From the IMG/VR virus record IMGVR_UViG_3300050120_000109, positions 1 through 43,141 of that record: a stretch of 43,141 nt of DNA. The stretch is one strand, 5' to 3'. Below, piece by piece: positions 1-43,141 of the stretch. Both the position numbers and the translations under genes were made by a program. Within the stretch, counting starts at the first letter, position 1; every line of letters starts with the position of its first letter. The stretch comes from a virus. The notes below the pieces were generated by a model. The model had not been told where the DNA came from. It saw nothing but the letters and a program-made list of their open reading frames with translations, and made no database searches.

Positions 1-127
1 TGTAGGCAAGCGCCTGGTCGGCAAGCGCGCGGTCGGCGGTCACCCAAATCTCGCAATTGGTGTCGCGGGCAAAGTTCCCGTTCGGCAGCACAATGACGAA
101 TTCGCCGTGCTCGTTCTCGTGGACGCG
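1..127. repeat. 127-bp terminal direct repeat, identical to 43015..43141. This is a contig-end overlap implying a circular, permuted or terminally redundant unit of about 43,014 bp.
   Basis: Base-by-base comparison: 'tgtaggcaagcgcctggtcgg...ctcgtggacgcg' occurs at both ends. Confidence 0.95.
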
Positions 128-340
128 GTGCGTCGGCGGCTGGGTCATGGCAATGCGTAGCGCGGCGGCGATGACCTGCCCGGCCGTCATGGTGTCGTGG
201 TAAACCTTGTTGGCCTTGAACCATGCGGCCTGGCGCTCTTGGTGGGTGGTGGCGTCCATCATTTGCTTAAGCGCCTCACGTAATGACTTTACCTCGGCTT
301 TCAGGCGGGCGGTGTCGTCCTGGGCTTCATGCTTAGTCAT
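1..340 (-). CDS. Hypothetical protein. This is the 5' part of a 118-aa ORF that crosses the contig junction. It starts with ATG at 340 and its stop lies at 42998..43000 in the circular unit.
   Basis: My own reverse translation gives MTKHEAQDDTARLKAEVKSLREALKQMMD...EIWVTADRALADQALAYITQPI*. A strong RBS (AAGGAG) lies 7 nt upstream of the ATG. The ORF track misses it because it runs off the window edge. Confidence 0.6.
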   Translation of the reverse strand, partial: MTKHEAQDDTARLKAEVKSLREALKQMMDATTHQERQAAWFKANKVYHDTMTAGQVIAAALRIAMTQPPTHRVHENEHGEFVIVLPNGNFARDTNCEIWVTADRALADQALAY

Positions 341-369
341 GGTCTCGATCTCCTTGGGGTTGTTGCGGT

Positions 370-594
370 TTAGAGTTTCGGCTTCTTCAAGCCAACGAGG
401 CGGCCATTGTCTGGGTTCGTCAGTCGGCCGATCGTCAGTTGCGGGTGTTGGCGGATGATCTCGGCGGCGCGCTGGATGTCGGCGACGGCGCCGGCCGGCA
501 CCCAAACGTTAACTTGCACAAGCCCGGCCTCGGCCTGCCGCAGCTTGTGGGCACGCTGGCGGGCGGCGTTCCCGGCGCGCTGGGTCGGGCTCAT
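370..594 (-). CDS. Small basic protein (74 aa), possibly an RHH-like DNA binder. Paralog A of 34589..34807.
   Basis: An internal ATG at 594 overlaps the upstream ORF stop as ATGA. The sequence '...RQAEAGLVQVNVWVPAGAVADIQRAAEIIRQHPQLTIGRLTNPDNGRLVGLKKPKL' aligns along its length with the 34589 product. The pattern recalls small RHH/DUF3018-type antitoxin-like proteins, but this is recollection only. Confidence 0.65.
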   Translation of the reverse strand: MSPTQRAGNAARQRAHKLRQAEAGLVQVNVWVPAGAVADIQRAAEIIRQHPQLTIGRLTNPDNGRLVGLKKPKL

Positions 595-812
595 TGGCCG
601 CGTCCAGTGCGGGTTGTCAGCGGCAGGGCCTTCTGCCGGGCGTCCACCTTGCGGGCGGGGCGGACGGTCGCGCATGCGAGGGTGGTATCGCGGCCGTGGT
701 TGCGCCCGCCGCATGCGCACTCGCAAACGTGCCCGCGTGCGCTGGTGCAATGGATGCCGCACGGATGGCCTGCGAGCGGCGGGGGTAGGGGGAAAAGGCT
801 TACTTGCGTCAT
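591..812 (-). CDS. Small Cys/His-rich hypothetical protein (73 aa)
   Basis: ATG at 812. The stop overlaps the start of the next gene in ATGA, which suggests translational coupling. The sequence contains 'HPCGIHCTSARGHVCECACGG'. The RBS is weak. Confidence 0.4.
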   Translation of the reverse strand: MTQVSLFPLPPPLAGHPCGIHCTSARGHVCECACGGRNHGRDTTLACATVRPARKVDARQKALPLTTRTGRGQ

Positions 813-1183
813 CGGTGCGTTGCTCTCGATCTGCCGGTGCGGTATCGCTCTCGGTCCAGTAGTTGTCTCACGTCTAGCGGGCCGGTTCAAGATAAAACGT
901 CTCTAGTAACGGGCCTTTCTTTCCGACGTTCGCATGCAATCGGCCTAACGGCGCTGGCGGCGTTGGGTGACCTATACGCGCATGGGTGACGCGTCGCCGC
1001 GCCACGCGCGAATGTTGCATTTAGGTTATGACCGTAACACGGCTTGCCTTACTTACTTATGTCACTCGAATGTATGTATATATTGGGCTGACGGGCGGCG
1101 GTTACGGTGGGATTACGCACAACGTCTTGGCGTAATCTGCGGCCGGTCGGGTTCGGTGTTGAATTACGCTTGCGTTTGCCGCC
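813..1183. promoter_or_regulatory. Divergent intergenic control region between the minus-strand early operon and the plus-strand terS operon
   Basis: There is no credible ORF. It contains motif copy CTCTAGTAACGG (901..912), an AT-rich patch (about 1009..1087), the inverted repeat GATTACGC-N11-GCGTAATC (1111..1137) and AATTACGC (1162..1169). Confidence 0.6.
901..912 (-). repeat. Copy 1 of the conserved CCGTTACTAGAG motif (minus orientation)
   Basis: Exact 10-mer GTTACTAGAG on the minus strand. It is intergenic, about 88 nt upstream of the minus-strand ATG at 812. Confidence 0.9.
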
Positions 1184-1876
1184 ATGTTCCGGGCGATGGG
1201 TGCTGAGCAAACTTCGATGGAGTTCCGGACGCTGGTGGATATCGATGATATCCGGGCAGCGGTCGAACGCGACGTGTTGGCGCGGGCTGGCGCTGCGCTG
1301 CCTGAACTGACGCATCAGCAACAGTTGTTCGTCGCTGAATACATGATCGATCTGAACGCGACGAAGGCGGCGGTTCGGGCTGGTTACTCGGCGCGCACGG
1401 CGGCGCAAATCGGCTCGCGCCTGTTGAGTAATGTTGAGGTTTCCAGGCAAATCAACGCCTTGCTGACGCGTCGGCTCCGTGCGGCACAGTTGACGGGTGA
1501 CGCGGTGTTGCAGGAGCTACGAAAGATTGCCTTCTCGGACGTGCGCGCGCTCTATGCTGCCGATGGTGAGTTGCTGCCGGTCGGGAAGTTGCCCGATGAG
1601 ATTGCGGCGTGCATCTCGTCTATTGAGGTCGATGAACTGACGCTCGGGGCTGGCGATAAAAAGCGGGTCATTGGCTCGTCCAAGAAAGTCCGGCTGCACC
1701 CTAAACTTGAGGCGCTCAAGATGCTGGCTCAACACTTCAAACTGTTGGGCGAGACTCGGCCGCACGGGGCGGAAATCGAAGGGGAGGTCGTGCCGATGGA
1801 TGAAGGGATGTCGCCGGAAGAAATGCGGGCGGCGGTCGTGAAGCTGATGCAAGCCGGTCTGGGGCGCATCGGATGA
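1184..1876 (+). CDS. terS: Terminase small subunit (Terminase_2-type)
   Basis: 'LTHQQQLFVAEYMIDLNATKAAVRAGYSARTAAQIGSRLLSNVEVSRQI' matches the classic small-terminase HTH signature. The gene is first in the late operon. The start could instead be 1196 or 1217. Confidence 0.9.
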   Translation: MFRAMGAEQTSMEFRTLVDIDDIRAAVERDVLARAGAALPELTHQQQLFVAEYMIDLNATKAAVRAGYSARTAAQIGSRLLSNVEVSRQINALLTRRLRAAQLTGDAVLQELRKIAFSDVRALYAADGELLPVGKLPDEIAACISSIEVDELTLGAGDKKRVIGSSKKVRLHPKLEALKMLAQHFKLLGETRPHGAEIEGEVVPMDEGMSPEEMRAAVVKLMQAGLGRIG

Positions 1877-2172
1877 AGAACCGGGTTCTAACGGCGTTGG
1901 AATTGCGCGCGCTGGCTGCGGCGGAAGATCACGGCGCGATCGTGCTGATGGGTGACGCGGCGCCTCGGACCTTGAAGGCGGGCGGCTGTAACCTGTGCGT
2001 TCCCATGTCGGTGTTGCTGTCGCTGATTGGTGACCATCTGCTGACGTTCGGGACGCGGCGGCGGCTGGTGCCGACTGACGAAGGGCGGGCCGCGCGCCGG
2101 GCTGGGTCGTGTGACGCCTTCGCTCAGTGGGCGGTTGCCGATCGGGTGGCGGAGGTCCTCCATGGCACATGA
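1873..2172 (+). CDS. Hypothetical protein (99 aa)
   Basis: The start overlaps the terS stop (ATGA). It is on the same strand within a tightly packed operon. Confidence 0.5.
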   Translation: MKNRVLTALELRALAAAEDHGAIVLMGDAAPRTLKAGGCNLCVPMSVLLSLIGDHLLTFGTRRRLVPTDEGRAARRAGSCDAFAQWAVADRVAEVLHGT

Positions 2173-2650
2173 CGCGGAAGGGCCTCGCGGCTGCATCCTC
2201 CCCGACGCTGGGGCGCCGGGCGATGTCGTGCGGCTGGTCGGCGTGCTGGGCGTGTCCATCGGGGCGCTGACGCGGCAAGTCGAGTTGTGTGAGCGGGCGG
2301 CGGCGCAAGGGGCTGCCATTAGTCCACACGCGCTGCTGACCAGTGCGGGGCTGTTGGAAGTCTGCGCGGCTCGGTTGCGGGCTGCGGCGCCGGCTGGTCC
2401 AGCGGCGCCGGTCGATCCGACGCAAAGGATTGCCGCCGCGTTCGACACGCTGGAATGGATGCTGACGATCGCACGCGACCGGGACGGGGTTATCGTGCCG
2501 ATGACGCCAAAGCAGGCGAAGGTGACGGCGGACCTGCTGGGTAAGACGGCGGACGCTCTTGCCGAGTTGTCGCGTGGCTACTCCGTCGCCGCTGGGGAGT
2601 TCTATGCCGTCGCGGCGCTCGGGGGCGGCGATGGACCTGCTATCGGCTGA
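2162..2650 (+). CDS. Hypothetical protein (162 aa)
   Basis: An internal ATG at 2162 within ORF 2111..2650 overlaps the end of the previous ORF. The amino-acid composition looks plausible. Confidence 0.5.
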   Translation: MAHDAEGPRGCILPDAGAPGDVVRLVGVLGVSIGALTRQVELCERAAAQGAAISPHALLTSAGLLEVCAARLRAAAPAGPAAPVDPTQRIAAAFDTLEWMLTIARDRDGVIVPMTPKQAKVTADLLGKTADALAELSRGYSVAAGEFYAVAALGGGDGPAIG

Positions 2651-3437
2651 GACCGTCGCGGCTGCCGTGGCTGCGATGACGCTGGATGAATTGCGCCAGG
2701 TCATCGCGTTGGAAAGGGCGATTGATGAGCGAACGCGGTATCGGCGGCTGTGGACATACTACCCGGACGATGGGCCGCTGCGGCGCGCGCTGTATCCGAA
2801 GCATCTCAAGTTCTTCGCCGATGGGCTGGAACATCGCGAGCGTCTCTTCCTCGCCGCGAACCGGGTTGGCAAGACGGAAGGCGCTGGCGGCTACGAGTCG
2901 GCGTTGCACCTGACGGGCCTCTATCCGCCTTGGTGGGTCGGGCGGCGGTTCCACAAGCCTGTCACGGGCTGGGTCGCGGGTAAGACGAACGAAACGACGC
3001 GCGACATCGTGCAAGCCAAGCTGTTCGGCGATGTCCAGTTCATCGGGCCTCGTAAGCGGCTGCGCGGGACGGGGCTGGTGCCGCTGTCGTGCATCGGTGA
3101 GTTGGCGTGGAAGCGCGGCTCCGACCTGCTGGACAGGGCGCACGTTCGCCATCATGGGCCGGACGGCAAGCAAGATGGCTGGTCGAAAGTCGGCCTCAAG
3201 TCCTACGAACAGGGGCGCGGCGCGTTCGAGGGCACGGAACAGCACTTCGTCTGGTTGGACGAAGAACCGCCGATGCCGATCTACACCGAATGCCTGGTGC
3301 GCACGATGACCACGGGCGGGATTGTTATGCTGACGTTTACGCCGCTGGAAGGCATGTCCGAAGTGGTGCTCGCCTTCCTGCCGGGTGGCGAGTTGCCGGG
3401 CGGCGGCGGCGGGCGTGGGAGCGAACCGTACGACTGA
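2631..3437 (+). CDS. terL: Terminase large subunit, N-terminal ATPase fragment (268 aa). It ends with its own stop codon.
   Basis: It has a Walker A-like 'NRVGKTEGAG', a Walker B 'HFVWLDEEP' and a coupling motif 'MLTFTPLEG'. It ends in a Gly-rich tail 'PGGGGGRGSEPYD*'. No nuclease domain follows in frame. Confidence 0.85.
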   Translation: MDLLSAETVAAAVAAMTLDELRQVIALERAIDERTRYRRLWTYYPDDGPLRRALYPKHLKFFADGLEHRERLFLAANRVGKTEGAGGYESALHLTGLYPPWWVGRRFHKPVTGWVAGKTNETTRDIVQAKLFGDVQFIGPRKRLRGTGLVPLSCIGELAWKRGSDLLDRAHVRHHGPDGKQDGWSKVGLKSYEQGRGAFEGTEQHFVWLDEEPPMPIYTECLVRTMTTGGIVMLTFTPLEGMSEVVLAFLPGGELPGGGGGRGSEPYD

Positions 3438-3449
3438 GAGGGAAAGCCT

Positions 3450-4325
3450 ATGACCGAGGAAACAAAACCCGCCGGCGGATCTGCAGGACAGGAAGATTGT
3501 CACATCGCCGGCGAACTGCCTGCGGGGTCCAAGCCGCTCTGCGAGGGTGGCTGTGACTACTCGTTGCCGGGCGCCGCGCCGCGCGATGGGATCGGGCTCG
3601 GGCCGGTGCTGGCCTTCTGCCGGCGTTGCGATGGCCTCAACCCGCTGCTGAGTAACTCGGGTGACCATGCTGTGGTCGCGCTGTCCGAGACTATCCGGGC
3701 CTTCATGTTGCAACCCCTGCCGCCTGCTGCGACCGTCTACGGCGGCTTGACGAGTGAACCGGTGCCGGTGCTGCGCCATCCCGAAGTCGTAGACGCGGAG
3801 ACGCGGGCTAAGCTGCGGCTGTCGGTAGCGGCCTCGGACGGCGGTGCGGCGCTGCTGGACGACTCGGCTGTCGATCGCTTCGCGGCGGTGATGAAGGCTA
3901 AACTGACGGAAAAGCGGGCGGAGGGAAAAGGCGGCTGGTGGACGGCGGATAGACATGCCCTGTGGGCGGCGCTGGAAGCGCACGTCCACATGGAACGCCC
4001 GGTCGATGTCGCAAACTATGCGATGATGGTTTACCTCACGGACACGCAAAGCCCGTCGCGCCGGGTGGTGATGACACGCTACCGTAGGCATCGCGGCGGT
4101 TTGGGGGAGTCCATGGACACGGTCATCCTCGTGGGTGACCACGCGGACCTGTGCCGCGTGATCGCGGACGACTTCGCGTGGTCGGGTGAGAAGATGGGCC
4201 GGGTGACGGTCGAGCGATACGGCTTCGACGCCCGGATCGGCTGGGACACGCACCTCGTCTGCGTCGATGGGGCGGCGGTCGGCTACACGGACGGGCCGCT
4301 CGCGCCGGCCGAGGGGGCGAAGTGA
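3450..4325 (+). CDS. Hypothetical protein with a central MazG-like (all-alpha NTP pyrophosphohydrolase-like) segment, located inside the terL insertion
   Basis: RBS GAGGGAAAG lies upstream. 'FAAVMKAKLTEKRAEGKGGWW...LWAALEAHVHMERPVDVANYAMMVY' resembles the MazG/dNTP-PPase helix pair. The N-terminus is Cys-rich. Confidence 0.6.
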   Translation: MTEETKPAGGSAGQEDCHIAGELPAGSKPLCEGGCDYSLPGAAPRDGIGLGPVLAFCRRCDGLNPLLSNSGDHAVVALSETIRAFMLQPLPPAATVYGGLTSEPVPVLRHPEVVDAETRAKLRLSVAASDGGAALLDDSAVDRFAAVMKAKLTEKRAEGKGGWWTADRHALWAALEAHVHMERPVDVANYAMMVYLTDTQSPSRRVVMTRYRRHRGGLGESMDTVILVGDHADLCRVIADDFAWSGEKMGRVTVERYGFDARIGWDTHLVCVDGAAVGYTDGPLAPAEGAK

Positions 4326-4651
4326 CCGCGCGCTGTGCCGGTGGCTGCCTCTATGCCCGGCCGGTCGGCACGTCGCGTGACCGCTGCTGCGTCAAGTGTG
4401 AAAACCCGGAACCCGGCCTAGACGATGTCTCGATGTTGGACCGCATAAGCTGGGCCATCTGCGCGTGTGACCGGCAATGCCGGCCGGTCTGTCCTGCCAC
4501 GCGGCTGCGCGCGCGTTCGATCTTGGCGCTGTTGGCGTGCCCGACGCGACCGATGGTCATCGCTGGCGGAAACATGGCGGGCGGCAGTGACCCGGTCACG
4601 ATCTGGCGGGCGATGTGCCTCGAAGCCGCGAAGGATGTTCCCTACGCATAA
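4322..4651 (+). CDS. Cys-rich hypothetical protein (109 aa)
   Basis: A GTG start overlaps the upstream stop (GTGA). The gene is inside the terL insertion. Confidence 0.5.
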   Translation: MTARCAGGCLYARPVGTSRDRCCVKCENPEPGLDDVSMLDRISWAICACDRQCRPVCPATRLRARSILALLACPTRPMVIAGGNMAGGSDPVTIWRAMCLEAAKDVPYA

Positions 4652-4670
4652 AGCGTGGGGCTGTGGGGGT

Positions 4671-4680
4671 GTTACTAGAG
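4671..4680 (+). repeat. Copy 2 of the GTTACTAGAG motif (plus orientation)
   Basis: Exact 10-mer that directly abuts the ATG at 4681. Confidence 0.9.
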
Positions 4681-5103
4681 ATGATGAACGACAGGCCAAT
4701 CGACAACCCGACACTGCAAAAGGCGCTGGACGAGGTTAAGCAAACCATGCGGCGCTACGGGTTCGCCGGGTGCGTCATGCTCGTGTCGCCAACCGAAGCG
4801 GCATACGGCTACAGCATGCACGCGCCATGGTCGGCCATTCGTTACGACGGGACAACGCCGCTCGGTTTCCGGTTCCGGGCACAGTCGCAAGTCGATGGCG
4901 AGGAAGTGGCGCACCGTCGCATCGAAGGCGCGATGCACACGATCTGCCAGCTATCCGACTTCGGCGAACAGACAACGATGTGGATGGAAGACCTAAAGCT
5001 GATGCTGCGTCGCGCCGGCATCGAGTTCGATCACACGCCGTTCGGCGGCAGGGTGCTGGAACACCTGGTGCTGGGTGAACCGCCGCCGCCTACCGATGGG
5101 TGA
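4681..5103 (+). CDS. Hypothetical protein (140 aa)
   Basis: Internal ATG at 4681 (MMNDRPIDNPTLQKALDEVKQTMRRYGF...). The composition is globular-looking. Confidence 0.6.
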   Translation: MMNDRPIDNPTLQKALDEVKQTMRRYGFAGCVMLVSPTEAAYGYSMHAPWSAIRYDGTTPLGFRFRAQSQVDGEEVAHRRIEGAMHTICQLSDFGEQTTMWMEDLKLMLRRAGIEFDHTPFGGRVLEHLVLGEPPPPTDG

Positions 5104-5317
5104 CACCGTCTCGGCGTCGGACTGGGGCGACTTCGCAGCGGCGCCAAGGGACGGGACATACATCGACGCGTGGGCGGGCGGTTGCCGGCTGTGCGATGTC
5201 TACTGGTGCGATGAGGGGGACGGGTGGGCCAAGGATGGCAGCCTGATCCTGTTCCCGCACAGGCTAACCCATTGGCGACTGGCGCCGGGGCCTCCGAACG
5301 GTCACGGCCATAGGTAA
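5096..5317 (+). CDS. DUF551-like small phage protein (73 aa)
   Basis: ATG at 5096 overlaps the upstream stop. 'W...PRDGTYIDAW...WCDEGDGW...LTHWRLAPGPP' resembles the DUF551 pattern, whose C-terminus is typically thW.plP.pP. Confidence 0.55.
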   Translation: MGDTVSASDWGDFAAAPRDGTYIDAWAGGCRLCDVYWCDEGDGWAKDGSLILFPHRLTHWRLAPGPPNGHGHR

Positions 5318-5322
5318 CGAGT

Positions 5323-6066
5323 ATGAGTAAAGCCGTTACGATGGCGACATGGGATGATGTCCCACACTTGACCGATAAAGACAAAGCCGAAATGCTGGCC
5401 GCTATTCCTGAGTGGCAACGCGACGCGCGAAGTAAAGGCGTGCCGCAACTCGGGTCTGGCGCAATCTATCCGGTGTCGGAAGACGACGTTGTCATCCCGC
5501 CGTTCGCAATCCCGGCGTTCTGGCCTCGGGGCTATGCTCTCGATGTGGGCTGGAATTGCACATGCGCGTTGTTCGGGTCGCACGATCGGGAGACCGATAC
5601 CCTCTACGTCTACAACGAGCATTATATGGGGAAAGCTGAGCCAAGCACCCATGCAACCGCCATCCATGGGCGTGGGAAGTGGCTGCAAGGGGTTGTCGAT
5701 CCGGCTGCGCGCGGGCGCTCGCAAAAGGATGGCGAGCAACTCATCCAGAACTATCGCGACTTGGGCTTGATCTTGTCGCCGGCAATCAACGGGGTCGAGT
5801 CGGGCATTTTCGAGGTCTGGCAACGTCTCGTGACGGGCCGGCTCAAGTTCTTCTCGACGCTGTCGAACACGCGCGCCGAATACCGGCTCTATCGGCGCGA
5901 CGCGAAGGGGCACGTCGTCAAGGTGATGGACCACGCAATGGACACGCTCCGCTACTTGGTGATGTCCGGTATTCATGTCTTCTCGACTGATCCGGGTTAC
6001 CTGCACAAGCTGGGGCACAAGCCCGGCGTCCTGTCGGAATATGATCCGCACGCCATGACAGAGTGA
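5323..6066 (+). CDS. terL: Terminase large subunit, C-terminal nuclease fragment (247 aa) with its own ATG
   Basis: 'ATWDDVPHLTDKDKAEMLAAIPEWQRDARSKGVPQLGSGAIYP...GYALDVGW...VVDPAARGRSQKDG...VMDHAMDTLRYLV' is the typical RNaseH-fold terminase nuclease half. It starts 5 nt after the preceding stop. Confidence 0.85.
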   Translation: MSKAVTMATWDDVPHLTDKDKAEMLAAIPEWQRDARSKGVPQLGSGAIYPVSEDDVVIPPFAIPAFWPRGYALDVGWNCTCALFGSHDRETDTLYVYNEHYMGKAEPSTHATAIHGRGKWLQGVVDPAARGRSQKDGEQLIQNYRDLGLILSPAINGVESGIFEVWQRLVTGRLKFFSTLSNTRAEYRLYRRDAKGHVVKVMDHAMDTLRYLVMSGIHVFSTDPGYLHKLGHKPGVLSEYDPHAMTE

Positions 6067-6217
6067 CCGGTAGGCGGCAGTGGCGGGGAAACCTGACGCT
6101 GTAAAATAACGGTGCGTAATTAAAACATTACGCTGGAATTACGCAAAACGCCGCGTCTACCCATGCACCCCTCAACGCCGGGCAACCCCGTGCGGCGGCT
6201 GGGGAGGGTCACGAACC
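6067..6217. promoter_or_regulatory. Intergenic region with an ATTACGC motif cluster
   Basis: GCGTAAT (6114..6120), CATTACGC (6127..6134) and AATTACGC (6137..6144). There is no ORF. Confidence 0.5.
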
Positions 6218-6433
6218 GTGTGCATGGGTTCCTCGATGCCATCGGCGCCGCCGCCGCCGCCTCCGCCTCCGCCTGCGCCACAAGCGCCTGATGCCGCTGT
6301 CGGCGCTGCCGGCAATGCGGCTGCGTCGCGTGCTGGTGCGGCCGGTGGACCGATGGCGATGATTGCCAACATGGGCGGGCCGCAAGGTCTGGTTACCCCG
6401 CCTGCCACCACTGGCAAGGCGCTGATGGGCTGA
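6218..6433 (+). CDS. Small Pro/Ala/Gly-rich protein (71 aa)
   Basis: RBS GGGGAGGG lies 9 nt upstream of GTG 6218. It includes a run of nine prolines. It is low-complexity, so it remains uncertain. Confidence 0.4.
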   Translation: MCMGSSMPSAPPPPPPPPPAPQAPDAAVGAAGNAAASRAGAAGGPMAMIANMGGPQGLVTPPATTGKALMG

Positions 6434-6696
6434 TGCCCGCGCTTCCCCCTTTCGTGATCTGTCACGGCATCAACGCAAAGCTGATGCTGGGTCCGACCGG
6501 CTGGACAACGCAACGGGTCGGCGCTCTGTCGTTCAACACGCCGGAAGAGGCGCGCGACTGGGCAAGGTCTGAGCGCAAGGGCCATCCCGCGCTGTTCCCG
6601 AATGCGCCTTGCACCTTCGTGGATAAGGCGATGCCGGAAGAGGTCCTCGGCGCGGCCGTCATGACCCACGACTACGACCCACACGGCGGCTGCTGA
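6433..6696 (+). CDS. Hypothetical protein (87 aa)
   Basis: It overlaps its neighbours at start and stop (TGATG at both ends). The composition is plausible. Confidence 0.5.
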   Translation: MPALPPFVICHGINAKLMLGPTGWTTQRVGALSFNTPEEARDWARSERKGHPALFPNAPCTFVDKAMPEEVLGAAVMTHDYDPHGGC

Positions 6697-8417
6697 TGTC
6701 GGGGGCAAGTCTCGCTCAAGTCCGCGAACCGCCGGCCATGATGTTCGCCGGCCGCTGGGCGTCGGTCACAGAACTGCGCAAGAAATACGACTCACGGATT
6801 GCGGCGATGGAAACCGCCCGGCTGTCGTGGTGGTCGTCGTATCGCGAGTTGTCGCGTTTCATCCGCCCGCGCCTCGGCCGGTTCAATGACACGCCGAATC
6901 AACCGCGTGGCGCCTCGCGGACGCAACGGATCATCGACGACACGGCAACCCAGGCGTCCAAGCGGTTCGGCGCCGGGCTGCAATCGGGTGTCTCAAGCCC
7001 GGCGCGGCCGTGGTTCAAGCTGAAGCTCGCCCGCAAGGCAGTGGTGCCCGGCTCGCCGGCCGCGATGTGGCTGGATGAAGTCCAGAAACGAATGTTCGAT
7101 GTCCTGTCGGGGTCGAACGCCTATCGCTCGCTTGCCTCGATCTATGAGGAAGTGGGCGTTTTCGGCTCCGCGGTCATGCTGGTGTATGAGGATTTCGATG
7201 ACGTAATCCGCTGCTACCCTCTGACCGCTGGCGAATACTACCTCGCGGTAGACGATCGCCTCGATCCCGCGACGCTCGGCCGCAAGTTCGTGATGACGGT
7301 CGGCGCGATGGTCGGCAAGTTTGGTATCGACAACGTTTCAGAAACAGTCGGCCGGCTCTATCGCGACAACGTCCTCGACCAAGAATTCATGGTCTCGCAC
7401 CTGATCTGCAAAAACGACGCGCGGATTGTGGATGCCTTCGGGGTCGCTGGCGCGCCTTGGGTCGAGGCGTTCTGGGAGTGGGGTTCGTCGCAAGATTGCC
7501 TGCTGCAACTGAAGGGCTACCAAGAAAAGCCATTCATGGCGGTGCGCTGGGACGTGACCAGTTCGGACGCCTATGGCGGCTGCCCTGGGATGGACTGCAT
7601 CGGTCAGGTCAAGATGCTGCAAACGCTGCAACGGCGGATGTCGCAAGCGGTCGATAAGACGGTTAACCCGCCGCTGGTCGCCGATGCCGGGCTGCGTAAC
7701 GAACCGGCGACGGCAATTCCCGGCGGCGTGACTTACATCCCGGCCGGCGCGAACACGATCGGGTTCAAGCCGCTGTACGAAATCCGGCCGGACCTGTCTG
7801 CGATGCAGTCGATCATCGCGGCGGTTCAAAAACGGATCCAATCCGCCTTCTTTGAAGACTTGTTCCTGATGATTTCGCAGTTGGACACAACGCGAACCGC
7901 AACCGAAATCACGGAACGCAAGGAAGAGAAGATGCTGATGCTCGGGCCGGCGCTGGAGCGTCTGCACGATGAACTGCTGATGCCGTTTGTCGAGCGGCTG
8001 TTTGCCGTGATGTTGCGGTTCAAGATGTTCCCGGCTCCGCCTGCCGATGTCCAAGGCAACCACATCGGCGTCGAGTTCGTGTCGATCCTGGCGCAAGCAC
8101 AGAAGGCGGTTGCAACGGCCTCGATCGAGCGGCTGTTCGCCTTCGTCGGATCGATCGCCGGCATCAAGCCCGAAGTCACGGACAACGTCGATGCCGACGA
8201 AGCGGTGCGGGAATATGCCGACATGATCGGCGCGCCGGCCGGCCTGGTGGTCGATCTGGACGCGGTCAAGGCGGCTCGCGCGGCACGCCAGCAACAGGCG
8301 CAACAACAGGCGTCACTACAGCAGGGCCTCGCGGCTGCGACCGGGGCGAAAACACTGGCTCAGACCGATATCGGCGGCGGCGCGAACGCGCTGCAACGTG
8401 TCACCGGTATGGGCTGA
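6696..8417 (+). CDS. Portal protein (T7 gp8 / head-to-tail connector type)
   Basis: The size is 573 aa. 'WWSSYRELSRFIRPRLGRF...SPARPWFKL' matches the connector-family N-terminal signature. It sits after the terminase genes. Confidence 0.9.
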   Translation: MSGASLAQVREPPAMMFAGRWASVTELRKKYDSRIAAMETARLSWWSSYRELSRFIRPRLGRFNDTPNQPRGASRTQRIIDDTATQASKRFGAGLQSGVSSPARPWFKLKLARKAVVPGSPAAMWLDEVQKRMFDVLSGSNAYRSLASIYEEVGVFGSAVMLVYEDFDDVIRCYPLTAGEYYLAVDDRLDPATLGRKFVMTVGAMVGKFGIDNVSETVGRLYRDNVLDQEFMVSHLICKNDARIVDAFGVAGAPWVEAFWEWGSSQDCLLQLKGYQEKPFMAVRWDVTSSDAYGGCPGMDCIGQVKMLQTLQRRMSQAVDKTVNPPLVADAGLRNEPATAIPGGVTYIPAGANTIGFKPLYEIRPDLSAMQSIIAAVQKRIQSAFFEDLFLMISQLDTTRTATEITERKEEKMLMLGPALERLHDELLMPFVERLFAVMLRFKMFPAPPADVQGNHIGVEFVSILAQAQKAVATASIERLFAFVGSIAGIKPEVTDNVDADEAVREYADMIGAPAGLVVDLDAVKAARAARQQQAQQQASLQQGLAAATGAKTLAQTDIGGGANALQRVTGMG

Positions 8418-8418
8418 T

Positions 8419-8430
8419 CTCTAGTAACGG
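8419..8430 (-). repeat. Copy 3 of CCGTTACTAGAG (minus orientation)
   Basis: Exact copy in the 22-nt spacer between the portal stop and the ATG at 8440. Confidence 0.9.
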
Positions 8431-8439
8431 GGCAAGTAG

Positions 8440-8844
8440 ATGGCAAAGCTAGGGAAAAGCACCCACGCACTCGACCTGGCGGACCTGTTCGGCGATCAGG
8501 CGGGTATGCCGCCGGCCGCGTGGAAGATGCGCGACGTTGTGCGGTCGTTTGGTGGCCTGAACATTACGGGGCCGATCGCGGCCGCTTACACCATGGCGCG
8601 CAATGACAAGATGATCCGGTACGACCCTACGGCCGGGGCCTTCACGATCACGCTGCTGCCGGCCGCGTCCTACATGCTCGGGACTGAACTGGTCTTTAAG
8701 AACCTCGGCACGTCTGCCACGGCCATGACGATCAAGGGCAATGCCGCCGAAACGATCGATGGGGCGAACACGCTGGTTGTGTCTGCCTCGCGGGCGAAAA
8801 CGCGGCTGGTGACGAACGGCGCAAGCTGGGATGTCATCGGGTGA
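8440..8844 (+). CDS. Hypothetical virion-module protein (134 aa)
   Basis: Clean ORF with a beta-rich composition. Confidence 0.6.
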   Translation: MAKLGKSTHALDLADLFGDQAGMPPAAWKMRDVVRSFGGLNITGPIAAAYTMARNDKMIRYDPTAGAFTITLLPAASYMLGTELVFKNLGTSATAMTIKGNAAETIDGANTLVVSASRAKTRLVTNGASWDVIG

Positions 8845-9161
8845 ACCCTTTCGGTCATCTCGTTTACGGATCGGCGGCGGGAGGGATGTGCCAGTGTAGC
8901 AACTGGTCGCCGCTCCGTCCTTGCTGCCGGGTGCGCGACGGGGCGGGGGACGCTTCGGGGGTGGCGTCTCTCGCCCTGTTGCCCGATGGCCGGGTGCTGG
9001 TCGCCCATGATGGGGGCGCGTTCACGGTCGCCGAACCGGGCACTGTGCCGCCTCGCGATGGTGGCGCGTGGGGTTATGACTGGATCGATGCGCCTCCGCC
9101 GCGCCGTAGCTGGCTGCGCCGGGTTTGCGCCTGGCTGTGCGGCAAGGGCTGGGCCGCGTGA
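8841..9161 (+). CDS. Hypothetical protein (106 aa)
   Basis: A GTG start overlaps the upstream stop. It is Trp/Cys-rich. Confidence 0.45.
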   Translation: MNPFGHLVYGSAAGGMCQCSNWSPLRPCCRVRDGAGDASGVASLALLPDGRVLVAHDGGAFTVAEPGTVPPRDGGAWGYDWIDAPPPRRSWLRRVCAWLCGKGWAA

Positions 9162-9577
9162 TGACCACCACCACGGCGGCCGATGCCTGCCCGATCTGCG
9201 GTCATGACGACTGCGACCATACCGATGAGGAAATGGGGGAAGCGGCTGCGCGGCAGTCGGCCGGGCAACCTGCGGTCTACAACGCAAGCGAACCGTCCTC
9301 GATCGCGCGGGCCGCGAAACGGGCGAAGCTGGGCGACACGGCCGAGGTCGATGGCCTCAAGTGGACCATGCGCCACGCCTCCGGGCGGGCCTTTGTGTGG
9401 GCCATCCTGCAAGCCGCGCATGTCGATCAAGCGTCGTTCAATCTTAACACACACGTAACGGCTTACCGCGAAGGCGAGAGGGCCAACGGGCTGCGCTTGG
9501 TGCGGCTGCTGATGGCTCACGCGACGCGCGATTACGCGCTGATGGTCGCGGAAAACGGGGGTTCTAATGTTTCGTAG
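9161..9577 (+). CDS. Hypothetical protein, Bbp19-like by recollection (138 aa)
   Basis: ATG 9161 overlaps the upstream stop. It has an N-terminal CxxC..C.H motif and 'GRAFVWAILQAAHVDQASFNLNTHVTAYREGERANGLRLVRLL'. Confidence 0.6.
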   Translation: MTTTTAADACPICGHDDCDHTDEEMGEAAARQSAGQPAVYNASEPSSIARAAKRAKLGDTAEVDGLKWTMRHASGRAFVWAILQAAHVDQASFNLNTHVTAYREGERANGLRLVRLLMAHATRDYALMVAENGGSNVS

Positions 9578-10391
9578 GTGGTTGCTTTCATCGGTGTGCT
9601 TCGCGCCGGAAGATGGCGGCGGCTCTGGTGCTGCTGCTCCTGCCGTCGCTGCCGTCGCGGCTCCGGTTGTTGCGGCACCGGCTGCGGCTGCTGCTGCGGT
9701 TGTCGCGCCTGCTGCTGCTGCGGCCGTAGTCGCGCCGGCTGCCGCTGTGGTGGCGCCGGTCAAGATGACCAGTGCGATGTCGGACATGGTCGATCCGGCC
9801 GGCGCGGCGGCGGTCGAAGCGGCTGCGGCGGCTGCGGCGGCGCTGGCGGCCGATCCGGTCGCGGCGGCGGCTGCGGCCGAGGCGGAGGCGGCGGCTGCTG
9901 CGGCGGCGAAGGCTGCCGAACCGCCCCCCGATCTGTCGGGCGTCAAGCTGATCGAGGGCCTCGCGGCCGATCATCCTTCCTACACGGCCTTTGTTGCTGC
10001 TGCGGGTGATCTGCGGCTGACGGCCGATCAAGCACAAACCCTGGTCGATAAGGTGGGGCCGGCGTTCAAAGCCGCGCTGCAAGCACCGTTCGATTTCTGG
10101 GCAACGCAAACGGCGGCTTGGGATGTGGCTCGCAAAGCCGATCCCGTCGTCGGCGGCGCCAACTATCAGGCGTCAATCGTCAACGTCGCGAAAGCTCTTG
10201 ACCATTTCGGCGGGCAATCGTTGCGGGAAGAAATCGCTCTAACAGGTGCGGGCAATGGCCCTGCCTTGTTCAGGGCGTTCGCTCTGATCGGAAAAGCAAT
10301 GTCTGAGGGTGGCTTCGTCACCGGCCGCACGGCCGGCGCGGCGGAGAAAACGCTCGGCCAACGCATGTATCCGACGATGGAAACTCCGTAA
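9567..10391 (+). CDS. Scaffolding protein candidate (274 aa) with an Ala-rich N-terminal half
   Basis: It lies immediately upstream of the major capsid gene. It has an extended poly-Ala/Val tract (about 9620..9910) followed by a helical C-terminal half. Confidence 0.65.
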   Translation: MFRRWLLSSVCFAPEDGGGSGAAAPAVAAVAAPVVAAPAAAAAAVVAPAAAAAVVAPAAAVVAPVKMTSAMSDMVDPAGAAAVEAAAAAAAALAADPVAAAAAAEAEAAAAAAAKAAEPPPDLSGVKLIEGLAADHPSYTAFVAAAGDLRLTADQAQTLVDKVGPAFKAALQAPFDFWATQTAAWDVARKADPVVGGANYQASIVNVAKALDHFGGQSLREEIALTGAGNGPALFRAFALIGKAMSEGGFVTGRTAGAAEKTLGQRMYPTMETP

Positions 10392-10407
10392 CTGAAAGGG
10401 CCACAAG

Positions 10408-11457
10408 ATGGCAACGATTGGCGCGCTCGCCCTGACCTACGCCGACTGGGCGAAGCGCATGGACGACGACAACAAGACGGCCGACATCATCGAATTGTTG
10501 TCGCAAACGAATGACGTTCTTGACGACATGCTCGTTGTCGAGGCGAACGGTCCGACCGGTCACACCACCACCATCCGCACCGGCCTGCCACAAGCTACGT
10601 GGCGTCTGCTCAACTATGGTGTCGCAACCGCCAAGTCCACCACGGCCAAGATTACCGACTCGATCGGTATGCTTGAAACCTATTCCGTGGTCGATAAGGC
10701 GCTCGCGGACCTGAACGGCAACACGGCCGAATTCAGGTTGTCGGAAGACCTGGCCTTTCTCGAAGGCATGTCGCAGCAAATGGCTTCGACCGTTTTCTAC
10801 GGCAATACTTCGGTAAACCCTGAGCGGTTCATGGGCCTGTCGCCGCGCTTCTCGACCGTGCAAACCGCACTGGCGACGAACGCGCAAAACGTCATCGACG
10901 GCGCGGGGACCGGGTCCACGAACACGTCGCTGTGGGGTGCTACCTGGGGCGCGCGCACGCTGCACGGCATCTTCCCCAAGGGCGGTAAGTCCGGCTTTGT
11001 CATGAAGGACAAGGGCGACGTTACGCCGGCTCTGGATGCGAACAATAACCGATTTGAAGCCTATACGACGCACTTCAAATGGGACAACGGCCTTACTTTG
11101 CGTGATTGGCGCTATGTCTTCCGCATCTGCAACATCGATGTCACGCAGTTGTCGGGTGGCTCCGCAACCAATCTGATCGCCGGGCTGGTCCGTGGTGTCC
11201 ATCGGCTGCCGACGCAACCCGGATCGGTCGCGACGGAACAAAAAACCGACGCGCCGAACGGCGGGCAGGCGAACAACGGGCGGCTGGCAATCTACGCGAA
11301 CCGCACGCTTCGCACCTGGCTGGATTTGCAGGCGCTCAACAAGGCCAACCTGCTCCTTCAGTTCGCCGAATGGCACGGCAAGCCGATCACGACTTTCCGC
11401 GGCATCCCGATCAGGACGTGCGACGCGCTGCTGAACACTGAAAGCCGGGTGACCTGA
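10408..11457 (+). CDS. Major capsid protein
   Basis: The size is 349 aa. 'LTYADWAKRMDDDNKTADIIELLSQTNDVLDDMLVVEANGPTGHTTTIRTGLPQATWRLLNYGV' recalls a conserved podovirus capsid family. Its position after the scaffold and the strong RBS also fit. Confidence 0.85.
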   Translation: MATIGALALTYADWAKRMDDDNKTADIIELLSQTNDVLDDMLVVEANGPTGHTTTIRTGLPQATWRLLNYGVATAKSTTAKITDSIGMLETYSVVDKALADLNGNTAEFRLSEDLAFLEGMSQQMASTVFYGNTSVNPERFMGLSPRFSTVQTALATNAQNVIDGAGTGSTNTSLWGATWGARTLHGIFPKGGKSGFVMKDKGDVTPALDANNNRFEAYTTHFKWDNGLTLRDWRYVFRICNIDVTQLSGGSATNLIAGLVRGVHRLPTQPGSVATEQKTDAPNGGQANNGRLAIYANRTLRTWLDLQALNKANLLLQFAEWHGKPITTFRGIPIRTCDALLNTESRVT

Positions 11458-11487
11458 GCGGCCGTCTTCCATCCGTCAACCTCTAAG

Positions 11488-11518
11488 CCTCGCTCCGGTC
11501 ACGACCGGACGCGAGAGG
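11488..11518 (+). promoter_or_regulatory. Stable hairpin between the capsid gene and the next gene
   Basis: Arms CTCGCTCCGGT / ACCGGACGCGAG form about 11 bp with one bulge and a loop of CACG. There is no U-tract. The 3' arm overlaps the RBS (GAGAGGGA) of the ATG at 11523. Confidence 0.5.
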
Positions 11519-11522
11519 GAAA

Positions 11523-12005
11523 ATGCACATGATGATCGATGGGCTTCTCATCTTCGATCCCGCCGCAACGCTGCTGACTGTCACGGCTCCGTCCACGAAC
11601 GTTCTTGACTTGGGGGTGGGCCGTGATCTCGGGCCGGGTGGTCCGGTGCTGGATGTGTTCGGCATGGTTCAAACGACCATGACGGCGGCGGGTGCCGCGA
11701 CGCTGCAAGCCTCCATTCAGGGGGCGCCGGACAATGGCGGCGTGCCCGGAACGTGGGTCGATCTGATGATGACCGGGCTGCTGCCGGTCGCAAATCTGGT
11801 TGCCGGCGTCGAGTTCCTGCGCACGCCCCTGCCGTATCTCAACCCGGCGATGGCGGGCAACTCCAAGCCCATGCGGTTCCTGCGGCTCAATTACAACGTC
11901 GCAACGGGGCCGTTCACGGCGGGTGCTGTCTACACGGCGTTGATCCCGCACGGCGGGCGCCAGAACAACATCCCGTATGGCTCGGGGTTCAATCCCTTCA
12001 ACTGA
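11523..12005 (+). CDS. Capsid decoration/cement-like protein (Bbp16-like by recollection, 160 aa)
   Basis: It lies directly after the capsid gene. 'LLIFDPAATLLTVTAPSTNVLDLGVGRDLG...' is typical of that family's N-terminus. Confidence 0.55.
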   Translation: MHMMIDGLLIFDPAATLLTVTAPSTNVLDLGVGRDLGPGGPVLDVFGMVQTTMTAAGAATLQASIQGAPDNGGVPGTWVDLMMTGLLPVANLVAGVEFLRTPLPYLNPAMAGNSKPMRFLRLNYNVATGPFTAGAVYTALIPHGGRQNNIPYGSGFNPFN

Positions 12006-12029
12006 TACCGCAAGCAACGATTGGCGCAC

Positions 12030-12041
12030 CCGTTACTAGAG
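12030..12041 (+). repeat. Copy 4 of CCGTTACTAGAG (plus orientation)
   Basis: Exact and intergenic, 35 nt upstream of the ATG at 12076. Confidence 0.9.
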
Positions 12042-12075
12042 GCGGGGCGTCTCTCGGGGCATAGGAGGTCACTAC

Positions 12076-12639
12076 ATGGCTCGTTGGCGTATTCATCAAC
12101 TGTCCTTCATCGACACGGGAAACAACGGCGGCGGCGCGCTGTTCGATGCGGGTTCGGAAATCAACGTCGGGCCGCTGCGCGCGGCGGTGGGCAGTCCGGG
12201 TGATGCCGGTTACCGGCCGGCCGTCGTGCATCGGCCGGGGCCGCACTGGGAGCCTTTGGACGATGAGGCAAAGGCAATCTCTGCGGACACGAAAACCACC
12301 TTTACCGGCGAAGTGCCGGACGTGGTCAACGCGCTGGCCGATGAGTTGGAAGCCTCGAAGGCCACGATGGACGCGGCCAACCGGGCAACCGTGGTCACGC
12401 CGGAAATAATCGCCCAAATCGTCGCGGCGGCTCTCGCCGCGCACAAACCGGCGGAACAGGTGCCCGCTCCTGCGGCTCCGGTTCCGGCGCCACTGACGGC
12501 CGGCGAAATCGCGGCAATCGTCGCGCAAGCTGTTCATCACACGATGGACACTCGCGCTGGCGCCGATGCGATGAAGGCGGCGGAAGCCGCTGCGCTGGCC
12601 GACGAGACCACCTCGGATACGAAGTCCAAGGGGAAGTGA
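12076..12639 (+). CDS. Hypothetical virion-module protein (187 aa)
   Basis: RBS TAGGAGG lies upstream. Confidence 0.6.
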   Translation: MARWRIHQLSFIDTGNNGGGALFDAGSEINVGPLRAAVGSPGDAGYRPAVVHRPGPHWEPLDDEAKAISADTKTTFTGEVPDVVNALADELEASKATMDAANRATVVTPEIIAQIVAAALAAHKPAEQVPAPAAPVPAPLTAGEIAAIVAQAVHHTMDTRAGADAMKAAEAAALADETTSDTKSKGK

Positions 12640-12644
12640 AACCT

Positions 12645-12684
12645 GGCCGGCCCGGCGTGCTGCCTGTCGGGCTGGCCTCTTTTT
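12645..12684 (+). terminator. Rho-independent terminator candidate
   Basis: GC stem GGCCGGCCCG / CGGGCTGGCC (one mismatch), a loop of about 12 nt, then TCTTTTT. Confidence 0.65.
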
Positions 12685-12696
12685 CGAGGTCTCGAT

Positions 12697-13614
12697 ATGA
12701 TTAAACGCATCCTGCTTTGCCTGCCGCTGCTGGCGCTGGTCGCCGTGGGGCTGTTCGTCCCGATCGTCAAGGCGCAGTCGCCGGCCGGCGCGATCCTGCT
12801 GGATTGGATCTCGGGCACCATCCGCGATCCCGGCACTGGGGCCGTCGCGCCGGTCTCTGCCACGCTGGGCCTTGCCACGCACGCGCCGGACGGGCTGAGC
12901 GTCACGGCGTCGGTGTCCTCGGCCGCGACGCTGTTCTCGACCGATACCACGGGTTACCAGTCGGTCTCCGTCGCGGTCACCAGTCCGGGCGTTGGGACCA
13001 CGATCAGCTATCAGGTCAGCAACGACAACGTTAACTGGGTCGCCGCGATCGGCAACAGTATCACGAACACGGGCAACGCAACGCCTTTCAGCGCGACGAA
13101 CGCGGCGGGCCTCTATGTGTTCCCGACGCCGGCCCGGTATTTCCGCGCGGTCGTCACGACCTATGGTTCCGGCACCGCGACGGCTGTCGCCTTCTTCCGG
13201 TCGGCGCCGAATCAGTCGCCGGGCGTCAATGTCGGCGGCGGGTTCGTCTCGTTTCAGGGTGCGATCTCCACGGGCAACACGGGGACGCGGCTGATCTCGG
13301 CCGCCACGACTAACGCCACGGTCGCTAAAGCCTCGGCCGGCAACCTGACGGGCCTCGTCCTCGGCAACAACGGCGCCGCCGCCGCTTACCTGCATCTCTA
13401 CAATCTCGCCACGTCGCCAACCTGCGGAACGAGTGTTCCGGTCGCTACCTTCGTTGTGCCAGGTGCCACGACCGGCGGGACGTTCCAGTGGATGTTGGAC
13501 ATTGGCATGAACATGTCGGCCGGCATCGCGTTCTGCATCACGGGCGGCATGGCGGACACCGACACCACGGCCGTTGCGCTGTCGCAAGTCTCCGCCCTGC
13601 TGCTCTACAAGTAG
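12697..13614 (+). CDS. Secreted (signal-peptide) beta-rich protein (305 aa)
   Basis: The N-terminus 'MIKRILLCLPLLALVAVGLFVPIVKA/QS' looks like a Sec signal peptide. The rest is Thr/Ser/Gly/Ala/Val-rich and resembles two beta-sandwich-like halves. Confidence 0.7.
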   Translation: MIKRILLCLPLLALVAVGLFVPIVKAQSPAGAILLDWISGTIRDPGTGAVAPVSATLGLATHAPDGLSVTASVSSAATLFSTDTTGYQSVSVAVTSPGVGTTISYQVSNDNVNWVAAIGNSITNTGNATPFSATNAAGLYVFPTPARYFRAVVTTYGSGTATAVAFFRSAPNQSPGVNVGGGFVSFQGAISTGNTGTRLISAATTNATVAKASAGNLTGLVLGNNGAAAAYLHLYNLATSPTCGTSVPVATFVVPGATTGGTFQWMLDIGMNMSAGIAFCITGGMADTDTTAVALSQVSALLLYK

Positions 13615-13623
13615 GCGCCGGAC

Positions 13624-14355
13624 ATGGTCGCCGATGTGGATGTCGCCAACCGGGTGCTGCAAGCGATCGGCACGCGGTCGAACATTGCCAGCCTCACGGA
13701 AGGATCGCCCGAGTCCGACGCGGTGCAGCGGGAATACGCATCAAGCCGCGATGAACTGCTCCGCAAGTTCGATTGGAATTGGGCGGAAAGGCAGGTCCCA
13801 GCGGCCTTGCTGCGGGCGGTAGCCGGCACGCCGGAAAACCCGACTGGCGCCTCCCTGCCCCTGCCGGCGCTGCCGTGGCGCTACGCCTACGCCTACCCCG
13901 TGGACTGCATCAAAATGCGCGGGCTGATGCAGGCGCAACCGGTGGCGACGCTGGCCGGTATCCCGATCTCGCTGGCCGGTGGCGTGATGCCGCGTCGGCG
14001 GGTCTCGCTGCGCGACTGGCGGGAGGCGGGTGATCTCGACCCGGCCGGCAACCCGCGCAAGGTGATCCTGTCGAACGTCTCGCAAGCCGTCTTCGTCTAC
14101 ACCGGCACGATCAACGACCCGAACATCTGGGACTCGCTGTTTGTCGCCGCGCTGGTCGGCCGGCTCGCGGCGAAGCTGGTCACGCCGCTGGCCGGCGATA
14201 AGACCCTCGCCAACATGGCAATCCGCTCGGGGAAGGAAGCGGAGACCGATGCGGAAGCGGTCAACGGCAACGAGGGTATCACGGTCATGGATACTCTGCC
14301 GGATTGGATCGCGGCCTCGGGGTATCGTGACTATGACCACGCGGACGATTATTGA
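13624..14355 (+). CDS. Tail tubular protein A / adaptor (T7 gp11-like, 243 aa)
   Basis: 'ANRVLQAIGTRSNIASLTEGSPESDAVQREYASSRDELLRKFDWNWA' has the gp11-type N-terminal pattern. Size and position fit. Confidence 0.65.
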   Translation: MVADVDVANRVLQAIGTRSNIASLTEGSPESDAVQREYASSRDELLRKFDWNWAERQVPAALLRAVAGTPENPTGASLPLPALPWRYAYAYPVDCIKMRGLMQAQPVATLAGIPISLAGGVMPRRRVSLRDWREAGDLDPAGNPRKVILSNVSQAVFVYTGTINDPNIWDSLFVAALVGRLAAKLVTPLAGDKTLANMAIRSGKEAETDAEAVNGNEGITVMDTLPDWIAASGYRDYDHADDY

Positions 14356-16769
14356 TGGCGCAACTCGCCTCGATAATGCAGCCGTCCTTTTCGGCCGGCG
14401 AAGTCTCGGCGCAACTGTGGTCGCGCGTCGATCTGGCGAAGTATCGGGCTGGTCTCAAGCTCGCCCGTAACTTCTTCATCCTGCCCTATGGCGGGGCTGC
14501 GACGCGGCCGGGGACGGCGTTCGTGATGCAGACCCTCGGGCAAGCCGCACCCGTGCGGATGATCGATTTCGTGTTCTCGACGCTGCAAGCCTACAGCCTG
14601 GAATTCGGCGGCGGATACATGCGCGTCGTGATGGATGGCGGCATGGTGCTGGAACCGGGCTTCGCGGTCTCGGCCGTGCCTGTGTCCTCGGTCGTCAATG
14701 CGACCGTGCCCGGGCACGACTACGCCGTGGGCGATTGGGTCTCGATCTCGGGCGAAGCGTCGATGGTCCAGGTCAACGACGTGTTTATCGTCGCCGCGAT
14801 CGCCGGCCAGGTGCTCACTCTGACGGACCTTGACGGGCTGCCGCCGCTGGGCGCGGCCGGCTGGGCGGCGTATGGCGGCGGCGGCACGATCGGCCGGATT
14901 TACACCATGGCGACGCCTTACGCGGCGGCGGACCTGGCGCTTCTCAAGTACACCCAAACCGCTGACACGCTGACGCTGACGCACCCGAACTACGCGAGCA
15001 ACGATATCACACGCACGCAGCATTGGGCGTGGACTCTCAACCCGATCACCTTTCAGGCGGCGGTGCAAACCCCGGCGAGCCTGAACGTGACGGCTCTGAA
15101 CGACCCGCTAACTGATGCCGACACGGCCGGCGGTGCGGCGCAAACCGTCGCCAATTTCCCCCGGCTGACGTTCTACTATTGCGTGACGGCCTTGACCGAT
15201 ACGCCTTCGGAAGAGGGTAACCCCACGGGTGTCGTTACGTGCGTCAATGCCGCGCTTAACCAAACCTCGGGCATCGTCAATCAAATCGCATGGACCGGGC
15301 CGGTCTCGGGGCCGGTGCCGTCGCGCTTCAACGTCTATGGGTCCGTGCCGCAGCCGGTGAACGCTGATCCGCCCACCATCTTCGGCTATATCGGCCAGTC
15401 CACGGGCCTGTCGTTTACCGATGTCAACATCAAGCCGGACTACACGCAAACCCCTCCGACGCACACAAACCCCTTTGCCAACAATAACAATCCGGGGGCG
15501 GTAAACTACTTTCAGGGGCGGCGCATCTTTGCCGGCTCCGGGCCGCAACCGCAAGCCGTGTGGATGACGCAAGCCGGCAATTACACGAACATGGACGTGT
15601 CGTTTCCGTCGCGGGACTCCGACGCGATCACGGTCTCGCTGCTGTCGAAGCAGGTGAACGCAATCAAGCATCTGGTCTCGATGAACGCTTTGCTTGCCCT
15701 GACAAGCAACGGCGCGTGGATGATCTCGGCCGGCGCGCAAGGTAGCTTCCTGTCGCCTTCGACCGTCGTTGCGTCGCCGCAAAGCTATAATGGCTGCTCC
15801 GACGTTACCCCGATCGCGATCAACTATGACATCCTGTATGTCCAGGCGCGCGGGTCCAAGGTGCGTGATCTGGCTTACAACTTCTACGTCCAGTTGTTCA
15901 CGGGCGCCGATATGTCGGTGCTGTCGTCGCATATGTTCTACGGCTTCAAAATCCTCGAATGGGCCTATGCGGAAGAACCGTATTACCTCGTCTGGGCGGT
16001 GCGCAACGATGGGGTCTTGCTGTCGTTTACTTACATGAAAGAGCAAGATGTCTATGCCTGGGCGCGGCATGACACGGGAAACGGCAATGGCGACGGCTTC
16101 ATGTCGGTCTGTTCAATACCGGAAGGCCAGGAAAATGCCCTTTATTTCGTCACGTCTCGAACGATATCCGGCCGCAACTTTGGGCGGCCGGTTCAATACA
16201 TCGAGCGTATGGCTTCTCGGAATTTCTATCAGTCCGGGGTGCCAAACGTCGCGCTGGCATGGTGCGTCGATTCGGGGCGCCAGTATCAAGGGCCTCCGGT
16301 CTCGCGCGTATATGGGCTGCGCCATCTCGAAGGGCGCACCGTGGCAATCCTCGCCGATGGCAATGTGCAGCCGCAACAGGTCGTTGTCGGCGGATCGGTC
16401 GCGGTGCAGGCGCCGGCCTCGGTCATCACTGTGGGCTTGCCGTTTCAAGCACAACTGCAAACCCTCGCCCTCGATGTCGGTGAGCCATCGATCCAAGGCA
16501 AGCGGAAGAAAATTGCCCGCACGTCGCTGATCGTGATGGACACGCGCGGCCTCAAGCTGGGGCCGGACGCGGCGCACCTGGCTGAGTTCAAGGATCGCAC
16601 GAATGAGAACTGGAACGCGGCGGTGCCTCTAGTAACGGGGCTGACAACCACGCTCCTGCCGCCAGTGTGGCAGGTCGATGGGTCGGTGTTCATTCAACAG
16701 GACCAGCCGTTGCCGGCAACCATCCTCGGCATCATCCCGCAAGTGGTCATCGGCGATGATCCGGGTTGA
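14352..16769 (+). CDS. Tail tubular protein B / nozzle (T7 gp12-like, 805 aa)
   Basis: Size and synteny after the gp11-like gene fit. The N-terminus is 'QPSFSAGEVSAQLWSRVDLAKYRAGLKLARNFFILPYGGAATRPG'. Confidence 0.75.
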   Translation: MMAQLASIMQPSFSAGEVSAQLWSRVDLAKYRAGLKLARNFFILPYGGAATRPGTAFVMQTLGQAAPVRMIDFVFSTLQAYSLEFGGGYMRVVMDGGMVLEPGFAVSAVPVSSVVNATVPGHDYAVGDWVSISGEASMVQVNDVFIVAAIAGQVLTLTDLDGLPPLGAAGWAAYGGGGTIGRIYTMATPYAAADLALLKYTQTADTLTLTHPNYASNDITRTQHWAWTLNPITFQAAVQTPASLNVTALNDPLTDADTAGGAAQTVANFPRLTFYYCVTALTDTPSEEGNPTGVVTCVNAALNQTSGIVNQIAWTGPVSGPVPSRFNVYGSVPQPVNADPPTIFGYIGQSTGLSFTDVNIKPDYTQTPPTHTNPFANNNNPGAVNYFQGRRIFAGSGPQPQAVWMTQAGNYTNMDVSFPSRDSDAITVSLLSKQVNAIKHLVSMNALLALTSNGAWMISAGAQGSFLSPSTVVASPQSYNGCSDVTPIAINYDILYVQARGSKVRDLAYNFYVQLFTGADMSVLSSHMFYGFKILEWAYAEEPYYLVWAVRNDGVLLSFTYMKEQDVYAWARHDTGNGNGDGFMSVCSIPEGQENALYFVTSRTISGRNFGRPVQYIERMASRNFYQSGVPNVALAWCVDSGRQYQGPPVSRVYGLRHLEGRTVAILADGNVQPQQVVVGGSVAVQAPASVITVGLPFQAQLQTLALDVGEPSIQGKRKKIARTSLIVMDTRGLKLGPDAAHLAEFKDRTNENWNAAVPLVTGLTTTLLPPVWQVDGSVFIQQDQPLPATILGIIPQVVIGDDPG
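16627..16638 (-). repeat. Copy 5 of CCGTTACTAGAG (minus orientation), inside the nozzle gene
   Basis: Exact copy. In frame it reads as A-V-P-L-V-T-G. Confidence 0.9.
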
Positions 16770-17229
16770 CGTGGTGCCGGCAAGCCCGGCCGATATCGCG
16801 CACGTCACCACGCACATGCGGGCGTTGGACCGCTTCGAGGCGGAGGCGGCAACCGCGCTTGATCCGGCGCGGGCGCTGGCCTTTACCGCCTCGGTCTCGG
16901 ATGAGGTGTGGTCGGGCCGCGTCGATGGCGTCGCGGTGTGCCTGTTCGGCGTGGCGCAAGTCGATCCGTTCTCTTCGACCTGGCGCCCGTGGCTGATCGC
17001 GACGGACGGCCTCGATCGGTATCCGGTCGCCTTCCTGCGGCGCAACCGCGCGATCGTGCGGGGCTGGGCGGAGCGGTTCCCGCTGATGGAAAATTGGGTC
17101 GCCGCACGCCATGGCGTGGCCGCGGCGTGGTTGACCTGGCTGGGCTTCGTCCTCGATCCGCCCGCGCCTTTCGGCCCCTACGGCGTCTCCTTCCATCGTT
17201 TCGAAATGAGGCAAGTATGTGCGTCGTGA
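16756..17229 (+). CDS. Hypothetical protein in the T7 gp13 position (157 aa), possibly an acetyltransferase-like fold
   Basis: An internal ATG at 16756 overlaps the end of the nozzle gene. Synteny supports it. Confidence 0.5.
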   Translation: MIRVDVVPASPADIAHVTTHMRALDRFEAEAATALDPARALAFTASVSDEVWSGRVDGVAVCLFGVAQVDPFSSTWRPWLIATDGLDRYPVAFLRRNRAIVRGWAERFPLMENWVAARHGVAAAWLTWLGFVLDPPAPFGPYGVSFHRFEMRQVCAS

Positions 17230-17822
17230 TCCCTGCCGCCGCTGCAATGACGATGATGGCGGTCTCGACGGTCGCCTCCGGGGCGATGGCGGCCTATGGC
17301 TCAATCCAGCAAGGCCAGGCGCAACAGGCGGCGGCGAACTATTCCGCGCAAGTCGCGTCGAATAATGCGGTGATCGCCGGATACAACGCCAAGGCGGCAA
17401 CCGATGCCGGCACGGCGGCCGTGACCGCGAATCAGATGAAAGTCGCCTCGCTGGAAGGCGCTGAGCGGGCGTCGGAAGCGTCCAATGGCGTCGATCCGAA
17501 CAGCGGCTCGCCGCTGGATATGCAGGTCTCCACGGCCAAGGTCGGCGAATTGGACTCCTTGACGATCTCCAACAATGCCGCGCGAACCGCCTACGGTTAC
17601 GAGGTCCAGGGGATGAGCCAGACCGCGCAATCGGCGCTGGACACCGCGCAAGGGGCCAACGCTGCGACGGCCGGCGATATCGGCGCGGCAACCTCGGTCA
17701 TGTCGAGTGCGGCGTCGCTGTCGGGCAAGTGGGCACAGTACCAACTGCAAGCCGGGTCGAACGGCGGCACGTCGCCTAACCCGATAATGACGGTCAACGG
17801 CGGTCTGGGCGGGCAATACTGA
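17217..17822 (+). CDS. Internal virion/ejection protein candidate in the gp14 position (201 aa)
   Basis: RBS GAGG lies upstream of ATG 17217. It has a hydrophobic N-terminus and an Ala/Gln/Ser-rich body. Confidence 0.6.
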   Translation: MCVVIPAAAAMTMMAVSTVASGAMAAYGSIQQGQAQQAAANYSAQVASNNAVIAGYNAKAATDAGTAAVTANQMKVASLEGAERASEASNGVDPNSGSPLDMQVSTAKVGELDSLTISNNAARTAYGYEVQGMSQTAQSALDTAQGANAATAGDIGAATSVMSSAASLSGKWAQYQLQAGSNGGTSPNPIMTVNGGLGGQY

Positions 17823-20146
17823 TGGCACGGGTTCCCACTCTCGACGCTCCGACAGTCGCCCCTTCGGCCGCGCCTACCCCGTTCCAGTCGCAACAGGCTT
17901 CGCCGGCCGCGTTCGGTGCCGGCGTCGGTCAGGCGGAACAAGGGCTGGGCGGCGCGCTCGGGCAGGCTGGCGACGCTGCCTATACATACGCCATGGCGCG
18001 GACGGGCCTGAACAATGAAAGCGCGGCGAAAGACGCGGATGTCGCCGGCAACGCCAAGCTGACCGATATCATGTTCAACACGACAACCGGCTACAACATG
18101 AAGATGGGCCGCGACGCGGTGGATGCGATGCCGGACGCCATGGCGGCAATCCAGAAAGTCAGGACCGACACGCTCGCCAGCCTGCCAAGCGACGCGGCGC
18201 GCAATATGTTCGATCAGACGTTCCAACGCCGCGTGCAAATGATGCAAGAGGCGATTGGCTCGCATGCCGATCAACAAAGCAAGCAATGGGCGCTGGGGTC
18301 GTCCGATGCCCGGATCGATAGCGTCCTCGGCGATGCGTCGCGGTTCTACAACGATCCCGCCAAGTTCGGCCTGGCGGTCGGGACGGCCAAGGCGGAAGTA
18401 TTGTCGCAAGGCCAAATCCTCGGATGGTCGCCGGATCAGGTTAATCAGAAGCAACAACAGGTCGTCTCTAAGGCGTGGTCGATGCGGCTGGAACAACAGT
18501 CGATCAACGATCCCGTGGGCGCGCTCAACACCTATCGCCAGAACATCGATCAAATCGACGGCCAGACTCAACCGATGCTGGAAAAGGTGCTGAAGGCCGG
18601 GGCGCTGCCGGTACAGACCCGGAGCATCGCGCAATCGGTGATGTCGGGCGGCGGGACGGTAGCGAATTTCGATGCCCTGACGGCCGCGCAAACGCACCAG
18701 GAAAGCGGCGGCGCCGGTAACCAGGTCAACGCGGACGGCTCGCCGCTGCTGTCACCAAAAGGTGCCGCCGGCATGATGCAATTGATGCCGGACACCGCGC
18801 GCGATGTCGCCGCGAAGCTGGGCCTTGCCTACGATCCGGCCTTGCTGACGGCGGACACGCCGGAAGGCAAAGCCTACAACACGGCGCTGGGGCAGGAATA
18901 CACGCGCCAAATGCTGCAACGCTATGGCGGCAACCAAACGCTGGCCCTGGCGGCTTACAATGCCGGGCCGGGCCGGGTGGATCAGTGGCTCGTGAAGTAT
19001 GGAGACCCTCGGACGGGTGCGATTTCCGACTCTGACTTTATCAACGCAATCCCGCTGCCGGAAACCCGCGACTACGTGACCAAGATCAACGCGGCGGCTC
19101 CCCCGTCTGCGGCGGCTCCGCCTACCTCGGCCGATGTGCGCACGCATCTGCCGGAGTGGATGGCGAAGGCGCGGGCGGTCGGCGAACAGATTTTCCCGAA
19201 CCAGCCGGACGCGGTCGACCAGATCGTGAGCCATGTCATGACCTACGGCGCACAGGTCCAGGCGGGCAACGCGGCAACCGAAAAGCAGGCGCGCGATCAA
19301 CTGCTGACAACGTCGCTGGGGCTGGTGACAACGCCGGATGGTGGCTACGCGCAAAACCCAAAGGCGCAACGGCCGGCCTCGCTGGAAGAACTGGTGGCGG
19401 ACCCGAAAAGCAAGGCGGCGTGGGCGACGGCGGACCCTATCCAGCAATCCGGCATCCTCACGGTGCTGGCGCAAAACGCTAAGGGCACGTCGCCGCCGAT
19501 GTCGGATGAAGCCTTGTCGAAGTATTACTCGCTGTTGGGGCAGGCTGCGAACGATCCTGACGGGTTTCAGCAAGTCAACCTCGCGGACAAGGGCTTGCTT
19601 GATCTTCTGCCGCACGAAATGACCACGCACCTGATGACCGTCCAGGCGACGCAAGCGACGAAGCAACAGCGTGATATGCAGAAGGGCGAAAACCTCAATC
19701 ACGCGATGAGTATCTCGACCGGGATGCTGTCGGGCGCCGGCATCGTGAGGTCGAACGGCGCGGGCGGCAAGGAAACCCCGGCGCAAATCCGTGCCGCGCA
19801 ACTCTATGACCAGTTCACGGGGCGGCTCTCGACCGCGCTTGACACCTTCATCACGACAAACAAGCGGCAACCGACGGATAGCGAAATCAGGACCATGTCG
19901 GGGTCGCTGCTGACGCAAGGGCTGCAATCGGGCACGGGCTGGATTTACGATAATCAGGTCCGGTCGTTCCAGGTCGATCCGTCACAGTTCTACGTGCAAG
20001 TGCCGAAAGAACAGCGGGCGATGGTCCAGTCCACTTTGCAATCGCAACTAGGCCACGCGCCAAGCGAGCGTGAAATGACGGACTATTGGACCCGATACCA
20101 GCTACATCGCGCCTCGGGGTCCGCCGCCTCGGCGGGCACGCAATAG
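17822..20146 (+). CDS. Internal virion protein with a lytic transglycosylase (SLT) domain (774 aa)
   Basis: 'HQESGGAGN...GAAGMMQLMPDTA...LALAAYNAGPGRV' at residues about 285-395 (nt about 18674..19007) carries the SLT catalytic Glu, GLMQ-like and AYNAG motifs. Confidence 0.85.
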   Translation: MARVPTLDAPTVAPSAAPTPFQSQQASPAAFGAGVGQAEQGLGGALGQAGDAAYTYAMARTGLNNESAAKDADVAGNAKLTDIMFNTTTGYNMKMGRDAVDAMPDAMAAIQKVRTDTLASLPSDAARNMFDQTFQRRVQMMQEAIGSHADQQSKQWALGSSDARIDSVLGDASRFYNDPAKFGLAVGTAKAEVLSQGQILGWSPDQVNQKQQQVVSKAWSMRLEQQSINDPVGALNTYRQNIDQIDGQTQPMLEKVLKAGALPVQTRSIAQSVMSGGGTVANFDALTAAQTHQESGGAGNQVNADGSPLLSPKGAAGMMQLMPDTARDVAAKLGLAYDPALLTADTPEGKAYNTALGQEYTRQMLQRYGGNQTLALAAYNAGPGRVDQWLVKYGDPRTGAISDSDFINAIPLPETRDYVTKINAAAPPSAAAPPTSADVRTHLPEWMAKARAVGEQIFPNQPDAVDQIVSHVMTYGAQVQAGNAATEKQARDQLLTTSLGLVTTPDGGYAQNPKAQRPASLEELVADPKSKAAWATADPIQQSGILTVLAQNAKGTSPPMSDEALSKYYSLLGQAANDPDGFQQVNLADKGLLDLLPHEMTTHLMTVQATQATKQQRDMQKGENLNHAMSISTGMLSGAGIVRSNGAGGKETPAQIRAAQLYDQFTGRLSTALDTFITTNKRQPTDSEIRTMSGSLLTQGLQSGTGWIYDNQVRSFQVDPSQFYVQVPKEQRAMVQSTLQSQLGHAPSEREMTDYWTRYQLHRASGSAASAGTQ

Positions 20147-20157
20147 GAGTTGGCACG

Positions 20158-20508
20158 ATGGCGCAACATTACATTCTCGGTGATGAGTGCAACCCGGTCG
20201 CGGTCGAATTCGATGAGTGGGTGCAGTGGTTCGGCACGGCTGATCGGCAAATCGCGGTCACCCAGGTTGATGTCGAAGGCTGTCAGGCAATCGTCTCGAC
20301 GCAGTTTATCGGCGTCGATCCCCGCCCGGAAATCCCCGGTCTGACATGGGAGGGGGCGGCGCTGCTGTTCGAAACGCTGGTTATCGGCGGGCCGCTGCAC
20401 TCGTGCGTCGTGAAATACGCGACGGTCGATGATGCCGGGCGCGGTCATGTCGTCGTGGTCGATCGCGTCGATAAGGCAATCAAGGAAGCGATAGACAATG
20501 CCCGATGA
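20158..20508 (+). CDS. Small conserved phage protein (116 aa)
   Basis: AGGAG lies 9 nt upstream of ATG 20158. The sequence is 'DEWVQWFGTADRQIAVTQVDVEGCQAIVSTQFIGVD...LFETLVIGG'. Confidence 0.65.
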   Translation: MAQHYILGDECNPVAVEFDEWVQWFGTADRQIAVTQVDVEGCQAIVSTQFIGVDPRPEIPGLTWEGAALLFETLVIGGPLHSCVVKYATVDDAGRGHVVVVDRVDKAIKEAIDNAR

Positions 20509-23500
20509 TTTCGCGTCGTTCGTAACCTCGACGCTGGGCGGGCCTGTCGCGCCGGCCGCTGGGGCTGCGCCTGGTGCTGTCGGCGGGCTGCCGTCGCCGG
20601 CCAACGATATCGGCGGCGGGTTCCCGGCGTTCATGAAGTCGATGCACCTGGCTACGGCGCAAGCCGCCAAGGGGGCGGTTGGCGCGGCGGCTGATGTCAA
20701 CCCCGACGAAGCGGGCAAGGCGGTGCAGCTCGCCCCGCAACTGGGGCTGCCGGCGTCGGTCGTGGAAACCGACGTTCCCGGCTTCACGCAACAGGCGGCG
20801 GCGGCAAAGAGCAACGCGCTGATCGATGGCAATCCGGTGCTGGCCTCGTGGCTGGCGGCAAACCCGGACGCTGCCCGCATCGCGAAGGACGACTTCGACA
20901 AGCTGGACGTGGTGACGAAGGCGGCAACCGCGCTCAAGTCGGGATGGACGGGCGCCTTTGCCGGTGATCAACGCGGCCGGCTGGGTATGCAAACCATGCT
21001 GGGCGACAACTCGCCGGCAACCGCCGCGTCGATCGCCGGCTTCGACAAGCAGCTTGCCGCCAGTCCGCAACTGTCCGGGGTCTATGGCGCGCTGCAAAAG
21101 GTGACCGGGTTCGCGGGCGGGCTGCTGGATAACTTCCTGCACTCGGCGCCGGAAGCCTATGTAGGGGCCGCTGTGGGCGGCGCTGGCGGGCTGGCGGGCG
21201 GCGGGCCTGCCGCACCTGTCACGGGCGCTGTGGGCGCCATAGGCGGCGCTGCCGTGGGCCTCGGCGTGGGGTTCAAGTGGGATATGTCGCAAATCGCGGC
21301 CGGTAACACTTACCTCGATCTCGGGAACGTCAAAGGGGCGGGTGGGGAGTCGATCGGCGAAAGCGCCAAGCAGGCGGCGGCGGTGCTGGTCGGGATCGGG
21401 ACGTATGCGCTCGCCGGCCTCGGCGGCAAGGCGTCGGGTGTGCCGCAAGCGGCCTCCGGGCTGCTGTCGGACGCGATCAAGGAATCCGTCGTGCAACCGA
21501 CCGTCGCCCGCGCGCTGGGGCAGTTCGCCGGCAAGCTGGCGGCGGGTGGTGCCGAGTTCGCCGCGATCAACGCCGGCATGGAAGGGACGAGCATCTTCGG
21601 GACTGAGTTGGCGAAGCAACTCTCGGCCGGGGATTTCGATACCGTGTTCAACGACCCGGTCACACGGCAACAGGTCATCGACAACCTGATGAGTGCCGCG
21701 CTGGATGGCGCGATGCTGGGGCCGCTGGTGCGGGTGCCCGGCGCTGCCATGGGGTTTGCCGAGTCCTCGATCCGGGCGCGGCAGGCGGCGTCTGATGTCG
21801 AAGCCTTCCATGCGCTGGAAACCGGCACGGCCGATAGCCGGATGCGGGGCCGGTCGCTGGATGCCTTCCACGCCTTCCTTGCCCGGCAGACTGACGGCGC
21901 GCCTACCGAAAACCTGTTCCTGCCGGCTGATCGGGTGCGGGAGTTGTATCAGTCGGCCGGCATCGAACCGGGCGCCGATGATGGCCTGCTGGGCAAGGTG
22001 GCGCCGGATATCGCGGAGCAGCTTGACCAGGCGCAACACACGGGCGGCGATGTCGTCCTCCCCACGGCCGCGTATGTCACGCATCTGGCCGGCACGCCGC
22101 TATCGGACCATCTCCGCCCGGATATCCGGGTCCGGCCGGATGCCATGTCGGCGCGGGAGGCGATGGATTTTCAAAGCAAGCGGGCGGAGTGGCTCGCCGA
22201 TCAGGTCGCCAGCACACACGCCGAAATGGAGCATGAACAGGCGGCGGCCGGGCCTGAGCGGGATGTGTTCGACGACGTGTTCTCGCAACTGCGCGGGGCC
22301 GGTCATACCGTCGATGCGGCGCGGCAATACGCCGCTGTCGTGGCGGCGCGCTACGGTGCCCGTGCGGCGCGTCTGGGGCCTGATGCCGGCTCCGCGCTCG
22401 ATCTCTACCATCAAGCCGGGCTGACGGTGCAGCGGGCGGTGCCGGACGATCTGGCGGCGCTGCCGGTGACCGATACCGACATGGTCCTCAACGCGCTGCG
22501 GCAGGGTGGCAAGCGGCTGCCGTCCACGCGCGACCTGATGGGGCCGAACCTGACGGAGTTCGTCAAGGATCGCGGCGGCGTCTACGACGACACGGGCGAC
22601 TTGCGGGCGATGGACCTGCAACGCGAACGCGGGCTGATCCGCATTCAGAAAAAAACCGGCCTGCAATGGGAAAGCAAAGCCGGCCGCACGATCAACGATC
22701 ATCACGTCGCGGCCTGGGAGCAAGGCTATTTCCCGGAACACGGCAACGATCCAACGTTCGATGACCACGACTTTGTCAACGCTCTGGCGGCGGAGTCGAG
22801 GGGTGACCGGCGGTATGCGCTGGGCAACGTCGATGAACGGCGCAAGGGGTTCTCCGATGCCGCCGCGTCGATGGACCGCTGGTTGGACGACAACAATATC
22901 GATCTCGATCACGTCACGAATGACGATGTAAAGCGGATGCTGGCGCAACATGCCGGCGACGCGGCCGATGCCTATGACCAGTCGGCCTATCACGGCTCGC
23001 CGCATGTCTTCGATAAGTTCGATAGTGCGAAGATTGGCACCGGTGAAGGCGCGCAAGTCTTTGGGCACGGCCTCTACTTCGCCGGCAACAAGGGGATTGC
23101 CCGGTATTACCGCGACGCGCTGAGCAAGGGCAAAACGGTTGGCGGTGTGCCGTCCACGGAATTGAGCAAGGGCGCGCAAACCGCGTTGCGGATGGCGCGC
23201 GATATGGGCGGCGTGGCGCGGGGTCTGCGGGAATATGAGACGCTGATCGCGGCGGAAAAGCGAGCGGTCGAAGAACACGAAAGGATTGTTGCCGACCTGA
23301 AGGCGCACCCGGAAAAACAAGACCGGGACGCGGAAGGCTGGGGCGACCTCGGTGGGCATCTGTCCGGCGTCGAAGCTGATCTCGCCTATCGCAAGGAACG
23401 GCTGGCGCATTACGAAGAAACCCTCGCCGGCTTTAAGGAGTTGGAAGGCAAGGAAATCAAGGGCGACGGCCGGCTGTTCCATGTCGATCTGCCGGAAGAT

Positions 23501-26500
23501 CACGAATACTTGGATTGGGACAAGCCGCTAAAGGATCAACCGGCGCATGTGCGGGCGGCGCTGCATGCGCTGGGGGTATCGGGTGATTTCCAGTGGTCGG
23601 ATAAGCAGCCGATCGGCGGGGGTGACCATGCCTGGATGATGACCGACACGGGCGGCGGGCCGTGGGCAACGCAACGCGCGATCATCCGCACCTTTGGTGA
23701 CAAGTTCGAAGTCGAGTTAATGCACGAGGTGCGGCCGGATGATAACGAATCGCGGGGCCGCACGTTCGATTCGCTTGACGAAGCCAAAGCCTACACCGAA
23801 ACGGCGGTCGATAAGGCCGGCTGGGGGTCGCGCGGTTCGGACGCCTACCACGACCTTGCGCGCAAGCTGGTGGCGCCGGTTGACCCGGAAGCGCGGAACG
23901 AAGGCAACCCTCCGGGCTGGGGTCATGTGGAACCTGAGCATAGGGAAGATCCTGCCGCCGCCAGCAGGGCGTTACTAGAGCATGGGGTCGTGGGCGTGCG
24001 TTACCTCGATGCGGGCAGTCGCGGCAGTGAAGGCGGCACCCACAACTATGTCGTGTTCGATGATAAGCGGGTGACGGTCAAATCTTTCGAGCAACGCAAG
24101 GGCGATGAGCCACGCGGCAAGATCACGCTGGAAGACGGCCGCGCGATCATTACGCTGTTCGCGAAAGCGGACCTGTCCACCTTCCTGCATGAAACTGGGC
24201 ATCTCTGGCTTGATGAAATGGTCCAGGACGCCGCAAGGCCGGACGCACCGCAAGGCATCCGTGATGACATGGCTGCAATCCTCAAGTGGATGAAGATCGA
24301 AAGCCCGGACCAGATTGACACCGAACAGCATGAACTGTTCGCGCGCGGCTTCGAAGCCTACCTGATGACCGGCAAGGCGCCATCGGCCGCACTGGTCGGG
24401 GCGTTCCGCAAGTTCAAGGCGTGGATGGTCTCGATCTATCAAAACGCGCTGGGCCTGCGCGCGCCGATCAACGACCAAATGCGCGCGGTAATGGATCGTA
24501 TGCTCGCAACCGACAACGAGATTGACGCGGCGCGGGCCTCTGAGCGGCACGGGGCGCTGTTCCGCGACGCGGCCTCGGCCGGCATGACCAATGCCGAATT
24601 TGCCGCCTACACCGGGGCGGTGTCGGCCGCGCGCGATCAGGCATCCGACCGGCTGTTGCGGCGGGCGATGGAAGCGATCAGGGCGCAACGGACGAAAAGC
24701 TACCGGGAGGAACGCGCCGGCATCCGCGACGATGTCGAGCGACAAATGCGCACGCAACAGGATCAGCGGGCGCAATACTGGCTCCGCACGGGCCGGATGC
24801 TGGATGACCCGGAAGCCGAATCGGGGGTGCCGCATCAACGGCTCTCGGGGCATGCGATCAAAGGCATGTATGACAACGATGGGGTCTTCGACCTGCTGCC
24901 AAAGGGCACCTATTCGATGGTGCATGCCGGCATCCAACCGGCTGACGTGGCGGAAATGTTCGGCTACCGCGACGGGCAAGGGCTGGTCTCGGCGCTGATG
25001 AACCTTGAAGCGCGGCGCAAAAAAGCCGTCGCGGACACCGGCAAGCCGCTGGATGGCATGGGGTTCCTCGCGCACCAGGTCGACCAGGAAACCGATCGGC
25101 GGATGATGGAGCGGCGCGGCGATGCGCTCGCCGATGGGTCGATCGAGGAAGAGGCGCTCGCGGCCGTCCACAACGCCGCGCAAGCTGATGTCATGGCAAC
25201 CGAGTTGCGGGCGCTCGCGCGCAAGGCCGGGGAAAACCCGCCGTTTTCCATGGCCTCGTTGAAGCAGTGGGCCGCGTCCACCATCGCGGACCTGCCGGTT
25301 GACCGCGGCGCATACCCCGGCACGTATCGCCGCTCGGAAGCGCGCGCCGGCCGGGAGGCGGAGCGGGCGTTGCTGAAAGGTGACCTGCCCGCCGCGTGGC
25401 AGGCGAAGCAGCGGCAATTGGTCAACCATCTGCTGGCGACGGAAGCCGATCTCGCGAAGGATGATTACGACGCTGGTAAAAAACTGTTTCAGCGGTTCGC
25501 CGGCCGGGGCGCGTTCGCCGGCATCGATCAAGCTTATACTGACCGTATCCACGAACTGTTGAAACGGTTCGGCTTTCAAACGTCGCGCTCTGATGATGAG
25601 TTGGGCAGGGGCCTGGGCGCGCAAACCCTCGAAGGCTTCGTGCAAACAAAGTCGGCCGATGGCTACGAAATTACCATCGATCCGGCGTTCTTCGATCCGC
25701 GTCTCGCGAAGCCGTTGGACGATCTGACCACGGAAGAATTCCGCGCGCTCAAGGATGCCGTCACGTCGCTGGCGCATGTCGGCCGGATGGAAAAGTCCGT
25801 GGTGGTCGAAGGGCAAAAGCTGGAATTGTCCGAACTGGTGGCGGAGGGTGTTGACCAGTTGAAGGACTGGAAACGGTCGGACGTGCCGGCCGAGATCAAC
25901 GCCGGTACCGCGACGGGATTCCGGGGCCTGCTGGAAAAGGTCTCGTCGCTGATGCGCACGGCCGATGCCGGCATGCTGAAGCAAGAGCAGGTCTTCGATT
26001 GGCTGGACAACCGCAAGGCTGACGGCGTGTTCAACCGGGTGGTGTTCGAACCGCTCAAGGCGGCGCAGCACCGCGAAAACGACCTTATGGTGATGCTGAC
26101 GGGCCGGCTCAAGGCGCTGCATGAAACCATGCCGGACGGCTGGGAAAAGGGCCTCGGCGTCTCCAAGGTGATGCCGGAATTGATCGATGAGCGGACGGGC
26201 AAGCCGTTCAAGTTCCGCCATCAAGATATCCTCGCGTTGGCTTTGAACACGGGCAACGCGGTGAACGCGGACAAGCTGGCGCGTGGCTACGGCTGGGACC
26301 GGGGCGATATCAAAACCGTCCTCGATCGCGAAATGACGGAACACGACTGGAATTTCGTGCAAGGCATCTGGGACACCTTTGAAACGTTGTGGCCGGATAT
26401 CGAAAGCCTCACGCGGCGGATGACCGGGCTGGGGCCGGAAAAGGTCGAAGCGGTGCCGGTGCAAACCCCGCACGGTGAGTTCCGGGGCGGGTATTATCCT

Positions 26501-27961
26501 CTCGTCTACGATCCGGTTAAAAGCTGGGACGCGGAATTGCGCCGGCAAAAGGCGGCGGGCGGGCTGTTCGAAAATAGCTATTTCAAGGCGTCAACGCCAA
26601 AGGGACACACGCTAAAGCGTATCGACAATTATTACGCACCCATCCGCCTGAGCCTCGATGCGATGCCGTGGAAGCTGGGCCAGGCGGTCCATGACCTGGC
26701 GTTCCGCGAAGCCATCATGGCGGCGGATAAATTCCTCGGGGACAAGCGGTTGCGCGGTGTCGTTTCGTCGGCGCTCGGGCGTGAGTATGTCGGGCAATTC
26801 CGGCCGTGGCTGCAATCCATCGCCAACGATCGCAACGTCGATGACAAGGGCTTGACCGGGCTGGACTGGCTGGCGCGGCAGGCGCGCATCAACACAACCA
26901 TGGTGGGGGTTGGGTTCCGGGTCACCACCATGCTCAAGCATGGCACAACGGCGTTGTTCAATTCGTTTGGTGAGTTGGGCGCGACGTGGATGCTGCGGGG
27001 CACGCGGGAGGTCTACGGCTCGCCGGAACGCTTCATGGCCGCGCATGATTTCATCCTGTCGCAATCTGGGGAAATGCGGCATCGGATCAACTCGATCGAT
27101 CGTGACGTGCGGGAGGGCCTGCGCACCATTCAGGGCGAAAGCGGCCTCCGCGCGACGGCGGAGCGGTTCGGTCACTACGGCGTGGCAATCCTCGATATGG
27201 GGTCGGCGCTGCCGACGTGGATGGGCGCCTACCGCAAGGCGCTGGCGGAGGGGGTCGCGCCTGATGCGGCGGTCCTCGCGGCCGATAAGTCGGTGCGCAA
27301 TGCGCACGGCGCGCAAGGTATTACCGACGTGGCGGCGGTGCAGCGTGGCGGCGATGTCGCAAAGATGTTCACGATGTTCTATGGCTTTTTCAATCATATC
27401 TATAACAGGCAGAGGGATACTCTTCGCACCGCTGGTCAAGCGATAGATCAGGCCAAGCAAGGTGAGTTCGCCGGCGCGCGCCGGGACTTCGGCATCGTCT
27501 TGGCGCGGACCTTCTACTACTTGATTGTGCCGGCGCTGGTCGAAGCGATGGTGTCGGAAGGCGGGCCGGACAAGGACAAGGATGAAAGCTGGCTGGGCTG
27601 GGCGGCGAAGGCGGTTGCCGGGGAAATCCCGGCCGGTATTCCGCTGCTCCGCGATGCCGCGAAAGCCGCGATCTCCGGGCGGACCTATGAAATGTCGCCG
27701 ATTGCAAAGGCGGTCGAGACGGCCATCCTCGCCGGCCGGGATATCGGGTCTGCGATCGGGCTGCGCGATCACGAGGCGTCGCCGCGCTGGGTGCGGCACG
27801 CGATCGAAACGCCTGGCTACGTGTTCGGCCTTCCCACGGGGCAGGCGGCGGGGACCGCGCAATACCTGTGGGACATCTGGCACGGGGACGAAGAACCGGA
27901 CGGCGCGGCGGATTTCATGCGGGGCCTGATGTATGGGCCGAAACCCAAGGGCGCCAGCTAA
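20498..27961 (+). CDS. Giant polyvalent virion/ejection protein (2487 aa) with a PARP-like ADP-ribosyltransferase module and an HExxH zincin motif
   Basis: It is a single uninterrupted ORF in the T7 gp16 position. Residues about 829-1195 (nt about 22982..24082) read 'YHGSPHVFDKF...GEGAQVFGHGLYFAGNKGIARYY' ... 'GTHNYVVFDDKRV'. 'FLHETGHLWLDEM...EQHELFARGFEAYL' lies at residues 1229-1290 (HETGH at nt 24188..24202). There is a Gly/Ala-rich hydrophobic stretch at residues about 220-320. Confidence 0.9.
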   Translation: MPDDFASFVTSTLGGPVAPAAGAAPGAVGGLPSPANDIGGGFPAFMKSMHLATAQAAKGAVGAAADVNPDEAGKAVQLAPQLGLPASVVETDVPGFTQQAAAAKSNALIDGNPVLASWLAANPDAARIAKDDFDKLDVVTKAATALKSGWTGAFAGDQRGRLGMQTMLGDNSPATAASIAGFDKQLAASPQLSGVYGALQKVTGFAGGLLDNFLHSAPEAYVGAAVGGAGGLAGGGPAAPVTGAVGAIGGAAVGLGVGFKWDMSQIAAGNTYLDLGNVKGAGGESIGESAKQAAAVLVGIGTYALAGLGGKASGVPQAASGLLSDAIKESVVQPTVARALGQFAGKLAAGGAEFAAINAGMEGTSIFGTELAKQLSAGDFDTVFNDPVTRQQVIDNLMSAALDGAMLGPLVRVPGAAMGFAESSIRARQAASDVEAFHALETGTADSRMRGRSLDAFHAFLARQTDGAPTENLFLPADRVRELYQSAGIEPGADDGLLGKVAPDIAEQLDQAQHTGGDVVLPTAAYVTHLAGTPLSDHLRPDIRVRPDAMSAREAMDFQSKRAEWLADQVASTHAEMEHEQAAAGPERDVFDDVFSQLRGAGHTVDAARQYAAVVAARYGARAARLGPDAGSALDLYHQAGLTVQRAVPDDLAALPVTDTDMVLNALRQGGKRLPSTRDLMGPNLTEFVKDRGGVYDDTGDLRAMDLQRERGLIRIQKKTGLQWESKAGRTINDHHVAAWEQGYFPEHGNDPTFDDHDFVNALAAESRGDRRYALGNVDERRKGFSDAAASMDRWLDDNNIDLDHVTNDDVKRMLAQHAGDAADAYDQSAYHGSPHVFDKFDSAKIGTGEGAQVFGHGLYFAGNKGIARYYRDALSKGKTVGGVPSTELSKGAQTALRMARDMGGVARGLREYETLIAAEKRAVEEHERIVADLKAHPEKQDRDAEGWGDLGGHLSGVEADLAYRKERLAHYEETLAGFKELEGKEIKGDGRLFHVDLPEDHEYLDWDKPLKDQPAHVRAALHALGVSGDFQWSDKQPIGGGDHAWMMTDTGGGPWATQRAIIRTFGDKFEVELMHEVRPDDNESRGRTFDSLDEAKAYTETAVDKAGWGSRGSDAYHDLARKLVAPVDPEARNEGNPPGWGHVEPEHREDPAAASRALLEHGVVGVRYLDAGSRGSEGGTHNYVVFDDKRVTVKSFEQRKGDEPRGKITLEDGRAIITLFAKADLSTFLHETGHLWLDEMVQDAARPDAPQGIRDDMAAILKWMKIESPDQIDTEQHELFARGFEAYLMTGKAPSAALVGAFRKFKAWMVSIYQNALGLRAPINDQMRAVMDRMLATDNEIDAARASERHGALFRDAASAGMTNAEFAAYTGAVSAARDQASDRLLRRAMEAIRAQRTKSYREERAGIRDDVERQMRTQQDQRAQYWLRTGRMLDDPEAESGVPHQRLSGHAIKGMYDNDGVFDLLPKGTYSMVHAGIQPADVAEMFGYRDGQGLVSALMNLEARRKKAVADTGKPLDGMGFLAHQVDQETDRRMMERRGDALADGSIEEEALAAVHNAAQADVMATELRALARKAGENPPFSMASLKQWAASTIADLPVDRGAYPGTYRRSEARAGREAERALLKGDLPAAWQAKQRQLVNHLLATEADLAKDDYDAGKKLFQRFAGRGAFAGIDQAYTDRIHELLKRFGFQTSRSDDELGRGLGAQTLEGFVQTKSADGYEITIDPAFFDPRLAKPLDDLTTEEFRALKDAVTSLAHVGRMEKSVVVEGQKLELSELVAEGVDQLKDWKRSDVPAEINAGTATGFRGLLEKVSSLMRTADAGMLKQEQVFDWLDNRKADGVFNRVVFEPLKAAQHRENDLMVMLTGRLKALHETMPDGWEKGLGVSKVMPELIDERTGKPFKFRHQDILALALNTGNAVNADKLARGYGWDRGDIKTVLDREMTEHDWNFVQGIWDTFETLWPDIESLTRRMTGLGPEKVEAVPVQTPHGEFRGGYYPLVYDPVKSWDAELRRQKAAGGLFENSYFKASTPKGHTLKRIDNYYAPIRLSLDAMPWKLGQAVHDLAFREAIMAADKFLGDKRLRGVVSSALGREYVGQFRPWLQSIANDRNVDDKGLTGLDWLARQARINTTMVGVGFRVTTMLKHGTTALFNSFGELGATWMLRGTREVYGSPERFMAAHDFILSQSGEMRHRINSIDRDVREGLRTIQGESGLRATAERFGHYGVAILDMGSALPTWMGAYRKALAEGVAPDAAVLAADKSVRNAHGAQGITDVAAVQRGGDVAKMFTMFYGFFNHIYNRQRDTLRTAGQAIDQAKQGEFAGARRDFGIVLARTFYYLIVPALVEAMVSEGGPDKDKDESWLGWAAKAVAGEIPAGIPLLRDAAKAAISGRTYEMSPIAKAVETAILAGRDIGSAIGLRDHEASPRWVRHAIETPGYVFGLPTGQAAGTAQYLWDIWHGDEEPDGAADFMRGLMYGPKPKGAS
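23971..23980 (+). repeat. Copy 6 of GTTACTAGAG (plus orientation), inside the giant gene
   Basis: Exact 10-mer. In frame it reads as A-L-L-E-H. Confidence 0.9.
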
Positions 27962-28302
27962 TGCGGCTTGCAGGGCAGGCGCAGGGTCTTCGGGTCGTCC
28001 GGCCGGCCGGCCGTCGAGACCGCGACCGAGTAGCTGCATCGGGTGCAAAGGGCGAGCCATATGCCGCACCGGGACGCGGGGTGAGGCAGCAATACCCGGC
28101 AACGGTGCTTCGCCGTCAAGGCGAGGTCGTAGCCGGTCCCGTTCGGATAGGCCGGGTTCGGCGGCTCGGTCGGCTCGCGGTGCTTGTCGATCCATTCAAT
28201 CACGAAATGGTCGTTGTCGAACGGGGCCTCGCCTGGCTGTCCGAGGTTCATCTGTCCGGCCTCCATCCATGCCTGTTCGTTGCTGAAATTATCGCCGTCC
28301 AT
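27958..28302 (-). CDS. Small Cys-rich conserved hypothetical protein (114 aa), antisense to the late operon
   Basis: ATG at 28302 with GAGAGGA about 8 nt upstream. 'FVIEWIDKHREPTEPPNPAYPNGTGYDLALTAKHRCRVLLPHPASRCGIWLALCTRCSYSVAVSTAGRPDDPKTLRLPCK' has a real-protein composition with four spaced Cys. Its stop overlaps the giant-gene stop. Confidence 0.65.
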   Translation of the reverse strand: MDGDNFSNEQAWMEAGQMNLGQPGEAPFDNDHFVIEWIDKHREPTEPPNPAYPNGTGYDLALTAKHRCRVLLPHPASRCGIWLALCTRCSYSVAVSTAGRPDDPKTLRLPCKPH

Positions 28303-28334
28303 CGGTCGGCATCCTCTCACATGCGGGTTCCAAC

Positions 28335-30230
28335 ATGACTGTTCAAACCACGGCCGCGACGGCGTCGTACGCCGGCAACGGTGCCACGACAAGCTTTCCG
28401 TATCCGTTCCCGATCCCGGACTCGTCGCAAGTCGTCGTCTCGGTCGCCTCCGCCTTGGGTGTGGTGAGTGAACTGGCATCGACGCAGTACTCAATCTCCG
28501 GGCTGGGGTCGTCGGTCGGCGGCGCGGTGATCTATCCGCTGGCCGGGGCGCCGCTGGCGGCGGGTGCCGGGATTTCCATCGAGCGGGTGTTGCCGCTGGT
28601 CCAGGCCACGAACCTGCCGAACGCGGGCGGGTGGTATCCGGCTGTCGTGGAAGGGGCGCTGGATTACCTCACGATGTTGGTGCAGCAGCTTCAAGCGCAG
28701 TTGGGCCGGCAACTGACGGTGCCGGCGGTTGACCTGGCGCCGAATGTCATCCTGCCGCCCGTCGCCGCGCGCGCTGGGCAACTGCTGGGCTTCGATAGCA
28801 CCGGCTCGCCGATCGCCGCGCAACCGTCGTCGGCGCTGATCTCGGCCGCGCTGCAACCGTTCGCGGCCTCGGCAACGACGATCGCCGCTCTGAGCCTGTT
28901 GCAGTATCAAGACCCGGCCGTCGCGGCGGTGGCGCGGTCGATCACGTCGCGCATAGCTGACGCGGGTATCTACTTCACGGATTTCGCGGGCGCTGATCCG
29001 ACGAACACCACGTTCTGTGACGCGCCTTGGATTCAGTTCGTCTCTGCGGTGATGATAAGCGGCCGGCCGGGCATTGTGCCGGCTGGGCACTTCAAGTTCG
29101 CCAACGCCGGGACGATGGATTTCGGCCTGGCTGCGGCGGCGGGCGGTTCGGCCAAGTTCTACGGGGTGCAGGGGAGATCCATTTTGGATTTTACGGCCGC
29201 GACAACGGCCTCGCCCGCGCTGCAAATCACGGACAGCGTCGGCGGCAAAGCCTGCTTCTATGGGGCGGTTGTCGATATCACCATCCTTGCCAACTGCCCG
29301 GCGGCGGCGGTCGCGATCGGCCTGACCAATCATTCCGACGCCTTCAACGGGTTTCATTTCCGGCTGCAAATCGCCAACTCGTCGGCGTCGGCGGCGGCGA
29401 TTGGGCTGCAAGTCAACGGCGCCTATAACTGCGACTTCTGGGTGACGGCCAATAACGGCGGCCATGGTGACGGCTTTCAGTTCACGGAAATGGCGTTCTG
29501 CAAGTTCTTTGGGGCGGCTGGACATTGCGATATCGCGCAACACTGCACGCTGTTCTACGTGTTCGGGAACGTCTTTCATGCTCTCGACTTGGAAGTCTGC
29601 AATACTTGTGTCGTGATCGATAGCGCGAATTGCTCGCGCAACACCTGGCTGGGTGGTCAGTTCGTCTGGTCGAACGGGTCGGGTCCGCCAGTCGCCGGCA
29701 TCAACGCGACGCAAGGCGGTCTCAACCAGTTCATGGGCGTGAACTATGCGTCGGGCACGCCGATTGCGACGGGGCAGGTCGGTATCATCGTCGTGGGCCA
29801 AGGCATCGGAACCGAGGTTTTCGGCGGGGTATTGGTCTCGCCGCTCGCGGGCGACGCCGCGTTCGCCGTCGATTCGGTTGTCGGCAACACGGCGGAATTC
29901 GTGTTCCGCGTGGGCGGGGTGGCGCGCTGGGGGATTTCGCGGAACAACGCGGCGGAAACTGGCGGCAATGTCGGGTCCGATCTGCTGTTCACAAACTACA
30001 GCGACGCCGGGGCTTCGATTGCCAATGTCGCTTACATCACCCGGTCAACCGGTGCGTTCAATATCCCCTTGGTCGAACTGGGCGCGGGCGGCGGCAAGGT
30101 CGGTTTCTATGGCACGGGGCCAATCGCCAAGGGCACGATGTCGGGTTCGAAGGCGAGCGGCGCGGCGCTCGCCTCGGTGATCAGTCTGCTGGCGAATGTC
30201 GGACTGGGCACGGACACCACAACCGCGTGA
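28335..30230 (+). CDS. Tail fibre / tailspike with a probable right-handed beta-helix (depolymerase-like) body (631 aa)
   Basis: The N-terminus 'ASYAGNGATTSFPYPFPIPDSSQVVVSV...ERVLPLVQATNLPNAGGWYPAVVEGALDYLTMLVQQLQ' is a common phage fibre anchor pattern. The C-terminal part has repetitive Gly/Asn/Ala/Phe beta-helix-like periodicity. Confidence 0.8.
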   Translation: MTVQTTAATASYAGNGATTSFPYPFPIPDSSQVVVSVASALGVVSELASTQYSISGLGSSVGGAVIYPLAGAPLAAGAGISIERVLPLVQATNLPNAGGWYPAVVEGALDYLTMLVQQLQAQLGRQLTVPAVDLAPNVILPPVAARAGQLLGFDSTGSPIAAQPSSALISAALQPFAASATTIAALSLLQYQDPAVAAVARSITSRIADAGIYFTDFAGADPTNTTFCDAPWIQFVSAVMISGRPGIVPAGHFKFANAGTMDFGLAAAAGGSAKFYGVQGRSILDFTAATTASPALQITDSVGGKACFYGAVVDITILANCPAAAVAIGLTNHSDAFNGFHFRLQIANSSASAAAIGLQVNGAYNCDFWVTANNGGHGDGFQFTEMAFCKFFGAAGHCDIAQHCTLFYVFGNVFHALDLEVCNTCVVIDSANCSRNTWLGGQFVWSNGSGPPVAGINATQGGLNQFMGVNYASGTPIATGQVGIIVVGQGIGTEVFGGVLVSPLAGDAAFAVDSVVGNTAEFVFRVGGVARWGISRNNAAETGGNVGSDLLFTNYSDAGASIANVAYITRSTGAFNIPLVELGAGGGKVGFYGTGPIAKGTMSGSKASGAALASVISLLANVGLGTDTTTA

Positions 30231-30250
30231 ACCACATAAGGGAAACTCAC

Positions 30251-30643
30251 ATGCGAAACATACTATTGTGCGCCGCGGGCGTGTGCCTGGTGCTGTCCGG
30301 CTGCTCGCCGGGAGATCAGGCAAGTGGGGTGGCGATCGGGCAGGCGACGCTCGCGGCGGTCGGGGCGAATACGCCAGTCCGGGGGCAACTGTTCTGCAAG
30401 GCGGTCAACCCGGTTGGTGAGACGGTTATCGAGGCGCTCGCCGATGCTGCCGGGGTGCCGGTCATCGTCTCCGGTATGGCGGTGGATGCGGTCAACACGC
30501 TCTGTGGTGGGGTGAACGGCAAGCCGGTCGCGCCGCCGGCTGACACGTCTACGGTCGTCGTCCAGTCTGTCGTAATCCCGGCTGGGGTCGTGGTGGGCAC
30601 GCCGGCCGCGCCGCTGGCGCCGATCAACCTGCCGGTCTCGTAG
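30251..30643 (+). CDS. Lipoprotein (130 aa)
   Basis: AAGGGA lies upstream of ATG 30251. 'MRNILLCAAGVCLVLSGC' is a signal peptide with an L-S-G-C lipobox. Confidence 0.7.
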   Translation: MRNILLCAAGVCLVLSGCSPGDQASGVAIGQATLAAVGANTPVRGQLFCKAVNPVGETVIEALADAAGVPVIVSGMAVDAVNTLCGGVNGKPVAPPADTSTVVVQSVVIPAGVVVGTPAAPLAPINLPVS

Positions 30644-31174
30644 GCCGTTGCCCGGCCGGCGGGGGTAGGTCGTCGGCCGGGTCGGACTGAATTGCCAATG
30701 TAGCTTGGCCCCGCTGGACAATCCGGCGGGTGCCGGGACCGTCGTCCCGCTATGCGGTTTCGTCAAGGGTGTGGCGCGTTCCTGATTCGGTCCATCCGAT
30801 TCCTGGTCGAGTCGGGGTGGTCGCGCGGCCGATTCATAACGTTCGCTTGGCGTATCGGCGGTGCGAGTCTCGATCTGGAATCGTTGATCTTTCCCTAACT
30901 TCCCATGCCGATGCAACGAGACTCCGCAACGTACTGATTTACAAGGGGTCTTGCGGCGCGGTGGGGAAGTACCGCAGCATGTCCACGCACAAGGCGTCGG
31001 CCGGGCTAACTGTTTTGCCGCAATCAAGCCCAATCGGACCCTGTGCGCCCCGAGGAAGTGGAAAGGGGCGCTACGCGCAGACATGCTTTGGTAGGTCGAG
31101 AGGGTAGGCAAACCCGATCGGGAATACAAGGGGCATGACGGGCGGGGCGGTCGCTTTCCCAATATTGAGGAAGT
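30644..31174. other. 530-bp apparently non-coding region containing a GANTC cluster. Candidate origin, regulatory region or structured RNA.
   Basis: The only ORFs are Arg/Ser/Pro-rich and look spurious in all frames. GC looks lower than the flanks by eye. Seven GANTC sites lie at 30784..30924. Confidence 0.5.
30651..30681 (+). terminator. Weak terminator-like hairpin at the end of the late operon
   Basis: CCCGGCCG / CGGCCGGG form an 8-bp stem with a 15-nt loop. There is no U-tract. Confidence 0.3.
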
Positions 31175-31747
31175 GTGACCGTGAGCGAACCAAGTGTCCG
31201 TAAGTATAGAAAAGAGATACGTGCGCACTTATCTGGTGCGGATGCGGGGCGGTGCGCAGCTTTCGCGCGCATGATGAAGGCGGCGCGCCGGATAGGTGTG
31301 TCGGCTCATTCACTTTTCGAACTGATAATGTGGTCGTTCCGCAACCATGGGCAGGGGCTTGTGCGGAAGAGTATCTCGGAAATGGTGCGGCTGTCGGGGA
31401 TGTGTCGGCAAACCATCGTCACGGCCATTAAGCAACTCGAAGATGCGGGGCTGCTGCGCAAGGTCAAGCGGCGGATTTTCGTTCGCTGGGCGCTTGGCAT
31501 CGCGTCGCGTCAGGACGTGAATATCTATGAATTGCTGGTCCCGGTCACAGAGTCTAATCGGCAGACGGTGGTAGGGGAAAATATAGAGTTAGAGTCCCTT
31601 GAACAAATGCGCCTCCGGAGAGGCGACGATATGGGGGGGGATGTGGATAAGTCGCCCCTCGATCTGGCGTTGGAAAAGCTGGGGGAAAGCATCAAGCGAC
31701 GACTGCCGGTAGCGCCTCGTCGTTGGGACTGGGTGCAACGCGGCTAG
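31175..31747 (+). CDS. Winged-helix (HTH_36-like) protein, candidate replication initiator or regulator
   Basis: 'ISEMVRLSGMCRQTIVTAIKQLEDAGLLRKVKRR' is a typical wHTH. GAGGAAG lies at 31167..31173, so the true start may be GTG 31181. Confidence 0.65.
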   Translation: MTVSEPSVRKYRKEIRAHLSGADAGRCAAFARMMKAARRIGVSAHSLFELIMWSFRNHGQGLVRKSISEMVRLSGMCRQTIVTAIKQLEDAGLLRKVKRRIFVRWALGIASRQDVNIYELLVPVTESNRQTVVGENIELESLEQMRLRRGDDMGGDVDKSPLDLALEKLGESIKRRLPVAPRRWDWVQRG

Positions 31748-32112
31748 AACAGCGACGGTTGCCCGAAAGATTGCTCGGTAAGGGGTGCGGGTGGTCGGGC
31801 CTGTGGGGCGGGCTGTGGCGCCTGGTGCGGTCGATCGGCCGCTAAGGGCGCCGGGGTAACCGGTATCGGATCCCGCGAAAGGGTTAGCGTGCCGGCGCGT
31901 GAGCGTTGGATCGCGTCAACCGTCGCGGCGTGGATGGTGTCGAAGCCGCCGCAAGGCGCGCCGGGCGGGCTGGGGCAGGCGGCGGGGAACGTCTCCCATG
32001 TGGTGGGGCAGTGCCCGCACACGCGCCGGCCTTGCAGCGCGCGCCGGACGGCCTCCGCGACGGCAAGGTCCGGGTTGGTGGCGTAGTCGGGTGCTGCGGC
32101 GTCAGCCGCCAT
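31744..32112 (-). CDS. Hypothetical protein (122 aa)
   Basis: It is last in the minus-strand operon that runs from 33018. It is convergent with 31175..31747, and their stops overlap on CTAG. Confidence 0.5.
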   Translation of the reverse strand: MAADAAAPDYATNPDLAVAEAVRRALQGRRVCGHCPTTWETFPAACPSPPGAPCGGFDTIHAATVDAIQRSRAGTLTLSRDPIPVTPAPLAADRPHQAPQPAPQARPPAPLTEQSFGQPSLF

Positions 32113-32266
32113 AGACGACCTGTGTGAGCGGATGCACGGGCGTTGCGTTCGTCATGTGGTCGAACGTGACCATAAGCTTGTCGGGCCGGCTCGCGTTGTA
32201 CGGCGCGATCGTGCCGGCCTTGCCGGCGACGGTAACCCGCTGGCCGGTGCGGGGCGTGCTGGGCAT
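32102..32266 (-). CDS. Possible small protein (54 aa)
   Basis: Internal ATG at 32266. 'GQRVTVAGKAGTIAPYNASRPDKLMVTFD' looks like a small beta-barrel. There is no clear RBS. Confidence 0.3.
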   Translation of the reverse strand: MPSTPRTGQRVTVAGKAGTIAPYNASRPDKLMVTFDHMTNATPVHPLTQVVYGG

Positions 32267-32316
32267 GTGGTGGCGGTCGGCAAGGCTGCCGTAGCCGGGT
32301 GGGTCGTTGGTGACAC

Positions 32317-32619
32317 TCAATGAACTGCTCCTGAACTTGGCGGTGTGGTGGCGGTCTCGGGCGGGTCTTCGGTCTGGATTGTGCCGTTCGGCGTCATCTC
32401 CCCCAGGTAGTGAATGGCCGCGATTGCCATGCGATAGAAGGCGTCGATGGCGTGCTTGTGGTCCTCCGCGTTGGCAACTTCGGTGCCAAGGGAAGCGAGG
32501 GCCTCGCCGGGTGTCATGCCGGGCGGTCGTCTGGCTTGTAAATTCGCTTCCATAAGCCGGCATGCCAACTCGACCGGGTCGAGGGCGATGGTAAGGGTAG
32601 CAGTCCGCACGGTAGGCAT
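32317..32619 (-). CDS. Hypothetical protein (100 aa)
   Basis: ATG at 32619 is preceded by AGGAGGA. Confidence 0.6.
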   Translation of the reverse strand: MPTVRTATLTIALDPVELACRLMEANLQARRPPGMTPGEALASLGTEVANAEDHKHAIDAFYRMAIAAIHYLGEMTPNGTIQTEDPPETATTPPSSGAVH

Positions 32620-32691
32620 GGGGCGTCCTCCTGCATGGTGGGGATGGTGCAAAGCGGGACCATCTCGCGCCAGTCTGGGCCGATGTGAAGA

Positions 32692-33018
32692 TCAGAGGGT
32701 ATAGGGTCGGCCGTCGTCATGGATCGGTCCGTCGCTGCCGCGTAGTGCGCCGCGTAGATGCGCCATTGCCAACGGCTCCGATATCGGTGGCGCGCCGGGG
32801 TTAGCACTCGCGGCGATGAACGCGCCGGCCTCGGCGAGTGCGGCCAAGCCGATGACGTTAAGTAAGGCTGGGTTGGCGTTGCGGCGTCGATGCAGGCTGA
32901 CGATGCGCAACAAGGTCTTGCGCAACTCCTTGCTGGTCTGGTCGGCGGTGGCTTCCCAAAGTTCCGGCGTGGGAATCTGATACGTGGCGGTCGGGTCGGT
33001 GGGGTCTCGCACGGGCAT
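32692..33018 (-). CDS. Hypothetical protein (108 aa), first gene of a minus-strand operon
   Basis: AGGAGG lies upstream of ATG 33018. Confidence 0.6.
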   Translation of the reverse strand: MPVRDPTDPTATYQIPTPELWEATADQTSKELRKTLLRIVSLHRRRNANPALLNVIGLAALAEAGAFIAASANPGAPPISEPLAMAHLRGALRGSDGPIHDDGRPYTL

Positions 33019-33146
33019 GTTATCCGGCCTCCTGTGCCGGTATTCGGGATTGTATTACGCATCTGGCACGATTAGAAAAGCGTAAGTTATATCACGCAAA
33101 AAGCTAACGGTGATTACGCTTGCATGTATCTCCCCTGTGACTAGCG
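33019..33146. promoter_or_regulatory. Divergent promoter region with ATTACGC motifs and a degenerate GTTACTAGAG-like box
   Basis: TATTACGC (33053..33060), GCGTAAG (33080..33086) and GATTACGC (33112..33119). GTGACTAGCG (33137..33146) abuts the helicase ATG. No SD is visible. Confidence 0.55.
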
Positions 33147-34556
33147 ATGCCTGAACTGCATCAATTCCAAGATGACCTGCTGCAGGCGGCTCGCGCCGAA
33201 ATGGAGCATGTCCGCTCGGTCGTCGTCCAGGCTGCCACGGGTGCGGGGAAAACCGTGATCGGGACTGAGGCGCTCAAGCGGGTTCGGGAGCGTGGCAAGT
33301 ACGGCCTCTTCATGGTCAACCGGGTCGAGCTGGTCGACCAGACCGCGCGCACGTTTGAGAAATGGGGCCTGCCACACGGTATTATCGCTAACGGTTACCG
33401 GCCTAACCCGTTCCCGTCGATCCAGATTGCCTCGATTGGCTCACTTGAAAACGCTCTAAAAAAGGGCTTGGTGCGTGATCCGGCGCTGTGCGTCTGGGAC
33501 GAAGCCCACCACATGGCGGCGCCTACGTGGGCGCGGGTGATGGCCTACTTTCGCCGGGCGCGGCATCTCGGCTTGACCGCGACGCCTGAGCGCCTCGATG
33601 GGCGCGGGCTGGATGCCTTCTTTGAGGCGATGGTGTGCGGGCCACAACCGGGCTGGCTCATCGATAACAACTATCTCGCACCTTACCGGGCGTTCGGTCC
33701 GAAGCGGCCGGACCTGCGCGGCGTCGGGGATCGGGGCGACGATTACCATCCCGGCCAACTGGCCGCGATCATGGACACGCCAACGCTGTATGGCGACATG
33801 GTCGAGAATTATCAGCGCCACGGGATGGGGCAGAAGTTCATCGCCTTTTCCGTCTCGCGGGATATGTCGCGCAAGACGGCCGAACGGTTCCGGCTGGCCG
33901 GCATCCCGGCCGTGCATGTCGATGGCGACACGCCGGCCGGTGAGCGGCGGGCGACGATTGAGGCTTTCCGCGCCGGCAAGCTGCGGGGCCTGTGCAATGT
34001 CGACCTGTTCGGTGAGGGCTTCGATGTGCCCGACGCGGTCGTTGCGATCCTCGGCCGGCCAACAAAGTCCTTCGCGGTCCACAAGCAACAGATGGGCCGG
34101 GTGATGCGGTACGAGTTTGGCAAGGTGTCAATCCTGCTGGACCATGCCGGCAACCTCAAGCCGGGCTGGCTGCCGGACGATGAAACCCATTGGACGCTCG
34201 CCGGCCGGATCAAGGGGGTTAAGAAAAAGCGCCAGGCTGAGGACGATATCGATCTCGGCCGGTGCGGCAATTGTGGCGGCTTCTGCCAGCCCGGCATGAT
34301 GCTCTGCATCGGCTGCGGCGGGGTGCGCATCGAAGCCGTGGGCAAGCAACTGGAAACCGTCGAGGGCGTGCTTGGGGAATACGATGTCAAGGCGATGCGG
34401 GCCGCGCGCAAGCGCGAACAGGCGGACGCGCAAACGCTGGATGAGTTGATTGAGTTGGGGCGTCGGCGGGGTTACCGGTCGCCGGAAGGATGGGCGCAAC
34501 ACTTCTTCTCCGCGCGTGCGGCGGCGCAAGGGGGCTTTGACCTTGACGGGCGGTAG
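33147..34556 (+). CDS. SF2 DEAD/DEAH-box DNA helicase with a C-terminal zinc ribbon (469 aa)
   Basis: Motif I 'QAATGAGKT', motif II 'VWDEAHH', motif III 'LGLTATP', motif VI 'QQMGRVMR' and 'CGNCGGFCQPGMMLCIGCG'. Confidence 0.9.
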   Translation: MPELHQFQDDLLQAARAEMEHVRSVVVQAATGAGKTVIGTEALKRVRERGKYGLFMVNRVELVDQTARTFEKWGLPHGIIANGYRPNPFPSIQIASIGSLENALKKGLVRDPALCVWDEAHHMAAPTWARVMAYFRRARHLGLTATPERLDGRGLDAFFEAMVCGPQPGWLIDNNYLAPYRAFGPKRPDLRGVGDRGDDYHPGQLAAIMDTPTLYGDMVENYQRHGMGQKFIAFSVSRDMSRKTAERFRLAGIPAVHVDGDTPAGERRATIEAFRAGKLRGLCNVDLFGEGFDVPDAVVAILGRPTKSFAVHKQQMGRVMRYEFGKVSILLDHAGNLKPGWLPDDETHWTLAGRIKGVKKKRQAEDDIDLGRCGNCGGFCQPGMMLCIGCGGVRIEAVGKQLETVEGVLGEYDVKAMRAARKREQADAQTLDELIELGRRRGYRSPEGWAQHFFSARAAAQGGFDLDGR

Positions 34557-34563
34557 GCCGGGG

Positions 34564-34575
34564 CCGTTACTAGAG
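34564..34575 (+). repeat. Copy 7 of CCGTTACTAGAG (plus orientation)
   Basis: Exact and intergenic, 13 nt upstream of the ATG at 34589. It is followed at once by an 8-codon mini-ORF (ATGGGGGTATTAGATGCAAAGCCATGA). Confidence 0.9.
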
Positions 34576-34588
34576 ATGGGGGTATTAG

Positions 34589-34807
34589 ATGCAAAGCCAT
34601 GAGCGACAGGCCAAACACAAGGCGGCGAAGCGGGCGGCGGGTCTGGTGCAAGTGAATGTCTGGCTGCCGGAAGCTGCCGCCGCTGATATGCGGCGGGCGG
34701 CGGAAATCATCCGCCAGTATCCACGGCTGACGATCGGCCGGCTGTTCGATCCGACAACCGGCCGGCTGGTCAGTCTGCGCAATCCAAAGGTTGCTGATCT
34801 AAGCTGA
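34589..34807 (+). CDS. Small basic protein (72 aa). Paralog B of 370..594.
   Basis: 'AAGLVQVNVWLPEAAAADMRRAAEIIRQYPRLTIGRLFDPTTGRLVSLRNPK' aligns residue-for-residue with the 370..594 product. Confidence 0.7.
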   Translation: MQSHERQAKHKAAKRAAGLVQVNVWLPEAAAADMRRAAEIIRQYPRLTIGRLFDPTTGRLVSLRNPKVADLS

Positions 34808-35239
34808 CGGTCTGCCCGATTTTGCCTCGGGTCTTACCTTCGGTCTGCCCGGTCCACGGCGCTTGCGGGGCGGCTTGGGGAGGGCCTCAAGCGGGCGCAA
34901 CAGGGTGGGCAACCAATGGTCCTTTCGATAGGTGCGGTCGCCTGTGGCGATGGGCAGGGCGAGGGCCTTGCCGTCGATGTGGTAGGTTCCGACCGATGTT
35001 ATCTCGGCCGCGATCAGTCCCTCGGCCAGTAGTTCCCCGATCGCCTCGCAAGCCTCGTGGGTCATGCTGTGCCAAAGGATGCAGCCGTCGCGGATGCTGG
35101 CGTTAAAGCCGCCGTCGCGGAATTCCTCGAACCGGTCTGACAGTTCGGCGAATGACACGGGGAGGTTCTCGCGGATGTAGGCCAGTACGTCGGCTTTCAG
35201 GGTGGGAAGCGTGGCGGGGGATGGCTCTGGGTCGGTCAT
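34799..35239 (-). CDS. Hypothetical protein (146 aa) with a basic AT-hook-like tail
   Basis: GAGGA lies 5 nt upstream of ATG 35239. The C-terminus 'PRKRRGPGRPKVRPEAKSGRPSA' is encoded by iteron cluster A. Confidence 0.6.
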   Translation of the reverse strand: MTDPEPSPATLPTLKADVLAYIRENLPVSFAELSDRFEEFRDGGFNASIRDGCILWHSMTHEACEAIGELLAEGLIAAEITSVGTYHIDGKALALPIATGDRTYRKDHWLPTLLRPLEALPKPPRKRRGPGRPKVRPEAKSGRPSA

Positions 35240-35859
35240 GGTGTCCTCGGTCTTACCGTTTTCGGGGGATGTCTGCCTGGTGGTCTTACTGTCTGCGGTG
35301 TGGTTTCAGGTCGAAGTCGTCGGGGGCTGGGCGTGGTCCCTCGATGTCGCCGTGCTGGTGGAACGGGTCGTGGGTGATCGCCTTGGTCTGCCCGGTCTTC
35401 CCTCCGGTCTGCCTTGGGGTATGACCACGGGCGGCGCGGCCGTAGGCTTGCATCGTCGCCCATGCCTCGCGCGCAACCGCTTTCGGGATGACCGCACCCG
35501 TCGCCTCGTATAGCGCCTTGGTCGCCTGTAGGGCTTGGGCATAGCCGGCCGGGTCGAAGCCGGGGGCGATGGCGGGGTGGGCCGGGGCCTCGGGTTCGGC
35601 GGGTCTTCCCTCGGGTCTGCCGGGCGGTATGACCATCCCGGCTTGCTGGTCCGCCGCGCGTATGACGGCGTCGCTAAGCCACTCGCCTTGTGTCTGGTCC
35701 ATGCGTTCGGCGGCAACCTTGGCCTTGGTCCTCGCCTCCGTTGTCACGCCTTTGATGGTCCATGGTCTGGTCTGCTGGTCGTCGTCTGACATGGTATTCC
35801 CTCGGTCTTACCTGTGGTCTGCCCAATCGGCGCAACCGGTCTGCCCGATGGTCTGCCCG
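34809..35859 (+). repeat. Iteron array of at least 14 direct copies of GGTCT(G/T)(C/A)CC in five clusters, many as 12-bp-spaced pairs
   Basis: Approximate starts are as follows. GGTCTGCC at 34809, 34842, 35385, 35406, 35614, 35816, 35838 and 35850. GGTCTTACC at 34830, 35249 and 35804, with GGTCTTACT at 35282. GGTCTTCCC at 35394 and 35602. All are on the same strand. Confidence 0.85.
35286..35792 (-). CDS. RHH-like DNA-binding protein (168 aa)
   Basis: GAGGGA lies upstream of ATG 35792. 'RPWTIKGVTTEARTKAKVAAERMDQTQGEWLSDAVIRA' resembles the RHH-type N-terminal module seen in alphaproteobacterial PodJ-like and regulator proteins (recollection). The gene body carries iteron clusters B-D. Confidence 0.65.
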   Translation of the reverse strand: MSDDDQQTRPWTIKGVTTEARTKAKVAAERMDQTQGEWLSDAVIRAADQQAGMVIPPGRPEGRPAEPEAPAHPAIAPGFDPAGYAQALQATKALYEATGAVIPKAVAREAWATMQAYGRAARGHTPRQTGGKTGQTKAITHDPFHQHGDIEGPRPAPDDFDLKPHRRQ

Positions 35860-35926
35860 TTTCGCAAGTGTTGATTGTCCGGGGTGGGGCGCCTACCGTG
35901 CCGGCTTTGTGAGGGATGGGAAAGCC

Positions 35927-36232
35927 ATGGCTCTGCCTAACCCCGGCCCAAAGGGCGCCTTGTGGTGGATGAACGCCACGACCTGCCCGCATTGTGGCGG
36001 CAAGCTGAACGCGACGGGCACGGTCGAAAGCAAGGTGGCGCCGGCCTCGGGCGATGTCACGATCTGCGCGCATTGCCTGCATGTCCTGCAATTCGATAAG
36101 GGCCATGTGCCGCGCGCGATGGTGCCGGAACACCTGGCGCTGTTGCTGATGATGGACGAGGATTTCCGCGCCAGCATGGAAGCCGCTCAATCCTTCGTCC
36201 GGCGCACGAAACGTGCGGGCGGCTTCGGGTGA
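35927..36232 (+). CDS. Zinc-ribbon protein (101 aa)
   Basis: GAGGGA lies about 10 nt upstream. The motif is 'CPHCGG...CAHC'. Confidence 0.6.
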   Translation: MALPNPGPKGALWWMNATTCPHCGGKLNATGTVESKVAPASGDVTICAHCLHVLQFDKGHVPRAMVPEHLALLLMMDEDFRASMEAAQSFVRRTKRAGGFG

Positions 36233-36708
36233 TCGGGCCGAACGCGCTGATGTGGCTGGGCCTTGGTTTCGATGTGTTGGTGCTCGCGGCGGGCGCGATA
36301 ATCATTGCTCGCGGGCGGCGGTCGCTGCGTCTTCTGCGGGAGTCTACCGCAAGGCTGCGGCACGCAACGGCGGCGGCGTCGGCTCTGATGCTGCCTTATC
36401 TGCCGGGGGTGCGGGGCTACGTGCCGCCGATTGTTTGGGGAGAGGTATATAAAATGGATCTTCTATCGGACGATGAGCGCAACTTGTTCGTGCTGCTTCT
36501 GTCGGCGGAGGTCAGCCGTCACACGTCGCTGGGTCCGGGGGTGCAACCGGAGAAAGTCGAGGCGCTGCTACGCAAGGTCGAGGGCCGGGACCGGTATATC
36601 TATGTCAGCACACGGGCGGAGGGCTTGCCGCCCGATGCGGTGATGCGCGCGGCGGTGGATAAATCGGTGACTGGTGCGCCTTCCACGGCCGCAACCAATG
36701 GCGCGTGA
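36229..36708 (+). CDS. Membrane-anchored hypothetical protein (159 aa)
   Basis: A GTG start overlaps the upstream stop. The N-terminus 'LMWLGLGFDVLVLAAGAIIIA' is hydrophobic. Confidence 0.5.
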   Translation: MIGPNALMWLGLGFDVLVLAAGAIIIARGRRSLRLLRESTARLRHATAAASALMLPYLPGVRGYVPPIVWGEVYKMDLLSDDERNLFVLLLSAEVSRHTSLGPGVQPEKVEALLRKVEGRDRYIYVSTRAEGLPPDAVMRAAVDKSVTGAPSTAATNGA

Positions 36709-37114
36709 GTACACCTGTTCGAGTTGCGGCGCCTCGGTGATCCTGTTCGGCGGGCCGGAAACCGAAACGCGCTGCGCCGGCTGTAACTGGTTGATGTGTA
36801 TCGATGATCCCACGGCGCGGGCGGCACTGCGGGCGCATATGCTGGCGCATGACATCATCGGCAACGGTGGCAATACCGGGCCTCCGGTGGCGGTCGAGTT
36901 GTGGTTTGTGCCGGATGTGGAAGAAAAGCCGGCGCCGGCCGATCAGTCGAAGTACGTGTGCTGTATCTGCGGGGAAGAAATGTTGACCGGCCGGCCCGAT
37001 GCGGAAGCCCGGGCGGAACACGATCGTCTGCACCGTGGGCACGAACCGCCCCGGCAATCGGGCCGGGCCTGTGGCGACTGTTGGTTGCTGGTGCGGGAGT
37101 CCGGCCTGTTCTAG
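36698..37114 (+). CDS. Double zinc-ribbon hypothetical protein (138 aa)
   Basis: ATG 36698. Motifs 'CSSCG...CAGCNW' and 'CCICGEE...CGDCW'. Confidence 0.55.
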   Translation: MAREYTCSSCGASVILFGGPETETRCAGCNWLMCIDDPTARAALRAHMLAHDIIGNGGNTGPPVAVELWFVPDVEEKPAPADQSKYVCCICGEEMLTGRPDAEARAEHDRLHRGHEPPRQSGRACGDCWLLVRESGLF

Positions 37115-37830
37115 TTGGGGGTCGGGGTGGTGGCTATCATGGCGGCAGCGATCTGCAAGCCGGCCGCCTTAGTGTAGGCTTCAAGCCGGGTGAGTTCGGC
37201 TGGCGCTGCCGGCGTCGTGCCGTCCTGCCATGACACAAACATGCCTCCGAGTAGATGGTCCTGGAAGTCGATCACGGGGCATGACATGCGCGACGACTCG
37301 CCGAATTCGAGCATTTTGTCGTGGGTCTTCTGTTCCGCTGTGGCAAGGGTCTCGTAGGTGCATCTGCTGGCAAGCATCTCGTTCAGAAACGGTATCCAGT
37401 CGGACAGGGTGCCGTTCGAGGATAGCCGGCCGGGTGAGAAGCCGGGCCGGGCGATGGCGTGCGTGACGTCGTAGCGCAGCAACCCGACGCCATTTAACCC
37501 GACGGTTCCATTGTGGATGATCGCTAGCCGCACGCGTGCGGCCGTGGGCGCCTCGGCCAGTATCCGGCGCAACAGGTCGTCGGTGAGTTTGTCGCGCCTG
37601 GCTGTCTCCGATAGGTCGTGTTGCAAGGTGTCGATCGCGTGCGGGTCGGTGAGCAAGAGATCGAAGCCGGCTTGCAGCCCGCCTTCTCGTTTCGCGGCCA
37701 CGGCCAGCACAAGGGCGGTGATTAAGACGACCGTCAGGAGCGGGCTGCGCAAGGCGGAAGCGAGCGGGCGGGCTGAACCGAGGAAAGCCCCCACCAATCT
37801 CATAACCGTTATAAAATCGGTGAGGCTCAT
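37111..37830 (-). CDS. Membrane protein with a globular C-terminal domain (239 aa), last gene of the minus-strand operon
   Basis: There are two N-terminal hydrophobic segments. It lies downstream of the holin-like gene and might be lysis-associated. Confidence 0.55.
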   Translation of the reverse strand: MSLTDFITVMRLVGAFLGSARPLASALRSPLLTVVLITALVLAVAAKREGGLQAGFDLLLTDPHAIDTLQHDLSETARRDKLTDDLLRRILAEAPTAARVRLAIIHNGTVGLNGVGLLRYDVTHAIARPGFSPGRLSSNGTLSDWIPFLNEMLASRCTYETLATAEQKTHDKMLEFGESSRMSCPVIDFQDHLLGGMFVSWQDGTTPAAPAELTRLEAYTKAAGLQIAAAMIATTPTPN

Positions 37831-37834
37831 GGTG

Positions 37835-38251
37835 TTAGGCTGCCGCTAAGGTGTTGGCGCCGGTGCCGATGCCGTTCGCTGCTGGCGGCGCTGTAGAGGG
37901 TGATGCCCGGCCTGTCAGTGCGAGTTTGTCCAGTTCCCCTTGCAGGATTTTCTGCACGGTCTGTGGGTTTCCGCCGATTGCTAGCACTGCCGGGCGGATG
38001 GTGCTGACGATCGTATCGACGCTGGCGTTGATGAGATTCATCTCAACGAGTTCGGGGCTGGCGTTGGCGGGTAGGTTGGAGAGGGCGCGCGCGATTGACG
38101 CGGCCTCTTGGCTGGCCATGCCGGTGACGCGGGCAAGGGCGGTGTGGCCTTTTTGGTTGGCCGTGGCGGATATCTGGGTCAACCAATTGCCCAGCATTGG
38201 CAGGGCGACGGCCGCGCATATCGCGACATCGCCCCAGGGGATGCTACTCAT
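37835..38251 (-). CDS. Holin-like small membrane protein (138 aa)
   Basis: AGGAG lies upstream of ATG 38251. It has an N-terminal TM segment 'VAICAAVALPMLGNWL' and sits immediately downstream of the endolysin. Confidence 0.5.
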   Translation of the reverse strand: MSSIPWGDVAICAAVALPMLGNWLTQISATANQKGHTALARVTGMASQEAASIARALSNLPANASPELVEMNLINASVDTIVSTIRPAVLAIGGNPQTVQKILQGELDKLALTGRASPSTAPPAANGIGTGANTLAAA

Positions 38252-38286
38252 GGTCTAGTTCTCCTGTAACTTTTAGGGTGAAACGG

Positions 38287-38892
38287 TCAGGCCAGGCGGT
38301 AGAAACGTTGATGCCCGATGGTCGCGGTCGGGGGCCGCCCGATCGCCCAAACGGGCAACGGAATGCTGAGCGCGTAATAACTGTCGGCGCCTCCGGTGTT
38401 GTCGCGAAGCAGGCCGGACAGGGCTAGCCAAGCGATGGTGCGGGCGATGGCGAAAGCCGGGTCGGCTCCGGTTACCTCGACCATGGCGGTATGATCGGGG
38501 CCGGGTGACCAGCAAGAAAACTGGTATGGCGCGCGGCAAACCCCGGTTACGTCGTGGCCCCACCATCCCGGCCGCACCCATGCGCGGGTGATGATGACGG
38601 AAGCGACGGCGCACATGCCGGTGATGCCTTCGCCGCGCGCCTCGCCCCAAATGGTCCGCGCCATGGTGTCGAGTTCCGTGGTGTCGATCGCCGCGTGCGG
38701 GTCCGGCGCTTGAAGGACGCGGCCGGGGCCGTAGGCAAGTTCGATTGGCGTGGGGTGGGGGAGTGAGGTCGGGACTGGCGGGGCTTTGTTTATCAGGGCT
38801 GCGCCCGGTAGGTCTGTGGCGTGGGTAACGTCGATCGGCGCGAGTGTGCCGCTCGCGAAGTTCGGCACGATGGGGGCTGGCTTGTCGGTCAT
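38287..38892 (-). CDS. Endolysin, SleB-type cell-wall hydrolase (Hydrolase_2) with an N-terminal extension of about 75 aa
   Basis: 'MARTIWGEARGEGITGMCAVASVIITR...APYQFSCWSPG...GADSYYA...PVWA...IGHQRFY' matches the SleB-family signature. Confidence 0.85.
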   Translation of the reverse strand: MTDKPAPIVPNFASGTLAPIDVTHATDLPGAALINKAPPVPTSLPHPTPIELAYGPGRVLQAPDPHAAIDTTELDTMARTIWGEARGEGITGMCAVASVIITRAWVRPGWWGHDVTGVCRAPYQFSCWSPGPDHTAMVEVTGADPAFAIARTIAWLALSGLLRDNTGGADSYYALSIPLPVWAIGRPPTATIGHQRFYRLA

Positions 38893-39206
38893 CCGAACAT
38901 CTCCGGTCCAAAGTCGTTAAGTAAACGCTGCTCGGCGCTGTTGGCCTTGCTCAGCGCCATGTCTTTGCAAAGGTGGGTGAACACAAGCCAAAGCTTGGCG
39001 CGTGCTTCTGGGGCGGCGGAGAGGGCAAGTAACTGTGCGGCTCCGACCAGTATCATCATGCCGCCCATGCGGCCTTCCTCGTCGGTGAAAAAGCCGGCGC
39101 TGTGGGCGTCGTTAAGCGCCTGGCGGGAGAGGTCGTTGCGGGCCGTCTGCATGATCTGGGCGACGATGCCGAGTTCGTGCGGGGTCCGGTCGGTCATGCT
39201 GGGCAT
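38889..39206 (-). CDS. Hypothetical protein (105 aa)
   Basis: ATG 39206 overlaps the primase stop (TAATG). Its own stop overlaps the endolysin start (ATGA). Confidence 0.5.
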   Translation of the reverse strand: MPSMTDRTPHELGIVAQIMQTARNDLSRQALNDAHSAGFFTDEEGRMGGMMILVGAAQLLALSAAPEARAKLWLVFTHLCKDMALSKANSAEQRLLNDFGPEMFG

Positions 39207-41995
39207 TAGGCGGCGTACTGCTGTTCGGCCGTCGCCTCGGAACCGAGTAGGCTCACGGTGAGGACGGTGCCGCGTTCGATCATACCGGGGCAAAAGTAGG
39301 TGGGCGGCGCGGGGCTGGCGTCTTTCAGGCTGCGCAACGGCCGCACCCAGTCGCGTTGCCATGGGGTGCCGTCTAGGATTTTCTCGATCGCCGGGGAGCG
39401 GTTGGCAACCGTGAAATAGGGCGGGTATCCGGCCGGCCGATGGACCTTGAAGCCGATGCGGCCAAGTTCCTTGTTCGCAACGTCGGGGGTGACGCCCATG
39501 AACGTCTGCGCCTTGGCGGCGATTTCGATCAGTTCGCCGATCGCCACGTCGCGGGGTCCGGTGTCGGATGGCACGCGGCGGATGGATGTCGTCAGCCTGG
39601 TTAAAAGCCGGGCCTCGTCGCGCGGGCCTTCAAGGATGGCGTGCTCGTTCCAATTGCGGCTTTTTATCCAGGTCACGGCTGCCTCGTATGTGATCAGGTT
39701 GGTGTTGTGGCACAAGTATAGACCGGCAATCATGGTGCCGATCTGGTCGGCCGCGCGTCTGTTGTGCAATACAGCGGCGGCGGCGTTGGTGAACATCTGC
39801 GCGTTCGCAAGTAACGTGGTCATGTTCTCGATGGTCCGGGCAAACATCGACGCGGCGAAATCTTCGGTGAACCAATCGCTGATGTCGTTCATCAGTTGGC
39901 GGTATTGGGCCTCGGCGTCGGGGTCGTCGTTCTTCTTTAGGACAAGCTTGGAAATTCGGCTCTCGTCGGCGTAGTGCGAAACGGCGGTGTTGATGCTGGA
40001 AAAGCAGAAACAGGATCGCATGACGTAGTCGATGGGGTCGCCGTCCTTGCCGCCTTTGCCGATACTGCCGCCTGAACTGGCGACGCGTGCGAGTGCCACC
40101 ACGGCCTGAATGCGGAGCGCGGCGGCGCGGTCCTCGCTCTCGGCCTCGTCAAAGATCACGGGCCGGGCGTCGTGGAAAAGGGTCTGCCGTAGGTTGGCCT
40201 CGGTCGTCGTGCCGTCGCGGCGGATGGCGATGGCTCCGACCACCTTTGCAACGATGTGGTCTATGACCGTCGTCTTGCCGCTGCCGGCCGGGCCGGTTAC
40301 CCAAACATGCGAACGCCATTTGAGGGCGCCGCAAATCGGCGCTGTGACAATCCAGCCGGCCAGCAACGAGGCGGAGAGGGTATTTTCCCATGTGATCCGC
40401 TCGGTGATTTCGACCAGGCGGTGTGCTGTGGCGTTGTCGGCCGGCTCCGCGCGTTTGATCGCAAGCGGGGCTTTGGCCTCGTAGATGTAGCGGCTGGGCG
40501 CCTTGGACGGCTTGGTGGTGGTGTCGCCGATGGTGACCAGTGGGCCGGTGTGCATGGTCGGCCGGCCGGCATCGATCCATGCGCCTCGGCCGCGTAGGCG
40601 GTCGCTCTCGAAAATGCCGATTTCGGCGTTGCGTTCGAACAGCGATGAAATCGCGTCGCCCACCTTGAAGTCGTTGTGTCCGCCTTTGGTCGGGAAGTGG
40701 TCGCGCCACCAGTCGGACGGGGCGAGCGTGTAGAGGTTCGCCGGGGTGTGGGCGGCTGCGGACAGGGCGATGACCTGCTGCAAGCTGTTGGGCAGGTAAA
40801 AGAACACGCCGTTGTCGAAGCCTAGCAGGCGGAACGGCCAGTCGCCCGTGAGTGCGTCGGCCTGTGGCGGCGCGTGGTCGGGCGGGGTGTCGTCGCGTGG
40901 CGGCGGCGGCGGTGGCGGCGTCCAGTCGATGGCGCGGGCCTCGATCCATTCGTCGCACGCGGCTTGGGTCCAGTGTTCGGCGATGGCGTCGGCCGCGTCC
41001 CACCCTTTGGCGCGGCTGTGGTCCCATGGGATCAGGCGGATGGGGCCGGCGCCGGCCGCGTTGCAGTGCTCTCCGACTCCGACCCATCGGCGGCCGTTCT
41101 CACGGTCGAGTCCGACCATGGTCCGCTCGCCTTCGCTGTCGGCGTCGCCCCATAGCAGCAGGGGGCGGCCGGCAAGGGGTGTCCAATCCACGTAGGCGGT
41201 TGACTTGCCTCCGCCCGGCCATGTGACCACGGGGCCGTCCCAAAGGGCTGCGGCGGCGTCTGCGGCCTTCTCGCCTTCCACGATCAATACGGGGAGGCTG
41301 AGCGGCGAAGCGGTTAGCTTGTCGAGTCGGTAGAGCGGGCGGGGCCGGTCGAACGGGAAGTGTGACCAGGCTATCTCCCCGGTGCCGGGCAGGGCGACAT
41401 ACCGCAAGGTCGGCGTGAGTTTCCGGCCTTCGTCCAATTCGATCCGCAACACGATGCCGATCGGCGCGCCGGCCGCGTCGCGGTAAACGAATACGCGCGA
41501 CGGGTGGTAGTAGGTCCAGCGGTCGCGCTTGGGGTTCCACGCCCGCAACGTCGCGCCTTCCTTGGGGATGGCGTCCTCGGGCGTGCGAACCGCGATCAGA
41601 TTGCGGTAAAGGCTGGGGGCGTCGGGGGCTTCGGGTGCTGGGGTGAGGGTGACGGGCGGCGCGTCGGCGGCTCCGCCAAGGATGGCGCACGCATCAAGGA
41701 ACGAGACTTGGTGGAGTTGCGAGACGAATTCGATAACGTCGCCGTGGGCGCCGCACCCGAAACAGTGGAAAAATCGCTTGGCGCTGTTGATCGTGAAGCT
41801 GGGGGTCTTCTCCGCGTGGAACGGGCACAGTCCCTTGAAGTCCTTGCCGTCGCGGGCGAGTCGCACGGATCGGCCGGCGATTGTCTCAAGCGGGTTGTCG
41901 GCGCGAAGGGCTGCCGTGTCGTATTTCACGGCCTCGCCTGCGGGTTTCGTGTCGGTGGGTGGGCGCCTGGGGGAGAGTTCACGGCCTGCCTTCAC
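39206..41995 (-). CDS. Bifunctional primase/helicase with a CHC2 zinc finger, a Toprim domain and a P-loop NTPase (929 aa)
   Basis: 'CPFHAEKTPSFTINSAKRFFHCFGCGAHGD', Toprim 'LIVEGEKAAD...WGDADSEGE', Walker A 'GPAGSGKT' and Walker B 'VIFDEAE'. The start is GTG. Confidence 0.9.
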   Translation of the reverse strand: MKAGRELSPRRPPTDTKPAGEAVKYDTAALRADNPLETIAGRSVRLARDGKDFKGLCPFHAEKTPSFTINSAKRFFHCFGCGAHGDVIEFVSQLHQVSFLDACAILGGAADAPPVTLTPAPEAPDAPSLYRNLIAVRTPEDAIPKEGATLRAWNPKRDRWTYYHPSRVFVYRDAAGAPIGIVLRIELDEGRKLTPTLRYVALPGTGEIAWSHFPFDRPRPLYRLDKLTASPLSLPVLIVEGEKAADAAAALWDGPVVTWPGGGKSTAYVDWTPLAGRPLLLWGDADSEGERTMVGLDRENGRRWVGVGEHCNAAGAGPIRLIPWDHSRAKGWDAADAIAEHWTQAACDEWIEARAIDWTPPPPPPPRDDTPPDHAPPQADALTGDWPFRLLGFDNGVFFYLPNSLQQVIALSAAAHTPANLYTLAPSDWWRDHFPTKGGHNDFKVGDAISSLFERNAEIGIFESDRLRGRGAWIDAGRPTMHTGPLVTIGDTTTKPSKAPSRYIYEAKAPLAIKRAEPADNATAHRLVEITERITWENTLSASLLAGWIVTAPICGALKWRSHVWVTGPAGSGKTTVIDHIVAKVVGAIAIRRDGTTTEANLRQTLFHDARPVIFDEAESEDRAAALRIQAVVALARVASSGGSIGKGGKDGDPIDYVMRSCFCFSSINTAVSHYADESRISKLVLKKNDDPDAEAQYRQLMNDISDWFTEDFAASMFARTIENMTTLLANAQMFTNAAAAVLHNRRAADQIGTMIAGLYLCHNTNLITYEAAVTWIKSRNWNEHAILEGPRDEARLLTRLTTSIRRVPSDTGPRDVAIGELIEIAAKAQTFMGVTPDVANKELGRIGFKVHRPAGYPPYFTVANRSPAIEKILDGTPWQRDWVRPLRSLKDASPAPPTYFCPGMIERGTVLTVSLLGSEATAEQQYAA

Positions 41996-42144
41996 GGTTT
42001 CGTGAGGGCAGGTTAAAGGCGCGTAAGATTACGCCGCTAGCGTAATGGTGGTGGATAACTCGGCATCACGCCAGAAAGTCGTGATAACTTAGCAACACAC
42101 AACCGCAACCTGTATTGGCTGCGGCTGTGTCTCAAAATAGGGCC
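41996..42144. promoter_or_regulatory. Intergenic region upstream of the primase with ATTACGC inverted repeats and a DnaA-box-like element
   Basis: GCGTAAG (42021..42027), GATTACGC (42027..42034) and GCGTAAT (42040..42046). GTGGATAACT (42051..42060) reads TTATCCAC on the other strand. GTGATAACT lies at 42081..42089. Confidence 0.5.
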
Positions 42145-42636
42145 TTACGGCTCGCGGCGAAGTCTGACACGCGCATGGGCCTCCGCGAGTTCCTCAAGTC
42201 CTGCTTGAAGGGTTGGGCTGATCGGTTCCTCGCCGGTCGCCATGCGGCGGACGCGGCTGCTGTCGATCGCGATCATCGAGGCAAGTTGGCGCTGGCTCCA
42301 TCCGATGATCGCGAGACATTCGCGTAAGCGGGTGGGAGTCATCGGGCCGGCGGTCGGGAACGGCGGAGGGGGCCATGCCTCGGCGCTGGCTGGTGTCGTC
42401 AGCGGGGGTTGCTGCAAGCCATGTGTGGCGGCGTGGCGGCTGGCGCCTAAAGCCGTCTGGTTGGCGGCGCGGTTCGCTACGTCGCGGCGGCTCTCGCCTG
42501 GGTAGGGGCTGGGGGCGTTCCACCACGCGCTGTCGCGGGCCTCGCGGATGATGTCGCGGCGGGGTGGCTGGGTCTGGACGCCTTGCGCGTCGTCCTCTGC
42601 TGCGCGGTTGCGGTCGGGTGGGGGTGGCATTGTCAT
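42145..42636 (-). CDS. Xre-type HTH protein (163 aa)
   Basis: ATG 42636 overlaps the upstream stop (ATGA). The C-terminal part 'LRECLAIIGWSQRQLASMIAIDSSRVRRMATGEEPIS' is a typical HTH_3 motif. The N-terminal half is Pro-rich and likely disordered. Confidence 0.6.
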   Translation of the reverse strand: MTMPPPPDRNRAAEDDAQGVQTQPPRRDIIREARDSAWWNAPSPYPGESRRDVANRAANQTALGASRHAATHGLQQPPLTTPASAEAWPPPPFPTAGPMTPTRLRECLAIIGWSQRQLASMIAIDSSRVRRMATGEEPISPTLQAGLEELAEAHARVRLRREP

Positions 42637-42878
42637 GGCTGGGGGTCTTCCTTCTCGGGGACCATGGTTATGAGCGGCTCGAAGAAATCCGCGGTGATCC
42701 GGCAAGCGATAGCGCGGCGGGTCATGGTGCGCACGTAGCAACGCCGGTACTCGGTGCCGTAGCGGTCGGGGAAGGCGCGTATGGCCTTGTCCCAGCACCG
42801 GGCGGCGATGGTCCACTCGCACGCGCGTTCGGCGAGGCGCGCTGTCCAGCGGTATTGGTCGGTCTCGGCGTCGGTCAT
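42633..42878 (-). CDS. Hypothetical protein (81 aa)
   Basis: AGGAG lies 9 nt upstream of ATG 42878. The track ORF starts at 42902, which has no RBS. Confidence 0.5.
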   Translation of the reverse strand: MTDAETDQYRWTARLAERACEWTIAARCWDKAIRAFPDRYGTEYRRCYVRTMTRRAIACRITADFFEPLITMVPEKEDPQP

Positions 42879-42908
42879 CGGGGCGGCTCCTGCGGCGGTC
42901 ATACTGGC

Positions 42909-42939
42909 GGGCAGACTTTGGGCGAAATCGGGCAGACCG
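42909..42939 (-). repeat. Two more iteron copies (GTCTGCCC and CGGTCTGCCCG on the minus strand), about 21 bp apart
   Basis: The plus strand reads GGGCAGAC (42909..42916) and CGGGCAGACCG (42929..42939). They lie in the spacer between two minus-strand genes. Confidence 0.7.
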
Positions 42940-42997
42940 TCAGAAAACGCCGAACGTGGACTTCAGCCAGTGGGCGCCTTTGCGCTTGTTGCCGCCT

Positions 42998-43141
42998 TCA
43001 GATCGGCTGGGTGATGTAGGCAAGCGCCTGGTCGGCAAGCGCGCGGTCGGCGGTCACCCAAATCTCGCAATTGGTGTCGCGGGCAAAGTTCCCGTTCGGC
43101 AGCACAATGACGAATTCGCCGTGCTCGTTCTCGTGGACGCG
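42998..43141 (-). CDS. 3' end of the junction-spanning hypothetical ORF (same gene as 1..340)
   Basis: Continuing the reading frame across the 127-bp overlap ends in TGA at 42998..43000. Confidence 0.6.
   Translation of the reverse strand, partial: RVHENEHGEFVIVLPNGNFARDTNCEIWVTADRALADQALAYITQPI
43015..43141. repeat. Second copy of the 127-bp terminal direct repeat
   Basis: Identical to 1..127. Confidence 0.95.

Follow-up and report, generated by a model that had tools for sequence, protein, structure and literature searches.

A short word repeated exactly at a few places on both strands of a phage genome raises the question of what, if anything, reads it. The window (the whole stretch of DNA analysed, 43,141 nucleotides) is a circularly assembled genome of 43,014 bp from a BPP-1/epsilon15-like podovirus of proteobacterial type, the closest matches of its portal, giant protein and tail genes being to BPP-1, AF, HU1 and epsilon15-type podoviruses. 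The first-pass annotation had reported seven exact copies of the 10-mer GTTACTAGAG, at 901 (-), 4671 (+), 8419 (-), 12032 (+), 16627 (-), 23971 (+) and 34566 (+), and had listed three roles without choosing one: promoter or initiator, nick site, and binding site of a phage protein. All of these coordinates and strands were correct, and 0/100 dinucleotide-preserving shuffles contained a match. Five of the seven copies share the 12-base form CCGTTACTAGAG. In this longer form the copies are as follows.

Copy 1, 901..912, minus strand: CCGTTACTAGAG; intergenic, in the control region from which the leftward operon and terS (1184) diverge, aimed into the former
Copy 2, 4669..4680, plus strand: GTGTTACTAGAG; in a 29-nt spacer after ORF 4322-4651, abutting ATG 4681, within a 1.9-kb insertion that splits the large terminase gene
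Copy 3, 8419..8430, minus strand: CCGTTACTAGAG; most of the 22-nt spacer from the portal stop (8417) to ATG 8440, antisense to both genes
Copy 4, 12030..12041, plus strand: CCGTTACTAGAG; in a 70-nt spacer after ORF 11523-12005, 34 nt 5′ of ATG 12076
Copy 5, 16627..16638, minus strand: CCGTTACTAGAG; inside the nozzle/tail gene (14352-16769), on its antisense strand, coding P-L-V-T-G
Copy 6, 23969..23980, plus strand: GCGTTACTAGAG; inside the gene of a 2487-aa giant internal-virion protein, on its sense strand, as TTA-CTA-GAG (L-L-E)
Copy 7, 34564..34575, plus strand: CCGTTACTAGAG; beginning 7 nt past the helicase stop (34556), with ATG 34576 (8-codon ORF) directly 3′

Copy placement was judged on our own gene map together with family scans. 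The map agrees with the earlier account that five copies lie in spacers and two inside ORFs (the nozzle and giant genes); intergenic DNA makes up 8.1% of the genome, and the probability of at least five of seven copies falling there is 6e-5. Around the 43,014-bp circle the gaps between copies are 3770, 3748, 3613, 4595, 7344, 10595 and 9349 bp, which bears out the spacing of about 3.6-4.6 kb previously given for the first five. The copies are over-dispersed, the smallest gap (3.6 kb) being larger than random placement predicts (P = 0.005). The alternation of strands that had also been pointed out is not significant, as 7/35 circular arrangements of three minus and four plus copies alternate this fully. 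According to the gene map, five of the seven copies run in the direction of the local genes and copies 3 and 5 run opposite to them.

The word is asymmetric and not palindromic, as first described, and no hairpin consistent across the copies was found around them. The block common to the copies spans 12-13 bp, beyond which the flanks show no conservation between copies. The base directly 3′ of the word is a purine in 6/7 copies, with ATG at copies 2 and 7 and CATG at copy 6. Given that 'AT' also directly follows copy 3 (ATC), the ATG may mean only an extended-site preference. A count of one-mismatch copies, proposed as a check in the first-pass annotation, was run and none were found in the genome, whilst two-mismatch matches to the 10-mer were at or below chance (4 seen vs 7.5 expected). 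The latter figure bears on a further site that had been put forward as a degenerate eighth copy.

Doubtful eighth box, 33135..33146, plus strand: CTGTGACTAGCG (10-mer part GTGACTAGCG, 33137-33146); abuts the helicase ATG at 33147; a candidate, not an established member

The box does abut the helicase ATG, a start with no Shine-Dalgarno match, and it reads CCGTGACTAGCG in the close relative described below. However, its membership is unproven because two-mismatch matches do not exceed chance.

The immediate surroundings of the copies were otherwise much as had been noted, with copy 2 abutting its ATG and copy 1 facing the leftward operon, which carries a 72-aa ORF rich in Cys and His, a small paralog, the primase-helicase and the lysis genes. 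Downstream of copy 4, the gene at ATG 12076 is served by an AGGAGG ribosome site, and past its end comes a strong hairpin resembling a terminator (12645-12677). Thirteen nucleotides separate the end of copy 7 from the ATG of the small paralog gene 34589-34807, and a cluster of GGTCTGCC repeats lies just downstream of this copy. Copy 7 is indeed followed at once by an ATG mini-ORF, but that ATG is probably not the working start, because a separate G-run for the following gene (34589) can be read six bases 5′ of that gene's start.

All seven copies, two flanking bases included, are identical in the only close relative (~89% nucleotide identity), a JGI metagenome genome that was sampled independently, has diverged by 11% and carries the same seven sites. 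At 89% overall identity, 84/84 bases of the copies are the same (0.89^84 = 6e-5). Copies 1-3 form islands of identity within DNA that is diverged or deleted in the relative. At copy 1 the island takes in ~17 nt ahead of the word and 19 nt beyond it, in intergenic DNA that has otherwise diverged; copy 2 is kept though the downstream gene (4681-5103) is there a 6-codon remnant; and copy 3 is identical with the 8440 side strongly diverged. The conservation check suggested earlier came out seven of seven in the close relative, but relatives whose major capsid protein is 63-75% identical have neither the word nor an equivalent. A scan of 2.9 million viral contigs (prophages included) for CCGTTACTAGAGAT returned 68 single hits, and more than one copy was present only in the one relative. 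The 12-mer was absent from all other fetched loci, the Ralstonia prophage locus included; among these loci the 10-mer occurs only once. Moreover, an independent Logan assembly of the window's phage carries the 291-aa ORF and copy 2 on a 43,044-bp contig.

Inside genes the word is read in very rare codons, namely TTA-CTA in copy 6 and CTA-GTA in copy 5. Of the 10,777 codons counted, 883 encode Leu, of which 4 are TTA and 28 CTA, and 760 encode Val, of which 25 are GTA. It is the DNA word that is kept in the coding copies, not the protein. Copy 5 encodes the tail-protein motif L-x-T-G, which is conserved in distant homologs. CTAG is avoided in the genome (21 seen vs 141 expected), and seven of these 21 lie in the copies, with one more in the doubtful eighth box. 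Taken together, these data show that the word is real and non-random, that strong purifying selection acts on its DNA sequence, and that it is intergenic-biased, over-dispersed and lineage-specific. Because seven exact copies of a very improbable word are unchanged in the only known relative, the word is a real DNA recognition signal. Its likeliest role, a candidate only, would be as the target of a phage regulatory protein.

Possible readers of the word were sought by family scans (Pfam, PHROGs, NCBIfam) of 48 ORFs, including every ORF of at least 290 aa judged coding. Among these 48 there was no match to a single-subunit RNA polymerase, as had been said of this polymerase before, nor to a sigma or sigma-like family, a repressor family or a homolog with known specificity. 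Apart from terminase the scanned ORFs yielded no nuclease, whether HNH, GIY-YIG or other, and neither an integrase nor a clear lysogeny module. ORFs of at least 469 aa are all assigned (portal, nozzle, transglycosylase protein, giant polyvalent protein, fibre, helicase and primase-helicase); solved structures offer no sequence match to the N-terminal half of the giant protein (1201 aa). The early regions contain many small Cys-rich, HTH-like and paralogous ORFs without assignment. The small paralog gave a poor structure model (pLDDT 67), and ORF 42145-42822 has only a weak HTH_31/HigA-like match.

The word might instead be a minimal promoter, at which host RNA polymerase with an unrecognised phage factor would start at or just past the last base and produce leaderless or nearly leaderless mRNAs, a possibility that we consider unlikely. 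Copies 1, 2, 4 and 7 lie just 5′ of genes in sense orientation, copy 1 leading the leftward operon, and the neighbouring purine, ATG and CATG would suit initiation there, as would the finding of no sigma-70 consensus promoter between 1 and 13 kb or between 30.2 and 37.2 kb. One short element can suffice, since T4 gp55 uses an element of 8 bp, and ACTAGAG in the word is one base off ACTATAG, the initiation core of T7-type promoters. T7-type promoters and T4 late promoters (TATAAATA with gp55) are, like the word, exact short words repeated before genes. However, the conserved T7-type block is 17-23 bp long (-17 to +6), is oriented with the genes and is served by a phage-encoded single-subunit RNA polymerase, whereas the block here is 12-13 bp, two copies are antisense, one is mid-gene and the scanned ORFs yielded no such enzyme. 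Starting from copies 3 and 5, transcripts would run antisense through the portal and nozzle genes, yet these copies and the mid-gene copy 6 are as conserved as the rest. No -35 or -10 partner at a fixed distance could be read on either side, and the gene after copy 7 has its own ribosome site, so the adjacent ATG need not be a start. The promoter or initiator role first proposed is thus weakly supported, the five copies that run with local genes speaking for it and the lack of a polymerase or sigma match and the bad placement of copies 3, 5 and 6 against it. Site-specific nicking, for which the chances are likewise on the low side, would have a phage-encoded nickase cut within the word (e.g. 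TACT/AGAG) in mature or replicating DNA, with both-strand breaks at least 3.6 kb apart. Such a site would account for copies that are exact and without near-variants, that are over-dispersed, and that are retained in long genes despite the rare-codon cost, whatever the gene orientation. Seven sites in 43 kb is a number comparable to those of tf, which has 14 in 46 kb, and of phiKMV-like phages, and TACT, rightly named in the first-pass annotation, is common to the word and the tf nick consensus, TACT/RTGMC (PMC3517423). The interruptions of T5-, phiKMV- and LUZ24/tf-like phages resemble the word, for which nicks are a candidate only, in being a short near-invariant word with a handful of copies at positions conserved among relatives. 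However, these sites are all on one strand in T5-like, phiKMV-like and tf/LUZ24-like phages (PMC3517423), and here three are minus and four plus; the consensus sequences differ, and the phage stands outside all of these groups. Neither the tf nor the phiKMV consensus is enriched in the genome: TACTRTGMC occurs once exactly and 18 times with up to one mismatch (10.8 expected), and the phiKMV pattern CGACxxxxxCCTA/CTCCGG is matched only at 2-3 mismatches, at the chance rate. Against nicking also stand the lack of any nuclease but terminase in the scanned ORFs and the strong intergenic bias, for which there would be no obvious reason beyond spacers being the cheapest place for the word.

A host signal, such as a DNA-uptake sequence or a genome-wide host word gained by amelioration, is much less probable than either. 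The Neisseria DUS and Haemophilus USS are exact, non-palindromic words in both orientations that are spaced more evenly than random and lie partly in genes, and the word here shares these traits. Yet multiple copies among the 2.9 million contigs are confined to the one relative, the 12-mer is missing from the other fetched loci, and the strong avoidance of CTAG argues against a word-rich host. It is just as hard to credit a translation start-associated sequence (SAS) acting in the mRNA, which would replace or supplement the Shine-Dalgarno sequence as in Cluster K mycobacteriophages. The Cluster K SAS are, like the word, 13-bp asymmetric repeats that are absent from other phages and adjoin start codons (PMC3203893); an ATG directly follows copies 2 and 7 and the doubtful box, in the last case that of the helicase, a start without a Shine-Dalgarno match. 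However, the SAS with few exceptions share one orientation, and they sit 3-7 bp ahead of start codons, have an AGGAG core and are confined to the non-structural half of the genome (PMC3203893), and none of these traits hold for the word here. Moreover, the word has no complementarity to the anti-Shine-Dalgarno, 3/7 copies lie on the other strand and two within genes, and the 'AT' after copy 3 allows the adjoining ATG to be explained by an extended site. The absence of any function, the word being due to chance, recent copying, an assembly artefact or a synthetic cloning scar, has a negligible claim and is already contradicted by the conservation data. The 8-mer TACTAGAG within the word equals the standard BioBrick assembly scar. 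However, none of the shuffles had a match, the relative was sampled independently and has the same seven sites, the Logan assembly was also made independently and has copy 2, and copy 5 encodes a motif found in distant homologs.

The reading that we prefer, tentatively and with rather less than even confidence, is that the phage encodes a DNA-binding protein peculiar to its lineage, which recognises the 12-13-bp word [C/G]CCGTTACTAGAG and controls transcription, the closest parallel being the operators and stoperators of mycobacteriophages. That the reader is a protein, that it is phage-encoded and that it affects transcription are points that we infer. Among the three roles listed earlier this is the best fit, although the binder was not found in the family scans. 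The L5-type repressor is monomeric and binds a 13-mer, with sites in promoters and short intergenic spaces (PMC9283540). Cluster A operators and stoperators are, like the word, asymmetric, 12-13 bp long, genome-wide, without hairpin and lineage-specific, and they and the word alike occur in promoter or control DNA and in the short gaps between genes (PMC9283540). The proposed protein would occupy each of the dispersed sites as an asymmetric unit and influence transcription by the host polymerase. Copy 1, leading into the leftward operon, would be an operator at initiation, and copies 2, 3, 4 and 7 in very short spacers, together with copies 5 and 6 in the two longest genes, would be local, possibly polar, blocks or control points. 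The absence of the word from relatives at 63-75% capsid identity fits a fast-evolving protein-site pair. However, there are seven sites here and more than 20 in L5, and stoperator orientation tracks transcription closely (PMC9283540), whereas here 2/7 copies run against the local genes, and so presumably against transcription, and two are inside genes. Operator families usually vary somewhat between sites and no variation is seen here; the Cluster A phages are actinobacterial siphoviruses and this is a proteobacterial-type BPP-1-like podovirus; and the family scans recognised no lysogeny module and no L5 gp71-like repressor, which in Cluster A phages is a two-domain HTH immunity protein.

It counts against a binding protein that a nuclease or nickase site would explain equally well the exactness of the copies, their even spacing and their indifference to gene context. 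It is conceivable, if rather improbable, that the word marks a genome punctuation not yet described, in the form of nicks on both strands at even spacing or of polar stoperator-like barriers in a proteobacterial-type podovirus, read by an orphan protein of this lineage only. The reader might then be, for example, a protein from the insertion splitting the large terminase gene, and the spacing would be held by selection even within the nozzle and giant genes. Lastly, beside the word that we prefer to read as a protein-binding site, the control regions carry a separate palindromic repeat in GATTACGC pairs, and these could be the classical operators.

The word occurs as seven exact copies of its 10-mer core (GTTACTAGAG), at the positions and on the strands read by the first-pass annotation. 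The copies and the surrounding gene blocks are as follows.

901 (-): copy 1
4671 (+): copy 2
8419 (-): copy 3
12032 (+): copy 4
16627 (-): copy 5, in the nozzle gene (14352-16769)
23971 (+): copy 6, in the giant gene
34566 (+): copy 7
1184 (terS) to ~37.1 kb (+): plus-strand genes
20498-27961: giant gene, giant polyvalent protein, Bbp10-like, 2487 aa, LPD22 and weak ART domain
~890 back across the origin to 37.1 kb (-): operon with primase-helicase and lysis genes
38287-38892 (-): cell-wall hydrolase, end of the minus-strand operon
37835-38251 and 37111-37830 (-): two membrane-looking ORFs, end of the minus-strand operon

Positions 1-127 and 43015-43141 are exactly the same 127 nt, which indicates a circular assembly with a true length of 43,014 bp; G+C content is 64%. 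Both the window's 291-aa ORF and copy 2 are also found on a 43,044-bp contig that Logan assembled independently. The structural genes are of the BPP-1/epsilon15/AF-like podovirus type (portal, protease, capsid, tubular tail proteins, internal virion proteins, transglycosylase protein and fibre). Lysis genes (37111-38892, minus strand) share an operon with the primase-helicase, i.e. with replication genes, and a strong terminator-like hairpin (12645-12677; 13 pairs then a T-run) after ORF 12076-12639 closes the capsid gene block. The 48 ORFs scanned gave no match to an RNA polymerase, a sigma factor, an integrase or any nuclease other than the terminase, in line with the earlier remark that a single-subunit polymerase is lacking. 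There were no tRNAs and no Rfam family match.

Five of the seven copies share the 12-base form CCGTTACTAGAG, with GTGTTACTAGAG at copy 2 and GCGTTACTAGAG at copy 6. Copies 1, 3, 4 and 5 extend to CCCGTTACTAGAG, outside which the copies share no further flanking sequence. Dinucleotide-preserving shuffles gave no match to GTTACTAGAG (0/100), and the word is the sole over-represented 10-12-mer of the genome other than low-complexity GC repeats. A mismatch count found no one-mismatch copies, and two-mismatch matches were below expectation (4 seen, 7.5 by chance). The same count tells against a degenerate eighth box that had been proposed as a member (GTGACTAGCG, 33135..33146, plus strand), which cannot be told from a chance match statistically. 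It does adjoin the helicase ATG (33147), as described, and is nearly conserved in the relative introduced below.

Placement is also non-random. The predominance of intergenic copies (5/7) stands, although only 8.1% of the genome is intergenic (P = 6e-5), and the smallest gap between copies, 3613 bp, is larger than under random placement (P = 0.005). However, the strand alternation that had been pointed out is not significant, since by our own count 7 of 35 circular arrangements alternate equally fully. The word appears to sit where it is cheapest, in spacers, and within genes only if these are very long. Three copies are directly followed by 'AT' (ATG, ATC, ATG) and two by 'GC'. By our calculation from base composition, finding 'AT' at three of seven copies has P ~1e-3, and the adjacent ATG may therefore in part be an extension of the site and not a start codon. 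The gene that follows copy 7 carries a G-run of its own, six bases ahead of its ATG. In a leaderless/Shine-Dalgarno analysis, many genes of this phage were without a strong site. A start-associated sequence (PMC3203893) is unlikely.

Conservation in related phages, which had been put forward as a test, was found in one close relative. This genome, IMGVR_UViG_3300043649_000005 (38,367 bp, rebuilt from four loci), is 89% identical across the aligning 83% of the genome and is the only contig sharing the word with the window. All seven copies are syntenic and unchanged across the 12 bases, so that even the GT and GC variants recur at their own sites; the probability of 84 unchanged bases at 89% identity is ~6e-5. 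Relatives with 63-75% major capsid protein identity, among them dozens of contigs from soil metagenomes and a prophage of Ralstonia condita, lack the word. Portal, nozzle, capsid and primase searches recovered relatives' loci in which it was absent, save one isolated copy (L013). A de novo search for over-represented 10-mers gave only chance triplets in the relatives, and GTTACTG, tried as an equivalent word in L151, L114 and L171, is a coding coincidence. Scanning 2.9 million viral contigs for CCGTTACTAGAGAT returned 68 single matches, with two copies only in the one relative. A collection of 5.8 billion proteins held no intermediate relatives of the helicase (the next is 48% identical) or of ORF 3450, an orphan. 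A full-text literature search for the word found unrelated primers only.

The element is real, selected and lineage-specific. Clean evidence of selection on the DNA itself comes from rare codons in two essential structural genes, identity islands, the lack of near-variants and over-dispersion. Copy 6 is read as TTA-CTA-GAG and copy 5 as CTA-GTA-ACG, in a genome that uses TTA for 4 and CTA for 28 of 883 Leu codons and GTA for 25 of 760 Val codons. Copy 5 encodes P-L-V-T-G, whose L-x-T-G part is conserved in distant homologues; the protein is thus ordinary and the oddity lies in codon choice. CTAG is avoided across the window (21 seen, ~141 expected from composition), and seven of the 21 are in motif copies, with an eighth in the doubtful box. 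Against the relative, copy 1 is an identity island inside a diverged control region, copy 2 is kept beside a 407-bp deletion and copy 3 is flanked by strongly diverged sequence. A mosaic-junction linker, marking recombination boundaries, is unlikely, as among the copies only copy 2, and weakly copy 3, coincides with an identity break (overall p = 0.13). Within the word, TACTAGAG matches the BioBrick RFC10 assembly scar exactly. We take this match to be coincidental: an environmental genome that was sampled independently and has diverged keeps the sites, and one copy codes for a tail-protein motif that is itself conserved. An origin as an artefact or synthetic scar is unlikely.

Taken together, the results indicate a recognition signal that acts at the level of the DNA, is ~12-13 bp long and asymmetric, is stringently read and is needed at intervals round the genome. 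Tentatively, and at somewhat less than an even chance, we read it as the dispersed binding site of a lineage-specific regulator, which fits its size, asymmetry, intergenic and control-region placement and lineage specificity. No binder was identified among the ORFs scanned; small early ORFs at 595-812 (-), 370-594 (-), 34589-34807, 35909-36232, 36674-37114, 42145-42822 (-), 31175-31747, 3450-4325 and 4322-4651 are candidates. The nearest counterpart is the operator/stoperator system of the L5 type (PMC9283540), from which the word differs in copy number, invariance and orientation. If the copies were single-strand nick sites, their exactness and spacing and their disregard of gene context would be accounted for. 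However, every described system cuts one strand only (PMC3517423), the tf and phiKMV consensus sequences are not enriched here and no non-terminase nuclease candidate was found, which makes nicking rather improbable. A host uptake-type signal is unlikely.

A promoter would account for copies 1, 2, 4 and 7 and for the purine or ATG that follows, but we consider it as improbable as nicking, since no polymerase or sigma factor was found, the word has no partner element and three selected copies lie at non-promoter positions. Inspection of the flanks by eye showed no sigma-70, -35/-10, ECF, sigma-54 or MotA-box-like partner at a fixed distance, and a consensus scan of the 1-13 kb and 30.2-37.2 kb regions found no sigma-70 promoter. 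A polymerase hidden in the giant protein was also sought. Its C-terminal half is Bbp10/PHROG 9880-like, and the N-terminal half gave Pfam matches to LPD22 and, weakly, an ADP-ribosyltransferase (ART-PolyVal), without other assignment and without a PDB sequence match. In the relative, the giant gene has an extra ~355-nt insertion ~100 nt downstream of copy 6. A boxA/nut-like reading of the reverse complement was rejected on spacing and on its sense orientation in two copies only, and Chi-/Ter-/KOPS-like polarity on inconsistent orientations, with the repeat cluster described below taken as origin. No hairpin or RNA structure was found around the copies; the first-pass annotation had likewise read the word as forming no hairpin.

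The word belongs with the dispersed recognition words already known from phages. Nothing of this kind is known to have been described in BPP-1/epsilon15-like podoviruses. Earlier dispersed, exact, asymmetric phage words led to new biology: stoperators and the monomeric L5 repressor, the nicks of T5, phiKMV and tf, and phage-specific promoters. Finding the reader could yield a novel protein, of use as a tool, that binds or nicks a 12-bp DNA site with high specificity, or else the first two-strand nick system or a new way for a polymerase-less phage to organise transcription.

Several neighbouring features were recorded. Two paralogous small proteins (370-594, minus; 34589-34807, plus; 60% identical, PHROG 11804, weak MazE-like match, predicted structure of low confidence) are encoded shortly downstream of copies 1 and 7 respectively, and the two genes together make up an inverted repeat of 129 nt. 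The large terminase gene (2559-6066) is split into an ATPase ORF (2559/2604-3437) and a nuclease ORF (5323/5341-6066) ~1.9 kb apart, unlike EBPR podovirus 1 TerL, whose parts are contiguous. The insertion holds orphan ORFs 3450-4325, 4322-4651, 4681-5103 and 5096-5317 and copy 2, and no intron family was detected in it. The relative has the same split and lacks gene 4681-5103 (140 aa; window 4685-5091), leaving after the motif a 6-codon remnant ORF that overlaps the next gene's GTG start.

An iteron-like cluster at 34809-35857 (8/10 GGTCTGCC copies on one strand within 1 kb; four 43-nt units), with a partial inverted copy near 42.9 kb (42931-42938, 42896-42943), could serve as a replication origin or in copy control. 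Moreover, GATTACGC occurs five times against 1.2 expected (1111-1137, 33112-33119 and 42027-42034 among them). One inverted pair is in the control region ahead of terS, and the helicase and the primase each have a single copy upstream. The helicase is also preceded by a TTACGC dyad (AAGCGTAA...TTACGCTT). These repeats and the dyad resemble palindromic operators of the classical kind and are separate from the 12-mer.

What the first reader, a model, noticed from the sequence alone, without database searches (positions are those of the whole stretch)
2631..6066. Large terminase gene split into separate ATPase and nuclease ORFs by a 1.9-kb, four-gene insertion
What the sequence shows:
- ORF 2631..3437 (268 aa) has the full ATPase signature (Walker A-like NRVGKTEGAG, Walker B FVWLDEEP, coupling motif TFTPLEG). 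It stops after a Gly-rich tail.
- ORF 5323..6066 (247 aa) starts with its own ATG at '...ATWDDVPHL' and carries the nuclease half (DVGW, DPAARG, DHAMDTLRYLV).
- The two halves add up to 515 aa.
- As I recall this TerL family, the TFTPLxG...FL segment and the TWDDxPHL segment sit a few residues apart in one polypeptide of about 500 aa.
- The intervening 1,885 bp (3438..5322) holds four same-strand ORFs packed with overlaps or gaps of 30 nt or less. They are a MazG-like protein, a Cys-rich protein, a hypothetical protein and a DUF551-like protein.
- I recognise no intein blocks, no homing-endonuclease motifs (LAGLIDADG, GIY-YIG, HNH) and no obvious intron-like AT-rich structure.

Possible explanations are a two-polypeptide terminase, an unusual splicing event, or an accessory-gene landing pad in the inter-domain linker of an essential gene.
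Basis: partly seen in the sequence, partly recalled or inferred. Interest (0 to 1): 0.8.

Follow-up and report, generated by a model that had tools for sequence, protein, structure and literature searches.

The report
Two-gene phage terminase with cargo genes
This phage makes its DNA-packaging enzyme from two separate genes, as hundreds of its relatives do, and four unrelated small genes have settled in the gap; the surprise is that the cut lies inside the ATPase module, not between the ATPase and the nuclease.

Summary
The ORFs are real and at the stated coordinates. TerL-N (2631..3437) and TerL-C (5323..6066) are separated by four same-strand coding ORFs, in a complete circular ~43-kb podovirus-like genome with no second terL.

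The insertion probably did not split the gene. Of 171 related loci, 89 are split at the same position and 82 are fused. The window lies in a ~50-locus clade in which every member is split. Its nearest relatives after one sister contig have adjacent halves with ATGA stop/start overlaps. All 120 best database hits to each half are half-length proteins. Spacers range from -4 nt to several kb with unrelated cargo.

Both halves are under strong purifying selection (dN/dS 0.02 and 0.11). No intron, intein, homing endonuclease or frameshift signal was found.

The break is not at the ATPase-nuclease linker. Pfam coverage and alignment to the D6E TerL structure place the lid subdomain and linker at the start of the "nuclease" ORF. 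The architecture is ASCE core | lid+linker+nuclease.

Best reading: a two-polypeptide terminase whose inter-gene gap behaves like an ordinary site for accessory-gene insertion. I found no paper describing this architecture.

The parts
1..127 (.). Terminal direct repeat, identical to 43015..43141. It marks a circularly closed assembly, so the window is the whole genome (~43.0 kb).
   Evidence: P0121 shows the contig is 43141 nt long
1184..1876 (+). Small terminase subunit (TerS)
   Evidence: Pfam Terminase_2 E 2e-32, phrog_51
1873..2650 (+). Two extra small ORFs (1873..2172 and 2111..2650) between TerS and TerL-N. This junction also carries inserted genes (758 nt, versus overlap in relatives).
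   Evidence: no family hits
2631..3437 (+). TerL-N, the ASCE ATPase core (268 aa). Walker A-like residues 76-84, Walker B plus catalytic Glu 208-212, coupling motif TFTP 235-238. The tail 259-268 is Gly-rich and disordered.
   Evidence: Terminase_6N model positions 1-150 only; phrog_31467 E 2e-76; invariant motif residues; AF2 mean pLDDT 84; best fold match D6E TerL; dN/dS 0.023
3450..4325 (+). Cargo ORF1 (291 aa), a lineage-specific orphan. It starts 12 nt after the TerL-N stop, behind a GAGGGAAAG ribosome-binding site.
   Evidence: the only homolog is in L004; PHROGs of unknown function only; dN/dS 0.28
4322..4651 (+). Cargo ORF2 (109 aa, Cys-rich). Its start overlaps the ORF1 stop by 4 nt.
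   Evidence: dN/dS 0.38; no family hit
4681..5103 (+). Cargo ORF3 (140 aa from ATG 4681; the mechanical ORF starts at 4615). It is deleted in frame in the sister contig L004, which keeps only the ATG and the last 5 codons.
5096..5317 (+). Cargo ORF4 (73 aa from ATG 5096; the mechanical ORF starts at 5075). It overlaps the ORF3 stop.
   Evidence: dN/dS 0.29; no DUF551 or other Pfam hit
5323..6066 (+). TerL-C (247 aa), comprising lid subdomain, linker and RNase H-like nuclease. Its ATG lies 5 nt after the ORF4 stop, with AGGT at -11..-8.
   Evidence: dN/dS 0.107
5338..5442 (+). TerL-C residues ~6-40. This is the ATPase lid subdomain, carrying the invariant W10, D12, H15, L16, R36, K38 and G39. 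It has low confidence when modelled without the N half.
   Evidence: Terminase_6N model 151-212 maps here in the in-silico fusion; aligned to D6E residues ~195-229 containing lid residues Y213, M216 and R224; pLDDT 33-65
5443..5478 (+). TerL-C residues ~41-52, the equivalent of the D6E interdomain linker (residues 230-241).
5479..6066 (+). Nuclease domain proper (residues ~53-247), with catalytic-type Asp at D74, D203 and D207.
   Evidence: 4DKW match from residue 43; invariant columns
6218..6696 (+). Two further small ORFs (6218..6433 and 6433..6696) between TerL-C and the portal gene.
6696..8417 (+). Portal (head-to-tail connector) protein
   Evidence: Pfam Head-tail_con E 1e-144

Best explanation
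The phage belongs to a large lineage in which the large terminase is encoded by two genes and works as two polypeptides.
- terL-N encodes the ASCE ATPase core.
- terL-C encodes the ATPase lid subdomain, the interdomain linker and the RNase H-like nuclease.

Shown:
- The split is at the same position in 89 of 171 related loci.
- It is universal in the ~50-locus clade that contains the window.
- It is typically an overlapping stop/start (ATGA).
- Both halves are under strong purifying selection.

Inferred:
- The two proteins are made from one late transcript (TerS, TerL-N, cargo, TerL-C, portal).
- They re-associate non-covalently. The conserved 40-residue head of TerL-C docks as the lid onto the ASCE core by fragment complementation. 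This rebuilds a normal ATPase domain that carries the nuclease.
- Because the boundary is a true intergenic gap, it accepts accessory genes like any other gap in the module. In this phage four orphan genes sit there, and one of them has been lost again in the sister contig.
- The cassette is a passenger. It did not cause the split.
For: Locus census:
- 89 split against 82 fused loci, with spacers from -4 nt to several kb.
- 39 of 68 measurable split loci overlap or lie within 30 nt. Spacers of -4, -1 and -8 nt dominate.

Phylogeny:
- The window sits in an all-split clade. The neighbours L105, L108, L144 and L031 are adjacent ATGA splits.

Protein databases:
- The best 120 hits to the N half are 213-326 aa with Terminase_6N only.
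- The best 120 hits to the C half are 238-331 aa with Terminase_6C only, and they start at the same N-terminus.
- 74 of 150 representatives of 50%-identity clusters are stand-alone N halves.
- The split occurs in isolate genomes, so it is not an assembly artefact: Acetobacter musti, Aminobacter, Comamonas, Azospirillum, Acidovorax.
- Example gene calls: N 263 aa and C 282 aa overlapping by 8 nt.

Selection and integrity:
- dN/dS is 0.023 for the N half and 0.107 for the C half.
- Catalytic motifs are invariant.
- The genome is complete and has no second terL.

Break point:
- Pfam model coverage, the D6E alignment and paper, the 4DKW construct start, extra Foldseek alignment columns to full-length D6E, and low pLDDT of the conserved C-half head.

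Independent initiation:
- SD-like motifs precede 23 of 43 adjacent C starts, against a 22% background.

Gap behaviour:
- Spacers over 250 nt occur at N|C in 36 of 89 split loci, and at C|portal in 19 of 35 split and 18 of 33 fused loci.
- Cargo is unrelated between loci.
- No promoter-like sites and no more terminator-like sites than in shuffled sequence were found in 900..6800.
Against: - There is no direct evidence that the two polypeptides assemble or package DNA.
- No isolated, plaque-forming phage with this split was found among 50,697 phage records. The only one is MAG-derived MW202785.1.
- The docking of the lid in trans is inferred from homology and single-chain models. I could not run a complex prediction.
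- The lid mapping rests on a low-identity stretch of a profile alignment (overall E 2e-8), although three independent lines agree.
- From memory, T4 gp17 domains expressed separately did not reconstitute packaging in vitro, but that cut was at a different position.
- The ancestral-split inference uses a neighbour-joining tree.
- The window plus L004 form their own branch, so independent re-insertion into an already split gene is inferred and was not observed.
Confidence: 0.8

Rival explanations
1. A recent insertion of the four-gene cassette broke a previously intact terL.
For: About half of the wider family is fused. The nearest annotated phages, EBPR podovirus 1 and CV-1-33, have intact TerL of 480 and 474 aa. 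The root of the NJ tree reconstructs as fused.
Against: - Every member of the ~50-locus clade around the window is split.
- The closest relatives outside the window/L004 pair have adjacent halves with ATGA overlaps and the same conserved 'MSKxVV.ATWDD' start.
- The window's C half starts with that same conserved Met-Ser-Lys head.
- N-tail plus C-head lengths match those of the adjacent splits.
Confidence: 0.08
2. The 1.9-kb region is a self-splicing intron (group I or II) carrying ORFs, and a spliced mRNA encodes a single-chain TerL, as in Vibrio phage ICP1.
For: terL introns are real. ICP1 terL is spliced, and one exon had been left without a predicted function (PMC10448857). Rfam cannot detect undescribed intron classes.
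Against: - No intron family appears even at E<=1.
- Only 12 nt and 5 nt of the 1885 nt are non-coding. All four ORFs show coding periodicity and dN/dS below 0.4.
- Relatives have zero intervening sequence, overlapping stop and start codons and their own start codon, which leaves nothing to splice.
- ORF3 can be deleted cleanly without touching the rest.
Confidence: 0.03
3. The halves are joined at the protein or translation level, by a split intein (trans-splicing), programmed frameshifting or ribosomal bypass.
For: Inteins are common in this family. L005's C half has an intein-domain match just under the Pfam cutoff, and 21 of 150 representatives have an intein-sized insert after Walker A. 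Candidate recoding has been proposed for Streptomyces-phage ter genes (PMC10732093).
Against: - The N tail is only ~13-19 residues and the C head ~9 residues beyond the homologous sequence. That is far too short for split-intein halves.
- No intein domain was found in either window ORF.
- A 1.9-kb bypass is implausible.
- Only 3 of 43 adjacent-split loci have a -1 slippery heptamer near the junction.
Confidence: 0.03
4. The split terL is a pseudogene in a defective element, or an assembly or sequencing artefact.
For: The window and many relatives are metagenomic contigs. Some singleton 'split' loci inside fused clades could be frameshift errors.
Against: - dN/dS is 0.02 and 0.11 for the two halves between two independent contigs that differ by 10-15% in DNA.
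- The same architecture occurs in dozens of isolate genomes and in complete circular viral genomes.
- Start codons and overlaps are conserved.
- Catalytic residues are invariant.
Confidence: 0.03

Closest known systems
Canonical single-chain large terminase (T4 gp17, Sf6 gp2, P22 gp2, D6E TerL)
   Same: The modules appear in the same order: ASCE ATPase core, lid subdomain, short linker, RNase H-like nuclease. The gene sits between TerS and portal. The catalytic motifs are the same. The closest structures are the P22 nuclease domain 4DKW and full-length D6E 5OE8.
   Different: The chain is interrupted by a stop and a new start between the ASCE core and the lid. The lid is therefore covalently attached to the nuclease and not to the ATPase core. 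Published motor models (summarised in PMC5727402) treat the lid as part of the ATPase domain, moving on ATP hydrolysis.
'Genes in pieces' made by free-standing homing-endonuclease insertion (Aeromonas phage Aeh1 nrdA split by mobE; Friedrich et al. 2007 PNAS, cited in PMC5418858 and PMC2988022)
   Same: An essential phage enzyme is encoded as two ORFs with foreign ORFs between them, and the pieces are expected to re-associate. One relative (L005) has a weak HNH-like ORF in the gap.
   Different: The window's cassette has no recognisable endonuclease. Most split relatives have no insert at all. The split is fixed across a deep clade and is not a sporadic insertion.
N4-like phage virion-independent RNA polymerase genes RNAP1/RNAP2, with zero to eight spacer genes (PMC5418858)
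   Same: A two-gene enzyme whose inter-gene gap holds a variable number of unrelated ORFs, sometimes an HNH endonuclease, in different relatives.
   Different: It is a different enzyme. For TerL the two-gene state has not, to my knowledge, been described.
Intron-interrupted terL (Vibrio phage ICP1; PMC10448857) and intein-containing TerL
   Same: terL appears as two or more annotated pieces, and it lies in a hot spot for selfish elements.
   Different: Those are repaired by RNA or protein splicing to give one chain. Here no splicing element is detectable, and relatives have overlapping stop and start codons.
Herpesvirus terminase gene UL15/UL89, with two exons separated by other viral genes (from my own knowledge; 'exon I of UL15' appears in a reference in PMC6843332)
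   Same: A TerL-homologous gene whose two coding parts are separated by unrelated genes.
   Different: The herpesvirus exons are joined by host spliceosomal splicing into one protein, and I recall the intervening genes lying on the opposite strand. I did not test where that exon boundary falls.
Phage morons and accessory-gene islands at intergenic sites
   Same: Small, fast-evolving, lineage-specific ORFs inserted between conserved late genes. The same genome has extra ORFs at TerS|TerL-N and TerL-C|portal.
   Different: No autonomous promoter or terminator was detected for the cassette. Classical morons often carry their own.

Membership tests
Large terminase, Terminase_6 (T4/P22-like) type | ASCE ATPase with Walker A, Walker B plus catalytic Glu, and coupling motif | tested here: met
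   Terminase_6N E 3e-12. NRVGKTEG, WLDEEP and TFTP are invariant in 26 homologs. The AF2 model's best fold match is D6E TerL.
Large terminase, Terminase_6 (T4/P22-like) type | Lid subdomain completing the ATPase domain | tested here: met
   It is present, but on the second polypeptide. Terminase_6N model positions 151-212 map to TerL-C residues ~2-53 in an in-silico fusion. The segment aligns to the D6E lid residues Y213, M216 and R224.
Large terminase, Terminase_6 (T4/P22-like) type | C-terminal RNase H-like nuclease with conserved acidic residues | tested here: met
   Match to the P22 nuclease domain 4DKW at E 1e-14 by sequence and 9e-15 by fold, TM 0.83 on the target. D74, D203 and D207 are invariant.
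Large terminase, Terminase_6 (T4/P22-like) type | All modules on a single polypeptide | tested here: not met
   A stop at 3435-3437 and a new ATG at 5323. The same holds in 89 of 171 related loci and in all 120 best hits to each half.
Large terminase, Terminase_6 (T4/P22-like) type | Position in a packaging module between TerS and portal | tested here: met
   TerS 1184..1876 and portal 6696..8417.
Large terminase, Terminase_6 (T4/P22-like) type | ATP-driven DNA packaging and concatemer cleavage activity | not testable with these tools
   This needs biochemistry or genetics.
Self-splicing intron (group I or II) interrupting a phage gene | Conserved structured RNA core | tested here: not met
   The Rfam 15 permissive scan of 2400..6300 gave no intron family at E<=1. 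The region is 99% coding.
Self-splicing intron (group I or II) interrupting a phage gene | Exons that join in frame to restore one ORF, with intron-less alleles having a continuous gene at the same point | tested here: not met
   Insert-less relatives in the same clade still have a stop and a new start, as an ATGA overlap.
Self-splicing intron (group I or II) interrupting a phage gene | Spliced transcript | not testable with these tools
   No RNA data are available.
Intein or split intein | Hint/intein splicing blocks flanking the break | tested here: not met
   No intein domain in either ORF. Only 13-19 and ~9 extra residues lie at the break.
Homing-endonuclease 'genes in pieces' | A homing endonuclease gene (HNH, GIY-YIG, LAGLIDADG, etc.) in the gap | tested here: not met
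   None of the four cargo ORFs hits any nuclease family in Pfam, NCBIfam, PHROGs or PADLOC. Only relative L005 has a sub-threshold HNH_3 hit.
Homing-endonuclease 'genes in pieces' | Endonuclease-free relatives have the intact gene | tested here: not met
   Insert-free relatives of the same clade are still split.
Accessory-gene (moron-like) island | Variable, lineage-specific gene content at a fixed intergenic position between conserved genes | tested here: met
   Spacers range from -4 nt to several kb with unrelated cargo: HipA-family kinase, DUF1643, HTH protein, orphans. ORF3 is present in the window and deleted in L004.
Accessory-gene (moron-like) island | Own promoter and/or terminator | tested here: not met
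   There were 0 promoter-like sites, and no more terminator-like sites than in shuffles. The scan covers sigma-70-type signals only.

The most novel reading that the evidence does not exclude
A large, previously undescribed branch of tailed phages and prophages runs its packaging motor with a heterodimeric large terminase cut between the ASCE ATPase core and the lid. The 'transmission' lid is then tethered to the nuclease and docks on the ATPase only in trans. This could give properties a single chain lacks:
- ATPase activity gated by assembly with the lid-nuclease subunit.
- A dissociable or sub-stoichiometric nuclease.
- Mix-and-match exchange of halves between phages. N and C identities are less correlated among split loci (r 0.36) than among fused loci (r 0.59).
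- Altered recognition by terminase-sensing Avs defence proteins.

The gap between the two genes would then be a late-expressed slot for cargo genes.
Probability: 0.25. Interest if true: 0.8.

Novelty: new variant of a known kind. Interest (0 to 1): 0.55.

Why it matters
**For this locus.** The result is deflating. The four-gene insertion is an ordinary accessory-gene insertion between two genes. It is not an event that broke an essential gene.

**For the family.** The result is more interesting. Roughly half of the sampled relatives, in phages and in prophages of many Proteobacteria, Acidobacteriota and others, encode TerL as two proteins. The cut is at the ASCE/lid junction, not at the classical ATPase-nuclease hinge.

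**For motor mechanism.** Competing models of force generation give the lid a central moving role: the T4 electrostatic model, the Sf6 'linker' model, and the P74-26/D6E trans-arginine ring models (summarised in PMC5727402). A natural motor in which the lid is not covalently joined to the ATPase core is a ready-made test of how much that covalent link matters.

**For annotation.**
- PHROG 31467, which collects the N halves, is labelled 'unknown function'.
- JGI names the C halves 'hypothetical protein'.
- Pipelines that use TerL as a phylogenetic marker or a completeness marker will mis-handle these genomes unless the two halves are joined.

Tried and rejected
- **Intron:** a permissive Rfam scan of 2400..6300 gave only two chance-level, unrelated hits.
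- **Homing endonuclease or intein in the cassette:** Pfam at E<=10, NCBIfam, PHROGs and PADLOC gave nothing relevant.
- **'MazG-like' and 'DUF551-like' labels:** not reproduced.
- **AP2-domain reading of the 46-aa spacer ORF in MW202785.1:** this was my own recollection. Pfam gave no hit, so I left it as an impression only.
- **Second terL in the genome:** none.
- **Sequence search of the N half against the PDB:** no terminase hit, alone or as a profile. I had to use a predicted fold and a full-length profile instead.
- **An isolated phage with the same split:** Xanthomonas phage DES1 is split at a different site and StenR_269 is fused. The top annotated phage hits are fused apart from MAG-derived MW202785.1.
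- **Cargo homologs in other spacers or elsewhere:** none apart from L004.
- **Frameshift signals at adjacent junctions:** 3 of 43 loci, with no conservation.
- **Literature:** six full-text searches found no description of a TerL naturally divided into two polypeptides at this position. The library lacks most subscription-journal papers, so absence is not proof.
- **L107's apparent 3.9-kb spacer:** it contains a second partial N half and should not be counted as a simple insert.

Full report
**1. The observation**

- ORF 2631..3437 (268 aa) hits Pfam Terminase_6N (E 3e-12) and, much more strongly, PHROG 31467 (E 2e-76). That family has a profile of only 261 positions and is labelled 'unknown function'.
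- ORF 5323..6066 (247 aa) hits PHROG 5653 'terminase large subunit'. It also hits the solved nuclease domain in PDB 4DKW (phage P22) by sequence (1e-14) and by predicted fold (9e-15, TM 0.83 on the target).
- The 1885 nt between them holds four same-strand ORFs. Third-codon-position GC periodicity follows each predicted frame.
- A permissive Rfam scan finds no intron. Pfam finds no endonuclease or intein.
- TerS (1184..1876) and portal (6696..8417) flank the region.
- The window is a whole JGI contig of 43,141 nt with an exact 127-nt terminal repeat, so it is a closed genome. tblastn with intact TerLs finds only the two halves.

**2. Relatives: the split is a family trait**

In the nearest annotated phages, EBPR podovirus 1 and Chlorobiaceae phage CV-1-33, TerL is one gene of 480 and 474 aa. 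A Manatee Spring podovirus (MW202785.1) has two 'large terminase protein' CDSs with a 46-aa ORF between them.

I then fetched 18 IMG/VR loci with the N half. A profile of N halves brought in 79 more viral loci and 79 loci from GTDB genomes. Mapping both halves by tblastn gives 89 split, 82 fused and 12 unclassifiable loci.

The break is always at the same place.
- Fused genes have a median of 28 residues between the TFTPLEG motif and the W of TWDD.
- Split genes have a median N tail of 17.5 plus a C head of 14 residues.
- Among 68 split loci with measurable junctions, 39 have the halves overlapping or within 30 nt. Spacers of -4 nt (ATGA or GTGA, 15 loci), -1 nt (7) and -8 nt (7) are the commonest.
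- The other 29 have spacers from tens of nt to several kb.

Gene calls in public data agree. One example is a Comamonas-associated contig with N 263 aa and C 282 aa overlapping by 8 nt, between TerS and portal.

The split occurs in isolate genomes, so it is not a metagenome artefact. Examples are Acetobacter musti LMG 30640, Aminobacter sp. UC22_36, Comamonas sp. B-9 and several Azospirillum and Acidovorax strains.

Protein databases give the same picture.
- All 120 best hits to the N half (56-71% identity) are 213-326 aa with Terminase_6N only.
- All 120 best hits to the C half (58-74% identity) are 238-331 aa, cover 86-100% of the query, and carry Terminase_6C as their only terminase domain where any domain is on record, apart from one extra PF03237 hit and one extra PF18932 hit.
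- Among the 150 best representatives of 50%-identity clusters, 74 are stand-alone N halves and 58 are fused.

**3. Which came first, the split or the insertion?**

On a neighbour-joining tree of the concatenated halves (169 loci), the window sits in a block of about 50 loci in which every member is split. Its neighbours L105, L108, L144 and L031 (64-68% N-half identity) are adjacent ATGA splits. Their C-half head has the same form, 'MSKxVV.ATWDDVPH', as the window's 'MSKAVTMATWDDVPH'. The most economical reading is that the ancestor already had two overlapping genes and the cassette entered the gap.

The sister contig L004 has 98.5% aa identity in the N half and 93.5% in the C half. Its DNA identity to the window is 85-90%. 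It has the same cassette minus ORF3, retaining ORF3's ATG and last five codons. That is an in-frame deletion.

The cargo ORFs have no homolog in any other locus. ORF1 has only the L004 homolog among 5.8 billion proteins.

Other spacers hold unrelated cargo: a HipA-family kinase, DUF1643, an HTH protein, a beta-helix protein and many orphans. One (L005) has a sub-threshold HNH_3 hit.

As a control, I measured the neighbouring junctions. Spacers over 250 nt occur at these rates:

| Junction | Split loci | Fused loci |
|---|---|---|
| N / C | 36 of 89 | not applicable |
| TerL-C / portal | 19 of 35 | 18 of 33 |
| TerS / TerL-N | 4 of 24 | 0 of 10 |

The N|C gap therefore behaves like an ordinary intergenic site. 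In the window all three junctions carry extra ORFs (758, 1885 and 633 nt).

**4. Are the halves functional?**

- Between the window and L004, dN/dS is 0.023 for TerL-N and 0.107 for TerL-C. It is 0.28-0.38 for the cargo ORFs.
- Walker A, Walker B plus catalytic Glu and the coupling motif are invariant in 26 N halves. The acidic nuclease residues are invariant in 27 C halves.
- AF2 models are confident for the N half (mean pLDDT 84, tail 259-268 disordered) and for C-half residues ~45-230.
- SD-like motifs precede 23 of 43 adjacent C-half starts, against a 22% background. Only 3 of 43 junctions have a -1 slippery heptamer.
- The window's C-half ATG lies 5 nt after the ORF4 stop, with AGGT at -11..-8.
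- No promoter-like site, and no excess of terminator-like sites, occurs in 900..6800. This fits one late transcript.

**5. Where exactly is the cut?**

The cut is not at the ATPase-nuclease hinge.
- The N half covers only positions 1-150 of the 215-position Terminase_6N model.
- Joining N(1-255) to C(2-247) in silico extends the match to positions 1-212 over residues 72-307. The score rises from 46.9 to 59.4 bits.
- This is just as in the natural fused relatives, where Terminase_6C begins only afterwards.
- A profile of 28 fused relatives aligns 'ATWDDVPHL...RDARSKGIP.LGSGAIYP' to chain positions 198-245 of the full-length D6E TerL structure 5OE8.
- After the 3-residue tag offset, the aligned D6E segment contains Y213, M216 and R224. 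The D6E paper assigns these to the lid subdomain of the ATPase domain. It is followed by the ordered linker 230-241 (PMC5727402).

So window TerL-C residues ~6-40 are the lid, ~41-52 the linker, and the nuclease starts near residue 53.

Three further observations agree.
- The 4DKW nuclease construct starts at C-half residue 43.
- Foldseek aligns ~240 columns to full-length D6E against 185 to nuclease-only structures.
- The highly conserved first 43 residues are low-confidence when the C half is modelled alone.

The architecture is therefore ASCE core | lid + linker + nuclease.

**6. Mechanism**

Shown: two genes, both constrained, same operon orientation, overlapping or coupled starts in relatives, and variable cargo in the gap.

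Inferred:
- The two proteins are made from one late mRNA.
- The lid segment at the head of TerL-C packs onto the ASCE core of TerL-N by fragment complementation, possibly together with the N-terminal helices 6-64.
- This restores a canonical ATPase domain that carries the nuclease through the usual linker.
- The cassette is passenger DNA, co-transcribed with the packaging genes.

I could not run a complex prediction or any experiment, so the association step is untested.

**7. Comparison with what is known**

- Gene fragmentation by selfish elements is well known in phages (PMC2988022, PMC8351571, PMC10448857).
- The Aeh1 nrdA 'genes in pieces' case shows that split enzymes can re-associate (Friedrich et al. 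2007, as cited in PMC5418858).
- N4-like RNAP1/RNAP2 genes have 0-8 spacer genes (PMC5418858).
- ICP1 terL has a spliced intron.
- Streptomyces-phage ter genes may use recoding.

I found no paper describing a TerL naturally divided into two polypeptides, or a cut at the ASCE/lid junction. The searchable library is incomplete.

**8. Verdict**

The locus is a genuine two-gene terminase with a four-gene cargo island, and it is one of many. What remains notable is the family-wide architecture and the position of the cut. These are apparently undescribed and bear directly on packaging-motor models and on TerL-based annotation.

Noticed in passing
window 1-127 and 43015-43141: An exact 127-nt terminal direct repeat, the usual signature of a circularly closed assembly. 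The window is a complete ~43.0-kb genome.
   Followed up: partly
window 1873-2650 and 6067-6695: The other two junctions of the packaging module also hold extra small ORFs. TerS|TerL-N has two ORFs in 758 nt. TerL-C|portal has two ORFs in 633 nt, one of them Pro/Ala-rich. None has a family hit.
   Followed up: partly
L005:5571-7868: A relative with a 180-aa ORF in the gap that shows sub-threshold HNH_3 plus a C-terminal HTH. Its C half (583 aa) carries an intein-splicing domain match (34.5 bits against a 35.8-bit cutoff). Two kinds of selfish element sit at one terL.
   Followed up: partly
protein representatives P0246, P0250, P0251, P0262 and others: 21 of the 150 best cluster representatives are stand-alone N halves with an intein-sized insertion immediately after the Walker A motif (query residues ~73-83).
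   Followed up: no
L089:9309-10847 (minus strand): A HipA-family kinase (HipA_C E 3e-42) lies on the opposite strand inside the gap between the two terL halves of a prophage-like contig. L166 has a DUF1643 protein in the same position.
   Followed up: no
L107:12043-12585: The Reyranella locus has a second, partial N half (Terminase_6N, 180 aa) directly upstream of the C half. Its apparent 3.9-kb 'spacer' is therefore a duplication or a tandem element, not a simple insert.
   Followed up: no
L183 (Xanthomonas phage DES1, OK624832.1) 4381-6714: An isolated phage whose TerL is cut at a different place: a 118-aa 'terminase family protein', then a 165-aa hypothetical ORF, then a 398-aa 'large terminase protein'. 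It may be an intron or a HEG case.
   Followed up: no
L013:2545-2640: The C half of this relative has no ATG, GTG or TTG start after the upstream stop. An ATT six nt downstream of GAGGG is the only candidate start.
   Followed up: no
L003:3654-3794 (MW202785.1): A 46-aa ORF fills the gap, with ATGA overlaps at both ends. It reminded me of an AP2-type DNA-binding domain from HNH homing endonucleases, but Pfam gave no hit.
   Followed up: partly
all loci: N-half and C-half identities are less correlated among split-split pairs (r 0.36; 23% of pairs with N>60% have C more than 20 points lower) than among fused-fused pairs (r 0.59; 7%). This hints that halves are exchanged between lineages, but it is confounded by phylogeny.
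   Followed up: partly
window 3435-3452: TerL-N and cargo ORF1 are in the same reading frame, separated only by TGA plus 12 nt. Stop-codon read-through would fuse them. This is probably coincidence.
   Followed up: no
window 20498-27961: A single 2487-aa ORF on the plus strand, not examined.
   Followed up: no

What the first reader, a model, noticed from the sequence alone, without database searches (positions are those of the whole stretch)
20498..27961. 2487-aa polyvalent virion protein carrying a PARP-like ART module with an Asn at the catalytic Glu position and an HExxH peptidase-like motif
This single ORF occupies 17% of the genome in the T7 gp16 (ejected core protein) position.
- Residues about 829-870, 'YHGSPHVFDKF...GEGAQVFGHGLYFAGNKGIARYY', mirror the PARP/diphtheria-toxin-class H-Y-E ART motifs (HGS ... 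G-x-G-[IL]-Y-F-A).
- The distal strand 'GTHNYVVFDDKRV' aligns by eye with PARP 'NEYIVYD' but has Asn where the catalytic Glu sits.
- Between them is an insert of about 300 aa.
- 'FLHETGHLWLDEM ... EQHELFARGFEAYL' follows directly (HETGH at nt 24188..24202).

Large polyvalent phage proteins that combine ART, peptidase and other effector domains are established as injected counter-defence or takeover effectors. This particular architecture, and the Glu-to-Asn change, may indicate altered chemistry such as mono-ART activity or a non-protein substrate. One copy of the GTTACTAGAG word also lies inside the ART region (23971..23980).
Basis: partly seen in the sequence, partly recalled or inferred. 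Interest (0 to 1): 0.65.

Follow-up and report, generated by a model that had tools for sequence, protein, structure and literature searches.

The report
Giant ejected phage protein carrying ART
This 2487-residue gene is the podovirus's large internal "ejection" protein, with a predicted ADP-ribosyltransferase payload in a swappable middle slot; it is a new member of a very large, already described but experimentally untested family, not a one-off oddity.

Summary
The ORF, the motifs and all coordinates are real. The gene sits in the T7 gp16 (IVP-D) slot of a BPP-1/epsilon15-like structural cassette and is the orthologue of Bordetella phage BPP-1 Bbp10.

- **ART module (residues 829-1198):** a divergent, insert-bearing member of Pfam ART-PolyVal. 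The Asn at the PARP-Glu position is the family norm (134 of 138 homologue matches), not a private Glu-to-Asn change. The family is published as H-Y-D.
- **HExxH motif (H1231, E1232, H1235) plus E1279:** invariant or nearly so in the aligned homologues. It opens a conserved C-terminal module of about 1260 aa, found in over 12,000 protein clusters.
- **Zincin fold not shown:** Foldseek, Pfam and NCBIfam give nothing significant.
- **Family layout:** N-terminal LPD22 scaffold, then a variable payload (ART, PBECR nucleases, LPD3, GGDEF), then the HExxH domain and the C-terminal module.
- **Same layout elsewhere:** the ART-then-HExxH arrangement recurs in Caulobacter phage Jess A and in 31 of the 146 best cluster representatives.

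The open question is whether the HExxH domain is a payload-releasing peptidase.

The parts
20498..27961 (+). Whole ORF, 2487 aa: IVP-D (T7 gp16-position) polyvalent ejection protein, orthologue of BPP-1 Bbp10
   Evidence: ORF confirmed. Synteny. The C-terminal 1290 aa is 28-34% identical to the large proteins of BPP-1, Pseudomonas phage AF, Carin1, CP2, Jess A and a Vibrio phage.
20672..20944 (+). LPD22 domain (aa 59-149), the N-terminal signature of this protein family
   Evidence: Pfam PF18834, E=1.2e-16, 61 bits against a cutoff of 28.6. Present at the N-terminus of all 6 phage orthologues and of 20/20 sampled relatives.
21206..21433 (+). Two Gly/Ala-rich hydrophobic, transmembrane-like segments (aa 237-259 and 292-312)
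   Evidence: Kyte-Doolittle scan with a 19-residue window, peaks of 1.66 and 1.36.
21785..22942 (+). Conserved N-terminal scaffold (about aa 430-815), no named family
   Evidence: 26-32% identity to Carin1, CP2, Jess A and BPP-1 over aa 268-827. The same blocks appear in the consensus of alignment A6.
22982..23137 (+). ART block 1 (aa 829-880): strand 1 with H832-G-S and strand 2 with G-L-Y860-F-A, plus Y871
   Evidence: Pfam ART-PolyVal positions 10-53 (E=7e-4 for the whole protein, 5.7e-5 for the excised module; below cutoff). Conservation: H832 135/138, Y860 138/138, Y871 131/137. Aligns with the tankyrase/PARP1 Y-loop.
23138..23458 (+). Insert 1 (aa 881-987): long helical hairpin inside the ART module
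   Evidence: AF2 model helices 92-122 and 141-168. It draws only coiled-coil Foldseek hits. Absent or shorter in most homologues.
23459..23563 (+). ART block 2 (aa 988-1022): G-R-L-F-H-V strand and the LDWDKPL..Q motif
   Evidence: Conserved in about 120-129 homologue matches. hhalign pairs it with PARP1 'GNMYEL' (weak).
23564..23944 (+). Insert 2 (aa 1023-1149): small alpha/beta subdomain
   Evidence: AF2 strands and helices at model residues 223-319. Most homologues have a shorter version.
23945..24091 (+). ART block 3 (aa 1150-1198): G-V-R-Y-L-D1171, then G-T-H-N1183-Y-V-V-F-D1188 and the last strand
   Evidence: Conservation: N1183 134/138, D1171 129/138, D1188 123/134.
24110..24532 (+). 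HExxH domain (aa 1205-1345): beta-hairpin plus helices; H1231-E1232-x-x-H1235 (nt 24188-24202), H1278-E1279 (nt 24329-24334), E1286
   Evidence: H1231, E1232, H1235, E1279 and E1286 are invariant in the 25-sequence alignment A2. One of 29 sequences has K at the E1232 position. 'HE..H' occurs in 151/152 domain instances. AF2 pLDDT 87. No significant PDB, Pfam or NCBIfam match.
24533..27958 (+). Rest of the conserved C-terminal module (aa 1346-2487); includes a hydrophobic segment at aa 2330-2353 (nt 27485-27556)
   Evidence: phrog_9880 covers aa 1195-2482 with E=0. Homology. The distance from HExxH-domain start to C-terminus is fixed at about 1263 aa in 131 long relatives. Hydropathy. No PDB relative by profile search.

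Best explanation
This is the phage's large internal virion (ejection) protein, of the IVP-D / T7 gp16 class. It is built as a payload carrier. The steps below are marked as shown or inferred.

**Layout (shown)**
- A conserved N-terminal scaffold of about 800 aa holds LPD22, two Gly/Ala-rich hydrophobic helices and helical blocks.
- A conserved C-terminal module of about 1290 aa flanks it on the other side. This module begins with an HExxH...E domain and contains one more hydrophobic helix.
- Between them lies a middle slot whose content differs between related phages.
- In this phage the slot holds an insert-bearing ART-PolyVal domain. The family-typical residues are intact: H832, Y860, Y871, N1183, and D1171/D1188.

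**Mechanism (inferred)**
- The protein is packed in the capsid core above the portal.
- At infection it is expelled through the tail together with the IVP-B-like and transglycosylase-bearing IVP-C-like proteins.
- Its conserved, largely helical and partly hydrophobic parts help build the conduit across the envelope.
- The ART domain thereby reaches the cytoplasm ahead of, or together with, the DNA.
- There it would use NAD+ to ADP-ribosylate a host target (takeover or counter-defence), by analogy with T4 Alt.

**HExxH domain (inferred, weaker)**
- It is most simply read as a zincin-like metallopeptidase of the kind common in polyvalent proteins.
- Its position directly after the payload fits self-processing that frees or activates the payload.
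For: - **Position and orthology:** the cassette order is tail tube A, tail tube B, IVP, transglycosylase protein, this ORF, tail fibre. That is identical to BPP-1 bbp14 through bbp9. The C-module is 28-34% identical to Bbp10 and its relatives. Bbp10 is listed as an IVP-D homologue in PMC4819975, Table 2. That paper also states that IVPs host domains destined for the cytoplasm.
- **Payload slot in phage orthologues:** they carry PBECR1 (BPP-1), PBECR5 (Carin1), LPD23 (AF) or canonical ART-PolyVal (Jess A) between LPD22 and the C-module.
- **Payload slot in cluster representatives:** in 131 long representatives the HExxH-to-C-terminus distance is 1263 aa (5-95%: 1226-1327). The N-terminal part ranges from 222 to 2585 aa. 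In 20 sampled relatives LPD22 is present in 20/20, with ART-PolyVal in 6, LPD3 in 4, PBECR5 in 2, GGDEF in 1 and DUF7178 in 1.
- **ART by sequence:** 5357 homologues, the listed ones mostly annotated PF18760. All 84 aligned members hit ART-PolyVal and 42 hit DUF3990. Both are in the Pfam ART clan.
- **ART by structure and motif:** the AF2 model has pLDDT 83. BFVD Foldseek hits to ART-PolyVal-labelled phage proteins reach E=1e-13 to 1e-15. The only PARP-type PDB hits align exactly on the G-x-G-L-Y-F-A-x-N...Y loop.
- **HExxH conservation:**
- **HExxH model:** the motif lies in the first helix and E1279 in a later helix. This matches the MPTase description in PMC5512222.
- **Hydrophobic segments:**
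Against: - There is no direct evidence that this protein is in virions or is ejected. The virion proteomics table for the CP2-like phage is an image and could not be read.
- Foldseek of the ART model against solved structures returned no ART, only coiled-coil proteins. Profile searches of the PDB gave only E>1 PARP hits.
- The Pfam ART-PolyVal score is below the gathering cutoff (20.8-24.4 against 31.2 bits) and covers only the N-terminal third of the model.
- Which residue provides the acidic catalytic group is unresolved. It could be N1183 at the PARP-Glu position, or D1171 or D1188.
- No member of the ART-PolyVal family has, to my knowledge, been tested biochemically. None turned up in the literature search.
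- HExxH domain: Foldseek best E=1 with no zincin in the 50 hits listed. Pfam gave only weak Peptidase_M78 hits in 3/25 members (E>=0.03). NCBIfam gave none. The model shows a two-stranded hairpin rather than the three-stranded sheet with an N-terminal helix.
- No sequence similarity to T7 gp16 structures was found.
Confidence: 0.7

Rival explanations
1. The HExxH...E domain is not a peptidase. It is a structural, possibly metal-stabilised, helical element of the conserved ejection module. The payload stays attached to the full-length protein and acts while tethered at the membrane conduit, as N4 vRNAP does when packaged unprocessed.
For: - No zincin match by Foldseek, Pfam or NCBIfam.
- The domain is always at a fixed distance from the C-terminus. 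It therefore behaves as part of the C-module rather than as a mobile domain in most proteins.
- N4 vRNAP and ArdC/TraC1 carry MPTase domains yet are transferred unprocessed (PMC5512222).
Against: - Near-absolute conservation of H, E, H and a downstream helix Glu is the classic zincin signature.
- The domain also occurs outside the IVP-D context, after MuF_C+ART in a non-podoviral element (L007), and in multiple copies in some proteins. That is behaviour typical of an autonomous enzymatic domain.
Confidence: 0.3
2. The ART-like module is catalytically different from protein ADP-ribosyltransferases. For example, it could be an NAD+ glycohydrolase, or an enzyme that ADP-ribosylates nucleic acids or small molecules, or it could be inactive and act as an NAD/ADP-ribose-binding decoy. 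The reason would be that the PARP catalytic-Glu position is Asn.
For: - N1183 aligns with PARP1 E988 in the E-Y-I-V-Y-D versus N-Y-V-V-F-D match.
- Asn is conserved in 134/138 matches, so selection keeps a non-acidic residue there.
- From general knowledge, H-Y-E-class relatives include DNA-modifying (DarT) and RNA-modifying (Tpt1) enzymes, and PARPs lacking the Glu are mono-transferases.
Against: - Two conserved Asp residues (D1171 at 129/138, D1188 at 123/134) lie close by.
- The family's describers assign an H-Y-D triad and predict protein modification (PMC5512222).
- There are no biochemical data either way.
Confidence: 0.25
3. The ORF is a fusion artefact or a decaying gene, and the ART module is a degenerate relic broken up by insertions.
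For: - The Pfam hit is partial and below threshold.
- About 235 aa of inserts split the core.
Against: - It is an uninterrupted 7.4-kb ORF.
- All family-invariant residues are retained.
- The AF2 model is confident, with pLDDT 83.
- Similar insert-bearing versions occur in other proteins, for example P0010 aligned end to end.
- The same architecture is seen in dozens of independent clusters.
Confidence: 0.03

Closest known systems
Bordetella phage BPP-1 Bbp10 (NP_958679), IVP-D homologue of the epsilon15/BPP-1 group
   Same: - Same slot in the same cassette.
- N-terminal LPD22.
- The same conserved C-terminal module of about 1280 aa, starting with the HExxH domain (27.7% identity over aa 1206-2473).
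-.
   Different: - Bbp10 carries a PBECR1 RNase-like domain in the payload slot instead of an ART.
- It is 2052 aa against 2487 aa here.
Caulobacter phage Jess A gp039 (QCW21969) and relatives RapA, SR18 and BL94
   Same: The same full architecture: LPD22, then ART-PolyVal directly before the HExxH domain, then the C-module.
   Different: - Its ART is the compact canonical form (aa 612-777, Pfam E=6e-22) without the two large inserts.
- It has a different last-strand sequence ('ITEMGTVVF' against 'GTHNYVVF').
- It is annotated only as 'lysis protein'.
ART-PolyVal (PF18760), Tox-ART-HYD2 clade, as described by Iyer et al. 2017 (PMC5512222)
   Same: - H in strand 1 and Y in strand 2.
- Occurs in phage polyvalent proteins encoded among virion genes.
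- Predicted to be an injected host-modifying enzyme.
   Different: - This copy belongs to a subfamily with the extra LDWDKPL block and large inserts, so the Pfam model matches only its first third.
- The position of the published 'D' could not be fixed here.
T7 gp16 (IVP-D) and the T7 ejectosome
   Same: - Gene position, large size and a helical, partly hydrophobic nature.
- Presumed role in the trans-envelope conduit.
   Different: - No detectable sequence similarity here.
- In T7 the transglycosylase is on gp16, whereas here it is on the preceding protein.
- T7 gp16 has no ART or HExxH domain.
Phage N4 gp50 virion RNA polymerase, and the Roseovarius Plymouth podovirus 1 vRNAP
   Same: An IVP-D-type ejected protein with an embedded cytoplasm-directed enzyme. 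The Roseovarius protein also carries the prototype polyvalent ART and MPTase domains (PMC4819975, PMC5512222).
   Different: No RNA polymerase module here, and a different podovirus lineage.
T4 Alt
   Same: A virion-packaged, injected ADP-ribosyltransferase. It is the functional model for the payload.
   Different: Alt belongs to the R-S-E clade, is not part of a conduit protein, and comes from a myovirus.

Membership tests
ART-PolyVal (Pfam PF18760) | Pfam model match at or above the gathering score | tested here: not met
   20.8 bits for the whole protein and 24.4 bits for the excised module, against a cutoff of 31.2. Only model positions 10-53 of 140 are matched.
ART-PolyVal (Pfam PF18760) | Significant sequence homology across the module to proteins that are themselves family members | tested here: met
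   5357 hits at E<=1e-3, with the best at 1e-30 to 1e-71. Most of the 120 listed carry PF18760. 84/84 aligned members hit PF18760. Three conserved blocks are shared.
ART-PolyVal (Pfam PF18760) | His in strand 1 and Tyr in strand 2 (the H-Y of the H-Y-D triad) | tested here: met
   H832 lies in model strand 14-20 and Y860 in strand 44-48. They are conserved 135/138 and 138/138.
ART-PolyVal (Pfam PF18760) | Asp in strand 5 | tested here: inconclusive
   The PARP-Glu-equivalent position is N1183 (134/138 Asn). Conserved Asp residues are at 1171 and 1188.
ADP-ribosyltransferase fold (H-Y-E/D class) | Structural superposition on a solved ART | tested here: not met
   Foldseek of the 386-aa model against the PDB gave no ART and only coiled-coil hits with E>=0.09. 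The inserts probably mask the core. BFVD hits are to predicted ART-PolyVal models only.
ADP-ribosyltransferase fold (H-Y-E/D class) | NAD+-dependent ADP-ribose transfer | not testable with these tools
   This needs biochemistry.
Zincin-like metallopeptidase (the MPTase of polyvalent proteins) | HExxH within a helix, plus a Glu in a following helix | tested here: met
   H1231/E1232/H1235 lie in model helix 29-49 and E1279 in helix 78-94. They are invariant in the 25-sequence alignment A2. HE..H occurs in 151/152 instances.
Zincin-like metallopeptidase (the MPTase of polyvalent proteins) | Three-stranded sheet with an N-terminal helix preceding the HExxH helix | tested here: inconclusive
   The model shows only a two-stranded hairpin (strands 10-15 and 18-23) and no N-terminal helix. 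The model was started at aa 1198, so an upstream element could have been cut off.
Zincin-like metallopeptidase (the MPTase of polyvalent proteins) | Significant profile or structure match to a known zincin family | tested here: not met
   - Pfam: no hit for the query; Peptidase_M78 in 3/25 members at E>=0.03.
- PDB profile search: Spartan at E=0.44 and YME1 at E=1.4.
- Foldseek against the PDB: best E=1, no zincin.
- NCBIfam: none.
IVP-D / T7 gp16-class ejection protein | Position between the IVP-C-like gene and the tail fibre gene in a podoviral structural cassette | tested here: met
IVP-D / T7 gp16-class ejection protein | Homology to an accepted IVP-D | tested here: met
   Homologous to BPP-1 Bbp10 (E=1e-95 to 1e-106), which PMC4819975 lists as IVP-D. 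Direct similarity to T7 gp16 structures was not found.
IVP-D / T7 gp16-class ejection protein | Presence in virions and ejection into the host | not testable with these tools
   Needs proteomics or infection assays. The relevant table for the CP2-like phage was not readable.
Polyvalent protein (Iyer et al. 2017) | Several unrelated effector-type domains in one polypeptide encoded among virion genes | tested here: met
   LPD22 + ART-PolyVal-type module + HExxH domain within the structural cassette.

The most novel reading that the evidence does not exclude
The invariant HExxH...E domain is not covered by Pfam, NCBIfam or any solved structure. It sits immediately after the variable payload in more than 12,000 protein clusters. 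The novel reading has two parts:
- It is a dedicated self-processing metallopeptidase that cuts the payload (here the ART) free once the protein has been ejected. That would make this podoviral IVP-D family a general enzyme-delivery chassis with an internal, swappable cargo slot.
- The Asn-type ART-PolyVal active site carries out a non-canonical reaction, for example on nucleic acid or on a defence-signalling nucleotide.
Probability: 0.2. Interest if true: 0.6.

Novelty: new member of a known kind. Interest (0 to 1): 0.33.

Why it matters
If the inferences hold, this protein shows how short-tailed phages deliver an enzyme into the host together with their DNA: the enzyme is built into the middle of the conduit-forming ejection protein.

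The family is very large. More than 12,000 clusters at 50% identity carry the HExxH domain. Relatives carry different payloads in the slot: ART, RNase-like PBECR, LPD3 and GGDEF. None of these proteins has been characterised biochemically.

Three questions remain open: the target of the ART-PolyVal domain, the chemistry of its Asn-containing site, and whether the HExxH domain releases the payload. Answers would apply to thousands of phages.

For this particular window, however, the finding adds another example and not a new principle.

Tried and rejected
- **Nucleotide search of deposited phages:** megablast of the ORF found no match. The phage has no close sequenced relative; the portal protein is only about 40% identical to BPP-1-like phages.
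- **Sequence searches of the PDB:** I used the whole protein, the ART profile, an insert-deleted ART profile, the HExxH profile and the C-module profile. Nothing was significant.
- **Foldseek of the whole ART model against the PDB:** dominated by the coiled-coil hairpin insert (MORC2, colicin E3, AcrA). This is uninformative about the core. I could not trim the model or read its coordinates.
- **hhalign of the insert-deleted ART profile against the PARP1 catalytic domain:** Only the Y-loop to 'MYE' region aligned, at probability 15%. I treat this as a weak lead only.
- **Cyanophage A4 pre-ejectosome protein gp27:** I considered whether the C-module matches it (PMC12002296). No sequence link was found.
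- **PROSITE zinc-protease pattern:** fails at T1233, by hand check.
- **Private Glu-to-Asn mutation:** rejected by the homologue column counts.
- **A single 300-aa insert:** rejected by the conserved block at aa 988-1022.
- **Self-correction:** It is E1279.

Full report
**1. Observation**

The window contains a single uninterrupted ORF at 20498..27961 on the + strand, ATG to TAA, 2487 aa, which is 17.3% of the 43,141 bases.
- YHGSPH...GHGLYFAGNKGIARYY at aa 831-872.
- GTHNYVVFDDKRV at aa 1180-1192.
- HETGH at aa 1231-1235, nt 24188..24202.
- EQHELFARGFEAYL at aa 1276-1289.

GTTACTAGAG is at 23971..23980. It is one of seven exact copies in the window where none is expected by chance.

**2. Genomic setting**

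PHROG scans of the neighbours give this gene order:

| Window position | Product |
|---|---|
| 1184 | small terminase |
| 6696 | portal |
| 9567 | protease/scaffold-type protein |
| 10408 | major capsid protein |
| 13624 | tail tube A |
| 14352 | tail tube B |
| 16908 | internal virion protein |
| 17822 | 774-aa protein with a transglycosylase domain |
| 20498 | the big ORF |
| 28335 | tail fibre with a T7 gp17-like N-terminus |

This is the T7 gp11-gp17 order. It is identical, gene for gene, to bbp14 through bbp9 of Bordetella phage BPP-1.

There is no nucleotide-level relative among 50,697 deposited phages. The portal is about 40% identical to those of BPP-1-like phages. At protein level the C-terminal 1290 aa is 28-34% identical to the corresponding giant proteins of six phages:
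- BPP-1 (Bbp10)
- Pseudomonas phage AF
- Cobetia phage Carin1
- Xanthomonas phage CP2
- Caulobacter phage Jess A
- a Vibrio phage

Hardies et al. list Bbp10 as the IVP-D (T7 gp16) homologue of the epsilon15/BPP-1 group. They also note that IVPs host domains destined for the cytoplasm (PMC4819975). The 'gp16 position' reading is therefore sound. Packaging and ejection remain inferences.

**3. The ART module**

Pfam gives only a partial, sub-threshold ART-PolyVal hit at aa 831-880 (model positions 10-53 of 140; 20.8 bits against a cutoff of 31.2). A homologue search with aa 801-1351 found 5357 proteins at E<=1e-3. The best are at 1e-30 to 1e-71, and nearly all those listed carry PF18760.

Three blocks are conserved:
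- aa 829-880: strand 1 'AYHGSP', strand 2 'GHGLYFA' and the following helix with Y871.
- aa 988-1022: 'GRMYEV' and 'LDWDKPLSEQ'.
- aa 1150-1198: 'GIPGIRYLDAGSRG...GTxNYVVFDD'.

The 'insert of about 300 aa' is therefore two inserts:
- A 107-aa helical hairpin (881-987).
- A 127-aa alpha/beta subdomain (1023-1149), which most relatives have in shorter form.

Family and clan membership:
- All 84 aligned homologues hit ART-PolyVal. Half also hit DUF3990 and three hit RES.
- These families belong to the Pfam ART clan (PMC7955679).

Structural evidence:
- An AlphaFold2 model of aa 815-1200 is confident (pLDDT 83, pTM 0.73).
- Against predicted viral structures it matches proteins labelled ART-PolyVal at E=1e-13 to 1e-15.
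- Against solved structures it matches only coiled-coil proteins through the hairpin insert, and no ART.
- A profile with the inserts removed finds tankyrase-2 PARP domains as three of its four PDB hits. They align exactly on 'G-x-G-I/L-Y-F-A-E-N...Y', but at E of about 3.5.

I conclude that membership of the ART-PolyVal family is well supported. The ART fold rests on that membership plus motif-level agreement, not on a structural match obtained here.

**4. The Asn**

N1183 does line up with the PARP catalytic Glu in the hexapeptide match N-Y-V-V-F-D against E-Y-I-V-Y-D. However, Asn occupies this column in 134 of 138 homologue matches. It is the family norm and not a change in this protein.

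Iyer et al. describe the family's active site as H (strand 1), Y (strand 2) and D (strand 5), and place it in the Tox-ART-HYD2 clade (PMC5512222). Two well-conserved Asp residues, D1171 (129/138) and D1188 (123/134), are candidates for that D. I could not decide between them without model coordinates. The compact ART of Jess A has a different last-strand sequence.

The query keeps all family-consensus residues, so it is as likely to be active as any other member. No biochemical study of the family was found.

**5. The HExxH domain**

In an alignment of the query with 28 homologues from phages and metagenomes, H1231 and H1235 are present in all. E1232 is replaced by K in one sequence. In the 25-sequence alignment A2 built from them, H1231, E1232, H1235, E1279, E1286 and the F-A-R-G-F-E-x-Y-L context are invariant or nearly so.

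Evidence that fits a zincin:
- An AlphaFold2 model of aa 1198-1345 (pLDDT 87) is a beta-hairpin followed by five helices.
- HExxH lies in the first helix, and H1278-E1279 at the start of the third.
- This matches the 'HExxH helix plus Glu helix, with a variable insert between' description of the zincin-like MPTases, which Iyer et al. report as the commonest domain of polyvalent proteins.

Evidence that fails to confirm it:
- Foldseek against the PDB gives no zincin (best E=1).
- The PDB profile search gives Spartan/SprT at E=0.44 and YME1 at E=1.4.
- Pfam gives Peptidase_M78 in 3 of 25 members at E>=0.03.
- NCBIfam gives nothing.

The peptidase call is plausible but unproven.

**6. Family architecture**

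A profile of the HExxH domain, searched against 1.84 billion cluster representatives, finds 12,058 proteins at E<=1e-3 and 6,999 at E<=1e-30. Among the best 146:
- 131 are longer than 1900 aa.
- In those, the distance from the start of the HExxH domain to the C-terminus is almost constant (median 1263 aa; 5-95%: 1226-1327).
- The part before it ranges from 222 to 2585 aa.
- 31 of the 146 carry the same ART subfamily upstream, often directly next to the HExxH domain.

Of 20 others sampled:
- All have LPD22.
- Six have canonical ART-PolyVal.
- Four have LPD3.
- Two have PBECR5.
- One has GGDEF.
- One has DUF7178.

Cultured relatives show the same pattern: PBECR1 in BPP-1, PBECR5 in Carin1, LPD23 in AF and canonical ART-PolyVal in Jess A.

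One metagenomic podovirus contig has ART+HExxH in the IVP-D slot, split into two ORFs (L008). The HExxH domain also occurs after MuF_C+ART in a non-podoviral element (L007).

The family plan is therefore a conserved N-scaffold (LPD22, Gly/Ala-rich hydrophobic helices, helical blocks up to about aa 815), then a swappable payload slot, then the HExxH domain and the rest of a fixed C-module. This window is one more instance, with ART as payload.

**7. Mechanism**

- **Shown:** homology, position, domain order, residue conservation and the hydrophobic segments at aa 237-259, 292-312 and 2330-2353.
- **Inferred:** the protein is packed in the capsid core, expelled at infection and contributes to the trans-envelope conduit. 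This follows the T7 and epsilon15-type models and the CP2-like phage study, which assumes its 2300-aa orthologue is a core protein.
- **Inferred:** the ART payload reaches the cytoplasm and ADP-ribosylates a host target, as T4 Alt does.
- **Inferred, weaker:** the HExxH domain self-processes the protein to free the payload.

Rival readings are given in the structured fields: a structural HExxH domain, non-canonical ART chemistry, and a degenerate relic.

**8. Comparison and novelty**

The closest known proteins are BPP-1 Bbp10 (same chassis, different payload) and Caulobacter phage Jess A gp039 (same chassis and same payload type). The concepts are published: polyvalent proteins, ART-PolyVal, MPTase, and IVP-D hosting cytoplasmic enzymes (PMC5512222, PMC4819975). 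This is a new member of a known kind.

What is not, to my knowledge, spelled out in the papers read here is the fixed-position HExxH domain that marks the boundary between variable payload and constant C-module across thousands of proteins. That remains the most interesting open point.

**9. Verdict**

- Observation: confirmed.
- Interpretation: partly supported.
- Interest: 0.33.
- Novel reading (a payload-releasing peptidase and/or non-canonical ART chemistry): probability about 0.2, interest 0.6 if true.

Noticed in passing
window 901-910(-), 4671-4680(+), 8419-8428(-), 12032-12041(+), 16627-16636(-), 23971-23980(+), 34566-34575(+): GTTACTAGAG occurs 7 times exactly where 0 are expected, on both strands. 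Five copies are preceded by CC. Three copies lie in short gaps just after gene ends (8419, 12032, 34566), and two lie inside coding sequence (16627, 23971). No function is evident: it could be a promoter, a nick site, a recognition site or a homing-type site.
   Followed up: partly
window 2559-6066 (+): The large terminase appears to be split. ORF 2559-3437 matches the N-terminal ATPase part (Pfam Terminase_6N, E=4e-12; phrog_2 positions 265-402). ORF 5323-6066 matches the C-terminal part (phrog_5653; phrog_2 positions 425-593). About 1.9 kb lies between them, holding three ORFs with no functionally annotated family match and one GTTACTAGAG copy. This could be an inserted mobile segment, an intron, or a naturally split terminase.
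   Followed up: partly
window about 20158-20508 (+): A small ORF (116 aa from its first ATG) fills the gap between the transglycosylase protein (which ends at 20146) and the big ORF. It overlaps the big ORF's start codon region by 11 nt. It has no PHROG or Pfam match. BPP-1 has no gene at this place.
   Followed up: partly
window 17822-20146 (+): The transglycosylase (lytic) domain is on the IVP-C-position protein (aa about 290-425), as in BPP-1 bbp11, and not on the gp16-position protein as in T7.
   Followed up: no
L007 1-10496 (metagenome contig ERZ28634633 scaffold_2119): A run of polyvalent-type genes (ART-PolyVal; MuF_C+LPD3; a 934-aa ORF with no Pfam hit on record; MuF_C+ART+HExxH domain) lies directly next to bacterial pyrimidine-biosynthesis genes. 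This shows the HExxH domain outside the podoviral IVP-D context.
   Followed up: no
P0207 (2496 aa), P0206 (969 aa), P0208 (2773 aa), P0293 (3565 aa): A few relatives carry two to four copies of the HExxH domain in one polypeptide. This fits an autonomous domain rather than a fixed structural element.
   Followed up: no

Follow-up and report, generated by a model that had tools for sequence, protein, structure and literature searches.

Organization of the locus

The window, i.e., the entire stretch of 43,141 nucleotides analyzed here (IMG/VR virus record IMGVR_UViG_3300050120_000109), corresponds to a podovirus-like genome forming a 43.0-kb circle of about 43,013 bp, the first 127 bases being repeated at 43014..43141. 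The contig was assembled by Logan from SRR35930614. A plus-strand structural module of podovirus type extends from about position 1184 to 30643 and comprises genes for a small terminase (terS, 1184..1876), a split large terminase, a portal, a GP7-type capsid protein, an SLT protein, a 2487-aa polyvalent virion protein, a tail fibre, and a lipoprotein. A non-coding gap of 531 bp (30644..31174) separates the last late gene from a gene encoding a winged-helix DNA-binding protein (31181..31747, plus strand; 188 aa from a GTG at 31181), which is isolated on this strand and converges with minus-strand genes at 31744..33018. An SF2 helicase gene (33147..34556, plus strand) follows, and beyond it a long minus-strand block encodes an endolysin, a CHC2 primase fused to a P-loop helicase, and an HTH protein. 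A P4-alpha-like primase-helicase is encoded in the genome, and no integrase, methyltransferase, GcrA homologue, or tRNA was found in it. The possibility of a small NPPY-type methyltransferase missed by Pfam was rejected: the sole NPPF motif is located inside the 2487-aa virion protein, with no methyltransferase domain.

Relatives of the gap were searched for by blastn against GenBank phages, by scans of IMG/VR anchored on either the winged-helix protein or the helicase, by exact-block DNA scans of IMG/VR and metagenomes, and by word-indexed protein searches whose queries were the winged-helix protein, the lipoprotein encoded upstream, and the allele found in the relative described next. In the collections searched, the only sequence with a homologous gap was IMG/VR UViG_3300043649_000005 (hereafter L001), with 87-95% identity over the shared DNA (overall about 88%). 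All the conservation support for the features discussed below as the GANTC array comes from this single relative, that is, from a two-sequence comparison. Metagenomic 20-mer matches (L113-L117) were discarded, as they belong to an unrelated bacterial intergenic region and the match is probably due to chance. A coding explanation of the gap was also dismissed, since the open reading frames 30730..31107 and 30263..31228 are not kept as proteins in L001. In distant relatives, whose helicases are about 45-49% identical, the slot after the tail fibre gene is occupied by a cI/cro pair, with one or two GANTC sites in the cI/cro intergenic region against a very low background. This slot therefore appears to be regulatory.

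The gap begins with two conserved, G+C-rich hairpins on the plus strand. The first one (30645..30685), a G+C-rich inverted repeat (I8) located 2 nt past the stop codon of the last late gene, has a consensus fold that is fully conserved in L001 and is likely the terminator of the structural operon. The second (30710..30730), with a 9-bp stem in which one U-G pair is replaced by C-G in L001, is possibly a tandem or bidirectional terminator. Neither hairpin was called by a consensus terminator scan based on U-tracts, and the first has no U-tract. The GANTC array (30784..30924) comes next, followed by a conserved, non-coding, structured leader (30925..31180, plus strand) that shares 86% identity with L001 (202/250, three blocks summed) and contains a divergent core at 30996..31075. 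In the consensus fold of the leader, 3 pairs are kept through changes on both sides; the whole gap has a fold z of -4.4, and no Rfam family was matched in it. A hairpin of the form GCGCCCC-N13-GGGGCGC at 31045..31071 (plus strand) keeps its stem in L001 through a C-G to U-A double change, with an unrelated loop. Further downstream, a plus-strand hairpin at 31149..31180 pairs the Shine-Dalgarno sequence GAGGAAG (31167..31173) with CUUUCC just before the GTG at 31181, and a G-U pair of the window is G-C in L001. The leader is thereby predicted to sequester the ribosome-binding site of the winged-helix gene. The order of putative terminators, array, structured leader, Shine-Dalgarno hairpin, and gene therefore places the array in a promoter or upstream-control position.

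The start of the winged-helix gene depends on the caller: the longest open reading frame begins at 31175, and other gene callers place the start at 31271 or 31382. The original prediction described it as a winged-helix, Rep-like gene. The winged helix is maintained, but the Rep-like assignment rested on weak matches: the Pfam HTH_36 hit (22.8 bits) falls below the cutoff of 25, and the PHROG matches to O-like and Rep proteins (phrog_270 and phrog_678, E about 1e-5) are partial and cover only the winged helix. A word-indexed search with the protein returned no relatives, and exhaustive phmmer retrieved 147 distant homologues, most of 110-225 aa, with the signature 'ASRQ..N.Y....P.TES'. The family has a size of 150-175 aa, and the best solved-structure match of its profile is SlyA (1e-4); single-protein scans with the family found nothing. 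The AlphaFold model (pLDDT 82) matches generic winged helices such as TFE and MarR with TM values of 0.3-0.5, and the N-domain of plasmid RepA appears far down the list. Thus, judged by sequence and model, the protein looks like a MarR/SlyA-like regulator and is not demonstrably a Rep protein. Its only plasmid match, a weak one, is from the alphaproteobacterium Lichenicola.

In L001, the same slot harbors a winged-helix allele that is unrelated to this one, matches LexA_DNA_bind and HTH_36 weakly, and has been swapped exactly from start codon to stop codon. Because L001 exchanged the allele and kept the array, it can be argued that the array is not a specific binding target of the winged-helix protein. 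Nor does the array seem to be a trait of the winged-helix family, because homologues in other contigs (L118, L120, L122, and L123) have 0-2 GANTC sites upstream. Within the winged-helix gene of the window there is an A+T-rich stretch (31509..31650, GC 0.46) carrying GANTC sites at 31550 and 31592. A perfect DnaA box, TTATCCACA, is found at 31642..31650 on the minus strand, beside the A+T-rich segment 31509..31608; 0.094 perfect boxes are expected by chance in the genome, and this one is absent from L001. If the protein were an initiator, 31509..31650 would be a candidate internal origin.

Density, conservation and fine structure of the GANTC array

The array consists of seven GANTC sites in 141 non-coding bp, all of them verified at the positions given by the original prediction: GATTC at 30784, 30798, and 30831, GAGTC at 30809 and 30865, GAATC at 30878, and GACTC at 30920. 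With one flanking base on each side, sites 1 to 7 read TGATTCG, CGATTCC, CGAGTCG, CGATTCA, CGAGTCT, GGAATCG, and AGACTCC. The GAKTC form is on the plus strand at sites 1-5 and on the minus strand at sites 6-7, and the spacing divides the sites into groups of four and three. The distance to the longest open reading frame of the winged-helix gene, previously put at 250-390 bp, was measured as 251-391 bp.

The expectation of about 0.5 sites per 141 bp that accompanied the prediction agrees with the value of 0.46-0.48 calculated from global or local base composition. The remark that no comparable clustering was seen in the other intergenic regions read was likewise upheld, and a genome-wide scan found at most two GANTC sites in any other 150-bp window. 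Indeed, the three gaps originally used for comparison (813..1183, 33019..33146, and 41996..42144) contain zero sites, as do the gaps 6067..6432, 34557..34798, and 42823..43013, and none is present in all the non-coding gaps other than that of the array, which together amount to about 1.4 kb. The Poisson probability of seven or more sites is 1.6e-6 per window at the shuffle rate (about 5e-4 once corrected for all windows) and 1.4e-10 at the real background rate. Relative to composition, the array is enriched about 15-fold, and relative to the density of the genome itself about 50-fold; motifs that share the composition of GANTC but are 3-10 times commoner reach a maximum of 4-6 per 141 bp. Extending the region to 30784..31596, which represents 1.9% of the genome, 9 of the 48 GANTC sites are included (binomial p=2.7e-7). 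The array is not an assembly artefact, because it recurs in L001, an independent JGI contig.

Six of the seven sites are retained in L001. The site at 30878 is lost, and one GAGTC has been gained through an in-phase 11-bp tandem duplication of a neighboring site, so that L001 also has seven. Within the array, identity to L001 is 94% for site bases (33/35) versus 65% for spacers (75/116; Fisher p=2.5e-4), and none of the six sites common to both sequences differs in its central base. Elsewhere in the aligned DNA, with 87-95% identity, 6 of 13 GANTC sites are conserved and nine are unique to L001. This difference between sites and spacers, observed in two sequences, suggests that the pentamers are islands of constraint in a fast-drifting stretch. 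Altogether, the counts, the shuffling of codons described in the next section, and the conservation of sites relative to spacers in L001 bear out the predicted local enrichment, which is extreme and subject to selection.

The sites follow a period of about 11 bp. In the window, R is 0.80 at 11.3 bp (p=0.05), with 5 of 7 sites in phase; in L001, all seven come close to a common phase (R=0.93 at 11.1 bp, with p=0.003 once the scan of periods 9.5-12 is allowed for). The out-of-phase site at 30878 is precisely the one missing from L001, and the new site of L001 is in phase. Alignment of the sites revealed about zero information outside the pentamer, except for a C at position -1 in 5 of 7 (p=0.04). 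Tandem Repeats Finder made no call in the window or L001, so that a tandem-repeat origin of the sites was rejected. Because of this near-zero flanking information and the lack of tandem repeats, the repeated unit seems to be (C)GAKTC and not an iteron. Two imperfect copies of the element CGATTCC-N3-TCGAG(A)CTC form an inverted repeat (I2) on either side of a 57-bp spacer. The array has a GC content of 0.57 and lies outside the 12 lowest-GC windows of 60 or 100 bp. An RNA element at the array was ruled out (fold z of -0.4 and -1.0, no Rfam match), structure being restricted to the flanks.

Regarding recognition motifs, site 1 (TGATTCG) corresponds to the top GcrA consensus and sites 3 and 5 fit YGAKTCK (PMC4647560). 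The share of YGAKTCK sites in the array (3/7) is no higher than among all genome sites (21/48). At a promoter of GcrA/CcrM type, a high-ranked site (YGAKTCK) would be expected within about 40 bp of a sigma-70 start, near -20 or +2 to +30 (PMC4647560). A preceding C, as seen here at 5 of the 7 sites, has been reported for GcrA targets of Brevundimonas (PMC7987155). No sigma-70-type promoter was recognizable on either strand of the gap, and none was conserved in L001; alphaproteobacterial LexA, CtrA, and DnaA motifs were not found in the gap, and the TTAA-N7-TTAA site is absent from the window.

Genome-wide GANTC depletion and the probable host

The density of GANTC is far from uniform. A count over the whole window gave 48 sites, dinucleotide shuffles yielding 163.9±11.6. 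Confident coding sequence, amounting to 29.5 kb, contains 30 sites versus 54.9±4.9 after synonymous-codon shuffling (z=-5.1), whereas for the equally rare control motif CTNAG (25 observed versus 30.6) codon usage explains everything. Much of the GANTC deficit is thus due to codon usage, with a further depletion of about 2-fold beyond it. This deficit agrees with the under-representation of GANTC described for CcrM-bearing Alphaproteobacteria (PMC3973325).

A scan of 185,579 species genomes revealed no close prophage, with nothing above 40% identity (Caballeronia), and tblastn with the portal, primase, endolysin, and capsid proteins retrieved only distant cultured phages spread across Proteobacteria. 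The observed/expected (O/E) ratio of GANTC is 0.34 in the window (0.29 without the array), versus 0.00 (Caulobacter SR18, with no GANTC), 0.19, 0.25, and 0.30 in four alphaproteobacterial phages, and 0.60, 0.63, and 0.70 in two phages and one genomic contig of betaproteobacterial origin with the same G+C. The betaproteobacterial values equal the codon-usage baseline computed for the window. The same four alphaproteobacterial phages have at most two GANTC sites per 146 bp. On the basis of this small O/E panel, the host is likely an alphaproteobacterium. Nevertheless, GANTC depletion is not specific to phages of CcrM hosts, because some low-G+C phages (L037 and L057) are depleted too. The genome-wide purge would imply a host factor acting on GANTC as such. 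If this factor were a restriction system cutting GANTC, a conserved array of seven sites would be a liability; if it were an orphan methylase, the array would be usable as a signal.

A proposed methylation-sensitive control region and its alternatives

Where the original prediction proposed either an origin or a switch, the switch is the better supported part. The array itself has no origin features. As the leading interpretation, though one to which we assign a little less than an even chance, the array would control the winged-helix gene epigenetically and in cis, as a region sensitive to methylation of CcrM type. The seven sites would be targets of the GANTC adenine methyltransferase of the host, presumably a CcrM-bearing alphaproteobacterium, displayed roughly on one helix face upstream of an isolated regulator gene. 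A methylation-sensitive factor, either of the GcrA-sigma70 type or a protein excluded by methylation, would read the state of the array and set the transcription of the gene. Unmethylated sites would denote lytically made DNA, fully methylated sites resident DNA, and hemimethylated sites DNA that has just been replicated. In this way, the phage could tie a regulatory or replication decision to where its host stands in replication and the cell cycle, or else to the past of the phage DNA itself. Whether methylation activates or represses is not readable from the sequence.

The control-region interpretation is favored because of the site density, the purge of the motif, the conservation of the pentamers, their phasing, the anatomy of the gap, and an O/E ratio like that of alphaproteobacterial phages. 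It is weakened by the lack of a methyltransferase or GcrA gene in the phage and of a recognizable sigma-70 promoter in the gap, and because YGAKTCK is no commoner in the array than genome-wide. It is also weakened because winged-helix homologues elsewhere have 0-2 GANTC sites upstream and because conservation is seen in one relative only. Moreover, one or two sites near the start suffice for known GcrA promoters, against seven here. A more elaborate version, which we consider doubtful, is a cooperative sensor of DNA age, in which a reader bound to one face would tell un-, hemi-, and fully methylated DNA apart and set the swappable winged-helix regulator; the unmethylated state would here cover just-injected as well as lytically made DNA. 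If true, the phage would use it to choose between lysogeny and lysis, or to license one plasmid-prophage replication per host cell cycle, and the result would be a CcrM-based phage epigenetic switch, of which no report was found in the literature searched.

Several other explanations must be weighed against a methylation-sensitive control region. That the array belongs to a replication origin or to a once-per-cycle control, with methylation licensing or blocking initiation by the winged-helix protein in the manner of the GATC clusters at oriC and P1 oriR or of the GANTC sites at Cori and repABC origins, is in our opinion unlikely. The 9 of 48 GANTC sites gathered in 30784..31596 would fit such a role, as would the weak similarity of the adjacent gene product to the N-terminal winged helices of phage O-like or Rep proteins (phrog_270 and phrog_678). 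The perfect DnaA box and the A+T-rich stretch with two GANTC sites inside the gene resemble ori-within-initiator layouts such as that of repC, which also have GANTC sites (PMC11514494), and a circular contig in which no integrase was found makes a plasmid-prophage lifestyle possible. However, no DnaA box with up to one mismatch occurs in 30644..31174, the perfect one being about 720 bp downstream and missing in L001; the gap has no repeat longer than the pentamer, and hence nothing like an array of 17-22-bp iterons; no A+T-rich unwinding element adjoins the array, whose GC is 0.57; and the cumulative GC skew is monotonic, with no turn. Moreover, the protein family looks like small MarR/SlyA-type regulators, the P4-alpha-like primase-helicase could itself be the initiator, and the fact that L001 exchanged the protein yet kept the array argues against a specific initiator-iteron pairing. 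Also improbable, and somewhat more so, is an array of binding sites with the core (C)GAKTC for a phage or host protein, methylation playing no part. The near-zero information outside the pentamer is difficult to reconcile with it, and so is a central base that varies (T, G, or the complement of either), as would be expected of GANTC but not of one operator word; so are the genome-wide purge of exactly GANTC, which implies that the host acts on the motif, and the replacement of the neighboring DNA-binding gene in L001 with the sites unchanged. In its favor, selection for GANTC and for the exact words is inseparable at the six shared sites, where the central base is kept, and the C before 5 of 7 sites (p=0.04), the imperfect inverted copies of I2 around the 57-bp spacer, and a helical phasing that fits cooperative binding on one face are all compatible with a conventional operator.

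A methylation-gated packaging (pac) site of P1 type is very improbable: the array lies 13.3 kb upstream of terS (1184..1876) on the 43,013-bp circle, neither in nor beside this gene, and the A+T-rich gap directly upstream of terS (813..1183) is the more usual place for pac or cos, even though seven GANTC sites in 141 bp, split into four and three, recall the 161-bp P1 pac with its seven GATC-containing hexamers (PMC10028697). Finally, it is hardly credible that the array has no function, GANTC being merely tolerated where DNA is non-coding or multiplied by local duplication. One of the L001 sites did arise by an 11-bp tandem duplication; nevertheless, the other gaps (about 1.4 kb) have zero sites, the genome-wide probability of such a cluster by chance is about 5e-4, the pentamers are kept where the background is 65% identical, and no tandem repeat is detectable.

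Being compact, conserved, and phased in a genome that purges the motif, the array is easy to mutate and lends itself to clean tests. Two questions could be addressed with it: does a phage read the cell-cycle methylation of its host, and by what means, and why do phages of CcrM hosts avoid GANTC? Should the array serve for protein binding alone, it would nonetheless mark the control region of a regulator cassette that is swapped rapidly. Clusters of targets of orphan methylases are the basis of classic epigenetic devices, including oriC, P1 pac and oriR, Mu mom, Cori, repABC, and the gcrA promoters. In P1 pac and oriR, in E. coli oriC, and in the Mu mom promoter, many Dam sites within 100-250 bp sense methylation for cleavage, initiation, or transcription. 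A SeqA equivalent is not known from Alphaproteobacteria. Precedents exist for GANTC clusters in Alphaproteobacteria, at promoters and origins, and for clusters of Dam sites in phages of enterobacteria, whereas no GANTC array in a phage was found in the literature searched. The papers found on alphaproteobacterial phages describe phage-encoded CcrM mimics, GcrA homologues, and CtrA boxes, and a survey of alphaproteobacterial phage genomes detected no positional clustering of GcrA-type sites (PMC9437464).

One of the closest likenesses is to the gcrA gene of A. tumefaciens, which has 6 GANTC sites in the 250 bp upstream of its open reading frame and methylation-dependent activity (PMC11514494). 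As in this and other GcrA/CcrM promoters, a dense set of sites, putative CcrM targets in the phage, precedes a regulatory gene, the motif is otherwise under-represented (PMC11514494, PMC4647560, PMC3973325), and several sites match the GcrA consensus (TGATTCG, YGAKTCK). Unlike the gcrA promoter, the phage-borne array is about twice as dense, is helically phased, and has no recognizable promoter, and its extended motif is not enriched over the rest of the genome. GANTC-rich promoters and origins are also present in alphaproteobacterial replicons (the repABC promoter, repE, and ori regions; PMC11514494, PMC6090056). The repABC modules of chromids and megaplasmids resemble the phage locus in having GANTC sites both upstream of a DNA-binding gene (seven here) and inside it near an A+T-rich stretch (two here) (PMC11514494, PMC6090056), but the phage has no repA, repB, or repC homologues or recognized antisense RNA, and its 188-aa protein is a generic winged helix and not RepC. 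With P1 pac, the array shares an almost equal number and span of clustered methyltransferase recognition sites (PMC10028697); it differs from pac and Dam clusters in involving GANTC and presumably CcrM instead of GATC and Dam and in lying far from terS, and from Dam-cluster origins in having neither DnaA boxes nor iterons. The clustered CtrA boxes of alphaproteobacterial phages ('lytic deferment') differ in regulator and motif, but represent, as the GANTC array would, a phage cis-element that borrows a host cell-cycle regulator for the timing of phage gene expression (PMC9437464).

Leader hairpins, exchange and a candidate origin at the winged-helix gene

Two conserved hairpins were found in the leader upstream of the winged-helix gene. 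The stem of the first (31045..31071) is kept by a compensatory C-G to U-A change and its loop is unrelated, with the loop version of the window repeating the Shine-Dalgarno string GAGGAAGTG; the second (31149..31180) sequesters the real Shine-Dalgarno sequence. Together, these two predicted structures suggest that the winged-helix gene is under translational control.

Comparison of the window with its relative L001 (IMG/VR UViG_3300043649_000005) revealed mosaic cassette replacements at 31181..31742, 35936..36303, 37114..37863 and 42381..42621, outside of which both genomes are 87-95% identical. The winged-helix gene itself was exchanged precisely from start codon to stop codon. Within the gene, an A+T-rich stretch containing GANTC sites at 31550 and 31592 (within 31509..31650) adjoins a perfect DnaA box, TTATCCACA, on the minus strand (31642..31650), which is the sole perfect one in the window genome and is missing from the replacement gene of L001. 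Judging from these sequence features, the region 31509..31650 is a candidate internal origin.

Genome form, terminase and virion protein

The ends of the window (1..127 and 43014..43141) were identical when compared, indicating that the contig represents a circle of approximately 43,013 bp. Among the window genes no integrase was identified, an absence compatible with a lytic phage, a plasmid-prophage or integration by unrecognised means. The large terminase (2559..6066) is seemingly in two pieces, an ATPase part (ORF 2559..3437) and a nuclease part (ORF 5323..6066), with unrelated ORFs (3450..5317) filling the roughly 1.9 kb between them; this arrangement may reflect an intron or a mobile insertion, or the gene may be truly split. 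The genome also encodes a 2487-aa virion protein (20498..27961) with the polyvalent-protein domain LPD22 and a weak match to ART-PolyVal (ADP-ribosyltransferase). Such polyvalent domains are typical of injected multi-domain counter-defence proteins.

GANTC sites in other genomes and word frequencies

In more distant relatives (L002, 6460..6501; L005, 6149..6291; L006, 6317..6459; L008, 5622..5665), the tail fibre gene is followed by a cI/cro pair, and in every case a GANTC site precedes the start codon of cro by no more than 10 bp, against a genomic background of only about 1 site per kb. The 20-mer GACTCCGCAACGTACTGATT (30920..30939), part of the best-conserved block in the gap upstream of the winged-helix gene, was also found as an exact match in five near-identical metagenome contigs (L113-L117; for example, L114 2053..2300), where it is located between genes of a bacterial chromosome, in a region with 5 GANTC sites of its own in about 185 bp. 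These contigs share no similarity with the window besides the 20-mer. One such match is about what chance would yield at this database size; its context in the contigs is odd.

Across the whole window, GTAC (19 observed vs 141 expected) and CTAG (21 vs 141) are both depleted approximately 7-fold, and GATC and TCGA are each about 2-fold over-represented. Caulobacter phage SR18 (MN746332.1; 45,260 bp, 64% G+C) contains no GANTC site, where its composition predicts 149; in this phage of a CcrM host, the CcrM motif is avoided completely.

Follow-up and report, generated by a model that had tools for sequence, protein, structure and literature searches.

A short DNA word repeated in and beside the gene of a predicted RHH protein in phages and small plasmids: a possible autoregulatory operator array

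Ribbon-helix-helix (RHH) proteins that bind arrays of short repeats are already known. Omega of plasmid pSM19035 is an RHH repressor that binds arrays of 7-bp heptads, direct or inverted, and has both a repressor and a centromere-binding role. In the type II partition systems of R1, pB171, and pSK41, ParR acts at parC, which consists of about ten short direct repeats spanning the system's own promoter, and expression is autoregulated. Repeat arrays are also found at phage origins: lambda O with ori-lambda, SPP1 G38P with oriL, and the lactococcal replisome organizers have iterons of about 19 bp followed by an AT-rich unwinding region. Each of these origins is embedded in a gene, namely O in lambda, 38 in SPP1 (oriL), and the replisome-organizer gene in the lactococcal phages. 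The P4 alpha primase-helicase has octamer type I iterons in ori and crr. Here, we analyzed a 43,141-nt stretch of viral DNA (IMG/VR record IMGVR_UViG_3300050120_000109; the window), in which about twenty copies of a short word lie in and around the gene of a 168-amino-acid (aa) protein.

A preliminary description of this DNA had reported a dense array of 9-bp direct repeats, GGTCT(G/T)(C/A)CC, and the repeat enrichment proved to be real, with all of the reported counts confirmed. The exact 9-mer occurs 12 times in the window, 11 times on the plus strand (all within 34809-35858) and once on the minus strand at 42930. In 400 simulated genomes (200 Markov-1 and 200 Markov-3), the expected count was 1.1 to 1.2 with a maximum of 5, and the densest 1.1 kb held no more than 2 to 3 exact copies, compared to 11 observed. 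The octamer GGTCTGCC was found nine times on the plus strand (the eight exact copies described earlier, within 34809-35850, and one at 40181) and once on the minus strand at 42931. About seven plus-strand copies in the region carry one mismatch (35134, 35282, 35406, 35418, 35614, 35626, and 35793), which together with the exact copies bears out the reported figure of at least 14 same-strand copies in about 1.05 kb; a further one-mismatch copy lies on the minus strand at 42909. One-mismatch matches numbered 55, against 32.9 ± 6.3 in dinucleotide shuffles, and 55 was reached in 0 of 100 shuffles. The simulated genomes and the shuffles thus both counter a chance origin.

Steps between neighboring words within 34809-35858 are mostly 12 or 21 to 22 bp. 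The 12-bp pairs reported earlier hold (34830/34842, 35394/35406, 35602/35614, 35804/35816, and 35838/35850), and steps of 21 to 22 bp separate 34809/34830, 35249/35270, 35816/35838, and 42930/42909. Two copies of GGTAAGACC do lie directly 5' of the GAGG...ATG of both minus-strand genes (35249-35257 and 35804-35812), copies do fill part of the divergent spacer 35793..35926 (cluster E), and the two extra copies placed at 42909..42939 are the minus-strand words at 42930 and 42909. Beyond the preliminary description, clusters C and D (Table 1) proved to be a duplicated composite element of about 36 bp; an offset of 208 bp places the two copies in different reading frames.

Table 1. Word clusters and neighboring genes in the window
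Feature	Position	Strand	Location and content
Cluster A	34809..34850	+	Convergent 3' ends of 72-aa and 146-aa genes; 34809 GGTCTGCCC, 34830 GGTCTTACC, 34842 GGTCTGCCC
Cluster B	35249..35290	+	Spacer between two minus-strand genes; 35249 GGTCTTACC, 35270 TGTCTGCCT, 35282 GGTCTTACT
Cluster C	35385..35426	+	C-terminal tail of RHH gene; GGTCTGCCC, GGTCTTCCC, GGTCTGCCT, GGTATGACC
Cluster D	35602..35634	+	RHH-gene linker after RHH domain; GGTCTTCCC-N3-GGTCTGCC-N4-GGTATGACC
Degenerate word	35769..35777	+	GGTCTGCTG; codons 6-8 of RHH gene, gene sense CAG CAG ACC
Cluster E	35793..35858	+	Left part of divergent spacer; 35793 GGTATTCCC, 35804 GGTCTTACC, 35816, 35838, 35850 GGTCTGCCC
Cluster F	42909..42938	-	GGTCTGCCC (42938..42930) and AGTCTGCCC (42917..42909), 21 bp apart
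72-aa gene	34589..34807	+	Stop codon abuts first cluster A word; phrog_11804; weak MazE-like/KorA matches
146-aa gene	34799..35239	-	phrog_7134 (function unknown); cluster B before, cluster A at end
168-aa protein gene	35286..35792	-	Proposed binder; predicted RHH, linker, helical hairpin, tail
101-aa gene	35927..36232	+	First of rightward operon diverging from cluster E; weak zinc-ribbon-like matches

The array is part of the replication module: the helicase gene (33147-34556) lies on one side of it and the primase-helicase gene (39206-41995) on the other. Cluster A encodes the tail of the 146-aa protein, GPGRPKVRPEAKSGRP, with three rare AGA codons, and cluster B has the same steps of 21 and 12 bp. 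Read in gene sense, cluster C encodes G-H-T-P-R-Q-T-G-G-K-T-G-Q-T and cluster D encodes V-I-P-P-G-R-P-E-G-R-P; homologs carry words at the cluster D position, +147 to +230 of the ORF. The five words of cluster E lie at -66 to -1 of the RHH-gene ATG, and the cluster covers the gene's putative -35/-10 elements, GAGG ribosome-binding site, and first codons, extends to the ATG, and abuts the divergent promoter. The degenerate word matches the position of the homologs' word at codons 4-7. Cluster F is directly upstream of the ATG (42902) of an 89-aa gene, which heads an operon comprising this gene, an HTH protein gene, and the primase-helicase gene; the module GGTCTGCCCGATTT(C/T)GCC is common to clusters F and A. 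In the relative L001 (about 86% identical), clusters E and F are kept, F at position 3150, as are the words of cluster B, with word types swapped; cluster E is also kept in L002. The 72-aa gene has a paralog at 370-594 on the minus strand. Promoter positions are those read from the sequence: scans of 34400-36100 and 41900-43141 for the sigma-70 consensus found nothing, terminator scans of the same regions gave nothing usable, and a search for tRNA genes returned none.

The preliminary description had proposed that conservation acts on the DNA and not on the protein. Codon usage, a substitution rate below that of the flanks, and the recurrence of this layout in diverged homologs, where the word is read in all three frames and either orientation, all support this proposal. 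Reading of the same word in two frames is real: VIPPGRPEGRP corresponds to ATG GTC ATA CCG CCC GGC AGA CCC GAG GGA AGA CCC, and GHTPRQTGGKTGQT corresponds to GGT CAT ACC CCA AGG CAG ACC GGA GGG AAG ACC GGG CAG ACC. Across 11 large genes of the phage, only 2 of 473 Arg codons are AGA (0.4% genome-wide). The 168-aa gene uses AGA for 4 of its 13 Arg codons, among them both GRP codons of cluster D, and the 146-aa gene for 3 of 13, each within cluster A; the word sequence forces this rare codon. In the comparison with L001, substitutions affect 6.8% of word positions and 14.3% of flanking positions (Fisher p = 0.008), so that words diverge half as often as their surroundings, and most of the word differences are switches between allowed word variants.

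About 20 diverged homolog loci (27 to 72% identity), in phages and small Acetobacteraceae plasmids, have the same design. Each carries 5 to 10 copies of a related word in and beside the gene (usually GGCAAACC; also GGCCAAC, GGTAAAACC, GGTCATACC, and GTCAGAC), with sites in the start region, the linker after the RHH domain, and the tail, and the family has the tail motif RGLPP...[RG]QT...GQT. Across 17 homolog coding sequences, GGCAAAC occurs 55 times in direct orientation, in three frames (G-K-x, 8; x-A-N, 15; [GR]-Q-T, 32), and 14 times inverted, 13 of these being read as G-L-P. Gln codons within words are CAA in 32 of 32 cases, while outside words 30 are CAA and 79 are CAG. The tripeptide [RGW]QT was counted 140 times in 149 family proteins (12.5 expected), with a commonest spacing of 7 aa, equal to 21 bp. 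Alignment of the start regions of 11 homologs revealed a conserved CTTGCC-N17-GGTAA followed by three or four words with an 11- to 12-bp period, which span the Shine-Dalgarno sequence, the ATG, and codons 4-7. In nearly every homolog the word is also found in the non-coding sequence that precedes the ATG, and in the homolog loci words concentrate at the gene of the 168-aa family. The downstream gene varies (the 146-aa gene here, a zinc-ribbon protein gene in L097, and none in L087-L091). Some homologs are carried on Acetobacteraceae plasmids of 4.6 to 6.3 kb, once right after rep, and others are found in the lysogeny/early regions of temperate phages.

One part of the preliminary description did not stand: it had treated the word-encoded peptides as incidental to this phage, and IPPG[KR]P, RQT, and GQT are conserved family-wide, which at first resembled protein-level conservation. 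This conservation turns out to be that of the same DNA word across the family, the conserved peptides G[KR]P, xAN, [RG]QT, and RGLP being its translations in three frames and both orientations. Some conserved peptide motifs of the family thus look like by-products of selection on DNA. The converse, that the words are by-products of required peptide repeats (GRP, GQT) or a compositional accident, is very improbable. It could draw on the conservation of IPPG[KR]P, RGLPP, and [RG]QT as peptides across the family and on the GRP-rich tail of the 146-aa protein, which we take to resemble an AT-hook; however, almost all homologs also carry the word ahead of the ATG, outside coding sequence, the word is used in three frames and both orientations, and its presence imposes rare codons (AGA in this phage, CAA in the homologs), whereas accident is opposed by a degree of clustering never approached in the simulated genomes.

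The product of ORF 35286-35792 on the minus strand is predicted to have an N-terminal RHH domain (residues ~9-50), followed by a disordered linker (51-80), a helical hairpin (81-122), and a disordered tail. In a single-chain AlphaFold2 model, mean pLDDT was 91 to 96 per ten-residue block over residues 11-50, with the topology beta-alpha-alpha (an extended segment and then helices 18-30 and 35-50). The top-ranked Foldseek matches were nearly all RHH proteins (TacA, PutA, VapB12, Arc, CopG, AmrZ, and MatP) with target-normalized TM-scores of 0.6 to 0.9, the match to CopG reaching 0.89 to 0.90 (rmsd, 0.9 to 1.0 Å) and that to Arc 0.65 to 0.80; Foldseek E-values were about 1 or higher because the domain is short. 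The RHH-like N-domain put forward in the preliminary description is therefore supported by the AlphaFold2 model and the Foldseek RHH matches, with sequence and fold statistics that are not significant. In the PDB, the family profile matched VapB30, an antitoxin, best (E = 0.055). The 168-aa protein itself matched no model in Pfam, NCBIfam, or PHROG, and 50 family members searched against curated models gave single weak matches only (NikA-like, 0.059; Antitox_RHH, 0.11). A P4 alpha origin-binding domain in the 168-aa protein was also considered, since 1KA8 was its sole PDB sequence match, but at E = 2.2 this match was judged to be probably chance, and BLASTP of the 168-aa protein against the phage's own primase gave nothing.

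An exhaustive HMMER search revealed that the protein belongs to an unnamed family of 175 representatives among the 1.84 billion searched; word-indexed single-protein searches gave the sister contig only. A tblastn search of deposited phages with the 168-aa protein gave no match, the only DNA match among deposited phages was a helicase fragment, and the 146-aa protein matched two Staphylococcus phages only. A profile search of genome contigs for the family found no relative. Literature queries with the word returned primer sequences only, and a keyword query returned no description of the family. Across 18 homolog loci no partner gene is shared, the 168-aa family alone being common to them. A type II toxin-antitoxin system with an RHH antitoxin of the VapB/ParD/TacA type was rejected because an adjacent toxin gene is not conserved at these 18 loci.

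Comparison of relatives indicated what the repeats co-vary with: arrays accompany the 168-aa family at about 20 loci and do not accompany the primase or helicase. Relatives that share the primase/helicase (40 to 49% identity) had no such array and no 168-aa homolog within up to 5 kb on each side of the helicase gene, including L005, L008, L009, and L011 (40% identical primases) within the stretch fetched around their helicase genes, and the homolog loci that have the array lack this phage's primase. Because the arrays travel with its family, the 168-aa protein is strongly suggested by these sequence comparisons as the word binder. The C-terminal domain of the primase was an attractive alternative binder, given co-variation between word and primase-helicase C-terminus in distant relatives; it was rejected because the array follows the RHH family, and that co-variation was seen only for other, unrelated arrays. 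BLASTP of the 168-aa protein against the phage's own primase gave nothing.

These data bear on whether the words are iterons of a phage origin in and around the binder's gene, with the 168-aa protein or, in the P4 alpha manner, the C-terminal domain of the 929-aa primase-helicase as binder. The array does lie within the replication module, between the helicase and primase-helicase genes, and clusters C and D occupy linker- and tail-coding parts of the binder's gene, an architectural resemblance to the established lambda O design of iterons in the linker-coding part. In addition, the L121 homolog directly follows the Gp157 and RecT genes, the replisome-organizer slot in many siphoviruses, and distant helicase relatives have word arrays right after a primase-helicase gene, and the C-terminus of that protein co-varies with the word. 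However, the array of this phage co-occurs with the 168-aa family and not with the primase-helicase, and this family matches no known initiator or replisome-organizer model. The rep of plasmid pKHC110_1 has its own iterons of about 20 bp at 2001-2190 besides a homolog and its words, and L085 has a separate CGGGACA x10 array beside its AAA_25 gene, 2.4 kb from the homolog; an origin is disfavored because these two homolog replicons carry separate iterons beside replication genes. No AT-rich unwinding stretch was found in 34500-36300 or adjoining any cluster, and GC content was 0.64 to 0.66 in 1-kb windows. GC-skew analysis, which had been proposed as a means of locating an origin, lent no support: skew is positive throughout the genome without a turning point, and its cumulative curve increases monotonically around the entire circle regardless of which strand the genes occupy, which makes it uninformative. 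An origin of the lambda ori-in-O type is the least supported of the three roles that had been suggested (origin, centromere-like site, and operator array), and we consider it improbable.

We conclude that the repeats are best read as cooperative operator arrays of an autoregulated RHH protein, a reading to which we give about an even chance. It fits best of the three roles because no homolog lacks words over the gene's start region; here, short boxes about one helical turn apart lie at the gene's own start region, with a putative promoter. One RHH dimer would bind each 8- to 9-bp word by placing a two-stranded beta-sheet in the major groove, the gene-sense words being GGCAGACC, GG(G/T)AAGACC, and the inverted-type GGTCATACC. 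Steps of 12 or 21 to 22 bp would put neighboring dimers on about the same helix face, making cooperative binding possible, and we propose cooperativity in the manner of omega, MetJ, CopG, and Arc. Given the position of cluster E, the 168-aa protein would silence its own operon (the 168-aa and 146-aa genes) and modulate the rightward operon; through cluster F it would likewise control the operon to which the primase-helicase gene belongs. Clusters D and C within the gene, together with clusters B and A downstream of it, would serve as auxiliary operators; they would stabilize a nucleoprotein complex, looped or continuous, that extends for about 1 kb and may be bridged by the helical hairpin. 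Transcriptional repression would, we infer, be the outcome. Against this reading, plain autorepression leaves unexplained why 5 to 10 intragenic words recur at conserved places in every homolog, the RHH membership of the protein is a predicted fold, and an operator role is less obvious for clusters A and B, given their positions between genes or at the end of a gene.

The many conserved intragenic words suit a large nucleoprotein complex better than a simple operator, which brings in a centromere-like or tethering site. The array would in that case be a cis-acting segregation or architectural site coated by the RHH protein, as in ParR-parC, ParG-parH, or omega-heptads, with the protein linking the replicon to a host motor or the nucleoid via a conserved acidic peptide at its C-terminus. 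Such a system, like pSK1 Par, would consist of one protein only, with autoregulation a side effect, as in known partition operons. The architecture, as such, is compatible with a partition-type centromere beside an RHH gene: the order of RHH domain, helical domain, and disordered tail, with up to ten short repeats at about a helical-turn period over the gene's own promoter, is that of ParR/parC and omega, and small plasmids and the lysogeny/early regions of temperate phages are where homologs occur. No recognizable integrase was found among the ORFs scanned in the window, so that a plasmid-like prophage state is conceivable. However, no ParA, ParM, or TubZ gene was found among these ORFs, no partner is conserved across the 18 loci, very small plasmids are usually without active partition, and there is no evidence for a temperate lifestyle of this phage; moreover, at least one phage with a homolog, L117, also has an integrase and would not need partition. 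We therefore regard a centromere or tether as unlikely, though less so than an origin.

Beyond autoregulation by operators, it is tentatively possible, somewhat short of an even chance, that the locus is a self-contained cassette, probably spread among alphaproteobacterial mobile elements, in which a recognition word with the consensus GGCARACC is repeated 5 to 10 times across the promoter and coding sequence of an RHH protein's own gene, in any of three frames and in either orientation. The family's best-conserved peptides beyond the folded domains (G[KR]P, xAN, [RG]QT, and RGLP) would be translated binding sites and not functional motifs, and protein and gene would form one nucleoprotein unit beyond simple autorepression. 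Candidate roles for such a unit are a single-protein centromere or tether, a self-silencing locus, and a transcription or replication barrier. As far as we could find, neither this unnamed protein family nor the conservation of a putative binding word within a family's coding sequences, across several frames and in either orientation, has been described. The conserved peptide motifs and the rare codons there would be footprints of DNA recognition, making the locus a clean natural example in which a protein code and a DNA-binding code overlap, and a caution for motif-based protein annotation. These ideas are readily testable, given a small protein and a defined word, and because synonymous recoding could separate the DNA from the protein role. 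If the intragenic sites build an NTPase-free partition or tethering complex, they would represent a new type of minimal maintenance module in phages and plasmids.

Set beside the described systems, the locus resembles P4 alpha in its octamer-sized words, its two separated clusters, and its presence in a phage with a primase-helicase of more than 900 aa, but the words here follow the 168-aa RHH family and not the primase-helicase. Like lambda O, the binder would have its repeats in its own gene, in the segment for a flexible linker, a layout in which the peptide is shaped by the DNA sites; in contrast to that type, no AT-rich region is present here, the homolog replicons have other iteron arrays beside their replication genes, and, to our knowledge, the DNA-binding domains of lambda O-type initiators have not been described as RHH. 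With ParR/parC the locus shares a predicted N-terminal RHH domain, helical domain, and disordered C-terminal tail, as well as short repeats that recur about every helical turn across the promoter of the gene, and autoregulation (proposed here). It differs in having no ParM gene, the family being solitary and without a conserved neighbor, and in repeats that form several clusters, running through the gene and stretching over about 1 kb. MetJ with its metbox, Arc and Mnt of P22 immI, and CopG of pMV158 offer the best predicted-fold match and are alike in tandem short boxes, cooperative dimer contacts (proposed here), divergent or autoregulated promoters, and phage or plasmid contexts; their operators, however, have 2 to 5 boxes at promoters only, and we know of none with boxes conserved inside its own reading frame in several frames. 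Omega is likewise a small RHH protein with one dimer per short asymmetric word (proposed here), cooperative binding (proposed here), and 2 to 10 adjacent words in either orientation over promoters that include its own. No sequence similarity between omega and the 168-aa protein was detected, and the latter has an extra helical hairpin, a long tail, and no adjacent ParA (delta) gene. Unlike the contiguous heptads of omega, the words here are 8 to 9 bp long at steps of 12 or 21 to 22 bp, and more than half of those in the main array are intracoding, seven or eight of them in the binder's own gene.

A recount of the short direct repeat GGTCT(G/T)(C/A)CC, hereafter the word, bore out every repeat count of the preliminary description. 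GGTCT[GT][CA]CC has 11 plus-strand copies, all inside 34809 to 35858, and a single minus-strand copy (42930); GGTCTGCC has 8 copies in the 34809 to 35858 region, one at 40181, and one on the minus strand. Copies with one mismatch lie in the region at 35282, 35406, 35418, 35614, 35626, and 35793, and the copy at 35270 (TGTCTGCCT) has two mismatches. Simulation of 400 genomes with Markov models of order 1 and 3 gave an expectation of 1.1 to 1.2 exact words against 12 observed, and at most 2 to 3 within 1.1 kb, compared to 11 here. Within the clusters of copies (A to F, table), spacing is 12 bp or 21 to 22 bp. The same 21 + 12 pattern recurs in clusters A and B; a 36-bp composite is duplicated as clusters C and D, whose 208-bp offset places them mutually out of frame. 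A longer module, GGTCTGCCCGATTT(T/C)GCC...word, is common to clusters A (34809 to 34838) and F, and a similar GGTTTGCCCGATTTCGG...GGTAAAACC lies 5′ of a distant homolog of the 168-aa protein (locus L088, ∼5940 to 5975), so the 12- to 13-bp spacer in the A/F module may itself be functional.

Word clusters and other features of the window
Feature	Position	Strand	Remarks
Cluster A	34809-34850		convergent ends of 72-aa and 146-aa genes
Cluster B	35249-35290		spacer between the two minus-strand genes
Cluster C	35385-35426		tail-coding part of 168-aa gene
Cluster D	35602-35634		linker-coding part of 168-aa gene
Cluster E	35793-35858		divergent spacer, up to ATG of 168-aa gene
Cluster F	42909-42938	-	immediately 5′ of ATG, first gene of primase-helicase operon
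168-aa gene	35286-35792	-	predicted RHH (ribbon-helix-helix) protein
SF2 helicase	33147-34556
Primase-helicase	39206-41995		929 aa
AT-rich spacer	41996-42144		5′ of primase-helicase gene
Small paralog 1	34589-34807	+	adjoins cluster A
Small paralog 2	370-594	-	∼0.5 kb from cluster F across circular junction, other genes intervening
HTH_36-type gene	31175-31747	+
Polyvalent protein	20498-27961	+	single 2487-aa ORF, LPD22 and ART-PolyVal domains
Probable lipoprotein	30252-30643	+	MRNILLCAAGVCLVLSGCS...; 3′ of tail-fibre gene
Interval	30650-31175		∼525 bp without convincing ORF, 3′ of probable lipoprotein ORF
Terminal identity	1-127 = 43015-43141		127 bp

The earlier proposal that conservation acts on the DNA and not on the protein was supported by AGA codon use, divergence from a related contig, and homolog DNA. 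Read in the sense of the 168-aa gene, cluster D is ATG GTC ATA CCG CCC GGC AGA CCC GAG GGA AGA CCC, translated as MVIPPGRPEGRP, and cluster C is GGT CAT ACC CCA AGG CAG ACC GGA GGG AAG ACC GGG CAG ACC, translated as GHTPRQTGGKTGQT. AGA accounts for 2 of the 473 Arg codons across eleven large phage genes, compared to 4/13 in the 168-aa gene, including both GRP codons of cluster D, and 3/13 in the 146-aa gene, where cluster A contains all three. Relative to L001, a contig ∼86% identical to the window, word positions differ by 6.8% (11/162) and the remainder of 34790 to 35926 by 14.3% (139/975; Fisher P = 0.008). The word differences are mostly swaps between allowed variants, e.g., GGTCTTACC to GGTCTGCCT or GGTATTCCC to GGTCTTACC.

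The family-wide conservation of the peptides VIPPG[KR]PE, RGLPP, and [RG]QT....GQT seemed at first to contradict this proposal; homolog DNA resolved the conflict. About twenty diverged loci, mostly partial contigs and 27 to 72% identical among themselves or with the 168-aa protein, all carry a short word in 5 to 10 copies in and beside the homolog gene. The commonest is GGCAAACC; others are GGCCAAC (L087), GGTAAAACC with GGACAACC (L088, L091), GGTCATACC (L122), and G(T/A/C)CAGAC on the Acetobacteraceae plasmids pGXY050 and pKHC110_1. Variants in the window phage are GGCAGACC / GG(G/T)AAGACC, plus GGTCATACC. Three or four start-region words with an 11- to 12-bp period begin just 5′ of the Shine-Dalgarno sequence, cross the ATG, and reach codons 4 to 7; one to three linker words lie 3′ of the RHH-domain coding part, and the tail carries an inverted word with two to four direct ones after it. 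GGCAAAC has 55 direct copies in 17 homolog coding sequences, translated as G-K-x (8), x-A-N (15), or [GR]-Q-T (32), and 14 inverted copies, 13 of them translated as G-L-P. Gln codons within words are CAA in 32/32 cases, while outside words in the same genes CAG prevails over CAA (79 versus 30). Across 149 family proteins, [RGW]QT occurs 140 times (12.5 expected from composition), with a modal spacing of 7 residues, or 21 bp. Given these counts over three frames and two orientations and the CAA bias, the conserved peptides are, as read from the sequences, the same DNA word translated in three frames and from both strands. The window protein has RGHTP at the family RGLPP position, creating its own inverted-type word.

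The product of the 168-aa gene had been described as an RHH-like DNA binder, which holds as a fold prediction but does not place it in a curated family, given that no Pfam, PHROG, or NCBIfam model matches it. An exhaustive HMMER search recovered 175 family representatives (E ≤ 0.001), mostly of 130 to 170 aa, in an alignment spanning residues 1 to 140. The AlphaFold2 model, built with a 50-sequence alignment, comprises an N-terminal beta-alpha-alpha unit (block-mean pLDDT 91 to 96 over residues 11 to 50), a low-confidence linker (51 to 80), a confident helical hairpin (81 to 122), and a disordered tail. Its best-ranked Foldseek PDB matches are almost all RHH proteins (TacA, PutA, VapB12, Arc, CopG, AmrZ, MatP, ParD, and NikA; for CopG, TM-score 0.89 to 0.90 relative to target, rmsd 0.9 to 1.0 Å); the shortness of the domain (∼45 residues) keeps the E-values at about 1 or above. 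Against PDB sequences, the family profile scored best with the antitoxin VapB30 (E = 0.055). We accept the RHH fold as a prediction; T12 and K14, near-invariant across the family on the predicted beta-strand, would fit the conserved word core.

The window shares its helicase (46 to 49% identity) and primase-helicase (about 40%) with relatives that have no 168-aa homolog and no such array in the flanks compared, at most 5 kb to either side of the helicase gene; around the primase gene of Bordetella phage PY223, neither was found. The neighbours of the homolog and its array are unrelated between loci, ranging over CI-like HTH_3 repressors, RecT with Gp157, GcrA, an integrase, a DUF5906 primase-helicase, toxin-antitoxin pairs, and small-plasmid backbones. 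In an all-against-all comparison, the RHH family was the sole gene common to 18 loci, and words in homolog loci are concentrated at the RHH gene, with occasional extra pairs ∼1 kb away. These comparisons indicate that the RHH gene is the only one with which the array travels, and from this we infer with considerable confidence that the words are binding sites for the 168-aa protein. Two other identities were rejected: a toxin-antitoxin pair, for which there was no toxin, and a P4-type origin, the array having no linkage to primase. In several loci, a protein of ∼170 to 190 aa is encoded a few kb or less from the RHH gene (HTH_36-type in the window, L093 [2704 to 3228], and L123 [6603 to 7157]; annotated only as helix-turn-helix on pGXY050 [L099, 2131 to 2643]). 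BLASTP did not group these proteins, and L001 has no counterpart of the window gene at that place.

In every homolog, the start-proximal words cover a stretch that opens with a conserved CTTGCC-N17-GGTAA element and extends into the first codons; the window has five words at -66 to -1 of the 168-aa gene. This is the position of a repressor's operator, and autoregulation would be the minimal function to which we commit, with promoter positions near word clusters assigned by eye. Cluster E also adjoins the putative divergent promoter of the 101-aa operon, and cluster F precedes the operon of genes for an 89-aa product, an HTH protein, and the primase-helicase, so the 168-aa protein probably controls several early operons of this phage. 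Autorepression would not explain the strict retention of intragenic words, which suggests a larger cooperative complex, looped or continuous, across the whole gene. For this reason, a centromere-like or tethering role, as in ParR/parC, omega, and single-protein Par systems, remains a serious rival, if an unlikely one: the NTPase partner that defines a partition system was absent from the 18-locus comparison.

The lambda-O-like architecture and the location in a replication module would also suit a replication origin, a role we consider improbable, as the array lacks an AT-rich unwinding element, and pKHC110_1 and L085 carry their own iteron arrays beside replication genes in addition to the homolog. 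On pKHC110_1 (L100, 2001 to 2190), ∼20-bp iterons with TGCGTCA immediately precede the gene annotated for replication initiation, which is followed by the RHH homolog with its own words, unlike the iterons. In L085 (3515 to 3643), ten CGGGACA copies at ∼10-bp steps in both orientations occupy the spacer after an AAA_25 gene and are probably the origin of that element; the RHH words, 2.4 kb away, are a separate set. GC skew over the whole window was uninformative: nearly all 1-kb windows have positive skew, also at 37 to 42 kb where the genes are on the minus strand, and the cumulative curve rises almost steadily with no turning point. In the comparatively AT-rich spacer 5′ of the primase-helicase gene, GATAACT occurs twice at a distance of 20 bp, along with several short palindromes; this spacer may be a further regulatory site or an origin.

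Distant helicase relatives (L023 to L083) have phage-specific 8- to 9-mer arrays (e.g., L055, 3266 to 3540; L076, 77 to 347; L053, 2208 to 2486; L064, 3123 to 3389), with words including TTCCTACA, TTCCCACC, TTCTAACA, GTTAGCTA, GTAAGCCA, and TGTAACCG. In L055 and L064 to L080, the arrays occupy, in both orientations, an AT-rich spacer directly 3′ of a gene for an ∼860-aa primase-helicase; the layout is kept and the word changes. In L064 to L080, the last ∼25 residues of this protein, otherwise mostly 90 to 100% identical, co-vary with the neighbouring word (GRFYGLYSLNHV with GTTAGCTA; GRFSNVYRLHNT with GTAAGCCA), suggesting a P4-alpha-like origin-binding domain.

The terminal identity indicates a circularly closed contig, probably a complete genome of about 43.0 kb (64% G+C). 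Its virion module is podovirus-type (portal, major head protein, tail protein [phrog_376], tail fibre, internal protein with a lysozyme-like region, and polyvalent protein); a small terminase and an endolysin are also encoded. None of the window ORFs scanned was recognisable as an integrase, partition NTPase, DNA polymerase, or RNA polymerase gene. The two small paralogs (63% identity over 63 aa), both also present in L001, have a basic N-terminus, a possible strand-helix segment, and weak matches to MazE-like/KorA proteins and phrog_11804. Only one close relative was found in the collections, represented by a 38-kb JGI contig (L001, L003, L004) and a Logan fragment (L002). The Acetobacteraceae plasmids, the GcrA neighbour, and G+C content suggest an alphaproteobacterial host.

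Together, sequence and model point to an RHH family that is new and unnamed and that conserves its recognition word inside its own reading frame; the searchable literature yielded no description of one, an absence that is weak evidence. Closest in function are omega, ParR, ParG, MetJ, Arc/Mnt, and CopG, RHH repressors and centromere-binding proteins with arrays of short boxes as their targets, and the closest architectural precedent is lambda O/ori, where the sites lie within the binder's own gene.
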